Below, one piece after another: positions 1 through 64,000 of a DNA stretch of 64,000 nucleotides. Position numbers and translations under genes: made by a program. Source of the stretch: Verrucomicrobiota bacterium (lineage in GTDB: Bacteria; Verrucomicrobiota; Verrucomicrobiia; Opitutales; Cerasicoccaceae); assembly GCA_039818205.1 (NCBI GenBank), contig JBCBUK010000001.1:96001-160000 (forward strand). The letters are read 5' to 3'. The notes below the pieces were generated by a model. The model was not told the DNA's origin, made no database searches, and saw only the letters and a program-made list of their open reading frames with translations. How positions within the stretch are numbered: the first letter of the stretch is position 1; every line of letters begins with the position of its first letter.

Positions 1-465
1 TTTGTTGAGAGAGTCGTAGAACTTCTTTGTATTCGGTAACCGTCGAACCGCTTTCAGAAAATCATCTGGAACCTCCATCTCACTCGCAGGGGCATAGGCG
101 TTGTCCCAGCGACCATCCTCTTTAGCCGCGTCGACAGCCGCTACCCCCGGTGGTTTCAGTCTCCCCTCCTTTATCAACCTTTCAACGTGCTCGGTGTTTC
201 TCTTGGACCAAATACTATTGCGCCTCCTCGGGGTGATACGTTGCAAATAGGCGTGCTCATCAAGTGATTTCTTGATCCCATCGATCCAGCCCCAACAAAG
301 CGTTTCAATTACGATTTCCGACCAGGTCACACTCTGTTTGCCTGACCCTTTCTTATAGATTTTTACCCACAACTCACTCTCAACCGCATGGTTGATCTTC
401 AGCCACCTATTGAGATCCTCTGGTCTTTCGAAGCTATGAATTTTCGTTGGGTCGGGATCCGGCAT
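1..465 (-). CDS. YdeI/OmpD-associated family protein (3' end runs off the window)
   Basis: Not in the ORF track. Manual translation from ATG at 465: MPDPDPTKIHSFERPEDLNRWLKINHAVESELWVKIYKKGSGKQSVTWSEIVIETLCWGWIDG...ITPRRRNSIWSKRN...DGRWDNAY. The LCWGWIDG and PRRxxSxWS motifs are typical of YdeI. Confidence 0.9.
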   Translation of the reverse strand, partial: MPDPDPTKIHSFERPEDLNRWLKINHAVESELWVKIYKKGSGKQSVTWSEIVIETLCWGWIDGIKKSLDEHAYLQRITPRRRNSIWSKRNTEHVERLIKEGRLKPPGVAAVDAAKEDGRWDNAYAPASEMEVPDDFLKAVRRLPNTKKFYDSLNK

Positions 466-836
466 TGGATTGGCGTGATTGACGGAACTCTAATAAATGC
501 GGCCTCGCCTTCGGTCAACTCCATCCGCCTAAGCAAACGTGAAGACTAGAAGGCAACACCATGCCCGGAACAATGATTCTCTAAGCTAATTACTGGATTC
601 CAATTCCCTTCCTCTCGATTCTTACCGCTGGTTCTCAAGCAAACTGCAAAACCGTCCGATCGGACCTCCGCGATAACATGGACTGACTCCCGCTTCAGAG
701 CGTCACCGAACAAGACTTGATGCGAACGGCAAAACACCACCGCACCCAGGCCTTGCTAATTCAAATCGACAACAGCTAATGAACCTGATTCAGGGGCAAT
801 CAGCTCGATTCAATACCGCCTCGAACACACTTACCG

Positions 837-1514
837 CTATTTCAACGGTTCGAATTGGATTGAGCCATCGAGGTAAAGCATCCCAACCTGGTAGCCGTAT
901 TCGCTACCGTCACCAACACCGCTTCCGGTACGGCTGAGTTTGTCGGGAACTGTTTTCAGCAGAAAGAAATCGTGCGGTTTCGCCACCTGTGCATAAACCC
1001 GCGATCGCGGTAGCGGACTATCGGCAAACGAACCATCTTCGGCCTTATTTCCGGCATACCCCCAGATTGGTTGTTTCTCTCCGTGAGATCCGATGAAATT
1101 ACGTCCTACATTCGCAATATATAGTTTCGCTGCCGGATCTTCTCGTTTGTCCTCTAATTTAAAATTGGGAACAAAGCCCTCCAAGGGAACTTGTTTAGGG
1201 TCAGTGTTTGTATTACCGGTTAAATAGGTTTCTAAATACTTAGACAATTGCCCATTTTGCCCGCCTCCAACTAAACCACTTTGCCAAAACCACACAGGCC
1301 CGGGAAGGGAGTCACTATGATCAACTGCATAGAGTTCAATACCCTGGTAAATCGTGCGCATTGAATGGGTACCTTGCGTGATGTTTGCGCGCTGACGAAC
1401 GCTTCCAAAAACGCCGAATAGAATGGACGCAAGGATCGCGACGACCGCGACAGAGACAAGCAGCTCAATCAACGTGAAGCCACGGTATAGTGAAGGGCAA
1501 TAATTTCTTTTCAT
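837..1514 (-). CDS. Prepilin-type N-terminal cleavage/methylation domain protein (PVC-type, H-X9-DG-like C-terminus)
   Basis: RGFTLIELLVSVAVVAILASIL class III signal; C-terminal YGYQVGMLYLDG. Start moved to ATG 1514 (MKRNY) because a promoter lies at 1542-1607. Confidence 0.85.
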   Translation of the reverse strand: MKRNYCPSLYRGFTLIELLVSVAVVAILASILFGVFGSVRQRANITQGTHSMRTIYQGIELYAVDHSDSLPGPVWFWQSGLVGGGQNGQLSKYLETYLTGNTNTDPKQVPLEGFVPNFKLEDKREDPAAKLYIANVGRNFIGSHGEKQPIWGYAGNKAEDGSFADSPLPRSRVYAQVAKPHDFFLLKTVPDKLSRTGSGVGDGSEYGYQVGMLYLDGSIQFEPLK

Positions 1515-1541
1515 CGGGATAATAGTTGAAAAACTAGAAAT

Positions 1542-1607
1542 AGAATAGCTCACCGCACCATTTAAACCAAGAGCACTTTTGCGCAAAGGCACCCCGAGAC
1601 AACCGCA
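1542..1607 (-). promoter_or_regulatory. Regulon promoter: TGCGGT-N16-TGCGCA-N9-TTGGTT-N17-TATTCT
   Basis: Read directly; same spacing as six other promoters in this locus. Confidence 0.65.
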
Positions 1608-1676
1608 GCTAATCCCTGAAATAAATAGCCATATAACGAACCACTTAGAAGCTCCAGATTGGCTCTATATAACTAA

Positions 1677-3887
1677 CTAATCTTCAACAGTTACTCGATA
1701 AAATCTCGATGATGTTGATAGACTATCGCTCAACTCAAGAATATTCCCGGTCCCCAAAATGTCCTGACGAATTGGCAGCCAACCGGAATCCAGCTGGTTC
1801 GAGGCTTCGAGCGAGTATACCCTACCCTCTTCGGAGCTAAAGGACACAATGATCTCGCCACTAGAAGTGCTTTGAATCGTCACCAAAGGCCAGTTTGTCG
1901 AATCCCGTGGGCTAGTACCGAACGAAAACTCAGTTTGATTGTCATAACCATCAAAGTCCTCATCTCCTAGCGGATCATATAGCTGGTGTGAAGCCATCCA
2001 TCGATCCATATCGGAGCCTGGAACAGTAAGAATCAATCGCGGTTGGTTTGCCGCTGCTCCCTCGCTTGAGATGAATGATACATCGTTACCCGAGAGATGC
2101 TCAATGATGAGGCTCAGGCTTGTTTCACCATCAAGCTCAGTGGCATCGAGCGCCCATTGATAAGTTTCATTGCTCGCAAATGCTCGATTTTGGGTAGCTA
2201 ACTGAACGGTGCTTGTCGGCGCATTGGATTGACCGAGATTCTGCTCGGTCCACGCAGTATTGTTACCCTTATCGATATCGATTCGGCCACTTCCATTATC
2301 CGAACCAACGGATAAATCGAGCCGTGCATTTGTGATGCCGCCAGGAACCTCAGAAAGATCGAATTTCAGATACGATATACGCCGACCGCTCTCGACCCTT
2401 AAGACATTCGTATTGTAACGCTGTCCATTTTGCAGGTAAGCATCTTCAATCGGTTGCAACTCAAATGTGCGTTCAGTTGCGGGAAGAACGGTGACTGAAA
2501 CTGACGCCGAAAATCCTCCATCGACCGTGGTCGCAGTTATCACCGTTTCTCCGCGTTTGGCTCCGGCAACTCGACCCAACCGATCGACGGTCGCGATCAG
2601 CGGATCAGCAGAACTCCAAGTCACTGACTGGTTTGTGGCGTTGGCAGGGGCTATCACTGACCGAAAACCAGTTTCTGCCCCTTCTTCGACATACTCCGAA
2701 TCCGTTTCTACAGAGAGGCCTTCTACAACTACTGGTGGCCCGAGCACAATTGGATAGAGCGTTCCGCCGGAAGGAGGGCCAGCGGCGTAAGGCGTAAAAT
2801 TCGTGAGCGGATTCGCTGGCTTCACCTCATGGGGCCCAAAGTAGACAATGTTCGGATCCGACCACGGACGTGTCCCACCGTGATTGTACTCAATGACATC
2901 GTTCTTATAGATGTAATTGGGTCTGGCGGAAAGGTCGTGCTGAATGGACCAAGGACCCATAATCGAGAAATAGTTCGGACTACCGTTCGGCATATCCGCT
3001 GGGATATGGATTCGGTTGTTCTCGATCAAATTATCACCGTCGTCACCACTGTGAAAGCTGACCTCCTGCTCAAAATCGTTATCATAGACAACATTGTAGC
3101 GAACCCCGTCTCCCTGCAATGAGATGTGGCGCAAGTGAGTGATGTAGCACTTAGTAACTAAGTTATAGCCATCAAGGATGAAGAAGTATCCATGTGCGCC
3201 GCCGTGCTTATTGAATACTCCGTCGATATGGCAGTTCCGAATGGTGACGTGATCTGACGAGACGCGAACCGGAAAATCGGCACTATTCAAGATGTTGCAA
3301 TCGTCGATCCAGCAATCCGTAACCCGATGAAAGAAAACGGATATATTTTCATTTCCAGGGAGCTCGTTATTTGCGTTCGTACCGATATTCCAATCATACT
3401 TTGGGACACCCCAGCCACCCCTAATGGAGAGCCGATAGATTCCTGCGTACCGTATGCCATCTCTGAATTCAAATGCCCCACTGTTGGCGGTCATCGACGG
3501 GTTGATAATACACTGCACCCCCTCACGACTCTCACCAACCAGCGCTACTCCGGACTTGAGCTTTACTTCGTCGTTGATGTCGTAGGTGCCATTTTCCAAT
3601 AGGACTGCCCCGCCACCTTCTGCCTCAACGGCATTGATCGCGGCATTGATTGCCGCACTATCGGAGCCTCCAGAAACAGTTCGAACAATAACCAAGTTCT
3701 CGATTAATGGTATCCCGCCGCGGACTCCCGCTCGGATCCAATGTTCCATCTGGGGATAGTCGGGATCAAATTTACTTTCGTCGAAAGTGACACCTTGGTC
3801 ACCAATTTCGAGTGCCAGGAGCGGCGAAGCCTTCCAGCAATGGCATGCAAAGACGGAGAGGCAGATCAACAAAGCACGGGTAGTCAT
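1677..3887 (-). CDS. Secreted right-handed beta-helix (pectate-lyase-like) protein with Big_2 Ig domain, CBM96/DNRLRE-like domain and Verrucomicrobia-type C-terminal domain
   Basis: Signal peptide; DSAAINAAI...GGAVLLENGTY beta-helix start; IAPANATNQSVTWSSADPLIATVD (Big_2); PIEDAYLQNG...RISYLKFDLS (CBM96-like); GDEDFDGYDNQTEFSFGTSP...FYRVTVE tail. Confidence 0.75.
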   Translation of the reverse strand: MTTRALLICLSVFACHCWKASPLLALEIGDQGVTFDESKFDPDYPQMEHWIRAGVRGGIPLIENLVIVRTVSGGSDSAAINAAINAVEAEGGGAVLLENGTYDINDEVKLKSGVALVGESREGVQCIINPSMTANSGAFEFRDGIRYAGIYRLSIRGGWGVPKYDWNIGTNANNELPGNENISVFFHRVTDCWIDDCNILNSADFPVRVSSDHVTIRNCHIDGVFNKHGGAHGYFFILDGYNLVTKCYITHLRHISLQGDGVRYNVVYDNDFEQEVSFHSGDDGDNLIENNRIHIPADMPNGSPNYFSIMGPWSIQHDLSARPNYIYKNDVIEYNHGGTRPWSDPNIVYFGPHEVKPANPLTNFTPYAAGPPSGGTLYPIVLGPPVVVEGLSVETDSEYVEEGAETGFRSVIAPANATNQSVTWSSADPLIATVDRLGRVAGAKRGETVITATTVDGGFSASVSVTVLPATERTFELQPIEDAYLQNGQRYNTNVLRVESGRRISYLKFDLSEVPGGITNARLDLSVGSDNGSGRIDIDKGNNTAWTEQNLGQSNAPTSTVQLATQNRAFASNETYQWALDATELDGETSLSLIIEHLSGNDVSFISSEGAAANQPRLILTVPGSDMDRWMASHQLYDPLGDEDFDGYDNQTEFSFGTSPRDSTNWPLVTIQSTSSGEIIVSFSSEEGRVYSLEASNQLDSGWLPIRQDILGTGNILELSDSLSTSSRFYRVTVED

Positions 3888-3935
3888 GTTGTCAGCGGAT
3901 GAGGGTGGAGATAACAATGCGAGGACGGACCCTGT

Positions 3936-4003
3936 ATTATAGGGCCACAGGTCACATAAGGAACAACACCAATTATCCGCAAACAGGCGTCAATATTTAC
4001 GCA
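3936..4003 (-). promoter_or_regulatory. Regulon promoter: TGCGTA-N16-TGCGGA-N9-TTGTTC-N19-TATAAT
   Basis: Read directly; perfect -10 box upstream of the 3887 start. Confidence 0.7.
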
Positions 4004-4096
4004 AAGCAAAGCCCGACGATTTCCAAGCTTAGAGACTTACTCCATCTGCACTTGTCAAACGCTCGAGGGCGAAGCCCTGAGCACCGCAGCAATTCC

Positions 4097-5563
4097 TTAG
4101 AAAACCACTTTCAAACAGTAACAAAGATCTCGGCTAAGCGCTGCCGGAAGAGTCACTTTCAGAGCGGTATCATCCTGGACCCAATCAATGTCCTGGTCGG
4201 AACCAAGCAACGATACACTCGTGACTCGGCCATCCTCTGAGCTCAACGACAAAGATTTTAGGGCAGCGACTCCACCGTCGTCTGGATATACCATTCCGGT
4301 CACATAGATCGCTCCACTTTTCGTCGTGAATCGAAAATCTTCCGACGTGTATTCCAACTCTTTTTTCTCGAGCATGTGCCCACCCTGCGGGCGAGTCGGT
4401 CCCTCTCCATACTGCTTCCAGGGACGAGTGCCATAAATCGCTTCACCATTTACTTGAATCCAAGCGCCAATGGCTTCCAAGAGGCTCAGCTCTTCCGCAT
4501 CCAAAGTTCCATCTGGCATGAGTGGGACATTGAGAAGCAGGTTGCCGTTTTTACTGACAATATCCACCAGCATTTCGATCACCTGCCGTGGCGTCTTGTA
4601 GGTGACCTCCTTTTGATAATACCACTTTCCGATGCAGGTGTCGGTCTGCCATGGATCTTCCTGAATCTCGCCGACAACCCCACGCTCGAGATCAACCACG
4701 CCGATCCCATCGACAAAATCACCGAATAGATTCTCATCCTCACCGTGTCCAACTGCCTCTGGATATTGGTTTCCATCTTTGTAGTTGTAGACGACATCCA
4801 TTTTCCCGCCGTGCCAGTCGAGGGATTGGTTGTAGTAGTTAGCCAACATACGGCGGCCATACTCGCCAAACGGAACACCGCCATCAGTATAAATCAAATC
4901 GGGTTGATACTTCTCGACAAAATCGGCAATTCGATCCGACCAGTCTTCAATGAAGGTAACCGGTGGGTTGCGTGGATACTCGTGCGAGGTATCCGGATGT
5001 GGCTCGTAGTAAAAGTCCTGAAAGTCTGGATTCGCTCCGTCATAGGGAACGCCTTTGTACGGTCCTGATTTGTCGCTACCTTTGTTCGTGTTGAACCAGC
5101 TGTAGGAGCGTTCATGGTGTTCAGTGATACCGAATCGAAGACCAGCTTTTCGGGCGGCCTTCTCCCACATACCAACGATATCTTTCTTCGGTCCGATGTT
5201 TACAGAGTTCCAGCGATTGTGTTTCGAGTCCCAGCAATCGAAGTTGTCGTGATGAACACCGCAAGTGGTGAAGTAGCGAGCACCAGTCTTGATGTACAGC
5301 TGAATGAGCGACTCGGGATCAAATTTCTCTGCCTTCCAGAGCGGTAAGATATCTTTGTACCCAAACTCTGACGGGTGGCCGTAATGCTTCAGGTGATGTT
5401 CATAATTGGGATGACCCTCCATATACATCTGGCGGGCATACCAGTCACCAACCATCGGAACCGCTTGAGGCCCCCAGTGCGCCCAAATACCAAACTTCGC
5501 GTCACGAAACCACTCTGGGCATTGATATTGTTGAAGGGAGTTCCAAGTCGGTTCAAATTGCAT
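4097..5563 (-). CDS. Alpha-L-fucosidase, GH29 (no signal peptide)
   Basis: WFRDAKFGIWAHWG, HHDNF, YTDG, WQTDTCIG, DIVSKNGNLLLN, WIQVNGEAIYGTRPW motifs. Confidence 0.93.
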   Translation of the reverse strand: MQFEPTWNSLQQYQCPEWFRDAKFGIWAHWGPQAVPMVGDWYARQMYMEGHPNYEHHLKHYGHPSEFGYKDILPLWKAEKFDPESLIQLYIKTGARYFTTCGVHHDNFDCWDSKHNRWNSVNIGPKKDIVGMWEKAARKAGLRFGITEHHERSYSWFNTNKGSDKSGPYKGVPYDGANPDFQDFYYEPHPDTSHEYPRNPPVTFIEDWSDRIADFVEKYQPDLIYTDGGVPFGEYGRRMLANYYNQSLDWHGGKMDVVYNYKDGNQYPEAVGHGEDENLFGDFVDGIGVVDLERGVVGEIQEDPWQTDTCIGKWYYQKEVTYKTPRQVIEMLVDIVSKNGNLLLNVPLMPDGTLDAEELSLLEAIGAWIQVNGEAIYGTRPWKQYGEGPTRPQGGHMLEKKELEYTSEDFRFTTKSGAIYVTGMVYPDDGGVAALKSLSLSSEDGRVTSVSLLGSDQDIDWVQDDTALKVTLPAALSRDLCYCLKVVF

Positions 5564-5599
5564 CGTAAAAACTGGGATTTAGTTTGACAGTAAACTGTT

Positions 5600-5703
5600 T
5601 ATTTAGGCCGAGTAAGACCCGAAGGTCAAAACTCGCATTGCGCAATCAACCCCTAACTTTGCGCACATTCAGAGTTGAGTCAATCAGCCACAGGAATCAG
5701 ATT
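5600..5703. promoter_or_regulatory. Divergent regulon promoters sharing one pair of TGCGCA boxes (5639-5644, 5660-5665)
   Basis: Minus strand: box-N9-TTGACC-N18-TAAATA. Plus strand: box-N9-TTGAGT-N17-CAGATT. Confidence 0.7.
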
Positions 5704-5772
5704 TTCACCACTGACTTGTTGCAGTATTTCCAAATATGACGCCCAGCGTTGTAACCCCCGTAGAGCAGAACA

Positions 5773-7434
5773 ATGAAGCAGCCGATTTACTTCCTCTTTC
5801 TCGCATTGGTCACGAGTGCGTTTGCAAATACTCCTGATGTTTGGAAACAATACGTGAATGATTACAAGGCGGGGCAACCATCCACCCTCCCCGACTATTC
5901 CTGGGCCGGCTATAAGTACGGTACCGAGGCCATTCCAGATGTCGATTGGAAGGAGTTTAATGTGGTCGATTTTGGTGCTATTCCTAACGATGGCAAATCT
6001 GACTACGAAGCGATTCAGAAAACAATTCGGGCCGCAGAAGCGCATGGATCTGGCGTAGTGTTTTTCCCACCGGGCAGGTTTCTGGTCGCTGAGCGCGAAG
6101 ACATCGAAAAAGGTATTACGATCAACGGTGCCAACATCGTATTACGCGGTAGCGGCAGTGGCGTAAACGGGACCGAGATTCACCAGAAGAACCACTATCT
6201 CCCGGCCGATCCGAAGAAGCTTTGGACGGTTCCCCCGGTTTTTGTATTCAGCCACCCTTCCAGCCGGGTATTCCTGTCTCGCTATCGAAACGAGGCGCAT
6301 AAGCTAGCGACGGTTGTTGAATCAGCCAAACGCGAATCATTTTCTATCGTGCTCAACAATGCTTCGGAAGTTCAAGCTGGGCAGACAGTCATGCTATGCG
6401 CTCGTAGCATCGATCTGAACGAGCAATTCCTATTGGGACTAAAACCACGGAAGATCTTTAGTGAAATCGTCGAGAATGGGGTTTCCGTCTCGGAAAAGCA
6501 CATAGTGAAGTCAGTCGATGGAAACCGAGTCACCTTCGTAGAACCAATTCGCTTCGACATTGATCCCAACATTACTTGGACGCTTTACGACTACCCGATG
6601 ATCGAAGGATGGGGCGTCGAAGATATTCATTTTACAGGCAACTGTCCGGTTCCATTTGTTCATCACAAGAACTTTATTCACGATAGCGGATTCCAAGCGG
6701 TAGCGATGGAAAAAGGACGCAACTGCTGGATACGCCGATGCCGTTTTACCAACATGACACAGGCTTATAAGGCGTCTGGCTGCATTGCTTCATCGTTCAT
6801 TCTCAACACGATTGACGGTCATCAAGGGCATGGAAATTTCAACATGAACTGGGGTGGCGGCAACATGATCGGCCTCTCCCAAGACCTTACCGACAAGGGC
6901 TCATTCCATGGATGCGGCATTTCCCACGAGAACATTAGTGGAGTCATTTGGCGCTACGAGTCGGTCGGTAGCACGGACACAACCCCGCGCTGCGGTGGAC
7001 CAGATTTTCACGCCCAATTTCCATTCTGCTCCCTTTGGGATGCATGTAAGGCCAACCTCATGGACAATGGAGGCAACTACAAGCTACAGCCAAATCATCT
7101 GCGTGACCTTACGTTCTGGAATTTTGAGCAGATCGGAGAAGCGGTATACTATGATTACTGGGCAATACCCGAATCGAAATCGCAAGAGAAAAACCGCTAC
7201 TTCGGTGGGTGCAAGTTGGTCTTTCCAAACTACATCGGCTTTCACGGCGTTAAAACTACCTTCAATCAAGATCACCTCGGAGTATTTGAGTCTTACGGGA
7301 AGCCAGTACAACCTGAATCACTTTACGAGGCACAGCTTGAGCTGCGCCTTGGTCATGCCCCTTCGTGGGTTTCTGATGCGAAAGCCGAATGGTCTCAGCT
7401 AAAGCGAGCGCATCGGGCGGCTCACTCTCAATAA
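5773..7434 (+). CDS. DUF4955-domain beta-helix protein, putative PL29-like glycosaminoglycan lyase
   Basis: Signal peptide; LPDYSWAGY, FNVVDFGAIPNDGKSD, VFFPPGRF; C-terminal LTFWNF...PESLYEAQLELRLG. The DUF4955/PL29 link is recalled from B. thetaiotaomicron BT3328. Confidence 0.75.
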   Translation: MKQPIYFLFLALVTSAFANTPDVWKQYVNDYKAGQPSTLPDYSWAGYKYGTEAIPDVDWKEFNVVDFGAIPNDGKSDYEAIQKTIRAAEAHGSGVVFFPPGRFLVAEREDIEKGITINGANIVLRGSGSGVNGTEIHQKNHYLPADPKKLWTVPPVFVFSHPSSRVFLSRYRNEAHKLATVVESAKRESFSIVLNNASEVQAGQTVMLCARSIDLNEQFLLGLKPRKIFSEIVENGVSVSEKHIVKSVDGNRVTFVEPIRFDIDPNITWTLYDYPMIEGWGVEDIHFTGNCPVPFVHHKNFIHDSGFQAVAMEKGRNCWIRRCRFTNMTQAYKASGCIASSFILNTIDGHQGHGNFNMNWGGGNMIGLSQDLTDKGSFHGCGISHENISGVIWRYESVGSTDTTPRCGGPDFHAQFPFCSLWDACKANLMDNGGNYKLQPNHLRDLTFWNFEQIGEAVYYDYWAIPESKSQEKNRYFGGCKLVFPNYIGFHGVKTTFNQDHLGVFESYGKPVQPESLYEAQLELRLGHAPSWVSDAKAEWSQLKRAHRAAHSQ

Positions 7435-7474
7435 TCGGATTAAGCGCTCGCTCCAGGGCGCACAACCCCTCTGC

Positions 7475-7510
7475 TTACTCGAGAGTAAAAAGCTTACTTA
7501 TCTCGAGTAA
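7475..7510. repeat. Inverted repeat TTACTCGAGA...TCTCGAGTAA (hairpin or operator)
   Basis: 10-bp perfect arms at 7475-7484 and 7501-7510, 40 nt after the stop of 5773..7434. Confidence 0.55.
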
Positions 7511-7526
7511 ATTAGAACTCTATAGC

Positions 7527-7591
7527 TGCGCAAAATGGAAAACGTTATGCGTAAATAATTCCTAGTGTATGATGAGCTTTAAATTAATACT
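7527..7591 (+). promoter_or_regulatory. Regulon promoter: TGCGCA-N15-TGCGTA-N9-TAGTGT-N17-AATACT
   Basis: Read directly; the -35 has TAG instead of TTG. Confidence 0.6.
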
Positions 7592-7817
7592 ACTGCCATA
7601 CAAGGAACCAAAGGCCTCTACAGAAGCCAGCGTCTAAAGTCGTTTCTATCCCGCTCACGACCCCAGCTCAAATTCGAATAGACGATTTATCTAATATATC
7701 GAATTCAGCGGCTACATAACCCCAACCCCCGGAACTCCCCCGCCCAATCTCGTCTCTCTAATTCACGTCACATTGATGCTGAATTAATCATCCCCAAACA
7801 ACCCTCGTATAGTCACA

Positions 7818-9005
7818 ATGAAAGCAATCAGAAAGCTACTACCCCTTCAATCTACCCCGAGACTCATTGTACTCGTTGCTACAGCATGCCTACTCATACC
7901 CCTTGCCCAGGCTAGAACCGTCAACGTTACCCCTAGCAACTTTGCTAGCAAACTAAGCAGTGGCATTGCCAACGGGGATACTGTTATTCTCGCTGGTGGT
8001 AACTACACCATGACAACGGCAATGTGGAACAATGTCGCGTCAAAATCTAATGTACGCTACTATGGCAATGGACGTTATGGTAGTAATCCCACGGTTCTAA
8101 ATTCAACTGGAACTAGGATGCCCCGGGTTCGCATCGATGGCAAAGGCGCCACCATATTCCAAGGAATGCGCATCTTGAACGCGGCCCTATTCTTGCGCAA
8201 CTGTAACAACCATCGATTGAACTACATCTACGCCGAGACTACTCGAAAGCCTCAGTTTGCTGGCGATAGCCTTTTCAATGGTTTCTTGGCTCGAGGCTAT
8301 CAGACAAATCTCGATTCGGCCTGGAGATTTCGCAATGAGACTGGCAAAGCCTACTCGACCAATAGCCCTACCGGATACACGTTCAATAACACCGACTGCA
8401 CCAACTCAAGCGACGTAAAGGGCGCGGTTGACGTTAGCCGGATTCAAGGCAGCGGTGTGGTCACAATCAGTGGTGCAAACGCGTCTCGCTGGTGGAATGC
8501 GCCTACCGGCGGTCGCGATTTCGAAGACCATGGCATCTACGTACGCTCAGGTTCAGTAAACCAACAGATCAAGATCGACAATTGCAGCATGAAAGGCTGG
8601 ACCGATACCGGTGCTGGACAAATGGTCAAGATCAAGGCAACCCAGAATGTTGTTGCTGATCGCATCACAGGCAATCGCTCGGGCATCATTATCCGCACGG
8701 GCAACAATTTCTCGGGTGGCGGCGGAGATCAGATCACCAAGAGTATCTTGGTCAAGCGAAGCACCGTGAGTGCTGGCGACATCAACTGCTACTTTCAATA
8801 CAATGAAGGCGAAGCAATTCGCATCGAAAACAATACGATCCAAAATGGCACGGTTCAGATTAACAGCGTCAATACCAACCCGACCAAAATAAATCGTCGC
8901 CTTCGCCTCATCAGCACCGCTTTAGGGGGAGTATTCAACAACAAGACGAAACAAGCTCTCGATATCCGGAGTGGGATTCGAAACAGTGGAAACACTCGTC
9001 TCTAG
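7818..9005 (+). CDS. Secreted, basic, probable parallel beta-helix protein of unknown family
   Basis: Signal peptide ending AQA; TVNVTP...GDTVILAGGNY start typical of beta-helix lyases; EDHGIYV and IRIENNTI turns; rich in Asn, Gly and Arg. Confidence 0.6.
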   Translation: MKAIRKLLPLQSTPRLIVLVATACLLIPLAQARTVNVTPSNFASKLSSGIANGDTVILAGGNYTMTTAMWNNVASKSNVRYYGNGRYGSNPTVLNSTGTRMPRVRIDGKGATIFQGMRILNAALFLRNCNNHRLNYIYAETTRKPQFAGDSLFNGFLARGYQTNLDSAWRFRNETGKAYSTNSPTGYTFNNTDCTNSSDVKGAVDVSRIQGSGVVTISGANASRWWNAPTGGRDFEDHGIYVRSGSVNQQIKIDNCSMKGWTDTGAGQMVKIKATQNVVADRITGNRSGIIIRTGNNFSGGGGDQITKSILVKRSTVSAGDINCYFQYNEGEAIRIENNTIQNGTVQINSVNTNPTKINRRLRLISTALGGVFNNKTKQALDIRSGIRNSGNTRL

Positions 9006-9048
9006 TTAGGATATTCCTTAGAACAAACAAAAGGGGTTACACAACCGG

Positions 9049-9078
9049 TGCCTCTCAGTCTTGGGAGACTGAGAGGCA
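9049..9078. terminator. Perfect 13-bp hairpin (terminator or mRNA-stabilising)
   Basis: TGCCTCTCAGTCT-TGGG-AGACTGAGAGGCA; no long U tract. Confidence 0.65.
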
Positions 9079-9096
9079 TTGCCTCCCCGAATTCTG

Positions 9097-10134
9097 ATGA
9101 AACATGTATGTTGTAGGCCTAGTGGCCTACTCCTTATTGCGGCGATCTCAATCGGCGCTGGCTACCTACTCGGCCTTAGTCTAAAACGCTCAGAATCGGC
9201 TGTTTCAGGCCAGGATGCCTACCAATACATGGATGCGATCGAGGAAGACGCACAATCTAAGCTTTCACCCTACAACAACCTATTTGCTCCAAAGACTTTT
9301 TCCGCCGAAGAAATATGGAAATGGAAGGCGTATGACGCCTTCCTCGAACCCGAATTCAGCCTCACCAAGGGCGCCAACTGGTCGAGCCTGAGAACGATGC
9401 TTGACCAGGATCTTTACGGGACGCTTGATGCATTGGTTGCTCTGGACCTCGGCACGGCAATCGACGTCATAAGCCTACCGGTTTACCTTGGTCAGTATCT
9501 CTCGGAATTTAATTTCGCTGATGCCGTGACCATCACCGAACGGCTACAGAACGATCACTACTTATTTCAAACAACGATCGACGAACTGACCGTTGCCCTT
9601 ACTGATCAGCCCAATCGCGTATATGAAGTTAAGCGATACTATCAGGAGAATCCAGAAAACCCAGTTATCGAATCAAGTGCTCGACTGTTTGGAGCGCGCC
9701 TAAACGAGTTGGAAGGCGGCGTCGAAGCTGCATTGAACTATGCAACGACCCTTCCACCCGGCACAACCCGTGGACAGCTGATTGAAGGTGCGATTATCCC
9801 GTGGATTGATAGTAACCCGGCTCAAGCCGAAGCCTATCTCAATTCTATTGGGAACGCATCAAGCGGCGAACTCAATGGCTCCCATTCCATGGTGGCGATG
9901 TCCTATAGTTCCACCGGCAACTATCGCCAAGGACTCCAAGTTGCTGAAAATATTCCCGAATCACAAGATCGGTATAATGGCATATATGCAGTTGTCTGGG
10001 ACTGGGCTGAGAATGACTCATCTAGCCTCCATTCATTCGCTCAGGAACCGACCAATGCAATCGACGAGCAAACCAAAATCATCATTCAGTATGTCTTCGA
10101 GGACCAATTCGAAACCCGCAAATCGTTGCCCTAG
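9097..10134 (+). CDS. Hypothetical membrane-anchored alpha-helical repeat protein
   Basis: One N-terminal TM segment (LLLIAAISIGAGYLLG); acidic helical body with WIDSNP and WAEND repeats. Confidence 0.65.
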   Translation: MKHVCCRPSGLLLIAAISIGAGYLLGLSLKRSESAVSGQDAYQYMDAIEEDAQSKLSPYNNLFAPKTFSAEEIWKWKAYDAFLEPEFSLTKGANWSSLRTMLDQDLYGTLDALVALDLGTAIDVISLPVYLGQYLSEFNFADAVTITERLQNDHYLFQTTIDELTVALTDQPNRVYEVKRYYQENPENPVIESSARLFGARLNELEGGVEAALNYATTLPPGTTRGQLIEGAIIPWIDSNPAQAEAYLNSIGNASSGELNGSHSMVAMSYSSTGNYRQGLQVAENIPESQDRYNGIYAVVWDWAENDSSSLHSFAQEPTNAIDEQTKIIIQYVFEDQFETRKSLP

Positions 10135-11170
10135 CCGAGAGAATATTTCAACAAAGCATCTCGCACAGATTGGGGCTCTCACAATTGTATGCACAGGCGT
10201 TGGCTGGCTGCTATCGCCCACAGCCCAACCCATTACCGCCCCCCAGACTGAGAAACCTTCAGTCACATCAATCCAAGATGACGCCCTCCTCCTACCGAAT
10301 ACGATCGACGAGACGACGGCTATACGCTGGACAACATTCGACCTCGTAGCTCGGCTCGTATCAACCGAAAGCGACGCCGAGCGAAACCGTGCTGAGAAAC
10401 AGCTCCTCAGTATGCTGGAAGCGGATCCATATGAAACGATGAATCGATTGGGCCAAATTCCCGAAGCTCACAATGGAAGCCATGTTCTGCCAACGCTGCT
10501 GATGGATTTTCTGCCGTCGATGGAGATCGCGCAAGCAGGAGCGCTCATTGAACGACTAAAAGCCAATCCCGACCTCTATAGCACGGTGATCGATTATTGG
10601 GCTGAGAACGCAATCAGGCATGATTCATCCAACGATCAAGCGTTCTATAATTGGGTTGTCCAGAAAGCCGATGATCCGCTGGCTGCAAATGGGCTTGCGA
10701 ATGCGATGGGCTATATAATGCATCGCGATGGCAAACAGATCGAAACACTCAACGAAGCTTGGGACCTCACCCTCTCACTACCAGATGGAGCCGTTCGTCG
10801 CAAGATTCTCGAGAGCACGCTCGACCAATTCTTAGACAAAGAGAACATCGGAAAGGTAGAATCATTGATAGAGGAGCTCCCGTCTCACCCAGAACATGAC
10901 GAGGTTTTCGCACGCTATGCGGAAACAATGAGTGACTATGAGCTAGAGCGCCCCATGCAGTATCTGAATAGTATTCAAAACCAGGGAGTTTGGGATCGGG
11001 TATTCTACACAATTGTCGGGAAATGGGCCGAGCGTGACATTGCCTCGCTGGGAAACTGGCTCGTAAATAACCACCAGGCATTTTCCGACGATGAGTTAGA
11101 TCATGTAAACCGCATACTAGCTGACCATCAGATCGAACCGCTCATCGAAATCGACTACGTTGACGAGTAG
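10091..11170 (+). CDS. Hypothetical membrane-anchored alpha-helical repeat protein (paralog-like of the upstream gene); start uncertain
   Basis: TM segment IGALTIVCTGVGWLL; WAEN and WAERD repeats. LPDGAVRRKILE resembles LPPGTTRGQLIE in the upstream protein. Confidence 0.65.
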   Translation: MSSRTNSKPANRCPSRENISTKHLAQIGALTIVCTGVGWLLSPTAQPITAPQTEKPSVTSIQDDALLLPNTIDETTAIRWTTFDLVARLVSTESDAERNRAEKQLLSMLEADPYETMNRLGQIPEAHNGSHVLPTLLMDFLPSMEIAQAGALIERLKANPDLYSTVIDYWAENAIRHDSSNDQAFYNWVVQKADDPLAANGLANAMGYIMHRDGKQIETLNEAWDLTLSLPDGAVRRKILESTLDQFLDKENIGKVESLIEELPSHPEHDEVFARYAETMSDYELERPMQYLNSIQNQGVWDRVFYTIVGKWAERDIASLGNWLVNNHQAFSDDELDHVNRILADHQIEPLIEIDYVDE

Positions 11171-11198
11171 ACCAATGCATTCACATAATGACGGTGTG

Positions 11199-12773
11199 CT
11201 ATCCCGGATATGAGATTAACTCTGGGTGTCGCTTTGTGTCTGCCCAGGCGTCACCGGCTCGCTGCAAACGCATACCGAGCTCCGACTTGAGTAATTCATA
11301 GTCGGCCACATCAATGTCATTCGGATCGAGTCGATTCAGTTGGTAGGGATCCTCAACATTATCGATTAGCTCGATATCACCGCTATCTCCGTGCACGACA
11401 TAGGTATAGCGATCGGTGCGCACGCCTTTGCTTCGGCTACTTAGATACAGTGCAGACTTGGGTTTCGGATGGGAATTAAAGTTATTTTTCATCAGGCCAT
11501 CGGCATAGTTGACGCCGTCTACCGTATAGGGGATTCGGTCACCAAGGCCCATCATTCCCAGTATACTCGGCATTATATCCACTGATTCGATCAGGAGATC
11601 CTCAGAGCTTGGTTTTAGTTTGTCCGGATAACGGATGAGGAACGGCACCAAGAAAGATTCATCCTGGTGGACGCCCTTCCCCATCCGCCCGTGGCTCCCC
11701 ATCATCTCCCCATGATCCGCGGTAAATACAACAATCGTATTGTCGGCCTCTCCAGAGGCCTCCAACGCATCTAAGATTCGCCCAAGTTGCCGATCAATTC
11801 CAGTGACGAGCGCGTAATAGACGGCTGCACATTTTTCAGGGTCATACTTTTTGTTACTCTCATTCACGACCTCCGCAACATTCTCGCGATACAACTGATC
11901 CGCCAGAGGCATATCCTCGTAGTACTTCTCGTAAATGTCCTTCTCGCAATCATCCGGAGAGAAATACGGATTGTGCGGTGGGTTAGGCGACCAAATGATG
12001 CTGAACGGCTTACCGCCCTCGCGCTCGCCATTCTGATTTTCCAGATACTGCACGATCACATCTGCCTCCACTTCGGGAGCAAATTGTTCCTGCAAGAAAG
12101 GCTGCCCATCTTCCTTTCCCCCGACGAGATCTGGCTGGTTTGAATAACTCAATGCCGAAAAGTGTTCGTCACGAATATGCTGGTACCAAAACTTGTTTCC
12201 GTGACGGCCAGGGCCAGGCGGGATGTAGGTATCAAATTCGTTCGCATAGTGGCCACCCGGTGGCTCCGTGGTGCCGACGTAGTTGAACTCCTTGTCAAAC
12301 AGCGGCTCAGTGCGCTCCCAATGGGTTTTACCAACATAAGCAGTCTCGTAACCATTTTCGCTCAAAACATCAGTGAAACAGGTGATGTCGTGGTGGATTC
12401 CGAGTTTACGCCCGGAACGACAATTCATCCCCTCGACGCCATTGCGGCTGGGATACATGCCAGTCATCAACATTGCACGATGTGGACTGCAAAGCGGATG
12501 GGTACTGGAAGCCTGAGTAAAGACCACACTTTCTTCAGCCAACTGGTCGAGATTCGGTGTGACCACCGGATCCGTCTCAGTGCGGAGCAAATGACTAAAT
12601 CCAGGCTTCTTCCAAAAACCCATTGCATGCATCCGCATCTGATCCGGAAACACGTAAAGCAGATTTGGCTTCTTAGTTGTCGGCGATGAATCGCCTATCT
12701 GCGCAAGCAATGACTTCGAGGCCAAATAGCTAGTACCGGCCAAGAGGCCTTGGGTAAACGTTCTTCGATTCAT
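11199..12773 (-). CDS. S1 sulfatase with Tat-type signal
   Basis: MNRRTF twin-arginine signal; PNLLYVFPDQ, CSPHRAMLMTG, GKTH, PPHNPY, FTADHG. Confidence 0.93.
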   Translation of the reverse strand: MNRRTFTQGLLAGTSYLASKSLLAQIGDSSPTTKKPNLLYVFPDQMRMHAMGFWKKPGFSHLLRTETDPVVTPNLDQLAEESVVFTQASSTHPLCSPHRAMLMTGMYPSRNGVEGMNCRSGRKLGIHHDITCFTDVLSENGYETAYVGKTHWERTEPLFDKEFNYVGTTEPPGGHYANEFDTYIPPGPGRHGNKFWYQHIRDEHFSALSYSNQPDLVGGKEDGQPFLQEQFAPEVEADVIVQYLENQNGEREGGKPFSIIWSPNPPHNPYFSPDDCEKDIYEKYYEDMPLADQLYRENVAEVVNESNKKYDPEKCAAVYYALVTGIDRQLGRILDALEASGEADNTIVVFTADHGEMMGSHGRMGKGVHQDESFLVPFLIRYPDKLKPSSEDLLIESVDIMPSILGMMGLGDRIPYTVDGVNYADGLMKNNFNSHPKPKSALYLSSRSKGVRTDRYTYVVHGDSGDIELIDNVEDPYQLNRLDPNDIDVADYELLKSELGMRLQRAGDAWADTKRHPELISYPG

Positions 12774-12777
12774 TCTG

Positions 12778-15700
12778 CTAGGTCTCCTGTGCGGTTAAAA
12801 CAATCTCAGTGCTCAGGCCATCTCGACATTCAAACTCGATCACGGTTAAGTCGTCATCACTAGAAATAATGGTCGGCTGGCTCTGCGCGGTTTCCATGGG
12901 CACCACAAGGTCTGAAATTTCCCAACGCCCCTTCAACGCAAGGCGAACGTGATGCGGACGGCTGGGCCAGAAAAACCACTCACGCTCGTAGATTGACAGT
13001 TCAATTCGCGAGCCATCCGGCAAACGATCCTCCTGTCCATCGTATATATTTAGATCTGGGTCGGCCAACGAGAGGCGTAAAGTTCCTTCCTCTTCTTTCA
13101 ATAGAAACACAGCCTGCTTACTGACCTCAACAACCAAGCCAGAATCAAACTTCGCACCTTGCGGCGAATAGACAGCATATGCAGTTGAGTTCTCTTCGGA
13201 CGAATGAACCACATGAGCGATACTATCGTGCTGAACAACAGCGATGCTTGGTTGCTTAGTGAAGGTCTTCATCTCTTCTTCATTCGTTGCCGCTAGCAAT
13301 ACATATTCGTAGCTCGCTTGTTTGGGCGCTATACCATGATCAATCCAAGCAACCGTAAAATCTCCGCTGACCGACTCCTCAAAGTTTGAATCAGGATTTG
13401 TCTGCTCAGCTCGCGTTAGTTGAACCGTAGCTTGCGGGAAATAGAATCCGGTTCCGCGATTATCGATCACCCAATTGGGCTGTGTATCCTCCAACACGTC
13501 ATCGAATGGAAACCGGTCAACCTTTGATCCATTCACGATGATCGGCTCAATCGTCTCAGCCAGGCTGTTTTGGAATATTGTCGTCTCGACCGGATAGCCC
13601 TCAACGTCGCTTTCAATATCGGAACCAAGACATACGACTTTATTACCAAAGAAGAACCAAGTCTTCTTACCAGAGAACGACTCAAGATCGTATTTGTCGT
13701 GACCAGTAAACTGGAACACTTGTATACCTGCCCCGTAGGTGGATTCGACTCCACCAGAGAACGCTTGATCGCTAAAGATGTATTCGCCAGCTTCATCGCG
13801 AACCTGCCCCACGCGAGTGGCAATCTTCTCAAAGGGCAACTTAACGGTTGTCGCACCGGGGATTCGACACCAGTCGATTCCTGCATTCCAGATGTCGCTG
13901 CCGGATGTAGGCGTCAAGCTATCGATCGAATCAGGATAGGAAACATCTAGATAACCATTTGCGATAAACTGGGGAAAGGCGAAGTAGTTACGTCCCCAGC
14001 TCTCAAATGCGTAGACAAATTTGCTGTGACCTCGGGCCGTGATCATCCAATCGCCACCGCGACGCTTGAAACCAACACAAGAATATGGAAGCATACGGAA
14101 ACCGTTGAGCGGCTCGTAGCTATCGTCGAAGAGATCGTGCATGTTCCGAAACGAATTCGGACTCTTGTAGTTCGAGAAGCGAATCGATGCGAAGGCTTTA
14201 GGAGTCATCCAGTCATCGGTAAACAATCCATCATAGTAGGTTGTCGCTACCTTGGCGATCCGCTTCCGAGCATTCTCGGTCGCCCGAAACTGGGTATCTT
14301 TCAGGATGTCGTAGGTTCGCGCTGCCCCAAAGATTGCCCGGCCGCCATAACCATAGGCATGCCCGCCATGGTGGAAAATGGTGCCATCTGGCTTAAAGGT
14401 TTCATCCAACGCGTTCGCATAGGCAGTCGAAACTTCCGAGAAGAAGTGCGAGAATTGACGCAGATCACGAACCTTCTCTGGAGAATCCGGCATCATCAAG
14501 GCACACAACAAACGCGAGGCTAACAAGCCCTGCATATCATCGGCATCACAGGCCTTACGGCCTTGCCATCCGTAAGCCATATCCGGACGGTATACCTGGT
14601 TAAAACCGTGGAACCATTTGCAAATTTCGACCGCCTTATCCAATCGTTCGTTGCGGGCAAGTGGTTCGCGCATGAGAAACATCGCTGGGGCAATCTCGCG
14701 AATCTCATAAGAATAGTGGTGGATCCACCCCAAGCCGGCTCCATGATCGAAGCCTTGATCCACTCCATAGTCGAAGAGATTGATAAACATCTCTTCCAAA
14801 CGGTTCTTCGCCTCTTGGGATTTGGTGCAATGCCAGGCCCGCGCAATCGATAGAAGCATGGGTCCGAATTCACGCTTCCAAGTCATCGTATCAGGCATCA
14901 ACTCCTCTTTAGCCAAACCGAGCTCGGAAAAATACTCGGTCATGACATTTGTTTTCAACAACGGGCGACCGTATATGTTGTCACCATCGCGACGAATACC
15001 GAAAGCTGAGAAACGCTTTTCGATACCCTTCATTTTGTCATCGTTCCAGCGTTCGCATTCAGCTTTAGAAAGCCACTGATTGGTCGCCTGATCCTCAACC
15101 TGGCGAAGGTCCGCGAGAATTGCATCCGTCAGTGGTTCAACCGGCTCCGTTGACCGCTGCTGGCTTGCCCAATAGAGGAAATGCTCGTATTGAGAAACCA
15201 ACCGCGGGTGAGGATCAATGGATGGCAACTGAGGATTACCTCCAACGGTTCGCGGATTGATCGGCAAACCAAATCCAAAGGTGTCGAAGTAGAACGTTCC
15301 GCTACCGGTATTGGGAGCATTGATAGTCAACCGATCCATGTCCTCGTGTGGCACACCCTTCATATCTCCTCGATCAAAGGTTAGCCAGATAGTCCGCCAG
15401 CCTTTAAAGTTGAGGTTATAGTCGAACCAACAATCCACTTCGTCACCGCGTCCGAACTCAATGCGTAAGCGTTGAGGCCTTGCTTCGTCATTGTAAACCC
15501 ACACGAAAAATCCACGTGGTGGTTCCAAGATCTGGCCAGCACTCGAGTCCGTGTGCTCAAGTGCACCTCCACCCTCGCTGATCGGCTGTTGTTTCCGATA
15601 ACCAATTGGCCGGTCAAAGATAAAACGGTCATTGCCCTGCCAGTCCCAGCGAACAGATTTCGCACCGTGCTTGATCCGATCCTGATCAAGCTCCAGTTGC

Positions 15701-15843
15701 CCGGTTGCTGAAAGTCCTTCAGGAATGCCATCTTCGAAACTTTCGAGAATCTGAAAATCCGACGACACTTTATCGGCACCGAGAGCCGAAGATGCCCCCA
15801 ACGCCACAATGAATGTGAAGACTGAACGATACATTTGGAACAT
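12778..15843 (-). CDS. Chondroitinase ABC-like polysaccharide lyase (PL8)
   Basis: N-terminal domain LNFKGWRTIW; HHYSY; KPDGTIFHHGGHAYGYG (catalytic His/Tyr region); DWCRIPGAT; KTWFFFGNKVVCLGSDI; WIDHG; LSLADPDL. Confidence 0.88.
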   Translation of the reverse strand: MFQMYRSVFTFIVALGASSALGADKVSSDFQILESFEDGIPEGLSATGQLELDQDRIKHGAKSVRWDWQGNDRFIFDRPIGYRKQQPISEGGGALEHTDSSAGQILEPPRGFFVWVYNDEARPQRLRIEFGRGDEVDCWFDYNLNFKGWRTIWLTFDRGDMKGVPHEDMDRLTINAPNTGSGTFYFDTFGFGLPINPRTVGGNPQLPSIDPHPRLVSQYEHFLYWASQQRSTEPVEPLTDAILADLRQVEDQATNQWLSKAECERWNDDKMKGIEKRFSAFGIRRDGDNIYGRPLLKTNVMTEYFSELGLAKEELMPDTMTWKREFGPMLLSIARAWHCTKSQEAKNRLEEMFINLFDYGVDQGFDHGAGLGWIHHYSYEIREIAPAMFLMREPLARNERLDKAVEICKWFHGFNQVYRPDMAYGWQGRKACDADDMQGLLASRLLCALMMPDSPEKVRDLRQFSHFFSEVSTAYANALDETFKPDGTIFHHGGHAYGYGGRAIFGAARTYDILKDTQFRATENARKRIAKVATTYYDGLFTDDWMTPKAFASIRFSNYKSPNSFRNMHDLFDDSYEPLNGFRMLPYSCVGFKRRGGDWMITARGHSKFVYAFESWGRNYFAFPQFIANGYLDVSYPDSIDSLTPTSGSDIWNAGIDWCRIPGATTVKLPFEKIATRVGQVRDEAGEYIFSDQAFSGGVESTYGAGIQVFQFTGHDKYDLESFSGKKTWFFFGNKVVCLGSDIESDVEGYPVETTIFQNSLAETIEPIIVNGSKVDRFPFDDVLEDTQPNWVIDNRGTGFYFPQATVQLTRAEQTNPDSNFEESVSGDFTVAWIDHGIAPKQASYEYVLLAATNEEEMKTFTKQPSIAVVQHDSIAHVVHSSEENSTAYAVYSPQGAKFDSGLVVEVSKQAVFLLKEEEGTLRLSLADPDLNIYDGQEDRLPDGSRIELSIYEREWFFWPSRPHHVRLALKGRWEISDLVVPMETAQSQPTIISSDDDLTVIEFECRDGLSTEIVLTAQET

Positions 15844-17337
15844 TTAGTTAAGTTCGATTTTAAACACTGTCGCGATGTCGTTCATGTCAGCGTCTGGAAC
15901 GGTCAGAATAAAATTCCGCAAGGCAAAGTGCCAGGGCACTTCGACATCAGTTCCCAAAAGAGTAATACGCTTAAACCCTTCGGCTGGATAGAAGTCGTGC
16001 TTCGCGAGCCCGCGAATCTCAATCTCGCTCCCGACTTCGGGCTTTCCTAACATAAACAAGTAAAGGTATCGCCCGTCTTTCGATTGTAGCAATCGCCCAT
16101 CGTCCGCCGTGTACTCCGTCGTAACTGCCTGGCCTCCGAAATGTCCATCCTTCGCCTTAGCTTTTCCAAAGCCGTAGAACTCAAAGGGACGTGTTTCGTA
16201 GACTGCTTCTGCGTGCTCGTGCATCCACTCGCCGATCTCTCCCAGGATCTTCCGTTGCTCTTCGGGGATGATTCCTTCAGCAGTAGGTGAGACATTTAGG
16301 AGGACGATCCCGTTCTTACTCCAGACATCGATCATGTTGCGAACAATCAACTCAGCCGGTTTATATTTCTGGCCCTCAATATAACTCCAAGACTCCGTGC
16401 TTAAGGTAAAATCAGTCAACCAGATGGACTCAGAAAGGTCTTTCTTACCTCCGGATTCAATATCGAGCACGCCGACAGTGTTCGGTAAATCATTCTGTTT
16501 ATACGCAAGGACGACTTCCTGCCCTTCTTTCTTCGCCGCATTTAAGTAGTAAGCCGTAAACTCCTGCCGTTTGCTTTCAGGGATAAGATTCAACCAGGAG
16601 TCAAACCAAACGATATCCGGTGAATATTGATCCACCACTTCGACCAACTGATCCATCCAGTATTGGTTAAAGTCCTCTTCGGACATATTGCCGTACAACT
16701 TGGCCAACTCTGGATCGGTCGAGGAAGTCGCGAAATCAGGGTGATACTTAAAATGGCTATTGTAGCCGCCCCAGTTCTCAGGGTCGTCCGCATAGCGTTG
16801 TCCATTGCGCGCATGGTGGAAAGTCGTGATAAACTTCAAGCCCTCACCTTTGATCGCCGTCTCCAGCTCTCCGGTTAGGTCCTTCCCGGGTCCTTTGTTG
16901 TAGGAGTTCCACGGGTTCACTTCACTGCGCCAAAGCGCATAGCCGTCATGGTGCTGAGCACAGGGACCTGCGAACTTAGCACCGGTGGCCTTGAATAGCT
17001 CAGCCCATTCTTCCGCATCGAAATGTTCAGCGGTGAACATCGGAACGAAATCATGGTAGTTGAAGTCCTTCGGGTCCCCGTAGGTCTCGCGGTGGTGTTT
17101 TTCAACCGGGTGGCCATCATCTCGGTACATGTGCCACGGATACCACTCGCTACCGAAGGCCGGAACGGTATGAACGCCCCAGGTAAAATAGATTCCGAGC
17201 TTCGCATCGGCAAACCATTCCGGCGCCTCGTTGTGAGCCGAGAGTGATTCCCAGTCCGCTGTATACTCGGAATACAGCAAAGGCGTGAAGATTGAGAAGC
17301 TTGCGATTAATTGGAGTTTTAGCTTTGTTTTCATCAT
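15844..17337 (-). CDS. Alpha-L-fucosidase, GH29 (signal peptide)
   Basis: WFADAKLGIYFTWG, QHHDGY, VWFDS, DVWSKNGIVLLN. Start placed at MMKTKL. Confidence 0.92.
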   Translation of the reverse strand: MMKTKLKLQLIASFSIFTPLLYSEYTADWESLSAHNEAPEWFADAKLGIYFTWGVHTVPAFGSEWYPWHMYRDDGHPVEKHHRETYGDPKDFNYHDFVPMFTAEHFDAEEWAELFKATGAKFAGPCAQHHDGYALWRSEVNPWNSYNKGPGKDLTGELETAIKGEGLKFITTFHHARNGQRYADDPENWGGYNSHFKYHPDFATSSTDPELAKLYGNMSEEDFNQYWMDQLVEVVDQYSPDIVWFDSWLNLIPESKRQEFTAYYLNAAKKEGQEVVLAYKQNDLPNTVGVLDIESGGKKDLSESIWLTDFTLSTESWSYIEGQKYKPAELIVRNMIDVWSKNGIVLLNVSPTAEGIIPEEQRKILGEIGEWMHEHAEAVYETRPFEFYGFGKAKAKDGHFGGQAVTTEYTADDGRLLQSKDGRYLYLFMLGKPEVGSEIEIRGLAKHDFYPAEGFKRITLLGTDVEVPWHFALRNFILTVPDADMNDIATVFKIELN

Positions 17338-17405
17338 CAAATTCAGAAAGAGGATTTCGTTGATCGCTTGACTTGCTTTACCCGTGGAAACCAACGCCTC
17401 GGTCA

Positions 17406-19433
17406 CTACTTATCGAGTAAGTTGGGATTCACGTGTGGTTCCGCATCCTTAGAAAACTCATGTTGCAAAAGCGCCATAAGTCTCTCGACTTGTTCCGGAT
17501 AATCTCCTGCGCGGTCCACACTCTCGGAGGGATCCACTGCTAGATTATAGAGTTCGGGAGAAGCATTCTTGGTGTTCGGTGTATCCGCGTGCAGAACCAG
17601 CTTCCAACCATTGTTCATGAGAGCTAGATTCCGTGGTGTACGCCAATAAAACGTTTCCGAGGCACGAATGACATCCTCTGATTCAAGGGGCCTATCCGAG
17701 TCAACAGAGCTGGCGCCATCGGCAAGGTTCACTATGATCCCATATAAATCCTCGATGATTACCGGTGACTCCCAACTCTCGCTTGGTAGTGTCCCTTGCC
17801 AATAGAGAAACGCAGGCACCTTAACGCCTCCGTTGTAAGGACTCGCTTTCCATCCGCGTAGGTCACCAGTGTCTCCGTAGTGCCCGTCATTGCCGTAGAA
17901 GTTCACCTCGTGAAAGTCCTCGGGTATATACCATTTTTTGCCAGGAGATGAAGGGCCATTGTCGCTGAAAAAGACGATCAACGTTTCATCGAACAGGTTC
18001 TTTCGCTCGAGAGCCTCGACGATTTGCGCAATTGAATTGTCGATTTGCGTCATCATCCCGGCGTACCCTTGGCGGGTATTTGTGTCGTATTTGCCCTCAT
18101 AAATGGCGGACCAATCAGGATCAACCTGGATCGGAACGTGCGGCGCGGTGTAGCTCAAACACAGAAAAAATGGATCGCCTCCAACGTTTTCGAGGTAACG
18201 AAGTGCATCCTTAGTGATCAAATCGGTCGTATGGCCCTCCTCTCGAGGCGCAATTTCATGGTCCCGAAACCAATCGTAGCCAGTCTCTGGATTCTCTCGT
18301 GTGTATTGATCCGTCCAACCACCACGCAGACCAAAATGATAGTCGAAGCCTTGAGCAAGCGGTGCAAATTCTGACTCAACACCCAAGTGCCATTTGCCAA
18401 TCAATGCGGTATGATACCCATGAGATTGCAAAACCTCCGGGAGGGTTTCGACATCGGCTGGAATCCCGTAGTTGTCGTCATGTTGAATCGGGTAAACGAT
18501 TCCTAGTTCGCTCGGTGCCTTTCCAGAAAAGAACGCAGCGCGCGACGGAGTACACGTTGAATACGCGTAAAAATCCATCAATCTGATACCACCCTCCGCA
18601 AGCCGGTCGATTGTTGGTGTCTCTATATCGCCCCCATGGTAACCGACGTCTTTCCAGCCGGCATCATCCAAAATAATGGCGACGATATTCGGCTGAGGAG
18701 CTTTTTCATAGACCCGGATATTGCTGTATTGGCTGCTGCGGGTCCACATGTGTCGAAACCCAACGCGACCGGTGTCGACCGGCGGATACTTTGACGTGTC
18801 CCATTCAAACTCGTGAACTTCGTCATCACGCTCAGCAACAAAGGTCAGTCGATGACCAATCTTGGTTGCGGTAATATGCCAAGTTTCTCCAGGAGAGAAC
18901 AAATCAATATCTCGGTATATCGGCTGAACCTGAGTCCCCGTCTGAAAGTCCTTCAGGTCGGCGGCAGGATAACGTCGTGCTGAAACATATCGCCCATCGG
19001 TCGCATAAGAAACATGCAAAGAATTCATGTTCAGGAAATAGTATTTCATCCAGGGCTCACGGCGCTGTTCAGTGGATAGAAATATGTCCGTGGGCGCCGC
19101 TTCAGTGCCCAAACCGGTTGCCTGAATATATAGAATGTTGACTCCCGCATCGAGGTTCTCGTCGAGACGGGTGTAGTCATATTCAACCTTAATGTCTCCC
19201 TCGAAGGACTGCTTTGTCCACAATACTGCATGACTCGCATGTTCGCGGAGATTTGGACCCGCCGAGAAGGTCATTCCATTTTCCGAATTCTCTACTGACG
19301 CTTTATCTCCTTCAAGGAACCACTTTGTATTCCATGCACTCGCCCCCGCATCGTCAAAGACGAGCTGCCATTCATTCGCGTGAGCTGACAGGGAAAGAAT
19401 GAAGAACGATACGTAGAACAAACGTCTCATCAT
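17406..19433 (-). CDS. Fusion of a DUF1961/YesU-like domain and an S1 arylsulfatase
   Basis: aa ~20-243: HAVLWTKQSFEGDIKVEYDYTR...GRVGFRHMWTRSSQYSNIRV. Then PNIVAIILDDAG, CTPSRAAF, GKWHLG, APHVP, SDNG. Confidence 0.85.
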   Translation of the reverse strand: MMRRLFYVSFFILSLSAHANEWQLVFDDAGASAWNTKWFLEGDKASVENSENGMTFSAGPNLREHASHAVLWTKQSFEGDIKVEYDYTRLDENLDAGVNILYIQATGLGTEAAPTDIFLSTEQRREPWMKYYFLNMNSLHVSYATDGRYVSARRYPAADLKDFQTGTQVQPIYRDIDLFSPGETWHITATKIGHRLTFVAERDDEVHEFEWDTSKYPPVDTGRVGFRHMWTRSSQYSNIRVYEKAPQPNIVAIILDDAGWKDVGYHGGDIETPTIDRLAEGGIRLMDFYAYSTCTPSRAAFFSGKAPSELGIVYPIQHDDNYGIPADVETLPEVLQSHGYHTALIGKWHLGVESEFAPLAQGFDYHFGLRGGWTDQYTRENPETGYDWFRDHEIAPREEGHTTDLITKDALRYLENVGGDPFFLCLSYTAPHVPIQVDPDWSAIYEGKYDTNTRQGYAGMMTQIDNSIAQIVEALERKNLFDETLIVFFSDNGPSSPGKKWYIPEDFHEVNFYGNDGHYGDTGDLRGWKASPYNGGVKVPAFLYWQGTLPSESWESPVIIEDLYGIIVNLADGASSVDSDRPLESEDVIRASETFYWRTPRNLALMNNGWKLVLHADTPNTKNASPELYNLAVDPSESVDRAGDYPEQVERLMALLQHEFSKDAEPHVNPNLLDK

Positions 19434-19462
19434 GCTATGGATGCGGTAACGCGAGAGGCTTT

Positions 19463-19496
19463 AAAAAACCCCTACCATGCACTTGGTAGAGGTTTT
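19463..19496 (-). terminator. Intrinsic terminator after the PEP-CTERM gene
   Basis: Minus strand AAAACCTCTACCA-agtgca-TGGTAGGGGTTTTTT (one G-U pair, U tract). Confidence 0.75.
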
Positions 19497-19522
19497 GAAA
19501 AATAATCTCTAACCCCAGGGGA

Positions 19523-20263
19523 TTAGCGACGACGTCGGCGTAGAATTGCGACCCCGAGGACGCCCACGCCAGCGATCATCGCGTAGGTGCTAGGTTCGGG
19601 GATAGTCGAAAAACCTACCGAGTCCACATAGAAAATGCGGCCACCGGTGCTGCCTTGGTTCGAACTGTCAAAAGAAGAAATCCGCAAACCCAAAGTGCTA
19701 CCAACATCGGCTAGTGCGATCGTGTAGGTCAAAGGACCTTCAGCCCGGCCAGGATTGATAGGACCATTCGATCCAGCAACCGGATCCACCGTAGAGAGCA
19801 ATAGGTTAGCACCCGAAGCCGCATTGCCCGATCCGAAAGTATTCACTCGCAGATAGTTCTGTTCTCCAAGTGCCCCGACATCCGTGCCATCCAGTAGAAT
19901 GGACCAGTCTACCGAGGTACCGGTTTGGTGGCGAACTCCAGCGTCAATCGTCACGACCTTACCAACATCTCCAGCCGTAATGGTCCCAAAATCGCCGACA
20001 ACAGCGTTCACGGCAGAAGCGGTTGCCGTTCGAAAAATCTGAGCATATCCGTCATCAGTAGCGTCTAAAAAATCTCCGTCAGTAACAGAATTCTCAAGAG
20101 TAAAAGACGAAACTGTAGTGCTTTCCAACGTAAAAACGGCTGTATTGGCTGAACCGCCTCCTCCGCCAGAGAAGGTTTCTGTAAAATCAGCGACAAGCTG
20201 AGCCTGCGAAACAGGTGCGAGTGCGAGCAGACCGAACGCTGCGGTGTAGATTGAGGATTTCAT
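19523..20263 (-). CDS. PEP-CTERM sorting domain protein
   Basis: Signal peptide; IPEPSTYAMIAGVGVLGVAILRRRRR. Confidence 0.92.
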   Translation of the reverse strand: MKSSIYTAAFGLLALAPVSQAQLVADFTETFSGGGGGSANTAVFTLESTTVSSFTLENSVTDGDFLDATDDGYAQIFRTATASAVNAVVGDFGTITAGDVGKVVTIDAGVRHQTGTSVDWSILLDGTDVGALGEQNYLRVNTFGSGNAASGANLLLSTVDPVAGSNGPINPGRAEGPLTYTIALADVGSTLGLRISSFDSSNQGSTGGRIFYVDSVGFSTIPEPSTYAMIAGVGVLGVAILRRRRR

Positions 20264-20380
20264 ATTCAAGTATGTTTGGTTGTTTAGGGTAATGAACTTG
20301 TAAGTCCTTGCTGAAGTATCGGTATAAAACTCAGATGTACTGAATAACTGATTAGGGGTTATACCGCGGTTAACGATGAC

Positions 20381-20447
20381 AGATAATCGCGATTCGCCTC
20401 TAATGATACAACGACATTATTGCGCAATGGAATGCAACTTTTCCGCA
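20381..20447 (-). promoter_or_regulatory. Regulon promoter: TGCGGA-N15-TGCGCA-N9-TTGTAT-N19-TTATCT
   Basis: Read directly; oriented towards the PEP-CTERM, sulfatase, GH29, PL8, sulfatase run. Confidence 0.65.
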
Positions 20448-20555
20448 AAACGAAAACGGCTGAGATCTTTACACCAGACATGTGTCTGATCGAAACAATC
20501 AGCGAGTAGTTAATAACTCTGCGTAACAAAGCTATCATTTTGACAATTTACGTCT

Positions 20556-20622
20556 TGCGCAATACTTGATAACCTATGCGCAAATATCCCGTTGACCAAA
20601 CCGGGTATAGATAGGTCAGAAT
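20556..20622 (+). promoter_or_regulatory. Regulon promoter: TGCGCA-N15-TGCGCA-N9-TTGACC-N19-CAGAAT
   Basis: Read directly; the TTG used as a start codon by the ORF track (20592) is this -35 element. Confidence 0.7.
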
Positions 20623-20627
20623 ATGGT

Positions 20628-22643
20628 ATGATGAGTTACTCCTTCAAACCCTGCGAACCCGACTATGCATTGAGCCCGCACACGGGAATCACGCGTACAC
20701 ATTGGGTTGCTGCAGCAAAATTTCTGATCGATGGTGTGTTCAGCCACATTAATGACTTTGAATCTCCGATTCTAATTCCGAAGCAGAATGAGATCAGCTA
20801 TCCCCAACCGGACGATCCTAAGCATCGTTTCCAAGCAGCGGAATTTGAAGGTATCGCTCGCACATTCATGGCAGCTTGTCACGTGATAAACGAAGACACC
20901 AGCTACGAAAGCAACGGCATCAATCTACGGGATTACTATGCACATCAGATTCTGCAAGCGACCGACCCGGAGTCACCCCGTTTCTGGGGGCGCATCACCG
21001 ACTTCACCAAGGAACATGGGCGGATGCAATACCAACAGACGGTCGAAGGCGCTGCGTTAGTCATCAGCTTGATGGCTTGTAAAGACAAGATCTGGGATCG
21101 CTACTCACCCGACGAGCAAGCACAGATCGCAGAACTCATTTCGGACTACGCCCATAGCCTAACGATTGGTCACAACTGGCGTTTCTTCAATGTGCTAATG
21201 CTGACGTTTTTGAAGGTCAACGGATTCGCTATCGACGAAGACGCGCTCACCGACCATATCCAACACATCCTCAGCTTCCACGTCGGCGACGGATGGTATA
21301 TCGACGATACCAACTACGACCTGTACAACCCATGGGGCTTTCACTTTTACGGGCCAATCTGGTGCCAATGGTACGGGTATGAACATGAGCCAGTGGTTGC
21401 GCAGATCCTCGAGCAGCGCAACAAACAGTTCATCGAATCCTGGCCACGGTTCTTTGCCCGGGACGGTAAGCAACCGATGTGGGGCCGAAGCATCATTTAC
21501 CGCTTCGCGGCATCTACAGCATTCGGCGCCCACTTTCTGATGAAGGATCCGGTACTTGACCCTGGATTTGCTCGCCGCATCGCATCAGGAAACATCATGC
21601 AGTTCCTTCCACGGGAAGATCTCTACGTCAACGGAGTCCCTTGCCTTGGATACTACGGACCCTACGAACCGCTGATCCAGTTCTACAGCTGCGCGGCAAG
21701 TCCTTTCTGGATCGCTAAAGTGTTCATCGCGCTTTCACTGGAAGAAGATAGCCCCTTCTGGACCGCAACGGAGAACGAAGGCTTTTGGGACGAGCAAGAA
21801 GATACATCGTCAACGGTCAACATTGCCGGACCGGGCATTCAAGTTACTAACCACGGAAAAACGGGCACGGTGGAGATGCGCACGGGTAAAGTTCACCTGC
21901 ACGACTCCTACTACAATCAGTTGCAGTTCAATCCAGACTTTCCACTCGAGATCGAAACACCCGATGGCGCCAACGCAGCCAACTACTCGATTCGAGAGAA
22001 AGGCCTTGGCCATGACTTTCGCATCCCACTCAATATCGCCTTCAACCGCTTTGACGGTGACCTAATCTACCGAGTTCAGAATACGCAGCCACTCGGCCTC
22101 GGTGACCCGAACAAGGGCGGTGTGAACCGTGGCCCCGAGAGAATCGACCTATGCGATATCCCGGTTCCCGGTGGCGTACTCCGAGTCGATCGAGTCCGAG
22201 TTCCCTACCAATATGAACTACAACTTGGCCACTACGCCCTTCCGCATCTCAATGGACAGTCGGCAGTCGTCGAGAAGATTGAAGAAGGCATCATCGGAAG
22301 CATTCCTGATGGACGGAAAATCGCCCTCTTGCCAATCCACGGATGGGATAAAGTCCAAGCCGTCGAACACGAGAAGCTAAATCCCGAAGCCGATAAGAGT
22401 ACCGTCCTCTATGCCGAGCGCACCCGCAACAAGGACTATTCGGGAATGGAAGTGTTTGTCACCTTACTCTTGCACCGCATTGACGGCGGTAATTGGACAA
22501 AGGAAGAGCTGAACCCAGTAAGAAAAATCGAGATTCTTCCGTGGGCACCGTCGGGCAGCGCATGTGGCATCGAGATCACAATGTCCGATGGAAGCGAGAT
22601 CCTGATCGACTACAGCGAAGCCGATGCCCGTCGCGTAGTCTAG
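20628..22643 (+). CDS. DUF2264 family protein, putative GH154-like beta-glucuronidase (no signal peptide)
   Basis: EFEGIARTF, QQTVEGA, NWRFF, GDGWYID, DLYNPWGFHFY, WGRSIIYRFA, YSCAASPFW. Confidence 0.82.
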   Translation: MMSYSFKPCEPDYALSPHTGITRTHWVAAAKFLIDGVFSHINDFESPILIPKQNEISYPQPDDPKHRFQAAEFEGIARTFMAACHVINEDTSYESNGINLRDYYAHQILQATDPESPRFWGRITDFTKEHGRMQYQQTVEGAALVISLMACKDKIWDRYSPDEQAQIAELISDYAHSLTIGHNWRFFNVLMLTFLKVNGFAIDEDALTDHIQHILSFHVGDGWYIDDTNYDLYNPWGFHFYGPIWCQWYGYEHEPVVAQILEQRNKQFIESWPRFFARDGKQPMWGRSIIYRFAASTAFGAHFLMKDPVLDPGFARRIASGNIMQFLPREDLYVNGVPCLGYYGPYEPLIQFYSCAASPFWIAKVFIALSLEEDSPFWTATENEGFWDEQEDTSSTVNIAGPGIQVTNHGKTGTVEMRTGKVHLHDSYYNQLQFNPDFPLEIETPDGANAANYSIREKGLGHDFRIPLNIAFNRFDGDLIYRVQNTQPLGLGDPNKGGVNRGPERIDLCDIPVPGGVLRVDRVRVPYQYELQLGHYALPHLNGQSAVVEKIEEGIIGSIPDGRKIALLPIHGWDKVQAVEHEKLNPEADKSTVLYAERTRNKDYSGMEVFVTLLLHRIDGGNWTKEELNPVRKIEILPWAPSGSACGIEITMSDGSEILIDYSEADARRVV

Positions 22644-22734
22644 AACCGTGCCTTTCTACGAGAAATTTAAGAAGACTATTGATACGTAGGGTCCTGATAA
22701 TTAGGATGCTGTGAAACCAAATTGATCAATTGCC

Positions 22735-23949
22735 GTGCCGATAAAAAAAGTTGGAAATCAAAGAAGCTACAAGAAGGTGGCACTCGCGATCACCGCCCAC
22801 GAATATGCTTACGGCCGTGAGAAGATCAAGGGGTTGATCGAATACTACTCGCGGCATGCCGCCTGGGAGGTCCAGCGCAACGAGCTCTCCCAGCCCTTCG
22901 TACGGTTTCCATCACTTAGGAACTGGAGTGGAGATGGTGTTGTCGGCGAGATCTACAGCGAGGAAGACGGAGCAATTGCCCGAGAGCTGGAGGCCTTCTA
23001 CGTCAACACCTCGAGCAGTCGTCACGCAGAAGGTTTGCCTTCCGTTCGAATCGACAACCAGATCGTTGGCGAAATGGGTGCGGACCATCTCTCCGAGATG
23101 GACCTGGACAATTTTCTCTTCGTTGGTCCAACAGACTTACTCCACGTGCAAGAGCGCTACGAAGGTTTTATTCGTGCGTTGAAACGCTCACAGGACAGCT
23201 GCACGCTCCTCAAATATGCACCAAAGGAGAAAGGTAGTCTTTATTCTTCGGAGGAAACGGTTCGCCCTTCGGAGTTGATGAATTCGCTGAAGGATCTACC
23301 AACTCCAATTGGTATCATGGCCGCGACCGACCGTATTGGTTTCGCGGTGCTTGAGGCCTGCCACCGCCTCGGCTTGCGATCTCCGGAAGATGTCTCGCTG
23401 ATCGGCGTGGATAACGACGAGATTTATTGTAATCTCGCGCACACCTCAATGACCAGTATCGACACGCACGCACGTGAAGTTGGAATTCGCGCAGCTGATA
23501 TGCTCGACAAGCTGATGAAGGGGAAGCCAGTCGAAAACCACCAGGTTCGAATCCCCCCACGCGGAGTCATATTGAGAGATTCAACTGACACCACTCGGTC
23601 CAAATACCCTGAGATGGCCCGAGCCCTGCGCTTTATTCGAAACAATGCCCATCGCGTCATTGACGTGACCAACGTTATTGATGTCGTGCCCGTGTCCCGA
23701 CGCTGGCTTGAAACTAAGTTCAAAGAAGAGCTTGGCCACGGCATCTTCCATGAGATTCGCCGGGTGCATGTCGATCGAGCCAAAGAACTCCTTGCTGACA
23801 AGACGCTAACGTTTTCTCAAGTCGCTCGCGAAAGCGGATTCACAACCCAAGAACGATTCTATTTCGCATTCGAGAAAGTAACGGGCATGAAACCGAGCGA
23901 ATACCAATCGAAAGCGGTAGCAAAACCGCCTCGCGGATTGCGCAAATAA
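22735..23949 (+). CDS. XylR-type transcriptional regulator (periplasmic-binding-protein-like sensor + AraC HTH)
   Basis: VRIDNQIVGEMGADHL, PEDVSLIGVDND, C-terminal VSRRWLETKF...VARESGF...FEKVTGMKPSEY. Confidence 0.92.
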   Translation: MPIKKVGNQRSYKKVALAITAHEYAYGREKIKGLIEYYSRHAAWEVQRNELSQPFVRFPSLRNWSGDGVVGEIYSEEDGAIARELEAFYVNTSSSRHAEGLPSVRIDNQIVGEMGADHLSEMDLDNFLFVGPTDLLHVQERYEGFIRALKRSQDSCTLLKYAPKEKGSLYSSEETVRPSELMNSLKDLPTPIGIMAATDRIGFAVLEACHRLGLRSPEDVSLIGVDNDEIYCNLAHTSMTSIDTHAREVGIRAADMLDKLMKGKPVENHQVRIPPRGVILRDSTDTTRSKYPEMARALRFIRNNAHRVIDVTNVIDVVPVSRRWLETKFKEELGHGIFHEIRRVHVDRAKELLADKTLTFSQVARESGFTTQERFYFAFEKVTGMKPSEYQSKAVAKPPRGLRK

Positions 23950-24005
23950 TAGGTATTTTTTGCGCATTATTTCCGTTGTCCAAGTCTTGGTCGGCCAACT
24001 ATTCT
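23939..24005 (+). promoter_or_regulatory. Regulon promoter: TGCGCA-N16-TGCGCA-N9-TTGTCC-N18-TATTCT
   Basis: Read directly; the first box overlaps the last codons of the regulator gene. Confidence 0.7.
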
Positions 24006-24036
24006 GTCCCCTTGTCTCAGTAGCTAAACCCAGCCA

Positions 24037-25797
24037 ATGCTAACATTTTACGATTACATAGCCATCGGCTTCTATTTCGTTTTCACCTTATCCCTCGGGT
24101 TTGTGTTTCGCCGATTGAACACTGGAGGTACCGACTACTTTGCGGGTGGACGAAAAATGAATTGGTGGCTCCTGGGAACGAGCTCCTTCATTTCCAATTT
24201 CAGCGCTTGGTCATTCACCGGAGCCGCTGGCATGGCCCATAGCTTCGGCATAATCGTGTTCAGCATCGCGGTTATCGACATCGTTGGATTCATCGTCAGC
24301 TATCTTTGGTTTGCCGGTCGTTTCCGTCGCCTGCGCTTGGTAACAGCAATGGACGCTGTCCGGCTGCGGTTTGGAAAGTCGAGTGAGCAACTCTTCACCT
24401 GGCTACAGGTAGTCACCGCTTTCTTTGGCGGGGCCGTCTGGCTGGTGGGACTATCGATTCTGCTTTCAACCGCATTTGGACTGCCACAGATACCGATCGT
24501 GGTTTTCTGCACGATTACGATAACCACGATGGCGCTCGTGGGCGGTAAATGGGCGGTTTCAGGCAGTGACTTTGTTCAGACGATCCTCCTTTCCGGCATT
24601 TCAATTGTCGTGCTGATACTCACCCTACTCCATCTCGGAGATATATCGCGTCTGTTCACCGAGCTTCCGGAAGGACATGGGAAATTCTTCCATCCGCTCG
24701 GCGACATCAAATACGACTGGCTCTACATCATGACCGGATTGATCTGGGGCATTTACCAGAAGAACAGTATTCTATTCGGCGCTGCTAAATACATTGCGGC
24801 AAAAGACGACAAGCATGCCAAGAAATCGGTGCTCATTCCGCTCATCGGATACGCAATTCTGCCATTCGCTTGGTACGTCCCGGCGATGGCTGCCATCATC
24901 ATCGTCCCGGATTTGATGGAGACCTATTCGAACTTTAAAAACCCATCTGAGGCTGCCTACATCGCTGTATGCCTGGAAGTATTGCCGCAAGGTCTCTTGG
25001 GACTAACGGTTGCTGGGCTCTTTGCAGCTACTATGTCGTCGATGGATACCGCGCTGAATGTAAACGCGGGCTTCCTCGTTAAGAACTTCTACCAACCGAT
25101 TTTCCGCAAAAATGCATCGGAACGTGAACAACTGGTTGCGGGGCAAATTGCTACGGTCTTCTGCGGTGTCGTCATGCTCGGTTTAGCAATAACCTTGGTC
25201 ACCCGAGGCGAGATCTCACTATTTGATGCCTACCTCTACCTCAACGCCTACATCCAAGCCCCGCTAACCGTGGCCTTGTTTCTTTCCGTATTCATCAAGA
25301 AAACGCCCGCCTGGTCGGGTTGGTCAACGGTGCTCATCGGTATCGCCTCAACGATCCTCATTTACGATTTCGCTCCCACGGATACTGCGCAGGCCTGGCT
25401 GACATCGCTCTTCGGTAGCGACTTTGCATCCTACATCGTTACGAATAAATTCACCTTCACGAACGTCATTACCGTTCCACTTTGCAGCATCTATTTCTAT
25501 TGCACGAAGTGGTGTTACAAGGCGGAAACTGCCAAGCAGGCTTATGTCGCCGATCTCAAAGATTTCGAGAATCGATTGGACAAGCCGGTGGATTTCGAAA
25601 GTGAAGTTGGTGGTGACAACACCGGCCAGCAAGCCCGCATTATGAGTATTCTGTCTCTCATCTATGGCGGTTCAATTTTCCTCGGCGTCTTGATTCCGAA
25701 TCCGATCACCGGCCGGCTCTCAATCGCCTTTTGTAGCCTAACGCTTATCGGTGTCGGATTGGCTCTTCGGCAATACGCCAAGAAGCAACTGGACTAG
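24037..25797 (+). CDS. Sodium:solute symporter (SSS) family sugar transporter
   Basis: DYFAGGRKMNWW, FSAWSFTGAAG, GLFAATMSSMD; many TM segments. Confidence 0.9.
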   Translation: MLTFYDYIAIGFYFVFTLSLGFVFRRLNTGGTDYFAGGRKMNWWLLGTSSFISNFSAWSFTGAAGMAHSFGIIVFSIAVIDIVGFIVSYLWFAGRFRRLRLVTAMDAVRLRFGKSSEQLFTWLQVVTAFFGGAVWLVGLSILLSTAFGLPQIPIVVFCTITITTMALVGGKWAVSGSDFVQTILLSGISIVVLILTLLHLGDISRLFTELPEGHGKFFHPLGDIKYDWLYIMTGLIWGIYQKNSILFGAAKYIAAKDDKHAKKSVLIPLIGYAILPFAWYVPAMAAIIIVPDLMETYSNFKNPSEAAYIAVCLEVLPQGLLGLTVAGLFAATMSSMDTALNVNAGFLVKNFYQPIFRKNASEREQLVAGQIATVFCGVVMLGLAITLVTRGEISLFDAYLYLNAYIQAPLTVALFLSVFIKKTPAWSGWSTVLIGIASTILIYDFAPTDTAQAWLTSLFGSDFASYIVTNKFTFTNVITVPLCSIYFYCTKWCYKAETAKQAYVADLKDFENRLDKPVDFESEVGGDNTGQQARIMSILSLIYGGSIFLGVLIPNPITGRLSIAFCSLTLIGVGLALRQYAKKQLD

Positions 25798-25801
25798 TAA
25801 A

Positions 25802-27469
25802 ATGCTGGGTTTGAACACACTTCGAATTGCTCTAGCTACGCTGCTCGGCGTTGTTGTAAGCAGCATTCCGACAACGGTGATTGCTGAAGGCGAACCACCG
25901 AATGTAATTCTCATCGTCCTGGATGATTTTGGCAGTGGACAGTTCGCCCCGCTGGCCCTCGACATCGTTCTTGAGGACGTGGATCCTGGACTCGTTGCCT
26001 ACAGCCAAGCCCTCGGAGACGACTCATATGACGCGGAGGCGGCCCTCAACGCGGCCCAGAACGCCATGCCGTTTATGGATACATTGGTATCCGAATCCGC
26101 GCTATTTACCAATGCCTACGCGGCGAGTAGCCTTTGTGCGCCATCTCGCCAGGCAATTCTAACGGGAACCAGCCCAACCCGCTGGGGCGCCTATCGCAAC
26201 ATCGACATCAACGTTTGCGGATTTCCAGAAAATCGATCGTTACCCGCGATACTTCAACACGACGGATACAGCACTGGCTTTGTCGGCAAGTGGCACGTCG
26301 GCAGTAAAGACCAAAGCATCCGCAAACGCATACTGGCTAATGGCGGCACCGAGAAAGATGCGATCGAAGCTGGTTACATGGGATCCGTTGTTGAACGCGA
26401 CCACCCGCTAAACAACGGCTTTGACTACGCCTTCTTCTACAATCTTTGGGAATGTCCCTACTACGACTCAACGCATCTCTGGGAGAATCGAACGCACACG
26501 GGAAAGCAGCCTGAATACAACACCGATCTCTTCACCGACAAGGGTCTTGCGTTTATTAAAGATGCGCTCGAAGCAGGCGACCCCTTTTTCTTAGAGATCG
26601 CCTATCACTCGGTGCACATCCCATTGAATGTTGATGCCCCAGAGAAATACCAGGGATACATCACTACCGGAGACCGCAGCGTCGACCAATTCTACACCCA
26701 TGTCTATGCGATTGATCATTCAATCAAACGCATTGTAGATACCCTAAAAGATCATCGGGCCTGGGATAACACGATCCTATTCTTCACATCCGACAACGGG
26801 GCGACTTGCAAGGTAGGCGACGGCGACCTGAGTCTCGTTCCAGGCAATCTACGACGCCAGGGCCACAAGGGCCAATACTTCCTTGGCGGAGTCCAAGTAC
26901 CGCTTGTCGTTTCTTGGCCCGCACGTTTTGGCAGTGGTCAGCGAATCGACCGTATGGTCTCTCTCATGGATCTGTTGCCCACTGCAATCGATGCCGCAGG
27001 CCTCGAGCTTCCTAACAACATCGACGGCAAAAGCCTAGTCGGCTTATTAGAAGACGACCAAGCGCCACATCATCACCAATTATTCTTTGCGGGAATACAG
27101 GCGCCCGCTTGGGGCTATACGGGCAAAGGTGTAATTGGAAATGCTCAAAAACGCCGGGATCAGTTTCCCGGAGCCTGGGCAGTCATTCAGGATGATTGGA
27201 TCCTACGCTATGTCGGCGAACTAGATCAGGGATTAACCTACAGTAACCCGACGGGCAAGCCGTCGAGCTTGTCCTTGCACAACCTCGAAGATGATCCCTT
27301 AGAGATCGACAATCGTATCGAACAATTTCCGGAGCTGACCAGCGAGATGCAAAAGCACTATGACGCATTCGCGGAAACGCTTCCTCCGCCTCATCGCTGG
27401 AGCAAAAAGCGTTGGAATGAACTCGTTCCAGATTCAAATCCCGACAAAGCCATCGCCTCTGCCAACTGA
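25802..27469 (+). CDS. S1 sulfatase
   Basis: Signal peptide; PNVILIVLDDFG, CAPSRQAILTG, GKWHVG, SVHIP, SDNG. Confidence 0.92.
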   Translation: MLGLNTLRIALATLLGVVVSSIPTTVIAEGEPPNVILIVLDDFGSGQFAPLALDIVLEDVDPGLVAYSQALGDDSYDAEAALNAAQNAMPFMDTLVSESALFTNAYAASSLCAPSRQAILTGTSPTRWGAYRNIDINVCGFPENRSLPAILQHDGYSTGFVGKWHVGSKDQSIRKRILANGGTEKDAIEAGYMGSVVERDHPLNNGFDYAFFYNLWECPYYDSTHLWENRTHTGKQPEYNTDLFTDKGLAFIKDALEAGDPFFLEIAYHSVHIPLNVDAPEKYQGYITTGDRSVDQFYTHVYAIDHSIKRIVDTLKDHRAWDNTILFFTSDNGATCKVGDGDLSLVPGNLRRQGHKGQYFLGGVQVPLVVSWPARFGSGQRIDRMVSLMDLLPTAIDAAGLELPNNIDGKSLVGLLEDDQAPHHHQLFFAGIQAPAWGYTGKGVIGNAQKRRDQFPGAWAVIQDDWILRYVGELDQGLTYSNPTGKPSSLSLHNLEDDPLEIDNRIEQFPELTSEMQKHYDAFAETLPPPHRWSKKRWNELVPDSNPDKAIASAN

Positions 27470-27487
27470 TTTCCATCACTCTAATAA

Positions 27488-29239
<1,752 letters not shown>

Positions 29240-29259
29240 ATCTCGACGAAACCCTATCC

Positions 29260-30693
29260 ATGTTCACAGCAAAATATTCTTTTATGCGGGAGAGTCGGAT
29301 GACCCGGCTCCTCCTCGCCCTGTTCTGCGCCTTGGGGTGCACAGCGGCGACTGCCGCTCAGGGTCCTAACTTTGTCATCCTCCTTGCGGATGATCTTGGA
29401 TGGGCCGACGTCGGGTTTCACGGTAGCGATATCGAAACACCGAACCTAGACAGTCTGGCCAAGAAGGGAGTTCAGCTAAAGCAGTTCTACGTGCAGCCGA
29501 CTTGCTCGCCAACTCGCATCGCATTGATGACGGGTCGCTATCCTTATCATATCGGCGGGCATATCAGCGTCCTGCGGCCATACCATAAGCATGGCGTTCC
29601 CGTCGATGAGAACATGCTCTCTCAAGTCTTGAAGGACGCAGGGTACAAAACCGCCATCACGGGCAAATGGCACCTTGGATTAGCGCGCAAAGCCTACTGG
29701 CCCACATCTCGAGGATTCGACCTCGCTCACGGCTGCCTAGGTGGAGCGGTCGATTACTTCAATCACACTGGATACGGTTCCTTGGACTGGTATGACCAAG
29801 ATACGATACCGCTCCGCGAGGAAGGCTACGCGACCGACCTAATCGGACAACGAGCCGCCCAGATTATCGAAGACCATGACTTTAGAAAACATCCACTCTT
29901 TCTCTACGTGCCTTTCAACGCACCCCATACACCGCTCGATGCAAAGTCCGAAGACATTGCAAAATACAGCAGCGAGAAGAATGAGAAACGTCGAATCTAC
30001 TGCGCTCAGGTCGACAACATGGACCAAGCAATCGGAAAAATTATTGAAGCACTTAAGGCCAAAAACGTATTCGACAATACGGTCATCCTATTCGCCTCCG
30101 ATAATGGTGGCTATGGCGATGGAAAAATAGCCGACAACAAACCATTCCGCGGTGGCAAAGGCAAACCGTTCGAAGGTGGAATCCGGGTGCCGGCGTTCAT
30201 CATATGGCCCGACGGGCTTAAGGGCGGCCGCAGCTACGACCAACCCCTGCACATTGTCGATGTCCTACCGACCTTCGCGGACTTGGCCAAAGCCAGCACC
30301 TCAAAGTGCAAGCCACTCGATGGAATCGATTTTTGGCCCTCTCTTGCCGACGGAACGCCCCTCCCTAAACGTGACATTTACCACAACGTGAAGGACAAGA
30401 AAGGCGGACGCGGAAGCATCCGCAGCGGTGATTGGAAATTGATTGTTGCCCGTAAAGATCGTGCACCAGACGGCACACCGCTTCAAGGATCCAAACACGT
30501 CGCGCTTCTTTTCAACATTGCCGACGACCCCTATGAGACTAAGAATCTCGCTACATCACACCCGGAGATCGTTTCGACACTCTGGGGAAAGCTCAAAGCC
30601 AAAGGACCCGAAGTCGGCAACGCCAAACCCTACACTGCGCGTGCTCCTGAAGGTTGGGCTGCGCCAGCCGACTGGTCTGGCGTTCCCAATTAA
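29260..30693 (+). CDS. Arylsulfatase B-like S1 sulfatase (start may be ~29299)
   Basis: PNFVILLADDLGW, CSPTRIALMTG, GKWHLG, APHTP, SDNGG, EGGIRVP. Confidence 0.92.
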   Translation: MFTAKYSFMRESRMTRLLLALFCALGCTAATAAQGPNFVILLADDLGWADVGFHGSDIETPNLDSLAKKGVQLKQFYVQPTCSPTRIALMTGRYPYHIGGHISVLRPYHKHGVPVDENMLSQVLKDAGYKTAITGKWHLGLARKAYWPTSRGFDLAHGCLGGAVDYFNHTGYGSLDWYDQDTIPLREEGYATDLIGQRAAQIIEDHDFRKHPLFLYVPFNAPHTPLDAKSEDIAKYSSEKNEKRRIYCAQVDNMDQAIGKIIEALKAKNVFDNTVILFASDNGGYGDGKIADNKPFRGGKGKPFEGGIRVPAFIIWPDGLKGGRSYDQPLHIVDVLPTFADLAKASTSKCKPLDGIDFWPSLADGTPLPKRDIYHNVKDKKGGRGSIRSGDWKLIVARKDRAPDGTPLQGSKHVALLFNIADDPYETKNLATSHPEIVSTLWGKLKAKGPEVGNAKPYTARAPEGWAAPADWSGVPN

Positions 30694-30702
30694 GATACCA
30701 CG

Positions 30703-33366
30703 ATGACCGCCCGCGCTTTATTCGTTTGCTTTGGAATACTGCTTGCCCTCACCTTTTTTGGTTGTGGTGAATCGCCACCGTCTGTCGCAACTGATAAAAT
30801 GCAAACGGACCAGCAGGCCGAGTCGGTCGAAACAACTAAGGAAGCCGCCGAATCGGTTTCTTCAGCTGAGCCTGAAAATCCGACTGAGCCACCTCAGAAG
30901 ACATTTGAAAACCCTTACCCTAAGGGAACCTTATACCACGAATTTCTCGAAGCGAAACACAATGGCAAACCCTCTCGGTTGACCGACTATAGCTACGCTG
31001 GCTACCATCGCAGTCAGAAACCCTTGCCGACCGTTTCGAAGGACACCTATCGCTACTTCGATGTTACCGAGTATGGCGCACGACCTGGTGACAATCGATC
31101 CGATCGAGACGCCGTCATTGCCGCACTAACGGCTGCCCACGCACATGATGGGCCGGCAGTTGTCTATTTTCCACCGGGCAATTTTCGGTTATTCGAGAAA
31201 AGCGACTTCGGCAAAGTCCCGATTGAAATCACTCGCAGTAACATTGTGCTCAAGGGAGCCGGGATGGGCTCAACTCAATTGGAATTTGCCGAAACGCATC
31301 TTCCCGCACGGCCGCTGATCCTCTTTCGCTCTAGCACGGGGAAAGACGACTATTGGCGGGGAGATAAGAAACTAAATGCTGTCGCAACCCACCAGGTCGA
31401 CACTTACACGGTTGAGGTCTCCGATACCTCAGGGCTAAAGCCTGGTATGCGGATCAATTTCAACCCTTCGATGGATCCGAATGCAGAGTCGACCAAGGAA
31501 TTTTTTGCACCACATGATGTCCCACAAGGGATATTCAACCGCGCGAAGAATAAGGGTGGCGTTCTCACAGACATCTTTGAACTCCATGAAATAAAGAGCA
31601 TCGATGGCAATCTCGTGACCTTTGGTGAACCGATTCAATTGGAATTCGACGCCTACCAGAATTTTCAGATCTATCGCATTGATGGCATCATCGAGGAGTG
31701 CGGAATAGAAGACCTCTCGCTCCGCGGAGGATGGCGTGGCGTCTTTCAACACCACAACGGATCCCGCTACGGTGAGGACTACATCATGATTGCAATGAAT
31801 CGCGTCTTCAATAGCTGGGTTCGGCGTGTCCGCATCGCAGACTACAGTTTCGCCTTCAAGCAATGGCTCTGCGGATTTAATACCATCACCGATGTAATCC
31901 TCGAAGGTAATCCAGGACACCTTTCGATGGTTAGCCAAAGTTCCTACGGCAATCTCTTTGCATTCATTCGGGAACAACGGGACACGCACCACGGCCTCGG
32001 CGTATCGCGATCGGGAACCAACTCTGTCTTTTACCGCTGCGTGCAACACGAGAGTATGGAGGCGCACTGCGGCTACCCGCGTGCTACCCTCTACGATCTG
32101 AACGAAGGCGGCTTTCACCCACGAGGCGGAGGGGCCACCTTCTTCCCAATGCACGACAAGGGGCTAACCTTTTGGAACTGGAATGTCACCAAGCCTGGCT
32201 CGTTTGATTTTTGGCCTGAAGGCAAACGCTACGGCTATTTCTTACGCCCGATCATCGCTGGTCTTCACGGCGAGAAATTTGAGATTCCAGACGTAGAAAC
32301 CGACCTGCTCGCATTCGAGTCACCGGGAATCAAGACAGCGCCGGAATCACTATTTGAAGCCCAGCTAAAACAGCGCCTTGGCTATCTTCCCGAGTGGTTG
32401 GTCCAGGCACGCGACGACTTTGAATCAGTTAGCCGACACTCGGTGATCTCAATTGCTCAACCGCTTGATCAAACGGTCCACAACAACGATGTGCTAGTAT
32501 CGGTCGAGCTAGACCCCGATCTTGACCCTTCGCAGGTGACGCAGATCGACCTGCATGTCTCAAAAACCAGCCGTTGGGATGGTTTTTTGAACCTTGGCGA
32601 GATTAGCGTCGAATCCCTAAAACGACGTTTTCGTTTACCAACCGATGGTGTCTGGATCCTCAAGCTAAAACTCACCAACAGTCGGGACGAAATCAGTTTC
32701 AGCAAGCCCATCACCGTTTTCGTTGGCCGTGAACAGAACTTGAGGGAAGTCGAAGTCGTAGACTTTGCCATGATTCCTGCTAAAGCAAAGAACAAGCTCT
32801 ACCAGGAATTCGTTAAAATGGGAGGCGGAGAGGCCGCAAAACTCCCTACCAGCAAAGTGCTTTTACTTCGGGATAAAAATGAGCCACTCCACACGGTCGA
32901 GGTTCCCTATCGCGAAGAGCTTCATCAATTCTACCGCGACTATGGAAAGAAAACATTCAACAAGTTGCTAGACAAAGACCTCGCCCGCCCCTTGTTCGAT
33001 GGTAAGAGCAACAACGGCGGGCCCAATGTATACGGCTACCAAGACACACTCATCCAGGCCAAATTTCCGTTTAACCGCCGTATCAACCGCCTTGATATCC
33101 ACTGGAAAGACGAAGTCCCAGGAGCCAAGGTTCGGCTGGAAATCCAGACCTCTCAGGACCTCGATGCCTGGAATAGTTTTGCGAATGACGACCGCCTCTG
33201 GGAGTTTTCAGTTGGAAGACTCGGTGGAACCCTGGTGAAAGCTCCGCTACCGGGATCAAATGGCGTAAGCAGTATCTACTTCCCCGAACGTGATGCCCGC
33301 TTGATCCGGCTATTACTCACCAGCTTTCCCAACGAGATTGCGGAGTTGAAGTTCTACGGCCCCTAA
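30703..33366 (+). CDS. DUF4955-domain (PL29-like) lipoprotein with C-terminal Ig-like and F5/8-like extensions
   Basis: Lipobox-like FFGC followed by a low-complexity linker; DYSYAGY, VYFPPG, LTFWNW, PESLFEAQLKQRLG; ~300 extra aa ending RLIRL...IAELKFYG. Confidence 0.75.
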   Translation: MTARALFVCFGILLALTFFGCGESPPSVATDKMQTDQQAESVETTKEAAESVSSAEPENPTEPPQKTFENPYPKGTLYHEFLEAKHNGKPSRLTDYSYAGYHRSQKPLPTVSKDTYRYFDVTEYGARPGDNRSDRDAVIAALTAAHAHDGPAVVYFPPGNFRLFEKSDFGKVPIEITRSNIVLKGAGMGSTQLEFAETHLPARPLILFRSSTGKDDYWRGDKKLNAVATHQVDTYTVEVSDTSGLKPGMRINFNPSMDPNAESTKEFFAPHDVPQGIFNRAKNKGGVLTDIFELHEIKSIDGNLVTFGEPIQLEFDAYQNFQIYRIDGIIEECGIEDLSLRGGWRGVFQHHNGSRYGEDYIMIAMNRVFNSWVRRVRIADYSFAFKQWLCGFNTITDVILEGNPGHLSMVSQSSYGNLFAFIREQRDTHHGLGVSRSGTNSVFYRCVQHESMEAHCGYPRATLYDLNEGGFHPRGGGATFFPMHDKGLTFWNWNVTKPGSFDFWPEGKRYGYFLRPIIAGLHGEKFEIPDVETDLLAFESPGIKTAPESLFEAQLKQRLGYLPEWLVQARDDFESVSRHSVISIAQPLDQTVHNNDVLVSVELDPDLDPSQVTQIDLHVSKTSRWDGFLNLGEISVESLKRRFRLPTDGVWILKLKLTNSRDEISFSKPITVFVGREQNLREVEVVDFAMIPAKAKNKLYQEFVKMGGGEAAKLPTSKVLLLRDKNEPLHTVEVPYREELHQFYRDYGKKTFNKLLDKDLARPLFDGKSNNGGPNVYGYQDTLIQAKFPFNRRINRLDIHWKDEVPGAKVRLEIQTSQDLDAWNSFANDDRLWEFSVGRLGGTLVKAPLPGSNGVSSIYFPERDARLIRLLLTSFPNEIAELKFYGP

Positions 33367-33739
33367 GTTGCCGTTGATTTGGCGGTTCGATTCTGAAGGC
33401 AACTCATGACAATTCGGGCGTGCAAAACGCTGTCCGGATAGAACCAACTGGCTGATCCAGGGCGCTTTCTCTTCCACTCTCGGAGGCTAAAGCATTCCAT
33501 GCGCTTTGCCTCCTTGGCGTACCGAAATAATACCCAATTCTCAATCATTGACAAACGCGGGCAACCCACTGATATTCAGTAACTTAATAGGATTGTTTCT
33601 TAACAATCATTAATAATTGATGTTGATCGCCGGTTGGAGAGTTAGGGAAACCGCAGGCAAACCGTTTGATCAGCGCGAAGTTAACAATCTACCAGGTGAG
33701 AATTATCTGGATCTAAATGCCTGCGCCCAAAAGAGTTAA

Positions 33740-35026
33740 ATGGAGTTTTGTTATTTGAGAAGATGCCGTCAGATCGTCTGTACGGTCTTGCTAATAGCGT
33801 CAGGAAACGTTTTTGCACAAGATTTCGACTGGGATGGAAGCCAGAGTACCGACATCACCAACGACGCAAATTGGGTTGGCAACAACAAGCCGACCTTTTC
33901 GAGCCAAACGGAGGTCTGGAACTTCGACACAGCGGTGTCTAATAGCCCCAGTATCAATCAGCCCAATCTCGTACTAGGCGGGTTTCATTTTCGGTCCAAC
34001 AGCGGGGCCTATTCCATCACCGGCAACCAGGTCTACAACGTATTTGGCTTCGATGAGAATGGCACCACCTACGCGGTTTTCAATGACAACGCGAACATCC
34101 AAACCATCAGCAATTCTGGAAATATCAACTTTCACGGCACCGATCTAAGCTTTGAAACGGGTGATGGCGGCATCCACTTTACTGGCAGCACCGACTATAC
34201 CAACACGACGAGAACCATCTTTACCGGTAATGGAAACATGGAGTTTTCAGGCACGATCAATGTGAACAGTGTCCGATTCCAATTCTCCAACAGCGGCCAA
34301 AATGACGTGCGCGTCGCCTTCAATTCAGCCGAAGAACTAGTCATTGATGGCGGTAGCACTACCACCTTTTTCCAAAACACATCCGTCAACAATTCAGGTA
34401 CCTTGGTCACAAATTTCAGCGTCGCGCGCTTCAATTCGACGTTCAACTCCAATGAGCTCGTGATCGACAATGGAGCGGAAGTCTACATCTCCGGGAATGC
34501 GACCCACAATGGCGGCATCGACCTCCTTTGTGGAACTTTGCTCCTTGAACGCTCCAACCCGATTGGGAACCACAACCTCAATGCCATGGGTGGCGTCTTC
34601 AATCTCCAGGGCTTCAATGAGAACTTAAATAGTCTTTCACTCAGTGAGAATTCCACCATCGATTTTGGCTCAAGCTCGGGAAACAACAGCTTGAGCTTTC
34701 AAGGAGCCGGGACATTCACCACTGGGACAATGCTCACGGTTTTAAATTGGGAGAACGGTGACTCCTTTCAGGTTTTGAACATCGGCTCGACCAATGCTCA
34801 ACAAGTACGCTTTTATGGTGATTTCGGCGCTGATGGTCTCGGGTTCTATCAAGCAAATCTCAATGGCAATACACTCAGTCCGGGAAACTTCCTTTACGCA
34901 ACCGCACCCGATCATATCAATTGTGTTCCGACCCAAGTCGTTCCCGAGCCAAGCACCTATATTTTTGGCGGTGTTTTGTTGATTGGTAGCCTGTTTGAGT
35001 TTCGTAGACGGAGACGTAGCGCTTAA
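33740..35026 (+). CDS. PEP-CTERM protein with autotransporter-passenger-like beta-strand repeats
   Basis: Signal peptide; DWDG...DANW start; Asn/Gly/Thr-rich repeats; VPEPSTYIFGGVLLIGSLFEFRRRRR. Confidence 0.88.
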   Translation: MEFCYLRRCRQIVCTVLLIASGNVFAQDFDWDGSQSTDITNDANWVGNNKPTFSSQTEVWNFDTAVSNSPSINQPNLVLGGFHFRSNSGAYSITGNQVYNVFGFDENGTTYAVFNDNANIQTISNSGNINFHGTDLSFETGDGGIHFTGSTDYTNTTRTIFTGNGNMEFSGTINVNSVRFQFSNSGQNDVRVAFNSAEELVIDGGSTTTFFQNTSVNNSGTLVTNFSVARFNSTFNSNELVIDNGAEVYISGNATHNGGIDLLCGTLLLERSNPIGNHNLNAMGGVFNLQGFNENLNSLSLSENSTIDFGSSSGNNSLSFQGAGTFTTGTMLTVLNWENGDSFQVLNIGSTNAQQVRFYGDFGADGLGFYQANLNGNTLSPGNFLYATAPDHINCVPTQVVPEPSTYIFGGVLLIGSLFEFRRRRRSA

Positions 35027-35086
35027 GGGTCGCTAACCATCACGGGCTCTAGTCCGTTCATATTCTGCAGAAAAATGCAGCAGCGG

Positions 35087-35113
35087 TGTCACGTTTCCCA
35101 GGTTAAAATCGTC
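35087..35113 (+). promoter_or_regulatory. ECF41 (SigJ) target promoter TGTCACG-N16-CGTC
   Basis: One mismatch to the published ECF41 consensus TGTCACA-N16-CGTC; directly upstream of the AhpD-like/ECF41 pair. Confidence 0.85.
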
Positions 35114-35137
35114 TTCTGATTGAACAACGAATCAATC

Positions 35138-35665
35138 ATGAAGCATACCAACAAACTCACCCTTGAAAAGGAAACGCAGCTGAGCGCATTCGAGCAGCAC
35201 TACGGCTATGATGCCTCGTATCTGCGACATGTACTCAAAACATCGCCCAATGCCTACGATGCCTTCGAGCACTTTAAGAAAATGGCAGCGTTTCGACAAA
35301 ATCTGTCGGTCGACGACTACTATGTCATAGCGATAGCGACGATGCAGGCTGAGGACTGCGGAAGCTGTCTGCAACTCAACGTAAAAATGGCCATTGAAGC
35401 CGGTGTTTCTCAAGAAATCGTTCAAGCCGCATTGGGACGCAGCCAACCTGGATACGACCGCGTGCAAACCCTTCGCGACTATGCGATCGCCGTCGCCAGC
35501 AACCTACCATGTGAGCATCTTGAGTCTACAGTTCGCAAATACCTGGGTGAAACGGGGCTAGTCGAACTCGCTCTTTGTGTGGCGTCCAACCGCGTTTACC
35601 CTTGTCTTAAACGCGCACTGGGTTATGCCAGTGAAGCTTGCGAAATGATCGGAATCGAGGCCTAG
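35138..35665 (+). CDS. Carboxymuconolactone decarboxylase / AhpD-like protein
   Basis: EDCGSC CxxC motif, MAIEAGV; the usual neighbour of ECF41. Confidence 0.78.
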   Translation: MKHTNKLTLEKETQLSAFEQHYGYDASYLRHVLKTSPNAYDAFEHFKKMAAFRQNLSVDDYYVIAIATMQAEDCGSCLQLNVKMAIEAGVSQEIVQAALGRSQPGYDRVQTLRDYAIAVASNLPCEHLESTVRKYLGETGLVELALCVASNRVYPCLKRALGYASEACEMIGIEA

Positions 35666-35709
35666 CGCTCGCCCACCGGAAATTTTTCGAACTCACACTC
35701 TCCGTTTCA

Positions 35710-36594
35710 ATGGAAGTCGACGCAACCGAACTCTTTGAATCGCATCGGCGTCTCCTTACAAGCGTCGCCTATCGCTTGCTGGGGTCGGTCTCCGAGGCCG
35801 AGGATGCCGTTCAAGATACGTTTCTGCGCTGGAACAAAGTCGATCCAGCGCAGATCCAATCTCCAAAATCGTGGCTCGTAAAAACCTGCAGCCGAATCGC
35901 TCTCGACACGCTTCGGTCAGTTCGCGTGCAACGCACTGAGTACATTGGCCCCTGGCTGCCCGAGCCTTTCTTGGAAGACAAGCAGCGGTCGCCGCGTGAC
36001 GCCCAACAAATCGATGAATCGATTTCAATGGCTCTATTACATGCCCTGGAGCGCCTCAGCCCCAGTGAGCGCGGTTCATTTATTTTGCACGACGTATTCG
36101 ACTACTCTTTCAGCGAAGTGTCTGATATTCTTAACAAGTCACCAGAGAGTTGTCGAAAGCTCGCATCCCGCGCCCGCGCTCACATCCAGGAGGGCAAGCC
36201 ACGATTCTCGGTATCAGCATCAGATCATCAGCATTTACTCACTGGATTTTTGCAGGCAGCACGTGCTGGCGAATTCGAACGCCTACGCTCTCTGCTATCC
36301 CCCACCGTCGAGCTGCATTCCGATGGCGGTGGCAAAGCCTTGGCGGCCAGACGCATTGTCCAAAGCGATGAGCTGGTCACAAAGTTCTTTGTCAGGGTGA
36401 TGGGCCGCAATCAAGGCTCGGGCAAAAGCCTCTCTATCCGCGAGCAATGGTTTAATGGCGCACCGGGACTCATCATTCTTGAAAATCAAACGATTGTCAC
36501 CGCGCTCTGTTTTGCGGTGGACCAAGACACCCCAAAAGTCGCGAAAATCTTTGCCATCAGAAACCCCGATAAACTGCGATCCCTAGTATCTTAA
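35710..36594 (+). CDS. sigJ: ECF41 RNA polymerase sigma factor (SigJ-like, SnoaL-like extension)
   Basis: AYRLLGSVSEAEDAVQD, YIGPWLPEP, SDGGGK, RNPDKL signature motifs. Confidence 0.93.
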   Translation: MEVDATELFESHRRLLTSVAYRLLGSVSEAEDAVQDTFLRWNKVDPAQIQSPKSWLVKTCSRIALDTLRSVRVQRTEYIGPWLPEPFLEDKQRSPRDAQQIDESISMALLHALERLSPSERGSFILHDVFDYSFSEVSDILNKSPESCRKLASRARAHIQEGKPRFSVSASDHQHLLTGFLQAARAGEFERLRSLLSPTVELHSDGGGKALAARRIVQSDELVTKFFVRVMGRNQGSGKSLSIREQWFNGAPGLIILENQTIVTALCFAVDQDTPKVAKIFAIRNPDKLRSLVS

Positions 36595-36675
36595 ATCATA
36601 GTTGGGCGATTCCATTCAAATGAAGTTTGCGCGAATTGTTCTGGACAAAGCCGCATCTTGGGAAAAGTTGTTTCC

Positions 36676-37860
36676 ATGGCTCGATTACTGCAAACCCTTG
36701 TTTTGGCCAGCGCACTGCTGCTGATTGTCGGCTGTGCCAATACCTACGACCGGAACCCTGTCCCAAAGGAGCACGTCGAAAAAACTCAAGTGCTGGACAT
36801 CCCCAACGCGCGGTTTTGGGCCGATGAGCGATCCTACTACATGGACCAAGCTCTCAATCAGCCTGGGCCAACGCTGCGTCAACAGTTGCCCTCAATCTCA
36901 AACAAAGAGCACAACTACCTAGCTATTTCCGGTGGTGGAGATAAAGGGGCATTTGGCGCAGGGCTGCTCTGCGGGTGGACAGCTGCTGGCACACGTCCGG
37001 AATTCGAAATCGTGACTGGCATTAGCACCGGTGGACTCACCGCCCCGTTTGCCTTTTTAGGTCCCAAATACGACTACGTTTTGAAAGAGGTCTATACAAC
37101 CACAACGACCAAGGACCTTGCCGAGCAACACAGCCTAACCGTGATTTTTACCGGAGACTCGGTTGTCGACACCACTGGTCTGAAGAATCTGATCGAGAAA
37201 CACGTCAACGAAGAGTTCGTCAATGAGATCGCAGCGGAGTATCGCAAGGGGCGTCGCCTTTGGATTGGAACAACCAACCTGGACATTATGCGGCCGGTGA
37301 TGTGGAACATCGGAGCGATCGCCAATACCAATGACCCCCGTCGAATCGATCTCATCCGCCAAATCCTTCGCGCATCTGCAGCGATTCCCGTCGCATTCCC
37401 ACCCGAATACATCGAAGTTGAAATTGGCGACGAAATATATGACGAAATGCACGTTGACGGCGGTGCAACAACGCAAGTTATTCTCTACCCTGAAAGTCTT
37501 GCTTGGGCAGATGTCCTCGCGAAGCTGCAAGTTCCGGGCTCACCGAATGCCTACGTCATCTTGAACGCATTCGTTGATCCAGTCTATGAACCCGTCGACC
37601 CGGCAATTATGGATATTGCCGGCAAAACCGTTGCCTCCTTGATACGGACTCAAGGCCTGGGGGATCTCGACCGCATCTATGCCGCATCCGTTCGCGATGG
37701 GCTCGAGTTCAAGCTCGCGTTTCCACCTGGAGACCTGCCACGCCAGGGCGAAGAAGCATTCGATCCCGAGTATATGCAAATCCTGTTCGATCGCGGGTTT
37801 GATATGGCGCTATCTGGCTATCCCTGGGATAAGACTCCTCCCCACTTCGATACTGACTAG
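36676..37860 (+). CDS. Patatin-like phospholipase, lipoprotein
   Basis: Lipobox LIVGC; SGGGDKG, GISTG, DGG motifs. Confidence 0.92.
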   Translation: MARLLQTLVLASALLLIVGCANTYDRNPVPKEHVEKTQVLDIPNARFWADERSYYMDQALNQPGPTLRQQLPSISNKEHNYLAISGGGDKGAFGAGLLCGWTAAGTRPEFEIVTGISTGGLTAPFAFLGPKYDYVLKEVYTTTTTKDLAEQHSLTVIFTGDSVVDTTGLKNLIEKHVNEEFVNEIAAEYRKGRRLWIGTTNLDIMRPVMWNIGAIANTNDPRRIDLIRQILRASAAIPVAFPPEYIEVEIGDEIYDEMHVDGGATTQVILYPESLAWADVLAKLQVPGSPNAYVILNAFVDPVYEPVDPAIMDIAGKTVASLIRTQGLGDLDRIYAASVRDGLEFKLAFPPGDLPRQGEEAFDPEYMQILFDRGFDMALSGYPWDKTPPHFDTD

Positions 37861-37933
37861 ATTCGTATGTGTCTGCGGGACGATGGCTCGTTTTCAGGTT
37901 GCACATTAGGCTGACCAAGATCTCCCTTTCTGC

Positions 37934-38782
37934 ATGGACGCGAGCCATATTTATATCGTCACCGGGGTATCTACTGGAATTGGTAGCGGAATCGCACGGG
38001 CCTTGCTTGAAAAGGGATTCGGCGTTTTTGGTAGTGTTCGAGTCGCAGGTGCCTCCCAAAATTTGAAAGAGCACGCCAATGAGAATTTCCAGGAATTGGT
38101 ATTCGATGTTAGAGACACTGAAGCGATTCAGATAGCTCGACAAACAGTTGAAACAGCGATCGCGGACAGACGAATCCAAGGTATTATCAATAACGCCGGA
38201 GTCGCCTATGCAGGCCCGCTTGAACACATTCCAATGGAGGAGATGCGTTCGATGATTGAGGTTAATGTCCTCGGCCTATTGGAAGTTACCCGAACGTTCT
38301 TACCACTGCTTGAGACTCCAGGGGCAAAGATTTTTAACATGGGATCGGTCTCGGGGCTTTTTTCAAATCCTTTCCTTGGTGGATATGCGGCCTCAAAGTT
38401 TGCCCTCGAAGCAGTCACCGACGCCATGCGACGCGAGTTCAAAGTCCACGGCATTCAAGTTTGTGTCTTAGAGCCAGGCCCGATCGACACCCCGATCTGG
38501 GGCAAACAATCCTATGAAGAGCTCCGCAAACGCTATCAGGCGACGCGATACGCTGAACCCTTGGATCGTTTCAACGAACAAATCAACGCAGCCGTCAAAA
38601 CGGCACTCCCAGTCGATGCAGTCGCACAAACGATTTTGAAGCTCGTTGATGCGAAGAAATTGCCAGCAAGAAAAATCGTTGCCAACAATGCGTGGTTCTA
38701 CGGCTTGTTGAAGATGCTTCCAACCACGATCATTGACTACTTGGTCTACCGCAGTCTTAGCATAGCGACGAAGCTTAACTAG
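37934..38782 (+). CDS. SDR family oxidoreductase
   Basis: TGVSTGIG, NNAG, YAASK, EPG. Confidence 0.93.
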   Translation: MDASHIYIVTGVSTGIGSGIARALLEKGFGVFGSVRVAGASQNLKEHANENFQELVFDVRDTEAIQIARQTVETAIADRRIQGIINNAGVAYAGPLEHIPMEEMRSMIEVNVLGLLEVTRTFLPLLETPGAKIFNMGSVSGLFSNPFLGGYAASKFALEAVTDAMRREFKVHGIQVCVLEPGPIDTPIWGKQSYEELRKRYQATRYAEPLDRFNEQINAAVKTALPVDAVAQTILKLVDAKKLPARKIVANNAWFYGLLKMLPTTIIDYLVYRSLSIATKLN

Positions 38783-38836
38783 ATCTGCGCGCAAAAGATC
38801 ACTCGGGATCGCTTGCGGACCGACTACTGCCTAGAC

Positions 38837-39637
38837 ATGTCTGTCATCTATAAAATCGAACGCCAGCTTCTCCTGCAGGAAGGTTTCCTGGAGCAGGTCG
38901 TCTACCCCAATGATGAGCTCAATTGTTTCTGGACCGACGACTGGACGCCCGAGACCTATGAGTGCCTGGCACAAGCCGGGTTTATAACGATCAGCTACCC
39001 ATCCGGACCCGACGGGCCAATTTTGATATCTCAGCTACATGAAACGTATTCCGTTCTCGATTGGGCAAATCTGAGCATTGAACGCGGCCTGCGCAAACTA
39101 ATCAAGAGTGGCCAGCTCGAGGAGGACTGCCTTCAACTCGTCATTCATTCGGATCCGTCACCAATCTGCAATGCGATACAACGGTATCATCAAGATGATT
39201 GTTGGCTTACAGACGAGTATGCCGATCTCATGCTGAGTCTCGCTAATCAAGATCGATTAATCCGAACCTTAGGCATCGGCCTATACGATGGAAAACGCAA
39301 TCAACTGGTCGGCGGGGAAATCGGCTACACGATCGGAGCAACCTACACCAGCTTGAGTGGCTTTCTTGATCGTGAGTATCCCAAGCGAAACAACCTCGGC
39401 AAACTTCAGCTCGTTGCGCTCGCCCGACTACTTGAACGATGCGGCTATCCATTTTGGAATCTCGGCATGTTGCTCGACTACAAATTGCAAATCGGTGCAA
39501 CTGAAACACCACGACTCGGCTTTCTGATGAGATGGCTCAAAGCCATCAATCAACAAGCCCGAGAACCGCTTGATCAACTACTTGATAAGCCAATATCGTG
39601 TAGTGACTTACTCACCAAAGATAGTCATGTTTCTTAA
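38837..39637 (+). CDS. Leucyl/phenylalanyl-tRNA-protein transferase-like (divergent, GNAT fold)
   Basis: LVGGEIGYTIGATYTSLSGF...GKLQLVALARLL resembles the Aat core (LVGG...G..F.GESMF...SK.AL). Confidence 0.6.
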   Translation: MSVIYKIERQLLLQEGFLEQVVYPNDELNCFWTDDWTPETYECLAQAGFITISYPSGPDGPILISQLHETYSVLDWANLSIERGLRKLIKSGQLEEDCLQLVIHSDPSPICNAIQRYHQDDCWLTDEYADLMLSLANQDRLIRTLGIGLYDGKRNQLVGGEIGYTIGATYTSLSGFLDREYPKRNNLGKLQLVALARLLERCGYPFWNLGMLLDYKLQIGATETPRLGFLMRWLKAINQQAREPLDQLLDKPISCSDLLTKDSHVS

Positions 39638-39877
39638 CAAAAACCAGCAGATCCTAACCGGCCCGGTCGCCACTTAAAGCCTTCAACCTAGGCAACCCCT
39701 AGACTATCCCGAGATCGCCAAAATACTCCCCACAAGTTTACGGGGTATTGCATTTAGTACTAAGTTACCGGTATCGTTTTCGGTTGCATCAAGATTGTTT
39801 GATATCGATGTTTTTTGCTCATCATGCATAGTTCCTGCCATCAACACCTAACTGGGAAGGGCAACTATCGCCCATCC

Positions 39878-42607
39878 ATGATTAAAACCCTATCGAGCGT
39901 CGCGCTTACCCTTGGCCTAGTATGCCACGCGACCTATGCTGACACCCAGCGTCAGCTCCTGCCCCGCCTTGTCCCCGTCAACAACACTCAGCAAGTTTTT
40001 GAAAGCGAAGAGGCCTACCTAGTCATAAAGGTTAACAACGATGCTCATGTCGCAACCAATGACCTCTATTCATATTGTCCGCAACTTACCGCTCTCGCCT
40101 TAAGCCATGGCTTTGTTTTAGAGTCTCTCATCAAGGTTGATCCTGAGCGCTTACAAGCCCTCGGGGAACGCGGTGAAGCCCGTACCGGCAAAGAGCAAAC
40201 CAAGCTTAATACCTTTTTCCGGGGTGAGTTTGTCGAACAGCCTGCAATCGAAACGCTACAGCTTATTGCAGCAGCCATCGATGAACTCGAGACGGTTGAA
40301 TACTGCCATATCGCTTACAAAACGCTCATCCCCCCCGGCGCAGTGACCTCGGACACTCCGGACCTAACGGAATACCAAACCTATCGGAACGGCGAAGCAG
40401 GAGTAAATATTGACTATGCCTGGGACTTTGGAGCTGGCGGTTGGGGAGTCCGCCTGAGCGATGTGGAATTCTATTGGAACCTGGACCATGAGGACATCAT
40501 CGACGCCGGCATCCAGCAGGAGCCAAATCAAACCCCGCACCCGCTGACCCTGCAGTTTGTTCCTCATCACGGCCTTGGCGTTGTGGGAATTACCTCTGCA
40601 GTCCCCAATGAGTTCGGCATGACCGGCCTCGTCCCCGATGCCGAGGTATGGGTCTACCCAGAATTCACCATCGAAGGCGGTATTCGTCGCTTTGACGCCG
40701 TTGCGACCGCCATTGCAGACTCCCGTCCCGGGGATGTTGTCATGCTCGAGATGCAAACTCCCGGATTGACCGACGACCCAGCTGGCTTCGCTCCCGCGGA
40801 ACTCGAGTTGCCCCTGTGGGAAATTATTCGCGCAGGAACCGATGCGGGCGTTATTATCGTCGCAGTTGCGGGCAACGGAAATCAAGACCTCGATTCGCCG
40901 CTCTATGCGCCTTACATGGCACGCGGCGACAGCGGAGCAATCATGGTTGGCGCCGGAACACCCGACACCGAGCACAACCGATTGTTCTTCTCAAATTACG
41001 GAACTCGCGTAAACGCCCAAGGCTGGGGTTGGGATGTTGCCACTCTGGGTGAAGGCGACTTTATGATTTTTGAGGGTGACGAGAACCGCGCCTACACGAA
41101 CACCTTCAACGGCACCAGTTCGGCTACTCCGTTCGTCGCCGCAGCTTGTGTCTCGTTACAATCGCTTGCTCAGGAGGAACTCGGTCGACGCCTTTCTCCA
41201 GCGGAAATGCGCGATCTGATCACAACCACGGGAACCCCACAAGGAGACGGATTACACATCGGCCCGTTCATCAATATGAAATCCTCGATTGATGAGCTCC
41301 TGAGCCGCAACTGGGTTACCGCCATCAATTGCGGCGGTGAGGAGTTTATCTCTGCATCCGGAATCGTCTACGCTGAAGACACCGACTTTGACGGTGGATC
41401 GACGATCCAGGTGCTAGACGACATTGCCGATACACCTGATGATGCAGTCTTTGCTTCAGCGCGACAAGGCGAGTTCGAGTATGAGATCGAAGTCCCCAAA
41501 GGAGAATACGAGTTGGTGCTCCACTTTGCTGAGATCGCTGGTTCTCCCACGAGTTCGGTTACTGTTACTGCCGAGGGCGATACCATTGCCGAAAACCTCA
41601 ATATCGCAGATGAGGCTGGAGGCGCATTAACTGCGCTTACCTTGTCCGAGACTATTGTCATTCGTGACAAGGAGCTTGATCTTGAAGTCTCGGGCTTGGG
41701 TGCTTCGCTGTCGGGTTTCTATCTCCGTCCCGTTTCAGAAATAGTAGTAGCCGTTAACTGCGGCGGTAGCAACTACCGCTCTCGGAAAGGCATTACTTTC
41801 TCCACCGATAAATTCTACTCGGGCGGCAATAGCTTTGAGACCACAGACCGCATAAAGGAGACTGTTGATCAGCCAACTCATCAAACGGCACGTCAGGGCG
41901 AGTTTAGCTATAATGTGCCGGTGGAGAACGGTAGCTATGCCGTGGTCGCCCAATTTGCAGCAATTGATGAGACTCTCCTTGAAACCGATTCCATGACCCT
42001 TACCATCGAAGGCGATCCTGTCTTGGCCGACTTTTCCGTCATCGATTCGGCAAATGGAACCGACCGTGCCTATCGCACGGTATTGCCTGCCACCGTTACC
42101 GACGGAGTTCTGAGCCTGAAAATTGAAAGCACCAGCGGTAACGGCCAACTGAATGCTTTCTATATCAGCGAACTCGCTGAGGTTACGGTCGCGGTTAACA
42201 GTGGCGGCAGCTACTTGATCGATGACGACATCCTTTACTTTCCGGACTTTGGCTATACCGGCGGATCTACCTTTGGCCTACCAGCAAGATTTCTTGGGTT
42301 GTTCTTAAACTCCTCGGGACGTCAGGGAGATTTCAGTTATTCGGTCGATGTTCCCGATGGAGACTATGTCCTGACCCTAAATCTAGCGAATGCGAACGGA
42401 CATTTCGACCTAACAGTCGAAGGAGATGCGGTTCCGCTGGCCCGCCGAGCCCGCGGTGCTCGTAGCTTTGGCGCAGACCGTGAAATCGAAGTTCCAGTCA
42501 CCATCGAGGATGGTAACATCGATTTCCAGCTGGAATCGACTCGCCGAAGCGGAGCGAAACTCAACTCCTGGAAGTTGGTTGCGTTCAACAGCTCTGACAG
42601 AAGTTAG
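39878..42607 (+). CDS. Secreted S8 subtilase with three C-terminal malectin-like domains
   Basis: Triad motifs LSDVE, HGLGVVG, FNGTSSATP; AGNG oxyanion Asn; three AINCGG/AVNCGG/AVNSGG...RQG.F.Y...V..G.Y repeats. Confidence 0.88.
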   Translation: MIKTLSSVALTLGLVCHATYADTQRQLLPRLVPVNNTQQVFESEEAYLVIKVNNDAHVATNDLYSYCPQLTALALSHGFVLESLIKVDPERLQALGERGEARTGKEQTKLNTFFRGEFVEQPAIETLQLIAAAIDELETVEYCHIAYKTLIPPGAVTSDTPDLTEYQTYRNGEAGVNIDYAWDFGAGGWGVRLSDVEFYWNLDHEDIIDAGIQQEPNQTPHPLTLQFVPHHGLGVVGITSAVPNEFGMTGLVPDAEVWVYPEFTIEGGIRRFDAVATAIADSRPGDVVMLEMQTPGLTDDPAGFAPAELELPLWEIIRAGTDAGVIIVAVAGNGNQDLDSPLYAPYMARGDSGAIMVGAGTPDTEHNRLFFSNYGTRVNAQGWGWDVATLGEGDFMIFEGDENRAYTNTFNGTSSATPFVAAACVSLQSLAQEELGRRLSPAEMRDLITTTGTPQGDGLHIGPFINMKSSIDELLSRNWVTAINCGGEEFISASGIVYAEDTDFDGGSTIQVLDDIADTPDDAVFASARQGEFEYEIEVPKGEYELVLHFAEIAGSPTSSVTVTAEGDTIAENLNIADEAGGALTALTLSETIVIRDKELDLEVSGLGASLSGFYLRPVSEIVVAVNCGGSNYRSRKGITFSTDKFYSGGNSFETTDRIKETVDQPTHQTARQGEFSYNVPVENGSYAVVAQFAAIDETLLETDSMTLTIEGDPVLADFSVIDSANGTDRAYRTVLPATVTDGVLSLKIESTSGNGQLNAFYISELAEVTVAVNSGGSYLIDDDILYFPDFGYTGGSTFGLPARFLGLFLNSSGRQGDFSYSVDVPDGDYVLTLNLANANGHFDLTVEGDAVPLARRARGARSFGADREIEVPVTIEDGNIDFQLESTRRSGAKLNSWKLVAFNSSDRS

Positions 42608-42749
42608 TTCATATCACCAGCGGATTGGGGCGGTCCAACATAGACCGCCTCAATCGTAAGCCTGCTGGCAGAAAAACAGGAAAACTAGTCGGGTTGAAAA
42701 AATCCTGAACATTCGGAAAGGAAATCAACAAGCCTGCGACTACTACCCT

Positions 42750-43217
42750 ATGAATTGCAGTCGGAAGCACCTTAGTCGTCGCCGTGGTTTCACCTTGATT
42801 GAGCTAATGGTGGCCGTGGTAGTTCTCGGAGTTATATTGGCGATTGCGGTGCCAGGATTCATCCGGCTGAGGGAAGCAAGCCAAGCCGCCAGTCTTGCCA
42901 ATGATTTCCGGGTGTTCTCACACGCAATCCATGAATTCCATATTCTTGAAGGAGATTGGCCGCACCCAAACAGCAATCCCGGCGAATTTCCCGACGGAAT
43001 GGATGGCTTTCTTTCTAGTAGCTGGACCCGGATGGCCCCCATTGGCGGCTACTATTTCTTTGAGCATCAGCCCGGCGGTGATGCACAACTTGTGCTGCGA
43101 GCCGATCGTATCAACGACCACATTGTTGAGCTCGTTGACAAGAAGTTAGACGATGGAAACCCAGCGACCGGCCAATTAGTCGGCAATGGCCAAGAGATCG
43201 TCTTCAGGTTTCTTTAG
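42750..43217 (+). CDS. Type II secretion / type IV pseudopilin-like protein
   Basis: RRGFTLIELMVAVVVLGVILAIAVP; C-terminal VDKKLDDG. Confidence 0.85.
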   Translation: MNCSRKHLSRRRGFTLIELMVAVVVLGVILAIAVPGFIRLREASQAASLANDFRVFSHAIHEFHILEGDWPHPNSNPGEFPDGMDGFLSSSWTRMAPIGGYYFFEHQPGGDAQLVLRADRINDHIVELVDKKLDDGNPATGQLVGNGQEIVFRFL

Positions 43218-43536
43218 TCCCGGGATTCCTGTATAAGTATCTAGTATCGGCTTGCGAAGGCAACATATGAACATTGTCGCGTTGGTCTGATTTTCGGCGC
43301 CTCAAATTGCCTTGCCAACTGCAGACGTGGGAACCCTTCCCCATCCTACCTGACTAGATTTCCTAAGCAATTGGCCAATCAAGCCCAAAGCTGAATGAGG
43401 CTCCCACAGGAGTTAAATAAATACTTAACCCTAGTCCCGTTGATTGAAGCGTAAATTGGACTCTTTGATCCAAAGTATACTCTAAGCCTCGAACGGATTA
43501 GCTCGCTCGTCAAACAAACGAGGAGGTGGGAGTTAG

Positions 43537-43701
43537 GTGGCACGAGGTGGAAAATTTTTAGCCTTAGTCATTTCGTTTTATTGGATCTATCGAATTTTTG
43601 AACCATCCGAATCCCGCATCAATAAAAGGATTGGTTCGATATCCACCTTTTTCCCGAATAAATCTACAATATTTATGACTAAAACCGCCAATCGAAAGTA
43701 A
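43537..43701 (+). CDS. Candidate 54-aa small protein with hydrophobic N-terminus
   Basis: AGGAGGT SD at 43521, GTG start; MARGGKFLALVISFYWIYRIFEPSESRINKRIGSISTFFPNKSTIFMTKTANRK. Confidence 0.25.
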   Translation: MARGGKFLALVISFYWIYRIFEPSESRINKRIGSISTFFPNKSTIFMTKTANRK

Positions 43702-43831
43702 TATAGGTATGACAGGTATCTGTTATGCGTTCGAAGGTTAGGTTGAACGCAGATAGTAGCCCGTTGCTTACCCACCTCCCGCCAAGAATATAATCCCACC
43801 TCCCGCCTGGAATCTACGGGGTTATCAATAA

Positions 43832-43869
43832 TCAATCGGCCAGTTCTAGAACTGGCCGATTGAGTTTTT
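43832..43869 (+). terminator. Intrinsic terminator (perfect 32-bp palindrome + T tract)
   Basis: TCAATCGGCCAGTTCTAGAACTGGCCGATTGA followed by GTTTTT. Confidence 0.8.
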
Positions 43870-44147
43870 ATGGGTATGACGCGATAGACACTGTTGAGTC
43901 CTTGCTATCGAAAATTGCCAACATATACCAAATGCGACATGAGATCTTTCGCCAACGTAGCTTGCGACTGAAAATCAATTAGCAAAGAACTGTTTAATTG
44001 TCTTACGTCCACGACTACCTGCTTGATTCAGGAACTTTCAAGCTCCTCGCAGCGCCTACCAAAAGATAACTAGTTATGGCGTGAAGCATCTCAAATATCC
44101 GTATAGATTCATGGGAGTATTTCTAAAATCCCACCGCATGATTTTCC

Positions 44148-45665
44148 TTGCTGATGCCGTTACCAAAAATCTTTCCGATACTAATGACGCTTGCTCCACT
44201 GTGGGGATCTAGCGCCTCCGCAACCACCGACCCTGCGCCCGTGCGGCCCAATATTATTTGGATCATGGCTGAGGACATCGGTACCGACCTAGCCTGCTAC
44301 GGAACTGCTGGGGTTAGAACGCCGAACTTGGACCGCATGGCTGCCGAGGGGGCGCTATTTACCAAAGCCTATTGTTCGAACCCCATATGCTCACCGAATC
44401 GCTCGGCTATGATGGTCGGAGCCCATCAGAATGAGTTCGATGCTCAGCATCACCGGAGCAATCGCAATAAGCCATTGCTCGGCCCCTACAAACCGATTAC
44501 CTACTGGTTACGCGAATCCGGCTACACGTGCATTCTTGGAAGCAGCGACGTCCGCGGAAGAGGCCAGAAAATCGATTGCAATTTCAAATGCACGGCGACT
44601 GGCCCCTACGACGGCGAGACGCAGTTCGGGTTGTTCGACAAGGTTGGCGACTTTGAAGCAAACGACCGACCCTTCTTCAACCAGATCCAGCTAAACGTGA
44701 CGCACCGCGGCGATTGGTGGAACCAAATCCGACGCGATTCTGAAAACCCCGTCTCCATGGACGCCATTCAGCTACCGCTCTACCTCGCGGATACGCCGCA
44801 GATTCGGTATGACTGGGCTGCCTACCTGGACACGATTGAATACATGGACAACGAAGTTGGGCGCCTGTTTGAGAGGCTCGAACGAGAAGGACTAGTGGAT
44901 AACACAATCGTTATATTTGTCGGAGACAATGGGCGATGTAATCTACGCGGCAAAGGCTATCTCCACGAACCGGGAATCCACGTTCCGTTGATTATATGGG
45001 CGCCCGATATCTATCAGCCCGGAACCGTGATTGAAGGGCTCGTTTGCACGACTGACATCGCGGCAAGTGTCCTTAACCTCGCTGGCATTGAGTTACCAGA
45101 CTACGTAACCGGACGTCCGTTCATCGGAGTTATTGACCCGCAATATCGCGACTATGTTTATTCCGCGCGCGACATTTGGGACGAGATCGATGAGGCGTGC
45201 CGGAGCATCACTACGAAACGCTGGAAATACATTCGCAACTACATGCCAGAGGTCCCCTGGGAGGCAGACCAAGCGTACTTGGACCTAAACCGTCCCGCGC
45301 TCCACGTGATGCGACAACTCAACGAGGAAGGCCGACTCGATGCCAATCAACAGATATTCTTTGCCGATCAAAAACCAGCGGAAGAACTTTACGACCTCGA
45401 AGGGGATCCTCAGGAGCTCTACAACCTTGCCCCACTTCCTGCCTACCAAGGAACTCTAGAGGACATGCGTGGGCATATGGCGGAGTGGCAGGCAAACCAT
45501 CGCGATTACGGCCTTGAAGATCTCGGCCAGCGCACTCCCGACCCCAACATGCGTTCGGTGCTGGTTCGCGAGGCAGCCCAGTCACAAGCACCCGAACTTT
45601 GGCAACGTTTGGAAAGTGGGGAGTTGATGGAAACCCAAAGCTGGAAGCGCTTCATCGAACCGTAG
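44148..45665 (+). CDS. S1 sulfatase
   Basis: Signal peptide; PNIIWIMAEDIG, CSPNRSAMMVG, GDNG, KYIRNYMPE, EELYDL. Confidence 0.92.
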   Translation: MLMPLPKIFPILMTLAPLWGSSASATTDPAPVRPNIIWIMAEDIGTDLACYGTAGVRTPNLDRMAAEGALFTKAYCSNPICSPNRSAMMVGAHQNEFDAQHHRSNRNKPLLGPYKPITYWLRESGYTCILGSSDVRGRGQKIDCNFKCTATGPYDGETQFGLFDKVGDFEANDRPFFNQIQLNVTHRGDWWNQIRRDSENPVSMDAIQLPLYLADTPQIRYDWAAYLDTIEYMDNEVGRLFERLEREGLVDNTIVIFVGDNGRCNLRGKGYLHEPGIHVPLIIWAPDIYQPGTVIEGLVCTTDIAASVLNLAGIELPDYVTGRPFIGVIDPQYRDYVYSARDIWDEIDEACRSITTKRWKYIRNYMPEVPWEADQAYLDLNRPALHVMRQLNEEGRLDANQQIFFADQKPAEELYDLEGDPQELYNLAPLPAYQGTLEDMRGHMAEWQANHRDYGLEDLGQRTPDPNMRSVLVREAAQSQAPELWQRLESGELMETQSWKRFIEP

Positions 45666-45763
45666 ATGCCTGTGCGTTGAAAGCAAGAGAGCGCAGCCGA
45701 TATTGGCCACGCTCTCAGAAAAAGTCTGTCACTCAGCAAGTGCCAAGCAAGAAGCATGGGCTA

Positions 45764-46723
45764 TTATTCCTTGTATTTGAACGGCCGACGCTTTGCATTA
45801 GTGTCAGTTGGGAAATCATCTGGAATCGGAATCGTTACCTCACCAGTTGCTGCCCATTCGGTTCCGCGGAGCAAGGTGGTGATGAATCCGACGCCTTCAA
45901 ACGCAGGGGTGTCATGACCGAGTGTCGTGTGGAAAACACGTCCTTCACCAAACTCCAAAGCCATCAGAACCGGCTCATGGCGATCGGTCGGCGCATTCTC
46001 GTTTTGATCTTTACCAGTTGCCAACACCGCCATGTTCTCTGCGGGTCCGCGCAACTTTGCGTAGCATTCATCATTGGTCGTCAACCACACAGTCGGCATG
46101 TCTTGTGTAATTGGATGGTAGGGATCACGAATGGTTATCGGAAACTTGTGAACGGGACCATGGGCTCCAGCACCGCCGGGCGAATTGTCATGGACGAGCT
46201 CGCCATCGTTAGTGTAGTAAACATAGGGGCCATCTTTCTCGTTTCGGCCTCCCCAGCCACCGATGCCAATCATCTCATTGTAGGCTTCCCATCCCGGGAA
46301 ACTATTGTCGGCAGCATGAACGGAAACAAATCCACCACCGGTGCCAACAAACTCTTCAAAAGCGCGCTGAGTTTCTTTCGGCCAAGGTGCCGCTTTCCAA
46401 CCAAAGTTTGAAATGACGACATCGTAGTCTTTGAAACTAGGCATAAAATCCGGATCAGTTTTGGGATTTTGAACGGCTTCAGCCTCGCCGGTCTCTGCGA
46501 GCGGCAAGTATGACTGCTCACGGAACGATTTCCAGATATACTTCGTGCGATCGACATCGACGTCAAACAGACCCGTCTCCTCAAGGTACTGCTTCATCAT
46601 GATCGTCGATTTTGGCCAAACCGCATGGTTATTCTGACCATCAATAATCAAAACCTTGATTTTATCACTGGCGACGGCGCTGCCTGCCGCGACTAGAAGG
46701 AGTAATATTAGAATGTTTTTCAT
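45764..46723 (-). CDS. ThuA domain (trehalose utilisation-like) protein
   Basis: Signal peptide; VLIIDGQNNH, GGGFVSVHAA, DECY, GRVFHTTLGH, RGTEWAATG. Confidence 0.88.
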   Translation of the reverse strand: MKNILILLLLVAAGSAVASDKIKVLIIDGQNNHAVWPKSTIMMKQYLEETGLFDVDVDRTKYIWKSFREQSYLPLAETGEAEAVQNPKTDPDFMPSFKDYDVVISNFGWKAAPWPKETQRAFEEFVGTGGGFVSVHAADNSFPGWEAYNEMIGIGGWGGRNEKDGPYVYYTNDGELVHDNSPGGAGAHGPVHKFPITIRDPYHPITQDMPTVWLTTNDECYAKLRGPAENMAVLATGKDQNENAPTDRHEPVLMALEFGEGRVFHTTLGHDTPAFEGVGFITTLLRGTEWAATGEVTIPIPDDFPTDTNAKRRPFKYKE

Positions 46724-46883
46724 AGATTGCTCTTGAGTTCCTAGAAGGATCATACGAATAAATCGCGCTTCCAAGCAAAATATCTAACGATACCAATGCC
46801 AGAAAAATTCGGATAAAGTGCGCCGAAAAGCCCCCAAAGCACACCGTCAACGGGAGTAAAGCGGCTCCTTTGGCCCGCCAGGC

Positions 46884-48584
46884 CTACCAGAACATTAGAT
46901 AGAGGACCACGGTTAGCAGGACGACTCCTACCCCGCACATTTTGGCAAATGGTGACGACGTGACGTCAATCTCCTTGTTTACTGGCATCTCGACGGGTTC
47001 CTTCAGTGGGGTAAACAGGGTCAAGGCAACGCCAGTCAGTACTACCACGATCAGGGTAATCGACATGCGGATCAGGAAGGCGACGTCACCCGCAAACAGT
47101 AGCAATGCCCCGTAAACAACAACACTGGTGATAATGCCAATCTTACCGAAGCTGCGAGGCGTCTTGGGGGAGAAGAAGCCAAAGATGAATACCGTTAGAA
47201 ATCCTGGAGAAATGAACCCCTGAAACTCCTGAATGTAGGCAAAGATACTGCGGAAGTTGTCCAGATAGGGAGCAACCAGAGCGGCGATCAAAGCGAATCC
47301 AACTACCATACCGCGACCGACTTTGACCAACCGTGCCTGATTCTTGTCATTAGCGACCTTTGAATAGAGGTCGATCGTCGCCAGGGTCGAGGCGGAGTTC
47401 AGCATAGAAGCGAGCGAGCTGATCACCGCCCCACATAACGCTGCCAAAACGAACCAGGAAATCAGCGGGATGGGTTTGATCAAATTTCGGACCAATACCG
47501 GAAAGGCGCGGTCATAGTCATATTCTCCCGTGGAACTATTGAGGAGATCTCCACTGAAAAGGTTGTAACATATGATGCCAGGTATCACTACCAGGAACGG
47601 GATAAGCAGCTTAAGAAAGGCTGCAAAAACAATTCCCTTCTGGCCTTCCGCCAGAGATTTGGCACCGAGCGTTCGCTGAACGATAAACTGATTCAATCCC
47701 CAGTAGAAGAAATTTGGAATCCAGATGCCGAGCAAAAGTGCTGTCCACGGCATATCGGGATCGTTCGCCGGGCGAATCATGTGCAATTTACCACCGGCTC
47801 CATTTACACCTACGATTGCAACACCTTCACCGTCAACCCCATCATTCAGCAGCACAAAACGCTCCCACGGACCAGCGTTTTCAAGGTCCTCAACAGTCGC
47901 GTTCGAATTAGCGACTTTGGATTCAATCAATTCTTCGGCCGGTTTTTCCGCCAGGTAATGGAACGCCATCACCGAGACAATAATACCCCCAACAATCAAG
48001 GCAGCTCCCCAAATGAGATCTGTCCAGGCACACGCCTTCAATCCACCAATAAACACGTATACTGCTGCCAATATTGCGATCGCCCAACACATCGCTGGCA
48101 AACTGCTCAAAATCGGAACGTCGTTATAGTATTCGGAAACAAACTTTGCACCGGAAAAAATCACCGTGGACGTGTTAACTAACACCAACGTGATCACCGC
48201 AGGAATCGACATCGCCAAACGCGCGACGCCATCATACCGATACTCCAAGAACTCAGGAATTGTGTAGAGCCCACATTTTAGAAAACGGGGCAAAAACCAA
48301 AAAGCCACAACGACCAACGTGATCGCGGCAATCCATTCCCACGCGGCAATCGCCAGGCCTTGCCGATCGGCCGCGCCGCCCGACATGCCGACAAACTGTT
48401 CGGTCGAGATATTCGCGGCGATTAGCGAGAACCCAACTAACCACCAAGTTAGGCCTCGGCCCGCCAAAAAGTAATCGGAAGCTCCCTTCTCCCCGTCGGT
48501 TTCCTCATCGCGGCTTTTCCAAATTCCCAGCGCAATGACGCCAATAACAGCAGAGATAAACAGGACAATTTCTAATACGTTCAT
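46884..48584 (-). CDS. Sodium/sugar symporter (SSS, vSGLT-like)
   Basis: DYFLAGRGLTWW, AANISTEQFVGMSG, YWGLNQFIVQRTL, SSLASMLNS, IQEFQG. Confidence 0.93.
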   Translation of the reverse strand: MNVLEIVLFISAVIGVIALGIWKSRDEETDGEKGASDYFLAGRGLTWWLVGFSLIAANISTEQFVGMSGGAADRQGLAIAAWEWIAAITLVVVAFWFLPRFLKCGLYTIPEFLEYRYDGVARLAMSIPAVITLVLVNTSTVIFSGAKFVSEYYNDVPILSSLPAMCWAIAILAAVYVFIGGLKACAWTDLIWGAALIVGGIIVSVMAFHYLAEKPAEELIESKVANSNATVEDLENAGPWERFVLLNDGVDGEGVAIVGVNGAGGKLHMIRPANDPDMPWTALLLGIWIPNFFYWGLNQFIVQRTLGAKSLAEGQKGIVFAAFLKLLIPFLVVIPGIICYNLFSGDLLNSSTGEYDYDRAFPVLVRNLIKPIPLISWFVLAALCGAVISSLASMLNSASTLATIDLYSKVANDKNQARLVKVGRGMVVGFALIAALVAPYLDNFRSIFAYIQEFQGFISPGFLTVFIFGFFSPKTPRSFGKIGIITSVVVYGALLLFAGDVAFLIRMSITLIVVVLTGVALTLFTPLKEPVEMPVNKEIDVTSSPFAKMCGVGVVLLTVVLYLMFW

Positions 48585-48709
48585 CGGTAGTAGATTGAGA
48601 TCAATAAAGTAGAGTGCGCCTAAAGGCTTCCAGCCGACGCGCGGTTAGATGAGGGGTATCTCAAGGAGGCAGCCTCAAGCATCACCCTGAGTCCGGGAGA
48701 TGACAAGCA

Positions 48710-48740
48710 ATAATCCCTCCAGCCACACCGGAGGGATTAT
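48710..48740. terminator. 11-bp hairpin after the DUF1080 gene
   Basis: ATAATCCCTCC-N9-GGAGGGATTAT. Confidence 0.6.
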
Positions 48741-48790
48741 AAAATAGACTTCACAATCAACCGACGAATTGTCGGACCAATTGACCGTTG

Positions 48791-49639
48791 CTAGTTACTA
48801 TCGGAACGGAAGCGTACCTTCTCAGCAATCGCTGGCGGAAAGGCATCAATATTCTTCAACTCGATGTCTTTGTAATCAATCTCAGCCGCTTCGGACTGCA
48901 ATTGAATCTGCCCGGATACCAAGGGCGTTCCATCTTGCTTGGTTGCATCTTCGATGACCATCACAATTTCACCATTAACTACATGAACTGCGTCATTGCC
49001 GATAACGTATAGGTCGAGTTGATTCCACTCACCGTATGGTTTCTCGGCGTCGTGGGATTTTGTTACATAATAGGCATTCACATATTCCTCAGCTTCTGGA
49101 TCGTAGAGCTGCCGTTTCTCCAAATTTTTTCCTCTCACAAAGGCTTTCACGCCTCCCAGGGGAATGAAGTCACCGAAATCGGTCTCTTGAATCTGGAACT
49201 CCATACACGCTTTCCAAACCTGCCAAAACTTCCCGTGCTCGCCGTAGCAATTGTAGAGCAATCCAGAGTCGCGCTTTGCGTTCAAACGCGGTTCCCACTT
49301 CTTTTCTCCCCAGCGAACCTTCATGCGCAAATGGTAATTCGCATAATCCTCCAAGGTGGTTATTCCGCCATAAATCTCGCCCGAAACGCGAAGGATTAAT
49401 TCGTCGCCCTCTTCAACAATCGTAAAGACGCCCTTAACGTCGTTATCGAGTCCCATCGGGGTGCCCTTGTGCACATTATCCGACTGGTAGGTCCCCTCGG
49501 GCAATCCAACAACCGTGGCATGCGGAACGCCCATCCAAATCTCAAACTTGGAAAGTTCTGGATCAAGCAATGATTCCCAATCATCCGCGAACAAGGAGCT
49601 GGAAAAAAGAAGGGTAACGAATATTAGGATTTTACGCAT
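48791..49639 (-). CDS. DUF1080 / 3-keto-disaccharide hydrolase family protein
   Basis: YANYHLR, RDSGLLY, EFQIQE, EKPYGEWN, HVVNG, GQIQLQSEAAEIDYKDI. Confidence 0.9.
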   Translation of the reverse strand: MRKILIFVTLLFSSSLFADDWESLLDPELSKFEIWMGVPHATVVGLPEGTYQSDNVHKGTPMGLDNDVKGVFTIVEEGDELILRVSGEIYGGITTLEDYANYHLRMKVRWGEKKWEPRLNAKRDSGLLYNCYGEHGKFWQVWKACMEFQIQETDFGDFIPLGGVKAFVRGKNLEKRQLYDPEAEEYVNAYYVTKSHDAEKPYGEWNQLDLYVIGNDAVHVVNGEIVMVIEDATKQDGTPLVSGQIQLQSEAAEIDYKDIELKNIDAFPPAIAEKVRFRSDSN

Positions 49640-49809
49640 AACAAAGACCGGTAAGCTAGAGCCACAATTAACGCAACGCGAATTTTTCCGCGAAGCCGGG
49701 TTCCACGATCAGTTCAGGATATCCATAGATATAGTTTAGGAAGGAACTGGCGCATTGACTTAGCCGGTGAATCCAGACTACCAAAGAGACGTCATCTACC
49801 CTATTATAC

Positions 49810-51795
49810 ATGTCGCAACATTTTCTTTTCTCCTTCGTTTCTACCAATCTCCTGCGAGTCGCAGCTCTGAGCTACTTCATCGCTTTTTCCTACCTCGCAT
49901 CCTTGTCGGCCGAGCCGATTGACTACTATGCTCCACATCCTTTTGGAACCGAAGGAAACGCCAACCAATGTGATAACACTGCAATTGGGAAATGGTGGAT
50001 CGAGCGTGATGGTGAATGGGGCCACGATAAGGATGGTCGCAAATGGTTCCTCGAGAGAGAGCGCGAAAAGGCCTTGGCATTCGTTCTATACACTCATGAC
50101 GATCGCGTCCTCAAGCTAACCGCACAAACCTTTCCCCTTTACCCGGAAGAACCAAAAACGATCACGCTCGAATTTTTCCGAGATGGCCAGTGGCAACCCG
50201 TCGCTCAAGAACCGATTCAATACCCGGGCTGGTCCGCACACTTTCGAATCGAGAACTGGGATAACTCGCAGGACGTTCGCTACCGAGCACGCCTCGGCGA
50301 CCTTTCCAGCTACGAGGGATTAATTCGCAAAGACCCTGCAGATAAAGAATCCATCGTTGTTGCCTCCATGTCATGCAACTCGCCCAAGGATAAGACCCGG
50401 TATGAACGCATGGAGCTCACAAACAATTTGATAATGCATGACCCCGACTTGTTGTTCTTCGCTGGCGATCAAAACTACACGCACGATGAGCACACTTACG
50501 GTTGGCTCATGTGGGGAGTTCACTATGCAGCCGTGACCAAAGATCGGCCCACGATAACCATCACCGATGATCATGACATTGGGCACGGAAACCTCTGGGG
50601 TGCCAACGGAAAGGTATCACTGATCCAAGGCAATGCCGACGGCGGGTACAAATACCCAGCCAGTTTCGTCAACATGGTGCAGCGATGCGAAATGTATCAC
50701 CTCCCTGATACATTTGATCCGCAACCTATTCTTCAGGATATCTCCGTCCACTACACTGACCTGACACTCGGCGGCATCAGCTTTGCCATCCTGGAAGACC
50801 GGAAGTTCAAAACCGGTCCGTACGGACGCATTCCCCAAATGGGACCGCGCCCCGACCACATTAACGATCCCGACTATGACCGGTCCGGGGTTGACCTCGC
50901 AAACCTGAAACTACTTGGCGACCGTCAACTGAAGTTTCTCGATGCGTGGGCTCGCGATTGGTCGGACAGCTCGATGAAAGTGGTGCTCTCACAAACGGCA
51001 TTCTGTGGGGCCGTCCATCTCCATGGTGATGCATCTAACCGCCTCCTCGCTGACCTTGATTGCAACGGCTGGCCGCAAACTGGTCGCGACCGCGCCGTTC
51101 GCGCGATTCGCCGGGTCAAAGGAACGCATCTTTGCGGCGATCAACATTTAGCAACGGTATTGAAGCACGGTATTGACGACTTTCGCGATGGTCCGATGGC
51201 CTTCACCGGGCCCGCCCTTGTGAATACCATCTACGGGCGCTGGTGGTGGCCGTTAGACGAAGCAGCTGGTGGTGGCGCACCAATCGACAGCCCCCTGCCT
51301 TGGGTGGGCGACTACGAAGACGGTTTGGGTAATAAGATCACGATGTTCGCCTACGCAAACCCCGAATACCAAAAGACCAAGGAGCTCAACAGCGACCCCG
51401 CTCGCGAGAATCGCGGCGATGGCTATGGCTTGGTTCGATTCAACAAGGCGACTCAAGACATCACCTTTGAATGCTGGCCGCGATTCGCCGATCTATCGCA
51501 GGGTGATGCGGCTCAGTTCGAAGGTTGGCCGATCACGTTCAACATGGACCTAAACGATGGTCGAGAGCCAATTGCTCATCTTCCTTCCGTCATCCTGCCC
51601 CATGCCAACGCGGTCGTCCAGCTAACCGACCAAGCTACCGGCGAACTCATCTACTGCTATCGCCTTCAGAATCAAGCGGGCGAGGCCTATGAGGCACCGA
51701 TTTTTACCAGCAGTGCCTACCAGCTCGCAATTGGACAAAGCCAGCCAGACACCGTGCTACTCGACAACATAAACATCCTCGTCGAAGACCAATAG
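49810..51795 (+). CDS. PhoD-like metallophosphoesterase
   Basis: MSCN, DPDLLFFAGDQNY, DDHDIG, EDRKFK, D.NGWP, CGDQH metal-binding motifs. Confidence 0.75.
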   Translation: MSQHFLFSFVSTNLLRVAALSYFIAFSYLASLSAEPIDYYAPHPFGTEGNANQCDNTAIGKWWIERDGEWGHDKDGRKWFLEREREKALAFVLYTHDDRVLKLTAQTFPLYPEEPKTITLEFFRDGQWQPVAQEPIQYPGWSAHFRIENWDNSQDVRYRARLGDLSSYEGLIRKDPADKESIVVASMSCNSPKDKTRYERMELTNNLIMHDPDLLFFAGDQNYTHDEHTYGWLMWGVHYAAVTKDRPTITITDDHDIGHGNLWGANGKVSLIQGNADGGYKYPASFVNMVQRCEMYHLPDTFDPQPILQDISVHYTDLTLGGISFAILEDRKFKTGPYGRIPQMGPRPDHINDPDYDRSGVDLANLKLLGDRQLKFLDAWARDWSDSSMKVVLSQTAFCGAVHLHGDASNRLLADLDCNGWPQTGRDRAVRAIRRVKGTHLCGDQHLATVLKHGIDDFRDGPMAFTGPALVNTIYGRWWWPLDEAAGGGAPIDSPLPWVGDYEDGLGNKITMFAYANPEYQKTKELNSDPARENRGDGYGLVRFNKATQDITFECWPRFADLSQGDAAQFEGWPITFNMDLNDGREPIAHLPSVILPHANAVVQLTDQATGELIYCYRLQNQAGEAYEAPIFTSSAYQLAIGQSQPDTVLLDNINILVEDQ

Positions 51796-51909
51796 GTACG
51801 GACTCAGGCCCATAGTTGGGAGGATGAGTTGGTTGCGGGTTTTGTATCTTTTATGTTACGCGGAAAGTGATCCTTGTCGCGATGCCCACATCCCACTAAT
51901 CGAAGGCCC

Positions 51910-52413
51910 ATGAAATCACGTTATTACGCGATTGTTGCGGTTGCCACATTGGGACTCGTCATTGGCTTATCTGGAAGCAATCGAGCCTCTGGGAACACTA
52001 GCGACCTAGAGGCAAGCTTCACGCCCAAGGAAAAGGAACTCGCTTCTTACATGGCCGAGCTCCAGGTGCTGAGCCACAAACTGGGTCTATCGATCGATGC
52101 CGATAACGAACCGCTCATCAAATTTTACCTTCACGAGTCCAAAGTGAAAATCGAGGAGATTCAAAATGAGTTACCGGAATACGAGGGCGTACCCGTGGCA
52201 CTCTATATGGACCGTATGGCATGGCCCGCCTACAAGAGCCTCGACCAAGCGCTAGCATCGAAATCTGGATACAACTCGAAGGCGGTTAGAGAAGCGTATC
52301 GTGTGTTGATCAACTCTTGCAATGCGTGCCACATTAGCTCCGAGCACCCATATATCCGCATCAAACACAATAAGTCGAATCCTTACCTACAAGACTTCGC
52401 CGCTCAAGATTGA
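51910..52413 (+). CDS. Exported monoheme c-type cytochrome (cytochrome c'-like helical bundle)
   Basis: N-terminal hydrophobic segment; single C-terminal CNACH. Confidence 0.75.
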   Translation: MKSRYYAIVAVATLGLVIGLSGSNRASGNTSDLEASFTPKEKELASYMAELQVLSHKLGLSIDADNEPLIKFYLHESKVKIEEIQNELPEYEGVPVALYMDRMAWPAYKSLDQALASKSGYNSKAVREAYRVLINSCNACHISSEHPYIRIKHNKSNPYLQDFAAQD

Positions 52414-52418
52414 TTGGT

Positions 52419-53462
52419 ATGAAACCGTATCCTTTAAGATTAGCTTTGCCGCTCGGAATGGTCGCGTTACTCGTCCGGCCAACTCCTGGGATTGCCCAGG
52501 AAGTTACCAACAATCGACCGCATATTTTGGCAATTAAGTCAGAGTTCATCGCCAACCGTGAAGAATCTACCATCGTGAACTCCTTGGGCTTCATGGTCGA
52601 AACCGACGGTTTTCTTCTCTGCTGCTACGAACAGATCATCGACCCGGCAAGCGGCGAACTATCCCATTCGATCCAAGTCATCTCGCCTGAGATAGACGAC
52701 TACGAACCACAACCGGCCAGCATTATTGGTGTTGAGCCTACCTTGAATTTTGCGGTCCTCAAAATTGACACCAGCGACGAGCTTCGCAAAAGCCAACTTG
52801 CTGATGAGATTCTACTGACTAAATACGATGCCGTCGGCACCTATCGACTCCGCGACGAAGAAATTGCCGATATCGAAGGCGAATTTCTCCAAATGAATGA
52901 GCTCGAGTGTTACCAACAAAGCCTTACTGGATCGATGATGAAAGCACGACTCGGTCTCGACCAATCAAGCTTTGGTGCCCCGGTTTTTGATGCGAGCGGT
53001 GAAGTCATAGCGGTCTACACTGGCTATGAGCCGATAGACCCATCGTTGGATGAAAACGAAGAGCAAGGCGACTATCTGTTGCCAATTACCTTGGCCAACA
53101 CAGTTTACCAAAGCATCAAAGAACGCCAGAGTCTCGAGTCTCCCTGGACCGGATTTTCGGTTAGTCGCCTTAGCGACGAGGAAAGATCTATTTTCCCACT
53201 CAACAATGGACAGATCAAGGGAGGGATTCGCATTGAACATATTTGGGAGGGTGGCCCTGCCGAAGGGCTCGGAATCCAATCTGGAGACATCCTCGTTAAG
53301 TTCGCTCACAATCCTGTCGAATCCGTCGGCGACTTTCAAAAATGGCTCTATCTTTATGGCGTCGGTCAATCCGTGAAACTGTATCTGATCCGCGACCGCA
53401 AAGAACTCGTCATCATCGAATACACGATCGAAAAACGCCCGGATTGGGCGCGTCCTGAATAG
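52419..53462 (+). CDS. Trypsin-like (S1C/HtrA) + PDZ protein with degenerate catalytic triad
   Basis: SLGFMVETDGFLLCCYEQ (normally TNxH), NFAVLKI (normally DLAVLKI), SSFGAP (normally GNSGGP); PDZ GGPAEGLGIQSGDILV. Confidence 0.8.
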   Translation: MKPYPLRLALPLGMVALLVRPTPGIAQEVTNNRPHILAIKSEFIANREESTIVNSLGFMVETDGFLLCCYEQIIDPASGELSHSIQVISPEIDDYEPQPASIIGVEPTLNFAVLKIDTSDELRKSQLADEILLTKYDAVGTYRLRDEEIADIEGEFLQMNELECYQQSLTGSMMKARLGLDQSSFGAPVFDASGEVIAVYTGYEPIDPSLDENEEQGDYLLPITLANTVYQSIKERQSLESPWTGFSVSRLSDEERSIFPLNNGQIKGGIRIEHIWEGGPAEGLGIQSGDILVKFAHNPVESVGDFQKWLYLYGVGQSVKLYLIRDRKELVIIEYTIEKRPDWARPE

Positions 53463-53469
53463 AAAGAAA

Positions 53470-53499
53470 AAGGCCTCATCCCATGCGAGACGAGGCCTT
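53470..53499. terminator. Terminator between convergent genes
   Basis: AAGGCCTC...GAGGCCTT with a preceding A run (U tract on the minus strand). Confidence 0.7.
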
Positions 53500-53523
53500 C
53501 CCAAAGTAACCGAGCGACCACTC

Positions 53524-56500
53524 CTATTCGTAGTTCACTCGGAAGAAAATTTCGGGCTCAGTCGCGGGAGTTAGCATATAATCATACTCGATCTCCTCGT
53601 AGTCGCCAGTGGTGGTGATCGTCGCATCATTCTCCCAATTGGGAACTTCGATCCAGCTCATTGGATCCAGCGTTGTGCTTCGCTCGAGCTTTGCCTGCTC
53701 AGGAACGGAGCCACTCAGCGGCCGGAAAAAGCTGATTTGGACTTGCAAGGGCGCTGGCGAACCAAAGTCCAACAATGGGCCACTAACACCGTTGGCACTG
53801 GTGTTGGTTAGGAAGTGCAGATAGTTCGAGACGCCGTCAAAGTTGGGATCGGCATTGGGGCTAGTGTCCGTTCCTTCAAGCAACTGCTCGAGCGTGAACT
53901 GCTCGGCAACAAATTTTTCATAAGTGGTATCTCCTGCTGACAAGAAAATCGCATCGGCAAACTGATAGAAGTCGATGAATGGATTTCGGTTGAACTGCCC
54001 CAAGACATTACCACCACCAACATCGACGCCTTCATAGATCTGGTTATTTCTCTCAATTTCGTAGGCGGTCGGTGGAAAGGCCCGATTCCACTCCAGGAGT
54101 GTTGAAAGAATACCCATTTCACTTGATCCCGAAGGACTGTCCGAAAGCATCAGGTTCGTTGTCGAAGGATCCGATCCATCGTAGCGAACCATCATATAGA
54201 ATACGGCTCGTGCGACCATTCCCTTGTCCCGATCAAGTGGCTCCCAAGAGTTGGAATCGCGGGTTGATTCCGGCGCAAACGAATTCGATGTGGTTCCACC
54301 GGTACTTTCGTCGAATGGCAAATTCGAACGCAGGCTGTTTACATCTGACTGGCACGGGAACAGGCTATGCAGATCAGAATGGTCCGGTCCGTTGTCACCG
54401 ACACCCAGGCTGCGAGGCCACACGTGTTCGCGGTTCCAGCTACCCGAGCTTTTCGACAGCGTGGCCAACGAATATATCAGACGAATTGCACTGGAGTCGG
54501 ATTCATCCTCATCGATCACCCGGAATACATCAGGCGCATCGCCATAGCTCACTTGTGTATGGTCATCAATAATATCATGGAGCGCGTTTTGCAACGCGGT
54601 GCCCGTCAAGCCTTCGGCACTCTGGTAGTAAGACAAGAGCACCTGAGCATTCACCGGCACAAATAGATCGACGTAAACCAAGTGGTGGTCGGAAACCGCT
54701 GCAATGCCCTCAGGGCTTGGCCAGAACACCCCGGCGCCGGTGATCGTCTGATTCGCCGATGGCAATGCGTAGTCAACCCGTAGACCACCCACGAAGTCCG
54801 CGGTATCCGATGGCTCGGGACCACCAATACCCGTCGGAACAATCGTGTTATTGATCAGGGGCTCATCAGTAAACTGAAGCGCTGCGTCAGCCGTGCTGTC
54901 GCCCTCATCTGGATCCGCATTGTAGTCGCCCAGGATGACAAACTTTTCGCCGCCTGTGAAGCCACCCGTTGGACTTGGCGGTGTTGTGTTTCCGGCCGAA
55001 ATTAACTCGGCGTCATCGTAAATATAACTCTCACCTTTGATGTAATCGGCCCAGAATCGAATCTCATCGTGATTACGGCGGCCATTCTCATCAACGATGG
55101 TCGGATTCGCGAAATCGGTCTCCGTTCCATCGTCAAACGCCGGAGGCGTTGGGTGAGCGCAGAGGGCATGAATTGTTTCGGAACCCACCAAGATTGGCAC
55201 ATCCCAATGGCTTTTCGAGGACAGGCGAAATACATCTTGCTCAGCCGCTGTGTAGTAGTTGCCCGTGTCAAAATCGCCGTCGGAGTCCAGCGGATCCGGC
55301 GGCAGAAGATTATTGGGCATGTCTTTCCACAAGAACTGCTGGAACGTGCGGATGCCCGAGTAATTAATTGGATACTTTGACAGGAGCACCATGCCGTATT
55401 GACCTTCGTATTCGCCAAAGCCAAACGCATCATCGCCGTAAGCCTGCGAGCCCGGCGTCGAGACCACGGAGCCATTGTTGTCCAGGTCAAATCCTGAATG
55501 GACTCCCGTATTAACCGGCGCAAGATAGGTGTACCCATAGTAAACTGGGCTCTGACCATTCTGAGGAACAGCAAGGTAGTTATCCAGGAAGTTGCGCAAT
55601 GCTTGGCCACCCGAATCATAGTCAAATTCATTGATCAAGATAACGTCAGCGTTGTTGATCTGGATAATTTCGGCGACCTCATTGATGTGAGTGGTATTCG
55701 TGATCGAGGTCGCCGCGATGAGTCCATTTGGAAACTCCGCCATGGATCCGTTGAAGGTTGCGAAGCGGATTGAAGATGGCTCATTCACCACATCGCTATT
55801 GATATCGATCGTGACTGAATCGAACACATGTGAAACGCCGTCGAATGCCTGGATACGAATCACGTATTGGCTGCGCACGGAAGTATCGATATTACTTGCG
55901 TCATTGATCGTGATCACCCCTGAATTCGGATTGATGCGGAAAGCCGGACCGCCGCCGTTGGCCTCCATAAAGCACATCTGAGCGCCCTGGACCAAGTTAT
56001 TGGCCGCAATCAGACCGTCCGTTACCGAGTGGGCTTGGACGTTGAACAGGAACAAGGAACCGCCGGCCTCCCCAAACAGGCTTGAAACGTCTAAGATGCC
56101 CGATGATTCCCAGTTTCCGAGGTCATTGGTGCTGCCATCCGTAGAACCCAATGGAAGGACAACGTCGCGGCACATCTGGGCAATGCGAGTCGCTTGGCCA
56201 GTTGTGGAGTCGACCTTCCAGATCGAGGTTTCCTGGCCCGAGTTGGCAAAATCCGTCGTCGCCCCGCCAGCTCGGTCTTCTTGGATGTAGAGGAAATTGT
56301 CATCGGCCCAGTCGAGGTTGTCTGGATTGCGAAGTCCTTGCTCTGAGCTAAAGAACTGCCCACCACCCTGATCGTCCGCATCGTAAAGCAGATCGATATC
56401 GGCGGTCGGCGCACCCAGGTTTGTGAAATCAACATCAACGATGTAGATACAGCCCCATTTATCAAACGGGAACAAGTTGCCTCGCCCGGTGCTGGCGAAC

Positions 56501-59500
56501 GCAAAACGGGTCCCATCATTCGGGTCAGTCGCCAAGTCTTCCGGACGTGAGAACGAAAAGCCGCCGAGAGAATCCGATTCCGAACGCATGGTTGTGCCAT
56601 CCTTGTAACCAGCGGAATCATGGCCCGCTTGACCGGCCTGGGATACGTCCTGTGGATCAATCTCAACAAAGGTTCCCGCACGGTTTGATCCCGTGCCAAA
56701 AAACTGCTGAGGGGTGGTATTTCCATTGTCTGCCCGCCAAACATAAAGCGTTCCAAACTCCAAACCATTCCGTGCGAGGAAGCTACTCGAAGCCAGGCCA
56801 TCCTTATCCTTACCCTTCTCACCCACATAGAGGTAGAGTGGCGCGCTCTCAAGGTCATCGCCGAGCACAAATGCGACGTGAGTCGTCGTTCCCGTATCGA
56901 GTAGCGCAACATTCTCCCACGAGCCACGCCCCATTGCCGGTACCGCGTAAAAGCCTCCGCTGGCAACGTCGAGTGCCCAGACAGTGCCACCATGCGCACT
57001 ACCAAATGTCTTAGCGGCTTCCTCACCATTCATGTAGATGCGATCAGCAAGACCGCGACCAGCTCCGAAAGAATTGGCTTCGTAGAGCGAGCTGGAACAC
57101 ATCCGATCGAATCCTTCGGTCGCATGCCCACGCTCATTGATTTGCGACGCAGCCGTAACGATATTTCCACTGCGATCGTAGATTGTATCGTACGCGTATC
57201 CGCCATCAACGACGCTGCGGGTTGCCTTGTCGATATCCAAGTAGGAAACGCGCGCACCCGTAATCGAAGTTCCATTGGCCAGTTGATAGGCGTAGCCCTG
57301 TTCTGGTTCGATCTCGTGATTGAAGAAGACCCGGACGGTGTCCACATCCAGCTCGTAAGCGCCAATACCATCGAAGACACCCACGGGGCTAAAGTTTCCC
57401 GGTGTATTGGAATTCAGAGCACCAGAGGCTCCACTAACCGCATCGCCCGCGGTAAAGACCGGCGTAATCTTGAACCCAGCACCAGCAACTGGCTTCATTT
57501 TCGTTGGTGCCGCATCCCCGGCAAGAATCGCATATTGGAAACCTTCGTTCCCGACAATTGCGCTGTTCAAATCACCGATCACCGTGCCAGACAATGCGTT
57601 CTCGGATGTGGTAAAAGGCCCAACCGTGTCAATCGCTGGAGTCGTCGTGGTGAAATCATATGTCGTGGTATCAACAATGCCCGCGAAGCTGTTACCCGAT
57701 GTATCAAGCACGGCGCCGGCATCAACCTGAACATAGTAGGATGTGGCAGGATCAAAATTCGCCGCCGGATTGATTGTTAGTGTTCCGAGGTTGGCCGTAA
57801 CCTGCGGAGTGGTGACATCAATTGTTTCGACAATGCTGTTGTTGCTGGAACGGCGAATGGTTATGTTACCGGTTCCCTTCTGAATGATCTCGTTAAAGTT
57901 GATTAAGAGGTTGGAGTTTACGATGACTCCAATCGCGTCATCGGATGGGTCGAAGCTAGCAACAACCGGTGCAGTGGTATCCGTAACCGCCGATTCGGTT
58001 ACCTCAAGGGTCAAGCTTGGGTTGCCGGGATCAAAGGTATTGTTGAGACCCGAATAGGTAATCGCATCGAGCGAACCGACTGCGGCAATGATTATGCTGA
58101 ACTCGGCTCCATTCTGCAATTGCGCCAATAAGTCCGCTTCTACACCGCTCAAATCGAGAGTAAAGGTGTCTTGCGCCCCACCCGCTTGCGCCGTGTAAGG
58201 AAACTGGCCAAGCGATACCGGCGTGTAGGTAAACTCAGAATTATCAATCCCATTGATCACCGCCAAAGTATTCGTCAAGCCAGCATAGTTTCCATTGTAA
58301 GTATCGGTGGTTAGGAAGAATTCGACGGTCGCCGTCGCCGAAGTAAAGCTGCGGTCATTATGTGTCAGCGTTAAGTCCGCACTCACAATGTTGTCGATCT
58401 GCTGCGCACCGTTGAGCGCGAAGTCCAAATTGGAGAACTGGAAACTAGCGATACTGTAGATGGCGAACTGGCCTTGACCACTTCCCTCTGCATAGAATTC
58501 AGTTGAACCAATGTCGCCACCCGTTCGAATACCTGCCAGGGCAAACAGATCCTTGGTCGCCGTGGCATCCGGGGTCACTGCGCCAATATCCGTGAGGAAG
58601 TTCCAAATAGTTTTGTCACTGAATCCGGCGAATGCATTTCCGGCAGTATCTTCGATGGCGCCGCCGTCGATCTGAACATAGTAATCCGTGTTGTCGGCAA
58701 ACGTTCCAGTTGGGTCGACGGTTATCGTGTCACCATTGATACTAACCTTTCCGGAACCAATTGATACGGTTTCGAATGTTGAATCGTCGCCGGTAAGTTT
58801 GATGGTGATGTTGCCCGAACCAGCAGCAATATTTTCATTGAACGTGATCTCCAGGTTCGCGTTGTTTGCGACCAGGTTCGAATCATCGGCGGGTGAAAGC
58901 GTGACCAAATTTGGAGCAGTAAGATCCGGCGCCGCTGTGGAAAAATTCCAGCTCGTAGTATCGCTTATCCCGGCAAACGCATTAGCGGAAACATCTTCAA
59001 TCGCCCCGTTGTCGATCTGAACGTAGTAGGCAGTACTCGTATCCAAGTTGCTGGTCAGATCAATCGTCACCGAAGCGTTGTTGATGGTGACGTTACCGGA
59101 GCCAATCGCTACCGTTTCGACGACCGAGTCGTTAGATGCCAAGTGAATGACAATGTTGCCGGTGCCGGCTTGGACGTTTTCGTCAAATGTGATCACCAAG
59201 TTGCCATCGATGGCAAAGTCTGCCCCGTCATCAATGGGACTCAGGCTGGCAATTGAGGGCGGCGTCGAATCATTCGAATTCGTCGCCGAGATTCCGAGTT
59301 CAAGGTTTGGATTGCCAGGATCGAATGTGTTATTCAGGCCCGCGTAGGTAATCGAGTCACTCGCGCCAACAGGGGCGATAATGATACTGAACTCACCCTC
59401 CGCGTTCAACTGCGCCAAGACACTCGACTCAACGCCACTTAGATCCAGCGTGAATTGATCTTGAACACCACCAGTCGCAGCGGTGTATGCAAATTGGCCG

Positions 59501-61287
59501 AGTGAAACGGGCACGTTTGAAAACTCAGTATCGTTGATCCCATCGACTTCATTGGTATCAAATGCGAGCCCCGCAAAGTTTCCAGAAAACCCATCCACGG
59601 TGAGGAAGAATTCAACCGTTCCGGTAGGCGTCGTGAACGTACGGTCGTTGTGAGTCAATGTCAGCACCGCCGAGGTAATGTCGTTGATCGTTGCCCCAGC
59701 GCTCAACCCAAAGTCCGACTTCGTGAACGAGAAACTAGCGATACCGTATTCTGAGAAACTGCCGTTTCCATTACCCTGACCATAGTATTCAGTCGAGGAA
59801 GTCACGCCACCTGAGTGAATGGCACCCGCGGCAAACAAATCCTTGTTTGCGTTGTAAGTATTCGCAGTGCCAGAGAAGACAATATTATCGAAGCGGATCA
59901 ATTCAGAGCCCGCATTGTTCTGGATACGAATAACGAGCTGTAAGGTCGAGCCGTTGAGCCCAGTAACCGAACCGGTTCCCGAGGTGAACGCTTCTTGAAA
60001 GTCCGCAAAACTGGTTTCAGAGCCTCCATCCAAAACGTAGAATGCCTGCAGGTAGTCACCACTTTCGTGCCCGCCTGTTTCGCTGGCGTCAAAGGTGATC
60101 CCAACATTGGTAAAATCGTCAATATTCACGACCGGTGAACGCCAAATAACTTCGCCGTCGACGTCACGTGCTTCCATGACTTCCGAAACAACTTGAAGCC
60201 AATCGGTCGTGGCCGTTAGGGCACCACCCGCAACATCGACGGTCCAATCAACACCTGCGGTATCAACCGTGGGCGTTGGTCCGACGGCTCCTTTATTGTT
60301 TTGGCCGGTGAAGTCTTCGGCATAAATCTCGGTACCACTGCCGCCACCGAGAGCGACCGTAGTAAAACTCCAAGTAGTCGCATCGGCAATGCCCGCAAAT
60401 GCATTGCTTGAAGTATCTTCAAGCGCGCCACTATCGATCTGAACGTAATAGCCAGTGTCATTGGCTAGATCACTGGTGGGGTTAATTGTAACCGTATCAT
60501 TGGCAATCGATACATTTGCTGAACCAATCGCGAGTGTCTCGACGGTTGAGTCGTCGGATTGAAGTTTGACCGCGACATTACCGGTGGCAGCCTGGACATT
60601 TTCGTTGAAGATCGCGACGAGGTTTGCATCGACCGCAACACCAGTTGCATCATCAGACGGGCTAAGAGTCGAAATACTTGGCGGAGTAACATCCGCACCG
60701 CCGCTAGCCGTGAAATCAACCGTTAAAGCGGATACCTCGACTCCGTCACTCCCACCATTGACATTCACGGTAAAGCCAACGGTCAATTCGTCTCCACTGG
60801 TAACCGCCACATTCGAGAAGGCGTTTCCTACGTCGGTTCCAGCAGCTACGGGACCACCGAGAGCTGTCTCATCAAGGAAGATCGTTACCGGTGCGTTCGA
60901 ATTGATTTGGTAAAACCAAGTAATGCCCTCGGTCCCCACGTTGTTGAAAACATCGGTACCAATCGTGAGTGCCGAACCGACAATATCGACGGTTCCGTTG
61001 CTGGTAATGTTGATCGGGTCACTGGTGATCGTACCGTCCCCACCCCAATCTTGGACCCGCATAACGCCACCCACGGTAATAAACTCGTTTGTCGAGCCAT
61101 CGCTTGATGGAGAGCTGAACGTTAGCTCCCAGTTGGTTCCAGCGACCGGGCTGCTTTCCAAGGCGTCACCGGCGGTGTCGTGGGTACTGCCTTGGCTGGC
61201 CGTAGCAAAGTCTGCTGTGTAAATAGTCACGCCAAGAGTCCAGCTGGCGCAAAGAAGCGAGGTGAGTAGGAGAAGCGAAGTCTTCAT
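53524..61287 (-). CDS. 2587-aa secreted multidomain nuclease/phosphatase: 4x Big_5 Ig, PhoX-like (DUF839), cadherin-like, EEP domain, endonuclease I domain, C-terminal domain
   Basis: Big_5 repeats D.T.P...LSP.DD...L.I.FNE...YYVQID.GA..D...N.FAG...W.F.T; PhoX FNHE, RMCS, GEE, WEN, RPED, NPDN, IQED, WESSG, NVQAH; EEP ATFN, LINEFD, RLSSKSHWD, HPTPP, RNHDE, GDYN, SDH; EndoI WNREHVWPRS, DLHSL, NSLRSN, KGMVARA.FYM..RY, NRNPFID. Confidence 0.9.
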   Translation of the reverse strand: MKTSLLLLTSLLCASWTLGVTIYTADFATASQGSTHDTAGDALESSPVAGTNWELTFSSPSSDGSTNEFITVGGVMRVQDWGGDGTITSDPINITSNGTVDIVGSALTIGTDVFNNVGTEGITWFYQINSNAPVTIFLDETALGGPVAAGTDVGNAFSNVAVTSGDELTVGFTVNVNGGSDGVEVSALTVDFTASGGADVTPPSISTLSPSDDATGVAVDANLVAIFNENVQAATGNVAVKLQSDDSTVETLAIGSANVSIANDTVTINPTSDLANDTGYYVQIDSGALEDTSSNAFAGIADATTWSFTTVALGGGSGTEIYAEDFTGQNNKGAVGPTPTVDTAGVDWTVDVAGGALTATTDWLQVVSEVMEARDVDGEVIWRSPVVNIDDFTNVGITFDASETGGHESGDYLQAFYVLDGGSETSFADFQEAFTSGTGSVTGLNGSTLQLVIRIQNNAGSELIRFDNIVFSGTANTYNANKDLFAAGAIHSGGVTSSTEYYGQGNGNGSFSEYGIASFSFTKSDFGLSAGATINDITSAVLTLTHNDRTFTTPTGTVEFFLTVDGFSGNFAGLAFDTNEVDGINDTEFSNVPVSLGQFAYTAATGGVQDQFTLDLSGVESSVLAQLNAEGEFSIIIAPVGASDSITYAGLNNTFDPGNPNLELGISATNSNDSTPPSIASLSPIDDGADFAIDGNLVITFDENVQAGTGNIVIHLASNDSVVETVAIGSGNVTINNASVTIDLTSNLDTSTAYYVQIDNGAIEDVSANAFAGISDTTSWNFSTAAPDLTAPNLVTLSPADDSNLVANNANLEITFNENIAAGSGNITIKLTGDDSTFETVSIGSGKVSINGDTITVDPTGTFADNTDYYVQIDGGAIEDTAGNAFAGFSDKTIWNFLTDIGAVTPDATATKDLFALAGIRTGGDIGSTEFYAEGSGQGQFAIYSIASFQFSNLDFALNGAQQIDNIVSADLTLTHNDRSFTSATATVEFFLTTDTYNGNYAGLTNTLAVINGIDNSEFTYTPVSLGQFPYTAQAGGAQDTFTLDLSGVEADLLAQLQNGAEFSIIIAAVGSLDAITYSGLNNTFDPGNPSLTLEVTESAVTDTTAPVVASFDPSDDAIGVIVNSNLLINFNEIIQKGTGNITIRRSSNNSIVETIDVTTPQVTANLGTLTINPAANFDPATSYYVQVDAGAVLDTSGNSFAGIVDTTTYDFTTTTPAIDTVGPFTTSENALSGTVIGDLNSAIVGNEGFQYAILAGDAAPTKMKPVAGAGFKITPVFTAGDAVSGASGALNSNTPGNFSPVGVFDGIGAYELDVDTVRVFFNHEIEPEQGYAYQLANGTSITGARVSYLDIDKATRSVVDGGYAYDTIYDRSGNIVTAASQINERGHATEGFDRMCSSSLYEANSFGAGRGLADRIYMNGEEAAKTFGSAHGGTVWALDVASGGFYAVPAMGRGSWENVALLDTGTTTHVAFVLGDDLESAPLYLYVGEKGKDKDGLASSSFLARNGLEFGTLYVWRADNGNTTPQQFFGTGSNRAGTFVEIDPQDVSQAGQAGHDSAGYKDGTTMRSESDSLGGFSFSRPEDLATDPNDGTRFAFASTGRGNLFPFDKWGCIYIVDVDFTNLGAPTADIDLLYDADDQGGGQFFSSEQGLRNPDNLDWADDNFLYIQEDRAGGATTDFANSGQETSIWKVDSTTGQATRIAQMCRDVVLPLGSTDGSTNDLGNWESSGILDVSSLFGEAGGSLFLFNVQAHSVTDGLIAANNLVQGAQMCFMEANGGGPAFRINPNSGVITINDASNIDTSVRSQYVIRIQAFDGVSHVFDSVTIDINSDVVNEPSSIRFATFNGSMAEFPNGLIAATSITNTTHINEVAEIIQINNADVILINEFDYDSGGQALRNFLDNYLAVPQNGQSPVYYGYTYLAPVNTGVHSGFDLDNNGSVVSTPGSQAYGDDAFGFGEYEGQYGMVLLSKYPINYSGIRTFQQFLWKDMPNNLLPPDPLDSDGDFDTGNYYTAAEQDVFRLSSKSHWDVPILVGSETIHALCAHPTPPAFDDGTETDFANPTIVDENGRRNHDEIRFWADYIKGESYIYDDAELISAGNTTPPSPTGGFTGGEKFVILGDYNADPDEGDSTADAALQFTDEPLINNTIVPTGIGGPEPSDTADFVGGLRVDYALPSANQTITGAGVFWPSPEGIAAVSDHHLVYVDLFVPVNAQVLLSYYQSAEGLTGTALQNALHDIIDDHTQVSYGDAPDVFRVIDEDESDSSAIRLIYSLATLSKSSGSWNREHVWPRSLGVGDNGPDHSDLHSLFPCQSDVNSLRSNLPFDESTGGTTSNSFAPESTRDSNSWEPLDRDKGMVARAVFYMMVRYDGSDPSTTNLMLSDSPSGSSEMGILSTLLEWNRAFPPTAYEIERNNQIYEGVDVGGGNVLGQFNRNPFIDFYQFADAIFLSAGDTTYEKFVAEQFTLEQLLEGTDTSPNADPNFDGVSNYLHFLTNTSANGVSGPLLDFGSPAPLQVQISFFRPLSGSVPEQAKLERSTTLDPMSWIEVPNWENDATITTTGDYEEIEYDYMLTPATEPEIFFRVNYE

Positions 61288-61399
61288 TGGAGATCAAAAA
61301 TGTCGGCGGAAAATTGAAACGATATTGTGGCCCGAGTTGAATGCCTGGCCGTGATCGTGAAATTCAGGTGAAAGTTGCGATGCGATCCTTCAGAAAACA

Positions 61400-61431
61400 C
61401 TCATGGCCGCTAATCGCTTAGCGGCCATGAG
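61400..61431. terminator. Perfect 14-bp hairpin between the PEP-CTERM gene and the giant nuclease gene
   Basis: CTCATGGCCGCTAA-TCGC-TTAGCGGCCATGAG; followed by TGTTTT on the minus strand. Confidence 0.75.
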
Positions 61432-61456
61432 GCATGTAATTGTGTGTGCTGTCGGG

Positions 61457-62185
61457 CTAGCGGCGACGACGACGGATGGAGTAAGCGAGGGCGCATACGC
61501 CAAGGATCAAACCAACCGTGCCTGGCTCAGGAACCACGACCGCGTTTGGAGAGCCAATTGAAGAGATCGCTACCGTTGGATCGACATCAAAACTGGTGCC
61601 TGGAACCGCTGCGCCGGAGATGTTGTAAACGTCCGAACCTGCTGGATCGTTAATCGCGAACCACGCATCAGTTGCGCCATCGCGGAAAATCACCTGTGGC
61701 TCGTCGCCAGTGTATGCGAAATCCTGACCTCCAAGCTCCGTGCCGATCAAGTTCGCTTCGTCACCAACGCTGTCTGGAACACCGATTGCGTCAAAAATCG
61801 TTCCCAATGAAGAAACGTCAAGGCCGATGCCGTTATCGTTCGGGTCGATGTCAGTGGTGCCAATTGTTCCGGTGAAATCGGAAGTCAAAACGAATGTCAT
61901 CGAAGGATTCTCGAAGTCAGGAACCGAAACAACGAGAAGGCCATCGGCGTCGAAGTTACCGGATACCTGAGTAGCGCGATCAACGACACCAACAAAGGAG
62001 CCTGGATCCGCTTCTAGCGAAAGGACCCAACCGCTGAAAGCTGCCAAGGCAGTGCCTTTGAGCTCGACGTCTGTGTTCGCAGGATCGCCTCCGGTTGGAT
62101 TCGGGAAGAGTTCGTTAAAAACTTGAGCGTTTGCGGAAGTTGTGAGAACCGCAGCAGCTGCAATGAGTGATAGATGTTTCTTCAT
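61457..62185 (-). CDS. PEP-CTERM protein with lamin-tail-like N-terminal domain
   Basis: Signal peptide; VFNELFPNPTGGD...VELKG; SIGSPN; VPEPGTVGLILGVCALAYSIRRRRR. Confidence 0.9.
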   Translation of the reverse strand: MKKHLSLIAAAAVLTTSANAQVFNELFPNPTGGDPANTDVELKGTALAAFSGWVLSLEADPGSFVGVVDRATQVSGNFDADGLLVVSVPDFENPSMTFVLTSDFTGTIGTTDIDPNDNGIGLDVSSLGTIFDAIGVPDSVGDEANLIGTELGGQDFAYTGDEPQVIFRDGATDAWFAINDPAGSDVYNISGAAVPGTSFDVDPTVAISSIGSPNAVVVPEPGTVGLILGVCALAYSIRRRRR

Positions 62186-62894
62186 AATTTAGTCAGTAGG
62201 TCTTTTGAAAATTCGCTCTCAGTAAACGGTTTGTTTAGAACGATACAATTCCTGCAGTGTAAAAGGTCGGTCACACTCGACCCATTCGCGTAACACACTT
62301 CCAAACGGTCCTAGCTCGCGACTTAATCCAATGTTACAATCACGGAATAAACACACAGCTTCGAGCGTCTCAATTGGTGGCTAGGCACGGGTAAATCGAT
62401 CCCCCTTGAACCCAGTATCGATCTTCACGCGGACAAATTTGATAAACGAAAACGCTCCTGCGTAATCCTAATATACGATCCGCTTATACGACATGACGAA
62501 ATTTGACAAAAATGGAGAATTACAAATCCCAATAGGTCACAAATTACTCCTTAGGAAAACCGGGCTTTATCCGATAACATCGATGCAATTCGCGAAATAG
62601 ACTTTCGAAACGATCGACCAACGATCCTTTCAATAACCCCCTGATTAATAAACAGTTAAATGAAATTCGCTTAGAATTCACGGAGATCCCACCATCTTTC
62701 GCCAGACGCAAACTTGAAAATTATTCACAATCCCACCTTCATACTGCCAGCTAAGGTGATATGAAGTTCTCTGTATATAAAGCGGAAATTTCCCACGTCT
62801 CTCCCAACGCGTCCCCCTACGCGTATAGACAATTTTCCGTATTCATTGAGTCACCAGGTTTCCACTGTAAATCCCACCCTAGATCGTCACCCAA

Positions 62895-64000
62895 ATGAGA
62901 AAATGTCTCACCTTCTCACTCACTACTGTATTATTCATTCTATCGACGTGCATCGTTAACGCGCACGGATTCCGAGTCCTTGTTTTTACTAAGACCGCTG
63001 GTTTTCAGCATGGCTCAATTCCGGATGGAGTTGCGGCCGTTCAAGAGCTGGGCCTCGAACACGATTTCGATGTGACGGTTACCGACGACGCTTCGGTATT
63101 CATCAGTGAGCTTCCCAGCCACAATGCCGTGCTGTTCCTCAACACCTCAGGTGATGTGCTTAACGCTTCGCAACAAAGCACGTTTCAAGCGTGGTATCAA
63201 AGCGGTAGAGCCTTCGTCGGAATCCATGCGGCTGCAGATACCGAACATAACTGGCAGTGGTATCGCGACTTGGTCGGCGCGATCATCAGCAACCATTCGG
63301 GCATTGTGAATGCCGACGTTAAGTTTCTCGACCAGATCCACCCGATTACCAATATCACCAATCCAGTCACGTCGGAGCGCGTTGAGATCTGGCAAGCTAA
63401 CGATGAGTGGTATAACTTCCAAGCAAGCCCGCGAGGGGATGTTCATGTGCTGGCTATTGTGGACGAAGACACCTACTCTGGCGGCACCCATGGCGGAGAT
63501 CACCCAATTGCATGGTGCCAGGAATTCGATGGTGGACGGTCAGCATTTCTGGGAATGGGCCACACCAGCGAAATTTACGATGATCCGATCTTCCGTGACC
63601 TAATTACCAACGCGCTTGAATGGTCAGTTGGCGAATTCGGCGGCGACAGCCAAGCAACGATCGATAGCAACTATCAGGTTCAGGTCCTGGCAAATTTCAA
63701 CAACCCAATGTCGATCGATATCGACGACGATGGAAACGTTTACGTCATTGAGCGAACGACGGGAAATGTTCGTCGCTACAATCCGTCGAATGGGCAAACC
63801 ACCACGCTCGACAATATTTCGGTTTATTCCGGCGGGGAGTTCGGAATGCTGGGGATCGCCCTCGCACCGGATTTCTCAACAAGCAACCACATATACCTTT
63901 TCTATAGTCTGCCGCAAACGGGTGCAAATCAGCGCTTATCACGGTACACACTCACTGGCAGCGGTCTTACCGACGAACGCGTGATCTTGGAATTTCCGGT
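62895..64000 (+). CDS. ThuA domain + PQQ-type glucose/sorbosone dehydrogenase beta-propeller protein (runs off the window)
   Basis: Not in the ORF track. Manual translation: MRKCLTFSLTTVLFILSTCIVNAHGFRVLVFTKTAGFQHGSIPDG...FLNTSGD...GIHAAADTE...DEWYNF...DHPIAW...GMGH, then EFGMLGIALAPDF...IYLFYS. Confidence 0.88.
   Translation, partial: MRKCLTFSLTTVLFILSTCIVNAHGFRVLVFTKTAGFQHGSIPDGVAAVQELGLEHDFDVTVTDDASVFISELPSHNAVLFLNTSGDVLNASQQSTFQAWYQSGRAFVGIHAAADTEHNWQWYRDLVGAIISNHSGIVNADVKFLDQIHPITNITNPVTSERVEIWQANDEWYNFQASPRGDVHVLAIVDEDTYSGGTHGGDHPIAWCQEFDGGRSAFLGMGHTSEIYDDPIFRDLITNALEWSVGEFGGDSQATIDSNYQVQVLANFNNPMSIDIDDDGNVYVIERTTGNVRRYNPSNGQTTTLDNISVYSGGEFGMLGIALAPDFSTSNHIYLFYSLPQTGANQRLSRYTLTGSGLTDERVILEFP

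Follow-up and report, generated by a model that had tools for sequence, protein, structure and literature searches.

Which polysaccharide is the target of a gene cluster of about 33 kb (positions 837-33366 of the window, the whole 64,000-nucleotide stretch of marine verrucomicrobial DNA analysed here)? The first-pass annotation had listed its genes and proposed fucosylated chondroitin. Pfam and NCBIfam searches of the predicted proteins recovered every gene named there: a PL8 lyase, two DUF4955 proteins, two GH29, one GH2 and one DUF2264 enzyme, four sulfatases, an SSF/SSS symporter and a sensor-plus-AraC regulator (Table 1). We consider it highly probable that the cluster is a chondroitin-type glycosaminoglycan regulon, and give about an even chance to a fucose-branched chondroitin as target, for example the fucosylated chondroitin sulfate of invertebrates such as sea cucumbers. 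The backbone half of the proposal is well supported, since five independent enzyme families and the gene neighbourhoods of other genomes agree with it. The fucose half draws support from a conserved GH29-PL8 linkage and is weakened by the ambiguous GH29 sugar, the lack of an assignable fucose sulfatase and the absence of canonical fucose and hexosamine catabolism from the genome. No description of a cluster of this kind was found in the literature searched.

Table 1. Genes and promoter motif pairs of the cluster (window positions).
Feature	Position	Strand	Evidence and remarks
Prepilin-type N-methylation protein	837..1592	-	PF07963; likely start 1514
Secreted beta-helix protein, Ig and CBM96 modules	1677..3917	-	Pfam; candidate lyase or hydrolase
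Motif pair 1	3976..4003	.	22-bp spacing; upstream of 1677-3917
GH29a	4097..5563	-	No signal peptide (likely cytoplasmic); PF01120; best PDB 7SNK/7LJJ, E 5e-90
Motif pair 2	5639..5665	.	Between divergent GH29a and DUF4955a
DUF4955a, putative PL29-like lyase	5773..7434	+	PF16315; NF058554 E 5e-88
Motif pair 3	7527..7553	.	Upstream of 7818
Secreted beta-helix protein	7818..9005	+	No Pfam match; Atlas beta-helix look-alikes, no family matched
Two membrane-anchored proteins	9079..11170	+	Likely starts 9097 and 10091; no Pfam match
S1_27-like sulfatase	11199..12773	-	CSPHR, Cys95; twin-arginine-like N-terminus
PL8 chondroitinase-ABC-type lyase (predicted), marine clade	12778..15843	-	PDB 2Q1F, E 1e-103
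GH29b	15844..17406	-	Signal peptide; likely start 17334; PF01120; PDB 7SNK, E 7e-87
DUF1961 module fused to sulfatase	17406..19433	-	Pfam; CTPSR; candidate fucose sulfatase
PEP-CTERM surface protein	19523..20269	-	Module of ~200 residues; candidate glycan-binding
Motif pairs 4 and 5	20421..20582	.	Starts 20421 and 20556; central divergent promoter
DUF2264 protein (former GH154)	20592..22643	+	No signal peptide; PDB 9O4U, E 3e-13; 9NWF, E 2e-12
XylR-type regulator	22735..23949	+	Sugar-binding domain and AraC HTH (Pfam)
Motif pair 6	23939..23966	.	Upstream of symporter operon
Sodium:solute symporter	24037..25797	+	PF00474; predicted oligosaccharide importer
Candidate GalNAc-6-O-sulfatase, PB_3285 type	25751..27469	+	Likely start 25802; Cys112
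GH2 beta-glucuronidase (predicted)	27497..29239	+	No signal peptide; NF007538
Sulfatase	29260..30693	+	CSPTR; subfamily ambiguous between two near-tied structures
DUF4955b, putative PL29-like lipoprotein lyase	30703..33366	+	C-terminal extension; PF16315; NF058554 E 4e-78

The PL8 protein, in which Pfam found Lyase_N, Lyase_catalyt and Lyase_8, is only 27-30% identical to characterised members, and the structure and homologue searches returned no characterised enzyme from within its clade; PVC members of this clade have a helical domain some 50 residues shorter. Its model (pLDDT 87.9) superposes on 1HN0 with Z 43.1 (rmsd 4.3, 890 residues aligned) and on 2Q1F with Z 40.7 (rmsd 4.2, 912 aligned). 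The alignment retains a His375-His376 pair and His492, Tyr499, Arg555 and Glu614, the last four of which we take to be catalytic; the His, Tyr and Glu align with 2Q1F and are invariant in 39 sequences, while Arg555 was placed through alignment to outgroup rows only. By sequence and modelled fold the protein is nearest to chondroitinase ABC and is predicted to be a chondroitin lyase. Both DUF4955 proteins combine the beta-helix domain PF12708 with PF16315 and match NF058554, the BT3328 family, at 296 and 264 bits; because this lies below the equivalog cut-off of 1100 they are classed as PL29-like only. The match of DUF4955a spans model positions 299-837, and the N-terminal spacer of BT3328, described in the accessible part of PMC6994673, is absent. 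DUF4955b has homologues in G008 (51%) and G275 (48%).

Two sulfatases also point to GalNAc. The one at 11199 is closest to S1_27 GalNAc-4-O-sulfatases (top PDB matches 8DI0, 6S21 and 6J66, E 1e-97 to 7e-82; next outside the group, 1e-42), 6S21 being presumably BT3349, going by its PDB title. The candidate 6-O-sulfatase is the best match in the host genome, G000 (31%, E 3e-78), of Photobacterium sulfatases used as proxies for PB_3285, which were chosen by the gene size of 1,608 bp and the Cys109-Pro111-Arg113 printed in the accessible text of PMC8819143. With an ABC-type PL8 fold, an S1_27-like neighbour and a PB_3285-like sulfatase, the backbone evidence is firmer than it was at first pass. 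The label glucuronidase-type, earlier given to two proteins, suits the GH2 enzyme (631 bits, cut-off 544; orthologues of 77-78% in G062 and G275) and not the DUF2264 protein, whose best solved relatives are glucuronate dehydratases. Its Tyr231, Arg285 and Tyr289 (numbered on 20634-22643) align with Tyr229, Arg285 and Tyr289 of BcGDH, given as the catalytic trio in the accessible part of PMC12269599, once the numbering is shifted by 5, as the residue range of 9NWF suggests; the protein is better read as a predicted beta-glucuronate dehydratase.

The shared promoter motif noted at first pass was confirmed: two TGCGCA-like cores 21-22 bp apart stand ahead of every transcription unit, in six pairs with leave-one-out scores of 17.4-29.3 bits, and are enriched beyond chance. 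A scan of the whole genome at a threshold of 21 bits gave nine pairs with spacing 21 and four with spacing 22, six of these 13 being training sites; each of 21 other spacings gave 0-2. Beyond the training genome, the 161.5 kb of nine orthologous loci contain 16 pairs scoring 22 bits or more, with none in 435 kb of 22 other loci and none at four control spacing pairs. Outside the cluster the motif precedes C1:294427 (GH88/105 hydrolase, acetylesterase), a third DUF4955 gene (C12:6978) and C12:5427-6665, a paralogue of the beta-helix protein at 1677-3917. Regulator orthologues of 58-60% identity adjoin motif copies in G062 and G275, and the position of pair 6 after the regulator gene is kept in G062; the regulator is likely the protein that binds the pair.

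For uptake there is the symporter (orthologues of 75% in G275 and 59% in G260), and no SusC/SusD pair among the 38 window proteins; the cluster works like a chondroitin sulfate polysaccharide utilisation locus of Bacteroidota but, having no SusC/SusD, is not a member of that class. The genome holds two PF07470 genes (unsaturated uronyl hydrolase; GH88/GH105 family) and a KduI match above the equivalog cut-off. NagA, NagB and AgaS gave no match in G000 (99.97% complete), nor did fucose isomerase (FucI), FucU and GH95; a microcompartment shell, present in all five congeners, gave none either. The cluster has no hexosaminidase, and one weak GH20 lies elsewhere in the genome. No canonical gene accounts for what this strain does with GalNAc and fucose.

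We then come to the branch. GH29a and GH29b each have an Alpha_L_fucos domain with aligned Asp and Glu motifs, whose Asp and Glu are presumably catalytic. GH29b abuts PL8 in one predicted operon, and its orthologues, 70-78% identical, flank PL8 in two Pontiellaceae genomes: in G061 these are the best two of the 26 listed GH29b matches (78% and 70%; the genome holds some 100 candidate GH29 genes, and related genomes do not count as independent samples), and in G062 the best GH29a match (71%, adjoining PL8) and the best GH29b match both flank the PL8 orthologue. Five PL8/GH29b protein pairs come from contigs of equal length and are inferred to share a contig; three of the pairs are on short metagenome contigs. 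In G260 each of the two GH29 genes has a PL8 about 4 kb away, and a GH95 is found about 6 kb from the PL8 orthologue; the DUF4955/PL8 cluster of G008 carries its own GH29. In G000, two of eight GH29 genes fall within the cluster's 19 of 3,887 ORFs (P = 6e-4 under random placement, an overstatement because CAZyme genes cluster anyway). GH29 occurs in the flanks of 3 of 17 clade PL8 loci vs 1 of 61 other PL8 loci; the remaining 14 clade loci, some incomplete, show none. A fucose-branched target is the most economical reading of these sequences and is strengthened by the conserved GH29-PL8 linkage. Fucose branches block chondroitinases (PMC6835048, PMC3917272), so that debranching would be needed.

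Under this reading, exported PL29-like proteins and PL8 would eliminate accessible GalNAc-beta-1,4-uronate bonds, the S1_27-type and PB_3285-type sulfatases would take off GalNAc 4- and 6-sulfate, respectively, and exported GH29b would strip alpha-L-fucose branches, reopening lyase sites. The motif-linked GH88/105 hydrolase, about 180 kb distant, would remove unsaturated uronate, and the symporter would import short oligosaccharides, possibly still branched. Inside, GH29a, the GH2 glucuronidase and the DUF2264 dehydratase would finish saturated glucuronate ends, and uronate would enter the KduI pathway. The sulfatases at 17406 and 29260 are candidates for fucose sulfates; by nearest structures neither, nor any other in the cluster, is assignable to fucose. 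The former is nearest to S1_19-type carrageenan sulfatases (E 4e-53), with a 53% homologue adjoining clade PL8 in locus L057. The latter matches S1_19-type 6BIA (E 7e-84) about as well as human GalNAc-4-sulfatase 1FSU (E 2e-80), and homologues of 66% and 53% adjoin PL8/DUF4955 genes in L027 and L054. The PEP-CTERM module recurs in lyases: it shares 40% identity with the N-terminal part of the C15 PL8 and occurs joined to PL8 and DUF4955 enzymes (L030, L152). That the whole is a dedicated holothurian system, in which the marine PL8 clade or a beta-helix protein cuts the still-fucosylated backbone, these two sulfatases act on fucose and the module founds a new glycosaminoglycan-binding family, is a tentative extension that we hold doubtful.

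The strongest competing account, itself somewhat unlikely, is an ordinary chondroitin/dermatan/hyaluronan regulon whose GH29 enzymes handle other fucosylated matrix material (glycoproteins, sulfated fucans) rather than chondroitin branches. The core does occur without a GH29b orthologue in Bacteroidota clade loci and in G008, G063 and G064, where PL8 orthologues are present and no GH29b match exceeds 44%, as well as in G275, which has the regulator operon and motif, with no GH29 on the regulator contig and no PL8 found. GH29b homologues turn up in unrelated contexts, with no PL8 or DUF4955 beside those of Bacteroidota (50-70%) at any of 14 sites within the stretch examined, and ordinary chondroitin sulfate supports growth of both Pontiella type strains (PMC7356697), members of species that have this PL8 clade, a finding that equally favours the chondroitin backbone of the main reading. 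This account, however, leaves GH29b wedged in the PL8 operon and GH29a next to a DUF4955 gene with which it has its promoter in common; GH95 and more than one distinct GH29 lineage are found repeatedly beside PL8 clusters, and Pfam identified no mucin- or fucan-type endo-enzyme in the cluster. Even if it held, the cluster would still yield lyases of an uncharacterised PL8 clade and of PL29-like type and, for PVC bacteria, a regulator paired with a motif.

A second account, which we judge improbable, makes the GH29 enzymes alpha-L-galactosidases acting on an undescribed sulfated uronate polymer with L-galactose branches, made by red algae, microbes or ascidians. Among solved structures both enzymes are closest to BpGH29, an alpha-L-galactosidase acting on porphyran (7SNK, 7LJJ), but the Fusarium fucosidase 4NI3 is almost equally close to GH29b (E 8e-82); the GH29 tree and genomic contexts are mixed as to L-fucose vs L-galactose, and each enzyme is predicted to be either an alpha-L-fucosidase or an alpha-L-galactosidase. 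Paralogues in the same genome adjoin porphyranase- and agar-type genes, an L-galactose-dehydrogenase-like enzyme is present where FucI, NagA and NagB are missing, many named carriers of the PL8 clade are algal-polysaccharide degraders by name, and in G008 a 55% GH29a homologue adjoins three genes for an aldo-keto reductase, a lactonase and a Zn-dehydrogenase. Against this, the S1_27-type, PB_3285-type, ABC-type PL8 and PL29-like enzymes all indicate GalNAc-uronate, and FucI is present in G061, G062 and G260. We know of no L-galactose-branched chondroitin. Finally, the uronic-acid-rich brown-algal fucoidan that the first-pass annotation kept as its alternative is very improbable, for although GH29s, several sulfatases, a motif-linked acetylesterase, two unassigned beta-helix proteins and the fucoidan degradation of Pontiella (PMC7356697) would suit it, G000 lacks GH95, FucI and a microcompartment and has only eight GH29 genes (in a search that left out GH107, GH141 and GH168), the PL8 model fits chondroitinase ABC (Z 43) far better than it fits the mannuronate lyase 7R2X (Z 27.6), and the GalNAc-type sulfatases would be without substrate.

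Compared with the accessible parts of published accounts, the cluster resembles B. thetaiotaomicron BT3324-BT3350 (PMC6994673) in its ABC-type PL8 with adjacent S1_27-like 4-sulfatase (there the BT3349/BT3350 pair), PL29-like lyases, candidate 6-sulfatase and unsaturated uronyl hydrolase. It differs in having a symporter and XylR-type regulator rather than SusC/D or a hybrid two-component sensor, in a 6-sulfatase candidate that is PB_3285-like and not S1_15, in a distant hydrolase gene, and in adding two GH29, a GH2, a DUF2264, two extra sulfatases and beta-helix proteins. Bacteroides caccae PUL25 with BcGDH (PMC12269599) likewise pairs DUF2264/GH154, its Tyr/Arg/Tyr aligned, with an unsaturated uronyl hydrolase, but has PL35 and GH109 where our cluster has PL8/PL29-like lyases, sulfatases and GH29s; our DUF2264 is a 670-residue form of weak similarity (E 3e-13). 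In Photobacterium chondroitin loci (L104, L105, L112, L119; PB_3262/PB_3285, PMC8819143) DUF2264, a PB_3285-like sulfatase, PL8 and GH88/105 adjoin, with GalNAc uptake and catabolic genes, no GH29 and a PL8 only 27% identical. Fucosidases also stand beside glycosaminoglycan lyases in gut Bacteroides loci with GH29/GH95/GH117, a co-location that its authors suggest points to fucosylated glycosaminoglycan (bioRxiv 10.64898/2026.05.19.726164); the clearest of these are heparan/heparosan loci (PL15, PL33), of another lyase clade, regulator and phylum. BpGH29 shares the aligned Asp and Glu motifs, whereas its porphyran locus (PMC12316285, accessible part) has GH16/GH86 and S1_11, none of which is in the cluster.

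As an anticoagulant lead, fucosylated chondroitin sulfate has to be broken down by chemical means, since its fucose branches stop chondroitin lyases and hydrolases (PMC6835048). If the fucose-branched reading is true, the cluster would supply a natural kit (fucose sulfatases, fucosidases, tolerant lyases) for making defined oligosaccharides and for use in sequencing, and would reveal the way in which echinoderm matrix is recycled by bacteria of the sea. The question is open to experiment, given some ten named genes, a reporter-ready promoter motif and type strains in culture that have orthologous loci.

Genes similar to the prepilin-type gene lie near related lyase clusters (L027, L046, L047, L054). 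The structure search (Atlas) with the protein at 1677..3917 gave beta-helix look-alikes and no family. The beta-helix protein at 7818..9005 has a 29% homologue in the DUF4955 cluster of G008, and the membrane-anchored pair has homologues of 32% and 28%, in the same order, in G008 locus L133. In favour of a chondroitin-type backbone, the DUF2264/PL8 cluster of G260 adjoins nagB and a PIG-L deacetylase gene.

Domain and family searches recovered, between window positions 837 and 33366, every gene that the first-pass annotation had listed there. The source genome (4.85 Mb, 99.97% complete), of which the window spans C1:96001-160000, has 3,887 called ORFs, including 8 GH29-like, about 50 sulfatase, 3 DUF4955, 2 PL8 and 1 DUF2264 genes. 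The best homologues of the cluster PL8 carry Verrucomicrobiota names, in agreement with the first-pass placement. A PL8 orthologue was found in none of five same-genus genomes, indicating that the distribution of the cluster is patchy. We consider the cluster probably a real, co-regulated chondroitin-type system, the parts of which are known families; that its target is fucose-branched we regard as an even call.

Coordinates of the features discussed (window positions unless a fetched locus, L, is named)
Feature	Location	Remark
GH29a	4097-5563	
DUF4955a	5773-7434	
Beta-helix protein and two membrane-anchored unknowns	7818-11170	order kept in comparison genome G008, L133:10146-13437
S1_27-type sulfatase	11199-12773	
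PL8	12778-15843	
GH29b	15844-17406	
Second sulfatase	17406-19433	
Stand-alone PEP-CTERM protein	19523-20269	
DUF2264	20592-22643	
XylR-type regulator	22735-23949	
Third sulfatase	25751-27469	
Fourth sulfatase	29260-30693	
DUF4955b	30703-33366	
Subtilase (S8)	39815-42607	fused to two malectin domains
Separate sugar cluster	44148-51795 and 62895-63998	
Likely large secreted nuclease	53524-61287	2,587 aa
Second PL8 locus, source genome	L022:10560-17888 (contig C15, 22.5-29.9 kb)	
Sugar operon, source genome	L174:2474-10825 (contig C1, 167-176 kb)	
Module-bearing lyases	L022:10560-15272; L030:8267-12985; L152:5255-9157; L152:3440-5101	
Further PL8 clusters, Pontiella sulfatireligans	L126-L130 (G061:C1:1575-1670 kb); L131-L132	six and four PL8 genes
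URO-D-family genes	L043:8690-9793; L171:6420-7463	P. sulfatireligans; comparison genome G260
PL8 reading as two ORFs, Zobellia laminariae AS94	L052:7167-10022	whole in L053

By sequence, PL8 is closest to chondroitinase ABC (2Q1F, E 1e-103), and its predicted fold (pLDDT 87.9) matches 1HN0 with a Z of 43.1 and an rmsd of 4.3 over 890 residues. In the alignment, the catalytic residues His, Tyr, Arg and Glu are all retained. Its clade is marine, with about 50 proteins at 42-68% identity followed by a gap and then canonical members at 24-31%. Compared with 2Q1F and with the Bacteroidota clade members, the cluster PL8 has a helical domain shorter by about 50 residues. Four bases downstream of PL8 lies the first sulfatase, the top structures for which are S1_27-type 4-O-sulfatases; PL8 and an S1_27-type sulfatase are likewise neighbours in a B. 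thetaiotaomicron locus (PMC6994673). The third sulfatase is the best match in the source genome (31%) of the sulfatase adjoining PL8 in Photobacterium loci, where two sulfatases have the 1,608-bp length and the Cys109-Pro111-Arg113 printed for the GalNAc-6-sulfatase PB_3285. The second and fourth sulfatases are nearest to S1_19-type enzymes, with no subfamily assignable. Both DUF4955 proteins match the portion of BT3328 past its N-terminal spacer, far under the family cut-off, and Atlas searches returned no family for either beta-helix protein. GH2 exceeds the beta-glucuronidase cut-off and KduI is encoded in the genome. DUF2264 had been annotated as a glucuronidase, a reading we replace with that of a dehydratase, since its best structures are glucuronate dehydratases; three catalytic residues of the dehydratase of PMC12269599 align, and the family is reported to prime saturated glucuronate ends for GH88 (PMC12269599). 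Growth on chondroitin sulfate is reported for both Pontiella type strains (PMC7356697).

The second PL8 of the source genome (1,570 aa) adjoins a second GH88/105-type gene, and no motif pair above 17 bits was found at that locus. Z. laminariae AS94 has a tandem pair of clade PL8 genes, one of which reads as two ORFs. The beta-helix protein and its two membrane-anchored neighbours adjoin GH29 and DUF4955 genes in G008.

The shared promoter motif of the first-pass annotation was borne out: TGCGCA-like cores occur as six pairs with a spacing of 21-22 bp, and one or more of these pairs lie ahead of every predicted transcription unit. With a matrix built from the six pairs, each site scored 17.4-29.3 bits when left out in turn, and the preference for this spacing was clear. 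Sixteen pairs of at least 22 bits were found in 161.5 kb of orthologous loci (P. sulfatireligans, Pontiellaceae bacterium B12227, comparison genome G275 and locus L045). No such pair turned up in the 435 kb of other loci that were fetched, nor at four spacing pairs used as controls, and related clusters of comparison genomes G008, G063 and G064 had no copies. Spacing of two helical turns is typical of AraC-family sites. In B12227 and G275, motif copies occupy matching places around regulators 58-60% identical, and this like placement around orthologous regulators suggests that the motif is likely bound by the regulator encoded in the cluster itself. Outside the cluster, the source genome has five intergenic sites of at least 22 bits: ahead of a GH88/105-type hydrolase and acetylesterase, of the third DUF4955 gene and a paralogue of the beta-helix protein at 1677-3917, of a sugar ABC transporter, of an FAD oxidoreductase and of a CBM96 protein, the last three of which may still be sites of paralogous regulators. 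We rejected the idea of a generic XylR site found at all CAZyme loci, as the genome has about 12 XylR-like genes versus only these five sites and as the other PL8 clusters of P. sulfatireligans lack the motif. A general repeat search of the window returned chance or paralogue matches only and missed the motif.

We then asked whether GH29 genes accompany PL8. GH29b abuts PL8, and GH29a and DUF4955a lie under one divergent promoter. Nearly the whole gene set is present in B12227 (DUF2264 72%, regulator 58%, sulfatase 54%, GH2 78%, DUF4955 71%, GH29a 71%, GH29b 74-77% and PL8 62% identity), together with three further GH29s. In P. sulfatireligans, PL8 is flanked by the best two GH29b matches among 26 listed. 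In database listings, 5 of the best 20 PL8 homologues come from contigs equal in length to that of one of the best 17 GH29b homologues, and so probably share a contig with it. In the complete genome G260, each of the two GH29 genes (2/2) has a PL8 at a distance of about 4 kb, a GH95 is found about 6 kb away from the PL8 orthologue, and one cluster has nagB and a deacetylase next to it. The DUF4955/PL8 cluster of G008 contains a GH29 from another lineage. GH29 genes were found in the flanks of 3 of 17 clade loci versus 1 of 61 other loci, a count over 78 loci kept from 298 matches, made by BLAST comparison with no GH29s other than the two of the window and with flanks of up to 10 kb, several incomplete. 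The GH29 tree, a quick version in which 31 rows were chosen by hand and lyase loci are over-represented, is no measure of association.

Among the further P. sulfatireligans clusters, L126-L130 includes five GH29s, a GH95, a DUF2264 (61%) and a heparinase-like gene, without the motif; these clusters possibly serve other fucosylated GAG types. URO-D-family genes lie near the PL8 orthologue in P. sulfatireligans and G260, and FAD oxidoreductases, linked in P. sulfatireligans, are tied by the motif in the source genome; both may hint at methylated sugars.

Several results speak against a fucose-branched target. Among solved structures, the porphyran alpha-L-galactosidase BpGH29 (PMC12316285) is the closest to GH29a and GH29b alike, and their paralogues in the source genome lie in porphyran/agar-type contexts. 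None of 14 Bacteroidota sites with GH29b homologues, mixed in context, had PL8 or DUF4955 nearby. In G008, G063 and G064, where the PL8 orthologue is present, no match to GH29b exceeded 44%. The regulator operon, the S1_27-type gene and the motif occur in G275, with no GH29 on the regulator-operon contig and no PL8 found. A separate metagenome scan with GH29b yielded 10 loci, in which no segment longer than 150 residues exceeded 53% identity, and a PL8 was seen in none of the five long ones examined. A class-wide search of 400 genomes, with only three candidates scored per genome, gave no GH29b orthologue. Searches of the source genome for fucose isomerase, GH95, FucU and microcompartment shell found no match, as did those for NagA, NagB and AgaS, while the shell is present in all five congeners, a 640-residue NagB-type protein in four of the five, and fucose isomerase in P. 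sulfatireligans, B12227 and G260. This gap is odd for the carrier of a chondroitin-type cluster: the strain may use uronate only, take an unrecognised route or meet a polymer that has no hexosamine. The operon at L174 (aldo-keto reductase, SDR, UxaA-type dehydratase, sugar porter, RraA-type aldolase, GH29 and LacI regulator) may be an oxidative L-fucose or L-galactose route; its genes at C1:167-175 kb may serve fucose in this way.

Signal-peptide-like N-termini, called by hydropathy only, suggest that the lyases, the sulfatases and GH29b are exported and that GH29a, GH2 and DUF2264 stay in the cytoplasm. We infer a scheme in which the polymer would be desulfated and debranched and then cut by elimination, the unsaturated uronate would be removed, short fragments would be imported, and saturated glucuronate ends would be finished by glucuronidase or dehydratase. 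The hydrolase has a signal peptide and the dehydratase does not. An internal GH29 and two saturated-glucuronate routes would suit fragments arriving branched on glucuronate, where holothurian fucose is reported to sit (PMC3917272). Fucosidases beside GAG lyases are reported from gut Bacteroides, where a fucosylated GAG was suggested (bioRxiv 10.64898/2026.05.19.726164). Enzymatic cleavage of fucosylated chondroitin has been called not feasible (PMC6835048); in our search of the literature outside subscription journals, no title or opening of an abstract described a locus or enzyme set that degrades it, and such work may exist.

The stand-alone PEP-CTERM protein has a module of about 200 residues, with no Pfam family, that is also N-terminal in PL8 and DUF4955 lyases (36-42% identity), including a match at the N-terminus of the second PL8 of the source genome. 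From its distribution among these sequences, it is a candidate new glycosaminoglycan-binding module.

Elsewhere in the window, the likely nuclease combines Ig repeats with an exonuclease/endonuclease/phosphatase domain and an endonuclease I domain. The separate sugar cluster encodes a sulfatase, ThuA-like proteins, a second symporter and a 3-keto-disaccharide hydrolase, and is of the oxidative glycoside-cleavage type.

Follow-up and report, generated by a model that had tools for sequence, protein, structure and literature searches.

Gene content of the locus

Within the analyzed stretch of 64,000 nucleotides, hereafter the window, we found a locus encoding a chondroitinase-ABC-like lyase, fucosidases, sulfatases, a beta-glucuronidase, a GH154-like dehydratase, a symporter and an XylR-family regulator (Table 1). 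The lyase (gene 12778) contains the domains Lyase_N, Lyase_catalyt, Lyase_8 and Lyase_8_C and matches 2Q1F with E 1.1e-103. The best solved relatives of the GH29 proteins include an L-galactosidase. The DUF2264 protein (gene 20628) aligned with 9O4U over residues 101-392 (E 3.2e-13), and the Tyr, Arg and Tyr proposed as catalytic in GH154/BcGDH appear to be kept in it (Y229, R285 and Y289 in PMC12269599, aligned with Y245, R299 and Y303), the activity itself being a prediction. A literature search on DUF2264 gave no paper. The beta-helix prediction for the orphan protein of 395 aa derives entirely from an Atlas look-up, the single-sequence fold having a mean pLDDT of 34.7, and no sequence relatives were found among 4,592 candidates of 217-692 aa.

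The B. caccae chondroitin PUL with BcGDH (PMC12269599) likewise combines a lyase, sulfatases and a relative of the GH154-type uronate dehydratase. Compared to such Bacteroides PULs, our locus differs in having a cytoplasmic one-component XylR, a sodium symporter and GH29 genes. In the scanned proteins of the locus we detected no SusC/SusD family, and it has no GH88 gene, the two GH88 genes of this genome being situated elsewhere. A search on fucosylated chondroitin and Verrucomicrobia gave nothing relevant by title among the matches listed.

Table 1. Genes, putative operator sites and other features of the locus, by position in the window.
Feature	Position	Strand	Description
Prepilin-type N-methylation protein	837..1514	-	225 aa, ATG at 1514
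Site 1	1542..1607	-	Boxes 1602-1607 and 1580-1585, 9 nt, TTGGTT (1565-1570), 17 nt, TATTCT; towards prepilin-type gene
Beta-helix / Big_2 / CBM96 protein	1677..3917	-	Candidate lyase or glycan binder
Site 2	3936..4003	-	TGCGTA / TGCGGA, 9 nt, TTGTTC (3961-3966), 19 nt, TATAAT; towards beta-helix/Ig/CBM96 gene
GH29 alpha-L-fucosidase-family protein	4097..5563	-	
Site 3, two-faced	5624..5680	both	Boxes 5639-5644 and 5660-5665; TTGACC (minus, 5624-5629), TTGAGT (plus, 5675-5680)
DUF4955 protein	5773..7434	+	Partial match to BT3328-family lyase, below cut-off
Site 4	7527..7568	+	TGCGCA / TGCGTA, 9 nt, TAGTGT; towards orphan 395-aa gene, 270 nt downstream
Orphan 395-aa protein	7818..9005	+	Predicted right-handed beta-helix
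Two ORFs	9079..11170	+	No Pfam family above cut-off; downstream of strong hairpin; membership uncertain
PL8 operon	11199..19433	-	DUF1961-sulfatase, GH29, PL8 chondroitin-ABC-lyase-like protein (12778-15843), sulfatase; 8.2 kb
Hairpin and U tract	19455..19515	-	13-bp hairpin, z -3.5; between PEP-CTERM gene and PL8 operon
PEP-CTERM protein	19523..20263	-	246 aa
Site 5	20406..20447	-	TGCGGA / TGCGCA, 9 nt, TTGTAT; towards PEP-CTERM gene
Site 6, two-faced	20541..20597	both	Boxes 20556-20561 and 20577-20582; TTGACC (plus, 20592-20597), TTGTCA (minus, 20541-20546)
DUF2264 protein	20628..22643	+	GH154 / beta-glucuronate dehydratase relative
Sigma-70-like promoter match	22679..22707	+	9/12, just before regulator gene, without operator; chance level for the scan
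XylR-family regulator	22735..23949	+	Periplasmic-binding-protein fold and AraC double HTH; first recognition helix SRRWLE
Site 7	23939..24005	+	Proximal box 23961-23966, TTGTCC, 18 nt, TATTCT; towards symporter operon
Symporter operon	24037..33366	+	Sodium:solute symporter, sulfatase, GH2 beta-glucuronidase, sulfatase, second DUF4955 protein

Putative operator sites in the window

A sequence-only reading of this DNA had listed seven pairs of TGCGCA-like hexamers with a period of 21-22 bp, and all seven were found where it placed them. In each of its eight orientations the proximal hexamer is, as claimed, followed by exactly 9 nt and then TTG, replaced once by TAG (at 7563, site 4). A ninth orientation was found on the minus strand of the 20556 pair (9 nt, TTGTCA), so that two pairs, sites 3 and 6, carry TTG on both sides; at site 3 the distance from box to TTG is 9 nt either way, with the divergent GH29 and DUF4955 genes as flanks. 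The distal box of site 7 is located inside the final codons of the regulator gene. With a regular expression for this architecture we obtained nine matches in the window, none of them outside 1.6-24.0 kb, in agreement with the reported absence of this geometry beyond 33.4 kb.

The same reading placed a -10-like hexamer after each TTG, which proved true on average but uneven between sites. The best TATAAT-like score at a spacer of 16-19 was 4.44 vs 2.98 for shuffled sequence (p 0.0002), with good boxes after 3976 (TATAAT) and after 1580 and 23961 (both TATTCT), while those after 5660 (plus) and 5639 (minus), as read from the sequence, match at about three of six positions. The seven promoters all escaped a generic promoter scanner, whose counts were at chance level, and Rfam gave no match in the window at the gathering score.

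Out of 25 box mismatches, 18 fall at positions 5-6, and the boxes are thus direct repeats with a near-palindromic core, which would explain a -35 on each side at two pairs. The same asymmetry rules out an inverted repeat, and the notion that TTG belongs to the repeat is ruled out as well, since none of 21 sites has it after the distal box.

The regular expression search of the 64-kb window gave no operator pair in front of the PL8 operon. Since it also lies behind the terminator-like hairpin, its membership in the regulon requires read-through.

The regulator and its likeness to E. coli XylR

The protein encoded at 22735 has the domain composition of the XylR family, i.e. an N-terminal LacI/GalR-like periplasmic binding domain (Peripla_BP_3, E 1.5e-28) and a C-terminal AraC domain (HTH_18, E 7.7e-16), and it matches 4FE4 over its full length (E 2.5e-42; profile E 2.5e-76). 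With E. coli XylR (4FE4/4FE7; IA/IF operators, xylAB, xylFGH) it shares 28% identity, the PBP-fold sensor and the double HTH. No LacI HTH was matched in the regulator, the pairs do not form a palindromic operator of the LacI/GalR kind, and the scan of the locus genes revealed no further one-component regulator.

The operator arrangement, a pair of direct repeats with a period of about 21 bp beside a -35, is likewise that of the XylR family. E. coli XylR sites are given as two direct repeats adjoining the -35 in PMC3561964, and both xylA (TGTGAA-15-TGTGAA-9-TTGAGC) and xylF (21-bp repeat, 9 nt, TTGTTT) have the spacing of the window sites, with repeats at 21 bp and exactly 9 nt to TTG. The differences concern the box (TGCGCA vs TGTGAA/GATAAA in E. 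coli), the period (21 or 22 bp vs 21 bp), the first recognition helix (SRRWLE vs SRSNLE), the number of sites (seven and satellites vs two) and two-way firing, as single pairs face both ways here whereas E. coli has two separate sites joined by a loop. Judged by sequence, then, the architecture is already known from E. coli XylR, while the box and the clade are new. Neither this box nor any XylR-type operator in the phylum was the subject of a paper that we could find, most subscription papers being outside the search, and the available part of bioRxiv 10.64898/2026.10.06.756941 contains no motif analysis.

The protein does not look like a xylose-responsive orthologue. Three of the six xylose contacts given for E. 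coli XylR in PMC3561964 (Y18, D65, W135, R139, D219 and Q237) are kept, as Y26, R141 and D226, and the others are changed (D65 to Y74, W135 to H137, Q237 to T244). The box differs in its letters from that of E. coli, and as to xyl targets, the scan of the locus proteins gave neither a xylose isomerase nor a xylose kinase family.

Rarity and distribution within the genome

When each site was left out of the matrix in turn, 7 to 49 of the 9,695,482 genome positions scored at least as high as the left-out site, training sites included in these counts; site 1 was the weakest of the seven. TGCGCA came out as the top word of an unsupervised search for dyads with a 21/22-bp period (6 of the 24 upstream regions, compared to 39 of 2,854 across the genome; p 4.9e-7), while the best value in 150 random loci was 5.7e-6, one draw landing on this locus having been set aside. 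Clustered strong sites were found at only one of the 13 XylR-family loci of this genome. Among the other 12 the sole standout of the dyad search was TCCGCA near C5:212567 (p 2.7e-6), which was mixed and unconvincing on inspection.

The motif does not mark this locus alone, since contigs C12 and C15 have probable further sites in front of paralogues of locus genes. Out of the first five matches outside the locus, three lie before the long-match paralogues that the genome has of the beta-helix, DUF4955 and PL8 genes. At C1:466779 there is a strong site that is not oriented towards any gene.

The motif beside related regulators

Beside relatives of this regulator, the motif recurs in six loci of five other assemblies. 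In these, sites were located with the window-trained matrix. Chosen on the boxes alone, they carry TTG precisely at +9 in 13 of the 32 orientations that face a gene and in 0 of the 13 that do not; 21 other offsets have it at most twice each. An exact TTG at +9 is thus lacking in 19 of the 32, with at least two of the three letters present in 20. The -10 signal recurs in the held-out loci (3.84 vs 2.88; 0 of 5,000 shuffles as high), and the 236 kb lying no more than 25 kb from the regulator contain 38 sites, compared to one in the 125 kb further off, related sequences in these counts not being independent observations. The related loci encode PL8, chondroitinase-B or heparinase-type domains.

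We counted sites within 6 kb of 12 other regulators that have the SRRWLE helix: 10 have at least one and seven at least two, compared to 13 and two among 44 other XylR genes and to 12.5% and 1% of 295 random windows. This count leaves out the window regulator (training), L024 and L030 (duplicates), and L038 and the truncated copy near G256a (incomplete). The box is thus not confined to the SRRWLE clade, single sites being present near 13 of the 44 XylR genes that are more distant. In 401 genomes of the phylum, a strict pattern, written after four of the genomes had been seen, matched in 9 and its reversed control in 1.

Type II enzymes commonly recognise TGCGCA, and with 24 perfect copies in the window the pairs might be a chance or compositional pattern, or clustered restriction-methylation sites. 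The fixed spacing of 21/22 bp and 9 nt, the orientation towards genes, the conservation across orders and all controls speak against this; as far as statistics reach, it is refuted, and we give it next to no credence.

It is also improbable that another factor, an XylR paralogue or a LacI-type protein recognising the TTGCGCAA palindrome, binds the pairs with 22735 as a mere neighbor. The palindromic hexamer would suit such a factor, the genome has 12 further XylR-family genes, and two genomes with a strict match (G111 and G105) have no XylR at E 1e-40, the site in G111 being near a LacI-type gene. Against it are the direct-repeat asymmetry of the mismatches, the spacing of E. coli XylR sites and the lack of a second one-component regulator among the locus genes scanned. 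Moreover, five same-family genomes in which the regulator clade was not found have three scattered matches vs six in the control.

The regulator might instead bind the pairs but chiefly repress, with an inducer releasing it. Some sites in the related loci L001 and G008 are right at the regulator start with no -35 behind, and the pair at C1:466779-466800 straddles the promoter-like sequence TTAACC-17-TATAAT. In the window, however, each set of boxes stops 9 nt short of a poor -35 element, which is the position of activating XylR sites in E. coli, listed as activator sites in PMC7567609. Chief repression is thus, in our judgment, very improbable.

A putative glycosaminoglycan regulon

The comparative tests and the spacing identity with E. 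coli XylR strongly support the operator that was first proposed from the letters alone. The TGCGCA pairs are very probably the operator through which the 22735 protein would activate a regulon for glycosaminoglycan degradation. The protein would sense an imported chondroitin-derived sugar, presumably a product containing uronic acid or GalNAc that enters via the symporter, rather than xylose, and would then bind the pairs and activate sigma-70-type promoters. Each 21-bp repeat would be covered by one AraC domain, the proximal one abutting RNA polymerase in a class II-type activation. The near-palindromic core would make sites 3 and 6 readable in either direction, with two promoters each, and the PL8 operon would be reached by read-through. 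The likely substrate is chondroitin sulfate, possibly in a fucosylated form. Points that speak against this reading are the missing GH88 gene, the L-galactosidase among the GH29 relatives and the lack of a pair before the PL8 operon.

A readable operator would assign the orphan beta-helix, DUF4955, prepilin-type and PEP-CTERM genes to chondroitin use, likewise tie genes on other contigs to it, and supply candidate new glycosaminoglycan enzymes. Between the phyla the letters of the box differ but its spacing, 21 + 9 nt as for E. coli XylR, is conserved, a usable rule for reading other XylR regulons.

More tentatively, and with greater doubt than belief, all this may be read jointly as a SusC/D-free glycosaminoglycan-capture module of marine Verrucomicrobiota, in which prepilin-type and PEP-CTERM surface proteins would be direct first targets of the activator in several lineages, the orphan beta-helix a new lyase, and the palindromic box a device firing two divergent promoters without the E. 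coli loop. Whether pilin-like and PEP-CTERM proteins aid glycan capture in these bacteria can now be tested. Such proteins make up 7 of the 34 distinct first genes in five loci, and prepilin genes also face sites in L035 and L036.

Paired boxes and promoter geometry

A sequence check of the window located all seven TGCGCA pairs that the sequence-only reading had claimed. The rule of that reading, TTG exactly 9 nt past the proximal hexamer, stood for the distance in eight out of eight listed orientations and for TTG in seven, with TAG once; towards the downstream gene, the hexamers are TTGGTT, TTGTTC, TTGACC, TTGAGT, TAGTGT, TTGTAT, TTGACC and TTGTCC. Two of the seven pairs are two-faced, since 20556/20577 likewise has 9 nt and TTGTCA on the minus strand, and a comparable pair occurs in another genome (G008). 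A palindromic core would allow one pair to be read in both directions. Averaged over sites, the -10-like hexamers give a significant signal (p 0.0002), yet those at 5639(-) and 5660(+) are weak. None of 21 sites has TTG after its distal box, and hexamer positions 5-6 hold 18 of 25 mismatches, which argues for direct repeats and then a separate -35.

As proposed, the geometry is limited to the first part of the window, a pattern search giving nine matches in 64 kb, all at 1.6-24.0 kb. In leave-one-out scans, 7-49 of the 9,695,482 positions in the genome scored at least as high as the left-out site, and TGCGCA was the top word of an unsupervised dyad search (6/24 regions vs. 39/2,854; p 4.9e-7). 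One more single TGCGTA box lies between sites 5 and 6.

Positions of features (window coordinates unless a contig is named, the window being C1:96001-160000 of the source genome G000; C, contig of G000 or of the genome stated)
Feature	Position	Strand
TGCGCA pairs	1580/1602, 3976/3998, 5639/5660, 7527/7548, 20421/20442, 20556/20577, 23939/23961	
Single TGCGTA box	20521-20526	
Locus	837-33366	
Predicted leader of orphan gene, ~220 nt	7599-7817	
Orphan 395-aa gene	7818-9005	+
13-bp hairpin 3' of orphan gene	9048-9078	
PL8 operon	11199-19433	-
DUF2264 gene	20628-22643	+
Regulator gene	22735-23949	+
CMD-family and sigma factor genes	35120-36594	
2,587-aa protein	53524-61287	
Off-locus matches	C12:6816, C12:7000, C15:22376	
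Satellite regions	C12:3653-10043, C15:22376-29888	
TGCGGA pairs	C1:294427, C1:466779-466805	
Tandem XylR proteins	C10:150558, C21:16146, C2:510358, C1:560763, C5:212540	
Operator-like pairs, G309	C1:91511, C65:13314	
Distant SRRWLE-helix XylR genes	L035:2180, L036:9935	

Regulator and its association with the motif

The regulator combines a PBP fold with an AraC domain, and its match to E. coli XylR spans its length. The likening to XylR spacing holds for tested promoters, as xylA (TGTGAA-15-TGTGAA-9-TTGAGC) and xylF (21-bp repeat, 9 nt, TTGTTT) are spaced like the window pairs, although the box letters differ. Since three of the six xylose contacts given in PMC3561964 are kept, the inducer would probably not be xylose. 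Named relatives are Verrucomicrobiota (Pontiella, Lentimonas and Rubellicoccus labels). Five proteins of the source genome (784-830 aa) carry two XylR units in tandem, whose N- and C-terminal units fall into separate groups on the tree; a single polypeptide of this kind could span the two repeats of an operator.

Close relatives of the regulator were found in one of 60 related genomes, in three of 400 from the phylum, where four candidates were scored in each, and on one further contig. Conservation was borne out in six such loci, with sites chosen by boxes alone: of 32 orientations that face a gene, 13 have TTG at +9, as against 0 of 13 that do not, any other offset reaching at most two of the 32. 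Of the sites, 38 fall in the 236 kb no more than 25 kb from the regulator and one in the 125 kb beyond. The motif is kept in related loci whose cargo differs, and G256 has a 39%-identical paralogue with several variant distal boxes (GTCGCA/GTCGTA). With a model from 16 sites of other genomes, window orientations rank 1-6, 8, 9, 11, 12, 15 and 19 in the source genome, a partly circular ranking because those sites came from the window's matrix. Among the 13 XylR-family loci of the source genome, clustered strong sites occur only here.

At least one site within 6 kb was found for 10 of 12 other regulators sharing the recognition helix SRRWLE (two or more in seven) and for 13 of 44 other XylR genes (two or more in two); of 295 random windows, 12.5% had at least one site and 1% two or more. 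Three loci (L035-L037) form a separate SRRWLE lineage on the sensor-domain tree with the pair in two, suggestive of a second helix-box association. At L035 and L036, whose XylR genes are distant (28% identity), the pair faces a divergent prepilin-type gene.

Of 401 genomes, nine matched the strict pattern and one its reversed control. Six matching genomes have no close regulator relative (G309, G229, G012, G111, G105, G391), and the first five were searched for XylR genes. One of three G309 sites lies directly 5' of a distant XylR gene; G229 has XylR ~41 kb from its site on the same contig, G012 on other contigs only, and none was found in G111 and G105 at E 1e-40. These latter cases speak against exclusivity of the box. 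Two operator-like pairs of G309, on separate contigs, are near-identical, one of them directly preceding a XylR gene.

Together with the XylR spacing, the association across genomes gives good support to the pairs as a real, predicted operator of this regulator, of known architecture. The box and the defined regulator clade are new here, and the predicted regulon is of chondroitin type; literature searches with little coverage of subscription journals found no description of this box or operator.

Extent and probable substrate of the regulon

As a mark of locus boundaries the motif served in part: it clusters within the locus, but of the first five off-locus matches found by scanning the genome, three lie on C12 and C15. 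Downstream of these three are the sole paralogues outside the locus with a long match to the beta-helix, DUF4955 and PL8 genes, and the regions are probable satellite members of the regulon, judging from sequence. They include a PL8 fused to a domain resembling the PEP-CTERM protein. The genome has two GH88 genes, one 1.4 kb past the C15 PL8 gene and the other 3' of the C1:294427 pair, with TTG 11 nt away. On the minus strand no gene lies ahead of the strong TGCGGA pair at C1:466779-466805; on the plus strand the pair spans promoter-like sequence of a sugar ABC transporter operon, possibly as a repression site. The motif search of the window found no operator site for the PL8 operon, which is preceded by a 13-bp hairpin and U tract.

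The PL8 protein has chondroitin ABC lyase domains (match 2Q1F, E 1.1e-103). A beta-glucuronidase gene exceeds its NCBIfam cut-off, and the DUF2264 product matches BcGDH, a chondrosine-active dehydratase according to PMC12269599, with three proposed catalytic residues kept. The locus further holds two GH29, two DUF4955 proteins, four sulfatases, a symporter, a prepilin-type protein and a PEP-CTERM protein. From these gene families the target is most likely chondroitin sulfate; the GH29 genes may point to a fucosylated form, and the best solved relatives of their products include an L-galactosidase. The orphan protein resembles beta-helix proteins in the Atlas; a search for sequence relatives found none. 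Its predicted leader gave no Rfam match, and the hairpin 3' of the gene is without a U tract (z -4.2 for 9006-9078).

Behind the sites of eight loci stand 34 distinct first genes, four of them PEP-CTERM and three prepilin-type; by the same simple patterns, the source genome has 91 and 36 among 3,894 ORFs. Glycan loci may be rich in such genes regardless of operator. In Akkermansia, pilin-like proteins have been proposed to act in glycan uptake. Immediately outside the locus, a CMD-family gene and a SigJ-type ECF sigma factor show no relation to the motif. Further on, a PEP-CTERM-like gene adjoins that of the 2,587-aa protein, which combines Ig-like repeats with two nuclease domains (Exo_endo_phos, Endonuclease I).

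Follow-up and report, generated by a model that had tools for sequence, protein, structure and literature searches.

The window analysed here, a stretch of 64,000 nucleotides from a marine bacterium of the Verrucomicrobiota, carries an intact reading frame in which, by Pfam and predicted folds, a PhoX domain, an EEP domain and an endonuclease I domain follow one another from the N- to the C-terminus (Table 1). In the reading considered moderately probable, this single chain is likely exported when the cell is starved of phosphate, and nucleic acid outside the cell is the likely source from which it frees phosphate. Oligonucleotides would first be made from DNA or RNA by the endonuclease I domain; in the least certain step, the EEP domain would probably trim these or open leftover diester ends; and the Fe/Ca PhoX domain would strip terminal phosphates for uptake through Pst. 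The benefit would lie in keeping three activities together near the cell or particle, on a long scaffold of Ig and CBM-like modules, rather than in direct channelling. We infer the export, the regulation, all of the activities and the order of reactions.

Table 1. Features of the fusion gene and its surroundings in the window.
Feature	Position	Strand	Basis
Remote PhoD-like metallophosphoesterase	49810..51795	+	Transitive homology; GD, DDHD, GDxH motifs
Small CxxCH cytochrome c-like gene, fusion companion	51874..52413	+	Relative loci
HtrA/DegQ-like trypsin+PDZ protein without catalytic triad, fusion companion	52410..53462	+	DegQ alignment
PhoX-EEP-endonuclease I fusion gene, 2587 aa	53524..61287	-	Pfam, folds, homolog domain order
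C-terminal helical and Ig-like tail, candidate sorting domain	53527..53934	-	Tail HMM, fold
Endonuclease I (His-Me) domain	53938..54645	-	Pfam, fold; E2287, H2288, N2317
EEP domain	54658..55776	-	Pfam, fold; N1846, E1887, H2045, D2121, N2123, D2172, D2200, H2201
C-half, split cadherin-like domain	55792..55944	-	PF00028 21 bits, below cut-off; homolog comparison
PhoX six-bladed propeller	55954..57480	-	Pfam on excised region, fold, aligned ligands
N-half, split cadherin-like domain	57511..57639	-	Homolog comparison
Big_5 Ig repeat 4	57640..57987	-	Pfam
CBM96-like module copy 2 (putative binding)	57988..58566	-	ESM Atlas features
Big_5 Ig repeats 2 and 3	58588..59271	-	Pfam
CBM96-like module copy 1 (putative binding)	59272..59850	-	Paralogous to copy 2
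Big_5 Ig repeat 1	60352..60690	-	Pfam
Predicted Sec-type signal peptide, ~aa 1-19, without twin arginine	61231..61287	-	Reading of sequence
Candidate Pho-box-like site, two TTCAC half-sites 11 nt apart	61355..61372	-	85 nt upstream of ATG
Terminator-like hairpin between PEP-CTERM gene and fusion	61400..61431	-	14-pair stem
PEP-CTERM protein gene, upstream of fusion	61457..62185	-	No homolog detected in 18 relative loci

The 2587-aa frame claimed in the initial annotation proved real and intact, with homologs in other genomes and a contig from a single sequencing run (which may be the source sample) spanning 53183-62500 with 0 differences within the gene. The domain coordinates first proposed agree with the new ones within ~30 nt, and the PhoX, EEP and endonuclease I assignments are upheld by Pfam, predicted folds and intact active-site residues. 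When 22 catalytic or ligand positions were compared across 86 fusion homologs, 20 were identical in all 86, E1325 was kept in 85, and D1478 was invariant in a separate alignment. GC3 of the locus (0.52-0.61) lies near the genome mean of 0.595 and thus gives no compositional sign of recent transfer. It is very improbable that the gene arose as a chimera in assembly or is a relic whose domains are dead: the whole-protein Pfam run did miss PhoX and the gene was not found in any of five congeners, but one contig spans it, its catalytic residues are conserved, and the same order recurs in 86 homolog clusters and 15 complete genome copies. The chimera reading in particular is refuted by the fusion's occurrence in independent genomes.

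Architecture counts over the 120 best homologs found the PhoX-EEP-endonuclease I order in 86. Among 401 Verrucomicrobiales genomes, 15 complete and 5 contig-cut copies were detected; the fusion was not found in a sample of 400 other genomes across the phylum. PhoX and EEP occur without the nuclease in 19 of the 120 homologs and in a 3271-aa paralog in the bacterium's own genome. By these sequence comparisons, the fusion is a family rather than a one-off, and it belongs with giant phosphatases whose modules are shuffled, so that the uniqueness implied by the initial annotation is reduced. That annotation knew of no characterised triple fusion of this kind; the literature searched (few subscription papers, main texts only) likewise gave no description of the fusion and no characterisation of the giant shuffled multi-phosphatases. 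The fusion is thus apparently undescribed so far, and a variation on known phosphorus-scavenging systems.

The PhoX assignment draws on profiles, fold and aligned ligands. PF05787 was not scored in the Pfam run on the whole protein and reached 47.2 bits (cut-off 24) on the excised region. The predicted model (pLDDT 92.4) has Pseudomonas fluorescens PhoX (4A9V) as its top Foldseek match, with E 2.7e-19 against 9.7e-6 for the next unrelated propeller. By way of this model, comparison with solved PhoX gave Z 25.3 (418 residues aligned, rmsd 3.8) and comparison with DFPase gave Z 23.8 over 270 residues, so Z alone barely tells the two apart. Six ligands of PhoX (E273, D292, R385, E387, D479 and D494 in 3ZWU) align with E1458, D1478, R1581, E1583, D1656 and D1671. 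The remaining ones are likely the invariant (for E1325, nearly so) residues E1325, C1397, E1422/E1423 and E1727, which stand in the expected order along the sequence and which we take to correspond to E90, C179, E194 and E532 of PhoX. PDB searches with the single PhoX-domain sequence did not retrieve PhoX, whereas profile searches did.

The P. fluorescens enzyme thus shares the six-bladed propeller, six aligned ligands and the top fold match, but at 16-18% identity, and it stands alone while the fusion's PhoX is flanked by the two halves of a cadherin-like domain. Export by Tat is predicted for PhoX proteins, whereas the fusion carries PhoX behind a predicted Sec-type signal; no Tat-like twin-arginine pattern occurs in its leader or in any of the 86 homologs. 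Psip1 of marine picocyanobacteria is also a divergent Fe/Ca phosphatase of the PhoX fold from low-phosphorus waters, but is set apart by the residues described for it, having Lys for R385 and no D292 where the fusion keeps R1581 and D1478 (PMC11098088).

The endonuclease I domain matches Pfam Endonuclease_1 (PF04231) at aa 2228-2439 with 99.5 bits (E 3.2e-28, cut-off 25), and its predicted fold aligns with Vibrio cholerae endonuclease I (2VND) over 163 residues (Z 16.3, rmsd 2.6). The EH motif (E2287, H2288) and N2317 are invariant in all 86 homologs, the region of the Asn metal ligand aligns with the Vibrio enzymes, and the domain holds a single Cys. Its score against the EndA/DNase I equivalog NF011716 (29.2 bits) falls below the curated cut-off of 372. 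Among plasmid-borne proteins, its nearest relatives come from Streptomyces and Bacillus and bear the names 'endonuclease' or 'ribonuclease' (identity 37-42%). Bsn-type RNases/endonuclease I of Bacillus belong to the same PF04231 family, a likeness drawn at family level, but are stand-alone enzymes of ~30 kDa.

Between these two domains lies the EEP domain, which Pfam recognised in the whole protein (PF03372, aa 1864-2201, 74 bits, E 1.9e-20, cut-off 24.5). Each of its eight motif residues is kept in 86 of 86 homologs, and their catalytic roles are presumably those of the N/E/H/DxN/D/DH pattern. The predicted model has a DNase I-like fold (best structural match Z 19.5), with uncharacterised EEPs, DNase1L3, TDP2 and sphingomyelinase tied as top folds (Z 19.5-16.9, identity 10-18%). 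No NCBIfam subfamily (ExeM/Xds/NucH) matched the EEP domain at E<=1 except for one chance match, and no OB-type Pfam match, as for a YhcR-like OB domain, was found in the whole protein.

Another possibility, though a rather doubtful one, is that the chain is a phosphorus-regulated set of parallel tools whose domains serve different substrates, with the EEP domain acting on phosphoesters other than nucleic acid (inositol or cyclic phosphates, head groups of phospholipids) and only a two-step passage from nuclease to PhoX. Sphingomyelinases are indeed among the top EEP folds, Indioceanicola has this type of EEP joined to a phytase-like domain next to a phoX gene, and the PhoX-cadherin-EEP core is found in proteins that lack the nuclease and carry 5'-nucleotidase, choice-of-anchor I, PhoD or phytase add-ons. 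In the tree, the fusion EEPs form two groups and came together as one in 0% of 200 bootstrap trees, which suggests two origins but does not establish them: a single origin is not rejected in the AU test (p-AU 0.208). Also against this reading, the EEP-nuclease spacing keeps to 7-14 residues in all 86 homologs, and the three superfamilies equal the V. cholerae set. The ties among EEP folds and the occurrence of PhoX with EEP alone count as well against an 'assembly line' with substrate hand-off, as the initial annotation had pictured the chain, and both this idea and the anchoring at the cell surface are unproven. The domains are strongly acidic (the EEP domain has 13 K+R vs 53 D+E) and the predicted model of EEP, nuclease and tail has a pTM of 0.57, so neither a channel nor a fixed geometry is indicated.

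Bacillus subtilis YhcR and YfkN are built from other domain families than the fusion. As is proposed for it, they are large secreted proteins of several activities that reclaim phosphate from extracellular DNA: YhcR is an endonuclease, apparently with 5'-nucleotidase activity too, and YfkN is a trifunctional nucleotide phosphoesterase (PMC11458576, PMC3222306). Both are sortase-anchored, however, and the accounts consulted do not name PhoX, EEP or His-Me domains in them (PMC11458576, PMC3222306). V. cholerae is described as living on DNA phosphate with the separate enzymes Dns (EndA type), Xds (the ExeM ortholog) and PhoX/UshA/CpdB (PMC4714964, PMC6085458). This pathway resembles the scheme proposed for the fusion: under phosphorus limitation, phosphate is won from DNA by PhoX together with one nuclease of the EndA type and one of the EEP type. 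It differs in that its enzymes come from separate genes and compartments and its main phosphatases are reported as UshA and CpdB, with PhoX alone dispensable for growth on DNA (PMC4714964). Xds is, moreover, of the ExeM type, for which the fusion's EEP domain gave no NCBIfam match. Related in build are the giant multi-phosphatases of PVC bacteria and cyanobacteria, including the 3271-aa paralog, which share the CBM96-like, Big_5, split-cadherin PhoX and EEP modules. Where the fusion has endonuclease I, the giant multi-phosphatases carry 5'-nucleotidase, choice-of-anchor I, PhoD or phytase.

The scaffold is more varied than the single stalk of four Ig repeats first claimed, since two CBM96-like modules and one other module are interspersed among the Big_5 repeats (four, E 1.4e-70 in the whole-protein Pfam run). 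Pfam matched neither CBM96-like copy. Copy 2 matches PF24517 clusters in the ESM Atlas (0.92/0.91, 144-147 features in common), so the CBM96 identity is a lead only. Neither Pfam nor, credibly, NCBIfam matched the N-terminal module, module B or the tail. The cadherin halves are contiguous in homolog P0114, the sole intact example (C-half 10 bits), and are parted by 485-538 aa, or by ~1100 aa, in 97 homologs; by this sequence comparison, the PhoX propeller is inserted within a cadherin-like domain. Of the ends of the chain, the secretion claimed earlier agrees with a predicted signal peptide in the sequence, and the supposed sorting-like tail is indeed common to many proteins of the genome: its HMM matches 44 ORFs at E<1e-3, 40 of them with the match ending <=60 aa from the C-terminus, and its predicted structure is Ig-like (Z 8.1).

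The claimed link to phosphate limitation was supported by a pstS-type motif and by phosphorus-stress neighbours in relatives. A matrix trained solely on 29 pstS upstream regions (one too-short locus, L124 or L163, being left out of each set) was scored on 15 non-redundant fusion upstream regions, where the mean best score was 10.85 bits vs 5.07 +/- 0.76 in shuffles, a value reached in 0 of 300; the relatives are kin, so these statistics overstate independence. A motif found de novo in the same 15 regions has half-sites of the same 11-nt period; in 13 of them its distance from the fusion is 73-84 nt on the upstream side. Stand-alone EEP genes (five of seven scorable) showed no motif, with a mean of 3.0 against 4.6 bits. 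The window's own site is marginal and weaker than those in relatives: it scores 9.4 bits (own pstS 9.8), ranks 212th of 3999 ORFs and is equalled in 64 of 2000 shuffles, and the Verrucomicrobiales matrix gives its interval only 3.7 bits. The order-level matrix is unselective genome-wide, placing the own pstS 179th of 3999. The genome does encode pstSCAB-phoU and a PhoB-like regulator. With 32 of 112 neighbour ORFs scanned, 10 of 18 relative loci had another phosphoesterase-domain gene (8) or a pair of DUF3419, which we take to be BtaA (betaine lipid), and methyltransferase genes (5). Motif and neighbours in relatives together make a tie of the fusion to phosphate limitation well supported.

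These same observations, with the full conservation of the PhoX residues, argue against the view that the protein chiefly reshapes extracellular DNA of biofilms or particles (for detachment or access to polysaccharide), with phosphate as a by-product. Such a role seems quite improbable, even though the Ig, cadherin-like and CBM96-like modules hint at adhesion, the window lies within a polysaccharide-degradation region, and EEP and EndA nucleases are described as acting in biofilms elsewhere. The rest of the window encodes mostly sulfatases, fucosidases and lyases.

Among the nearer genes, the PhoD-like neighbour had been taken as a sign of a phosphorus island. Its naming stands in part: its alignment with another ORF of the genome (E 2.5e-76) spans the part of that ORF which scores for PF09423, and it keeps the expected motifs, but has no match to Pfam PhoD itself. 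The island was rejected, as none of the 18 relative loci has this gene next to the fusion, and the gene has no matching upstream site under the order-level matrix. The PEP-CTERM gene was likewise rejected as a conserved partner (homolog in 0 of 18 loci by phmmer/tblastn) and is probably transcribed apart from the fusion; terminator-like hairpins in the region number 3 vs 1.9 expected. Locus L031 has an unrelated-looking PEP-CTERM gene at that place.

The cytochrome c-like and triad-less HtrA genes, on the other hand, accompany the fusion in 18 of 20 genomes. The Asp and Ser triad positions of the HtrA are replaced in the DegQ alignment, and the His motif is absent in the homologs displayed. 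No such HtrA was found in the five non-verrucomicrobial genomes that carry the fusion's PhoX clade, so it is not a general PhoX partner. A bolder version of the preferred reading is conceivable but unlikely: the secreted chain would be a portable module of Verrucomicrobiota performing the whole conversion of nucleic acid to phosphate, with an undescribed EEP oligonucleotidase in the middle, and the co-regulated pair would form a dedicated complex in the periplasm, there to fold Fe-phosphatases exported by Sec or load them with iron.

Dissolved DNA and RNA make up a store of phosphorus, which the bacteria studied tap through sets of distinct enzymes. With the same three superfamilies fused in nature, the effect of tethering on phosphate capture becomes directly testable. 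The fusion also offers a setting in which to look for the substrate of an EEP subfamily that is widespread but uncharacterised. Database names for these proteins are just 'endonuclease I' or 'Ig-like domain-containing protein', so phosphatase surveys may overlook them. Another outcome is a candidate Pho box for the Verrucomicrobiota, and the co-inherited cytochrome/pseudo-protease pair bears on iron supply to a Sec-exported PhoX. Phosphorus-starved cells likely use the fusion protein to strip phosphate from free DNA and RNA.

The single-chain, triple-enzyme protein described in the initial annotation is real: its ORF, Pfam domains and predicted folds all agree. Whole-protein searches matched four Big_5 repeats, the EEP domain and the endonuclease I domain to Pfam, a PhoX match was obtained with the excised region, and predicted structures were consistent with these calls. 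One contig from a marine metagenome run (X1), which may be the source sample, spans the ORF with 0 differences, and an artefactual fusion is very improbable. No account of the fusion turned up in the literature searched, which lacks most subscription papers.

Features of the window, of its own genome (G000) and of related loci (L numbers)
Feature	Location	Strand	Length	Description
PhoX-EEP-endonuclease I fusion ORF	53524-61287	-	2587 aa	
C-terminal tail of fusion	53527-53934	-		No Pfam or NCBIfam family; common to 44 G000 ORFs including the fusion
Overlapping companion pair	51874-53462	+		Converges on 3' end of fusion
Remote PhoD-like protein	49810-51795	+	661 aa	Under Pfam detection
Polysaccharide-degradation region	1677-45665			At least five sulfatase-domain genes, two alpha-L-fucosidases, PL8-type lyase, GH2, two DUF4955 proteins, sodium:solute symporter, PEP-CTERM genes
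Subtilase	39815-42607	+	930 aa	Two malectin domains
Multi-phosphatase paralog	L148:4762-14574 = G000:C17:58761-68576		3271 aa	2x PhoX, EEP, 5'-nucleotidase, choice-of-anchor I
Homolog of PhoD-like protein	G000:C10:127816-132066		1416 aa	Middle part homologous to the 661-aa protein
Giant ORF	G000:C1:377972-426736	-	16,254 aa	pstS-type upstream site, 13.7 bits, rank 31 of 3999
Gene group adjoining a cytochrome/HtrA-like pair	L215:2254-7074			HD-domain, HAD hydrolase, FAD oxidoreductase and DUF5690 genes

Each of the three enzyme domains belongs to its Pfam family. The PhoX model (pLDDT 92.4) has P. fluorescens PhoX as its nearest fold (E 2.7e-19; next E 9.7e-6), while in the EEP-nuclease-tail model (pLDDT 81.7, pTM 0.57) DNase I-like folds match the EEP part with Z as high as 19.5, and V. 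cholerae endonuclease I matches the nuclease part (Z 16.3, rmsd 2.6). The nuclease falls below the EndA equivalog cut-off, the EEP domain gave no assignment to ExeM/Xds, and the PhoX domain is not Tat-type and, by the residues compared, not Psip1-type. Profile alignment to 3ZWU, with residue numbers counted along the chain, pairs E1458, D1478, R1581, E1583, D1656 and D1671 with E273, D292, R385, E387, D479 and D494, respectively. The names R385 and D292 are also given in PMC11098088. The remaining four PhoX ligands are putative and were assigned by picking residues at invariant positions.

From its N-terminus, the chain runs through a Sec-type leader, a module without family, Big_5, a second module, a CBM96-like module (the name being a lead), two Big_5, another CBM96-like module and Big_5, followed by half a cadherin-like domain, PhoX, the other cadherin-like half, EEP, endonuclease I and the tail. 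Since the cadherin-like halves adjoin each other in one homolog, and in 97 lie 485-538 aa apart (one propeller) or about 1100 aa apart (two propellers), PhoX is most likely an insertion in a loop of the cadherin-like domain. Most relatives (72 of 120 homologs) are shorter, at about 2000 aa, and have only two Big_5 repeats and a single CBM96-like module, so the window's copy has an enlarged N-terminal part. The tail lies at the C-terminus in 40 of its matches among the 44 ORFs, its carriers include many large proteins, and it is a candidate verrucomicrobial sorting signal.

Among the best 120 of 239 homologs, 86 carry PhoX, EEP and nuclease in the same order, 19 carry PhoX and EEP without the nuclease, and 15 carry PhoX alone. 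Because PhoX with EEP is found without the nuclease, and because the EEP fold does not discriminate among substrates, the main alternative keeps the phosphate role and gives EEP a non-nucleic substrate; it is a rather unlikely but serious reading. Named carriers of the fusion are Verrucomicrobiaceae, Prosthecobacter, Luteolibacter and Akkermansiaceae. In the Verrucomicrobiales, the order of a genome picked for having the fusion (G403), 15 of 401 genomes have the core within a single frame, and in another 5 it is interrupted by contig ends. No fusion turned up in a sample of 400 other genomes from across the phylum, 25 of which have single domains, or in five congeners, four of which are 96% complete or better.

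In the EEP and PhoX trees, the window's copy clusters with the homologs P0001 and P0002, away from Verrucomicrobiales copies. A branch with support 76 separates the fusion PhoX domains from the rest, the fusion nucleases form one long, weakly supported branch, and the fusion EEPs fall into two groups, with a single origin not rejected (p-AU 0.208). The fusion belongs to a family of giant phosphatases whose domains have been shuffled. A 4419-aa homolog, P0048, encloses the entire PhoX-EEP-nuclease unit and also bears PhoD domains, and the paralog gene points away from neighbouring genes for imelysin and di-haem oxidoreductase.

The initial interpretation is supported in part. Its three enzyme families stand, and its phosphate link finds support in relatives; its phosphate-scavenging island, drawn from the nearby PhoD-like gene, does not stand, as the window is chiefly a polysaccharide locus and that gene is missing from 18 of 18 relative loci. 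It was also found in none of the five congeners, and its likeness to PhoD exists only via the 1416-aa ORF. Better evidence for the link comes from relatives. Ten of the 18 loci hold another phosphatase-type gene (8 loci; PhoD, choice-of-anchor I, 5'-nucleotidase, phytase-like or metallophosphoesterase domains) or a DUF3419 and methyltransferase pair (5 loci), in a domain survey covering 32 of 112 neighbouring ORFs. DUF3419 is presumably BtaA. The btaAB genes are described as P-stress lipid genes in PMC4796936. In 3 of the 18 loci (L104, L106, L108), the gene upstream of the fusion is small and ECF-sigma-like, with another giant phosphatase gene on its far side.

Upstream regions carry the link further. 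With a Verrucomicrobiales-side matrix trained only on 29 pstS upstream regions (consensus AATGTGAC-N5-CGTCA), the median score was 9.8 bits in 18 fusion upstream regions, whereas 94 neighbouring genes gave 4.9 and shuffles 4.5. None of 300 dinucleotide shuffles attained the mean over 15 non-redundant fusion regions; in 13 of those 15, a motif discovered de novo occurs 73-84 nt upstream. An 11-nt period is typical of the Pho box. The candidate Pho box of Verrucomicrobiota (pstS regions L118-L147 and L151-L177) has half-sites with that period, of the type TGTGAC-N5-CGTCAC in Verrucomicrobiales and GTCAC-N6-GTAAC nearer the window's genome. A second matrix, trained on 31 pstS regions from these nearer relatives, places a candidate site at -85 of the window's fusion, directly after a terminator-like hairpin. 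At 9.4 bits it ranks 212 of 3999 in the genome (pstS 9.8, rank 179; paralog 10.3, rank 140; phoB-like gene 13.7, rank 30); its score was equalled by 64 of 2000 shuffles and is low with the Verrucomicrobiales matrix, so that as a Pho box it is suggestive only.

The companion pair consists of a small CxxCH protein, matching cytochrome-type clusters, and an HtrA/DegQ homolog without the catalytic triad; no characterised family was found for the pair. The HtrA-like gene occurs in 27 of the 401 Verrucomicrobiales genomes, 18 of 20 with the fusion versus 9 of 381 without (kin, not independent), shares a locus with the fusion in 6 of the 18 cases, and did not turn up in any of the 45 genomes searched that are related to the window's. 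Since 16 further HtrA-like regions frequently have purple-acid-phosphatase-like, EEP, PhoX or btaAB-type neighbours, the pair accompanies P-scavenging genes in general, not the fusion alone. Its upstream regions (22 scorable of 27) carry the pstS motif, with a mean of 10.8 versus 4.8 bits, matched by 0 of 200 shuffles. The gene group at L215 resembles a phosphonate-catabolism cluster. Complex prediction for the two proteins scored 0.46 (best control 0.00; contact agreement 43% or better; partner pLDDT 80 or better). Of 157 solved pairs, 116 attained that mark, as did 2 of 215 mismatched ones, but those doing so with a score of 0.60 or less comprise only 18 solved pairs plus both mismatches. 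The model hints that the two may bind each other, and the pair could conceivably act as a chaperone or in iron-loading.

In its way of working, the fusion would be like the Dns, Xds and PhoX/UshA/CpdB pathway of V. cholerae (PMC4714964) and YhcR/YfkN of B. subtilis (PMC11458576, PMC3222306); the literature used also includes PMC6085458, PMC5768637, PMC5021464 and PMC11098088. A role in biofilms is improbable. The most likely reading, at moderate confidence, is that the chain would be exported when phosphate is limiting and would take nucleic acid to Pi, the nuclease acting first, EEP probably second and PhoX at the last step, with the benefit arising from co-localisation of the three activities rather than from channelling.
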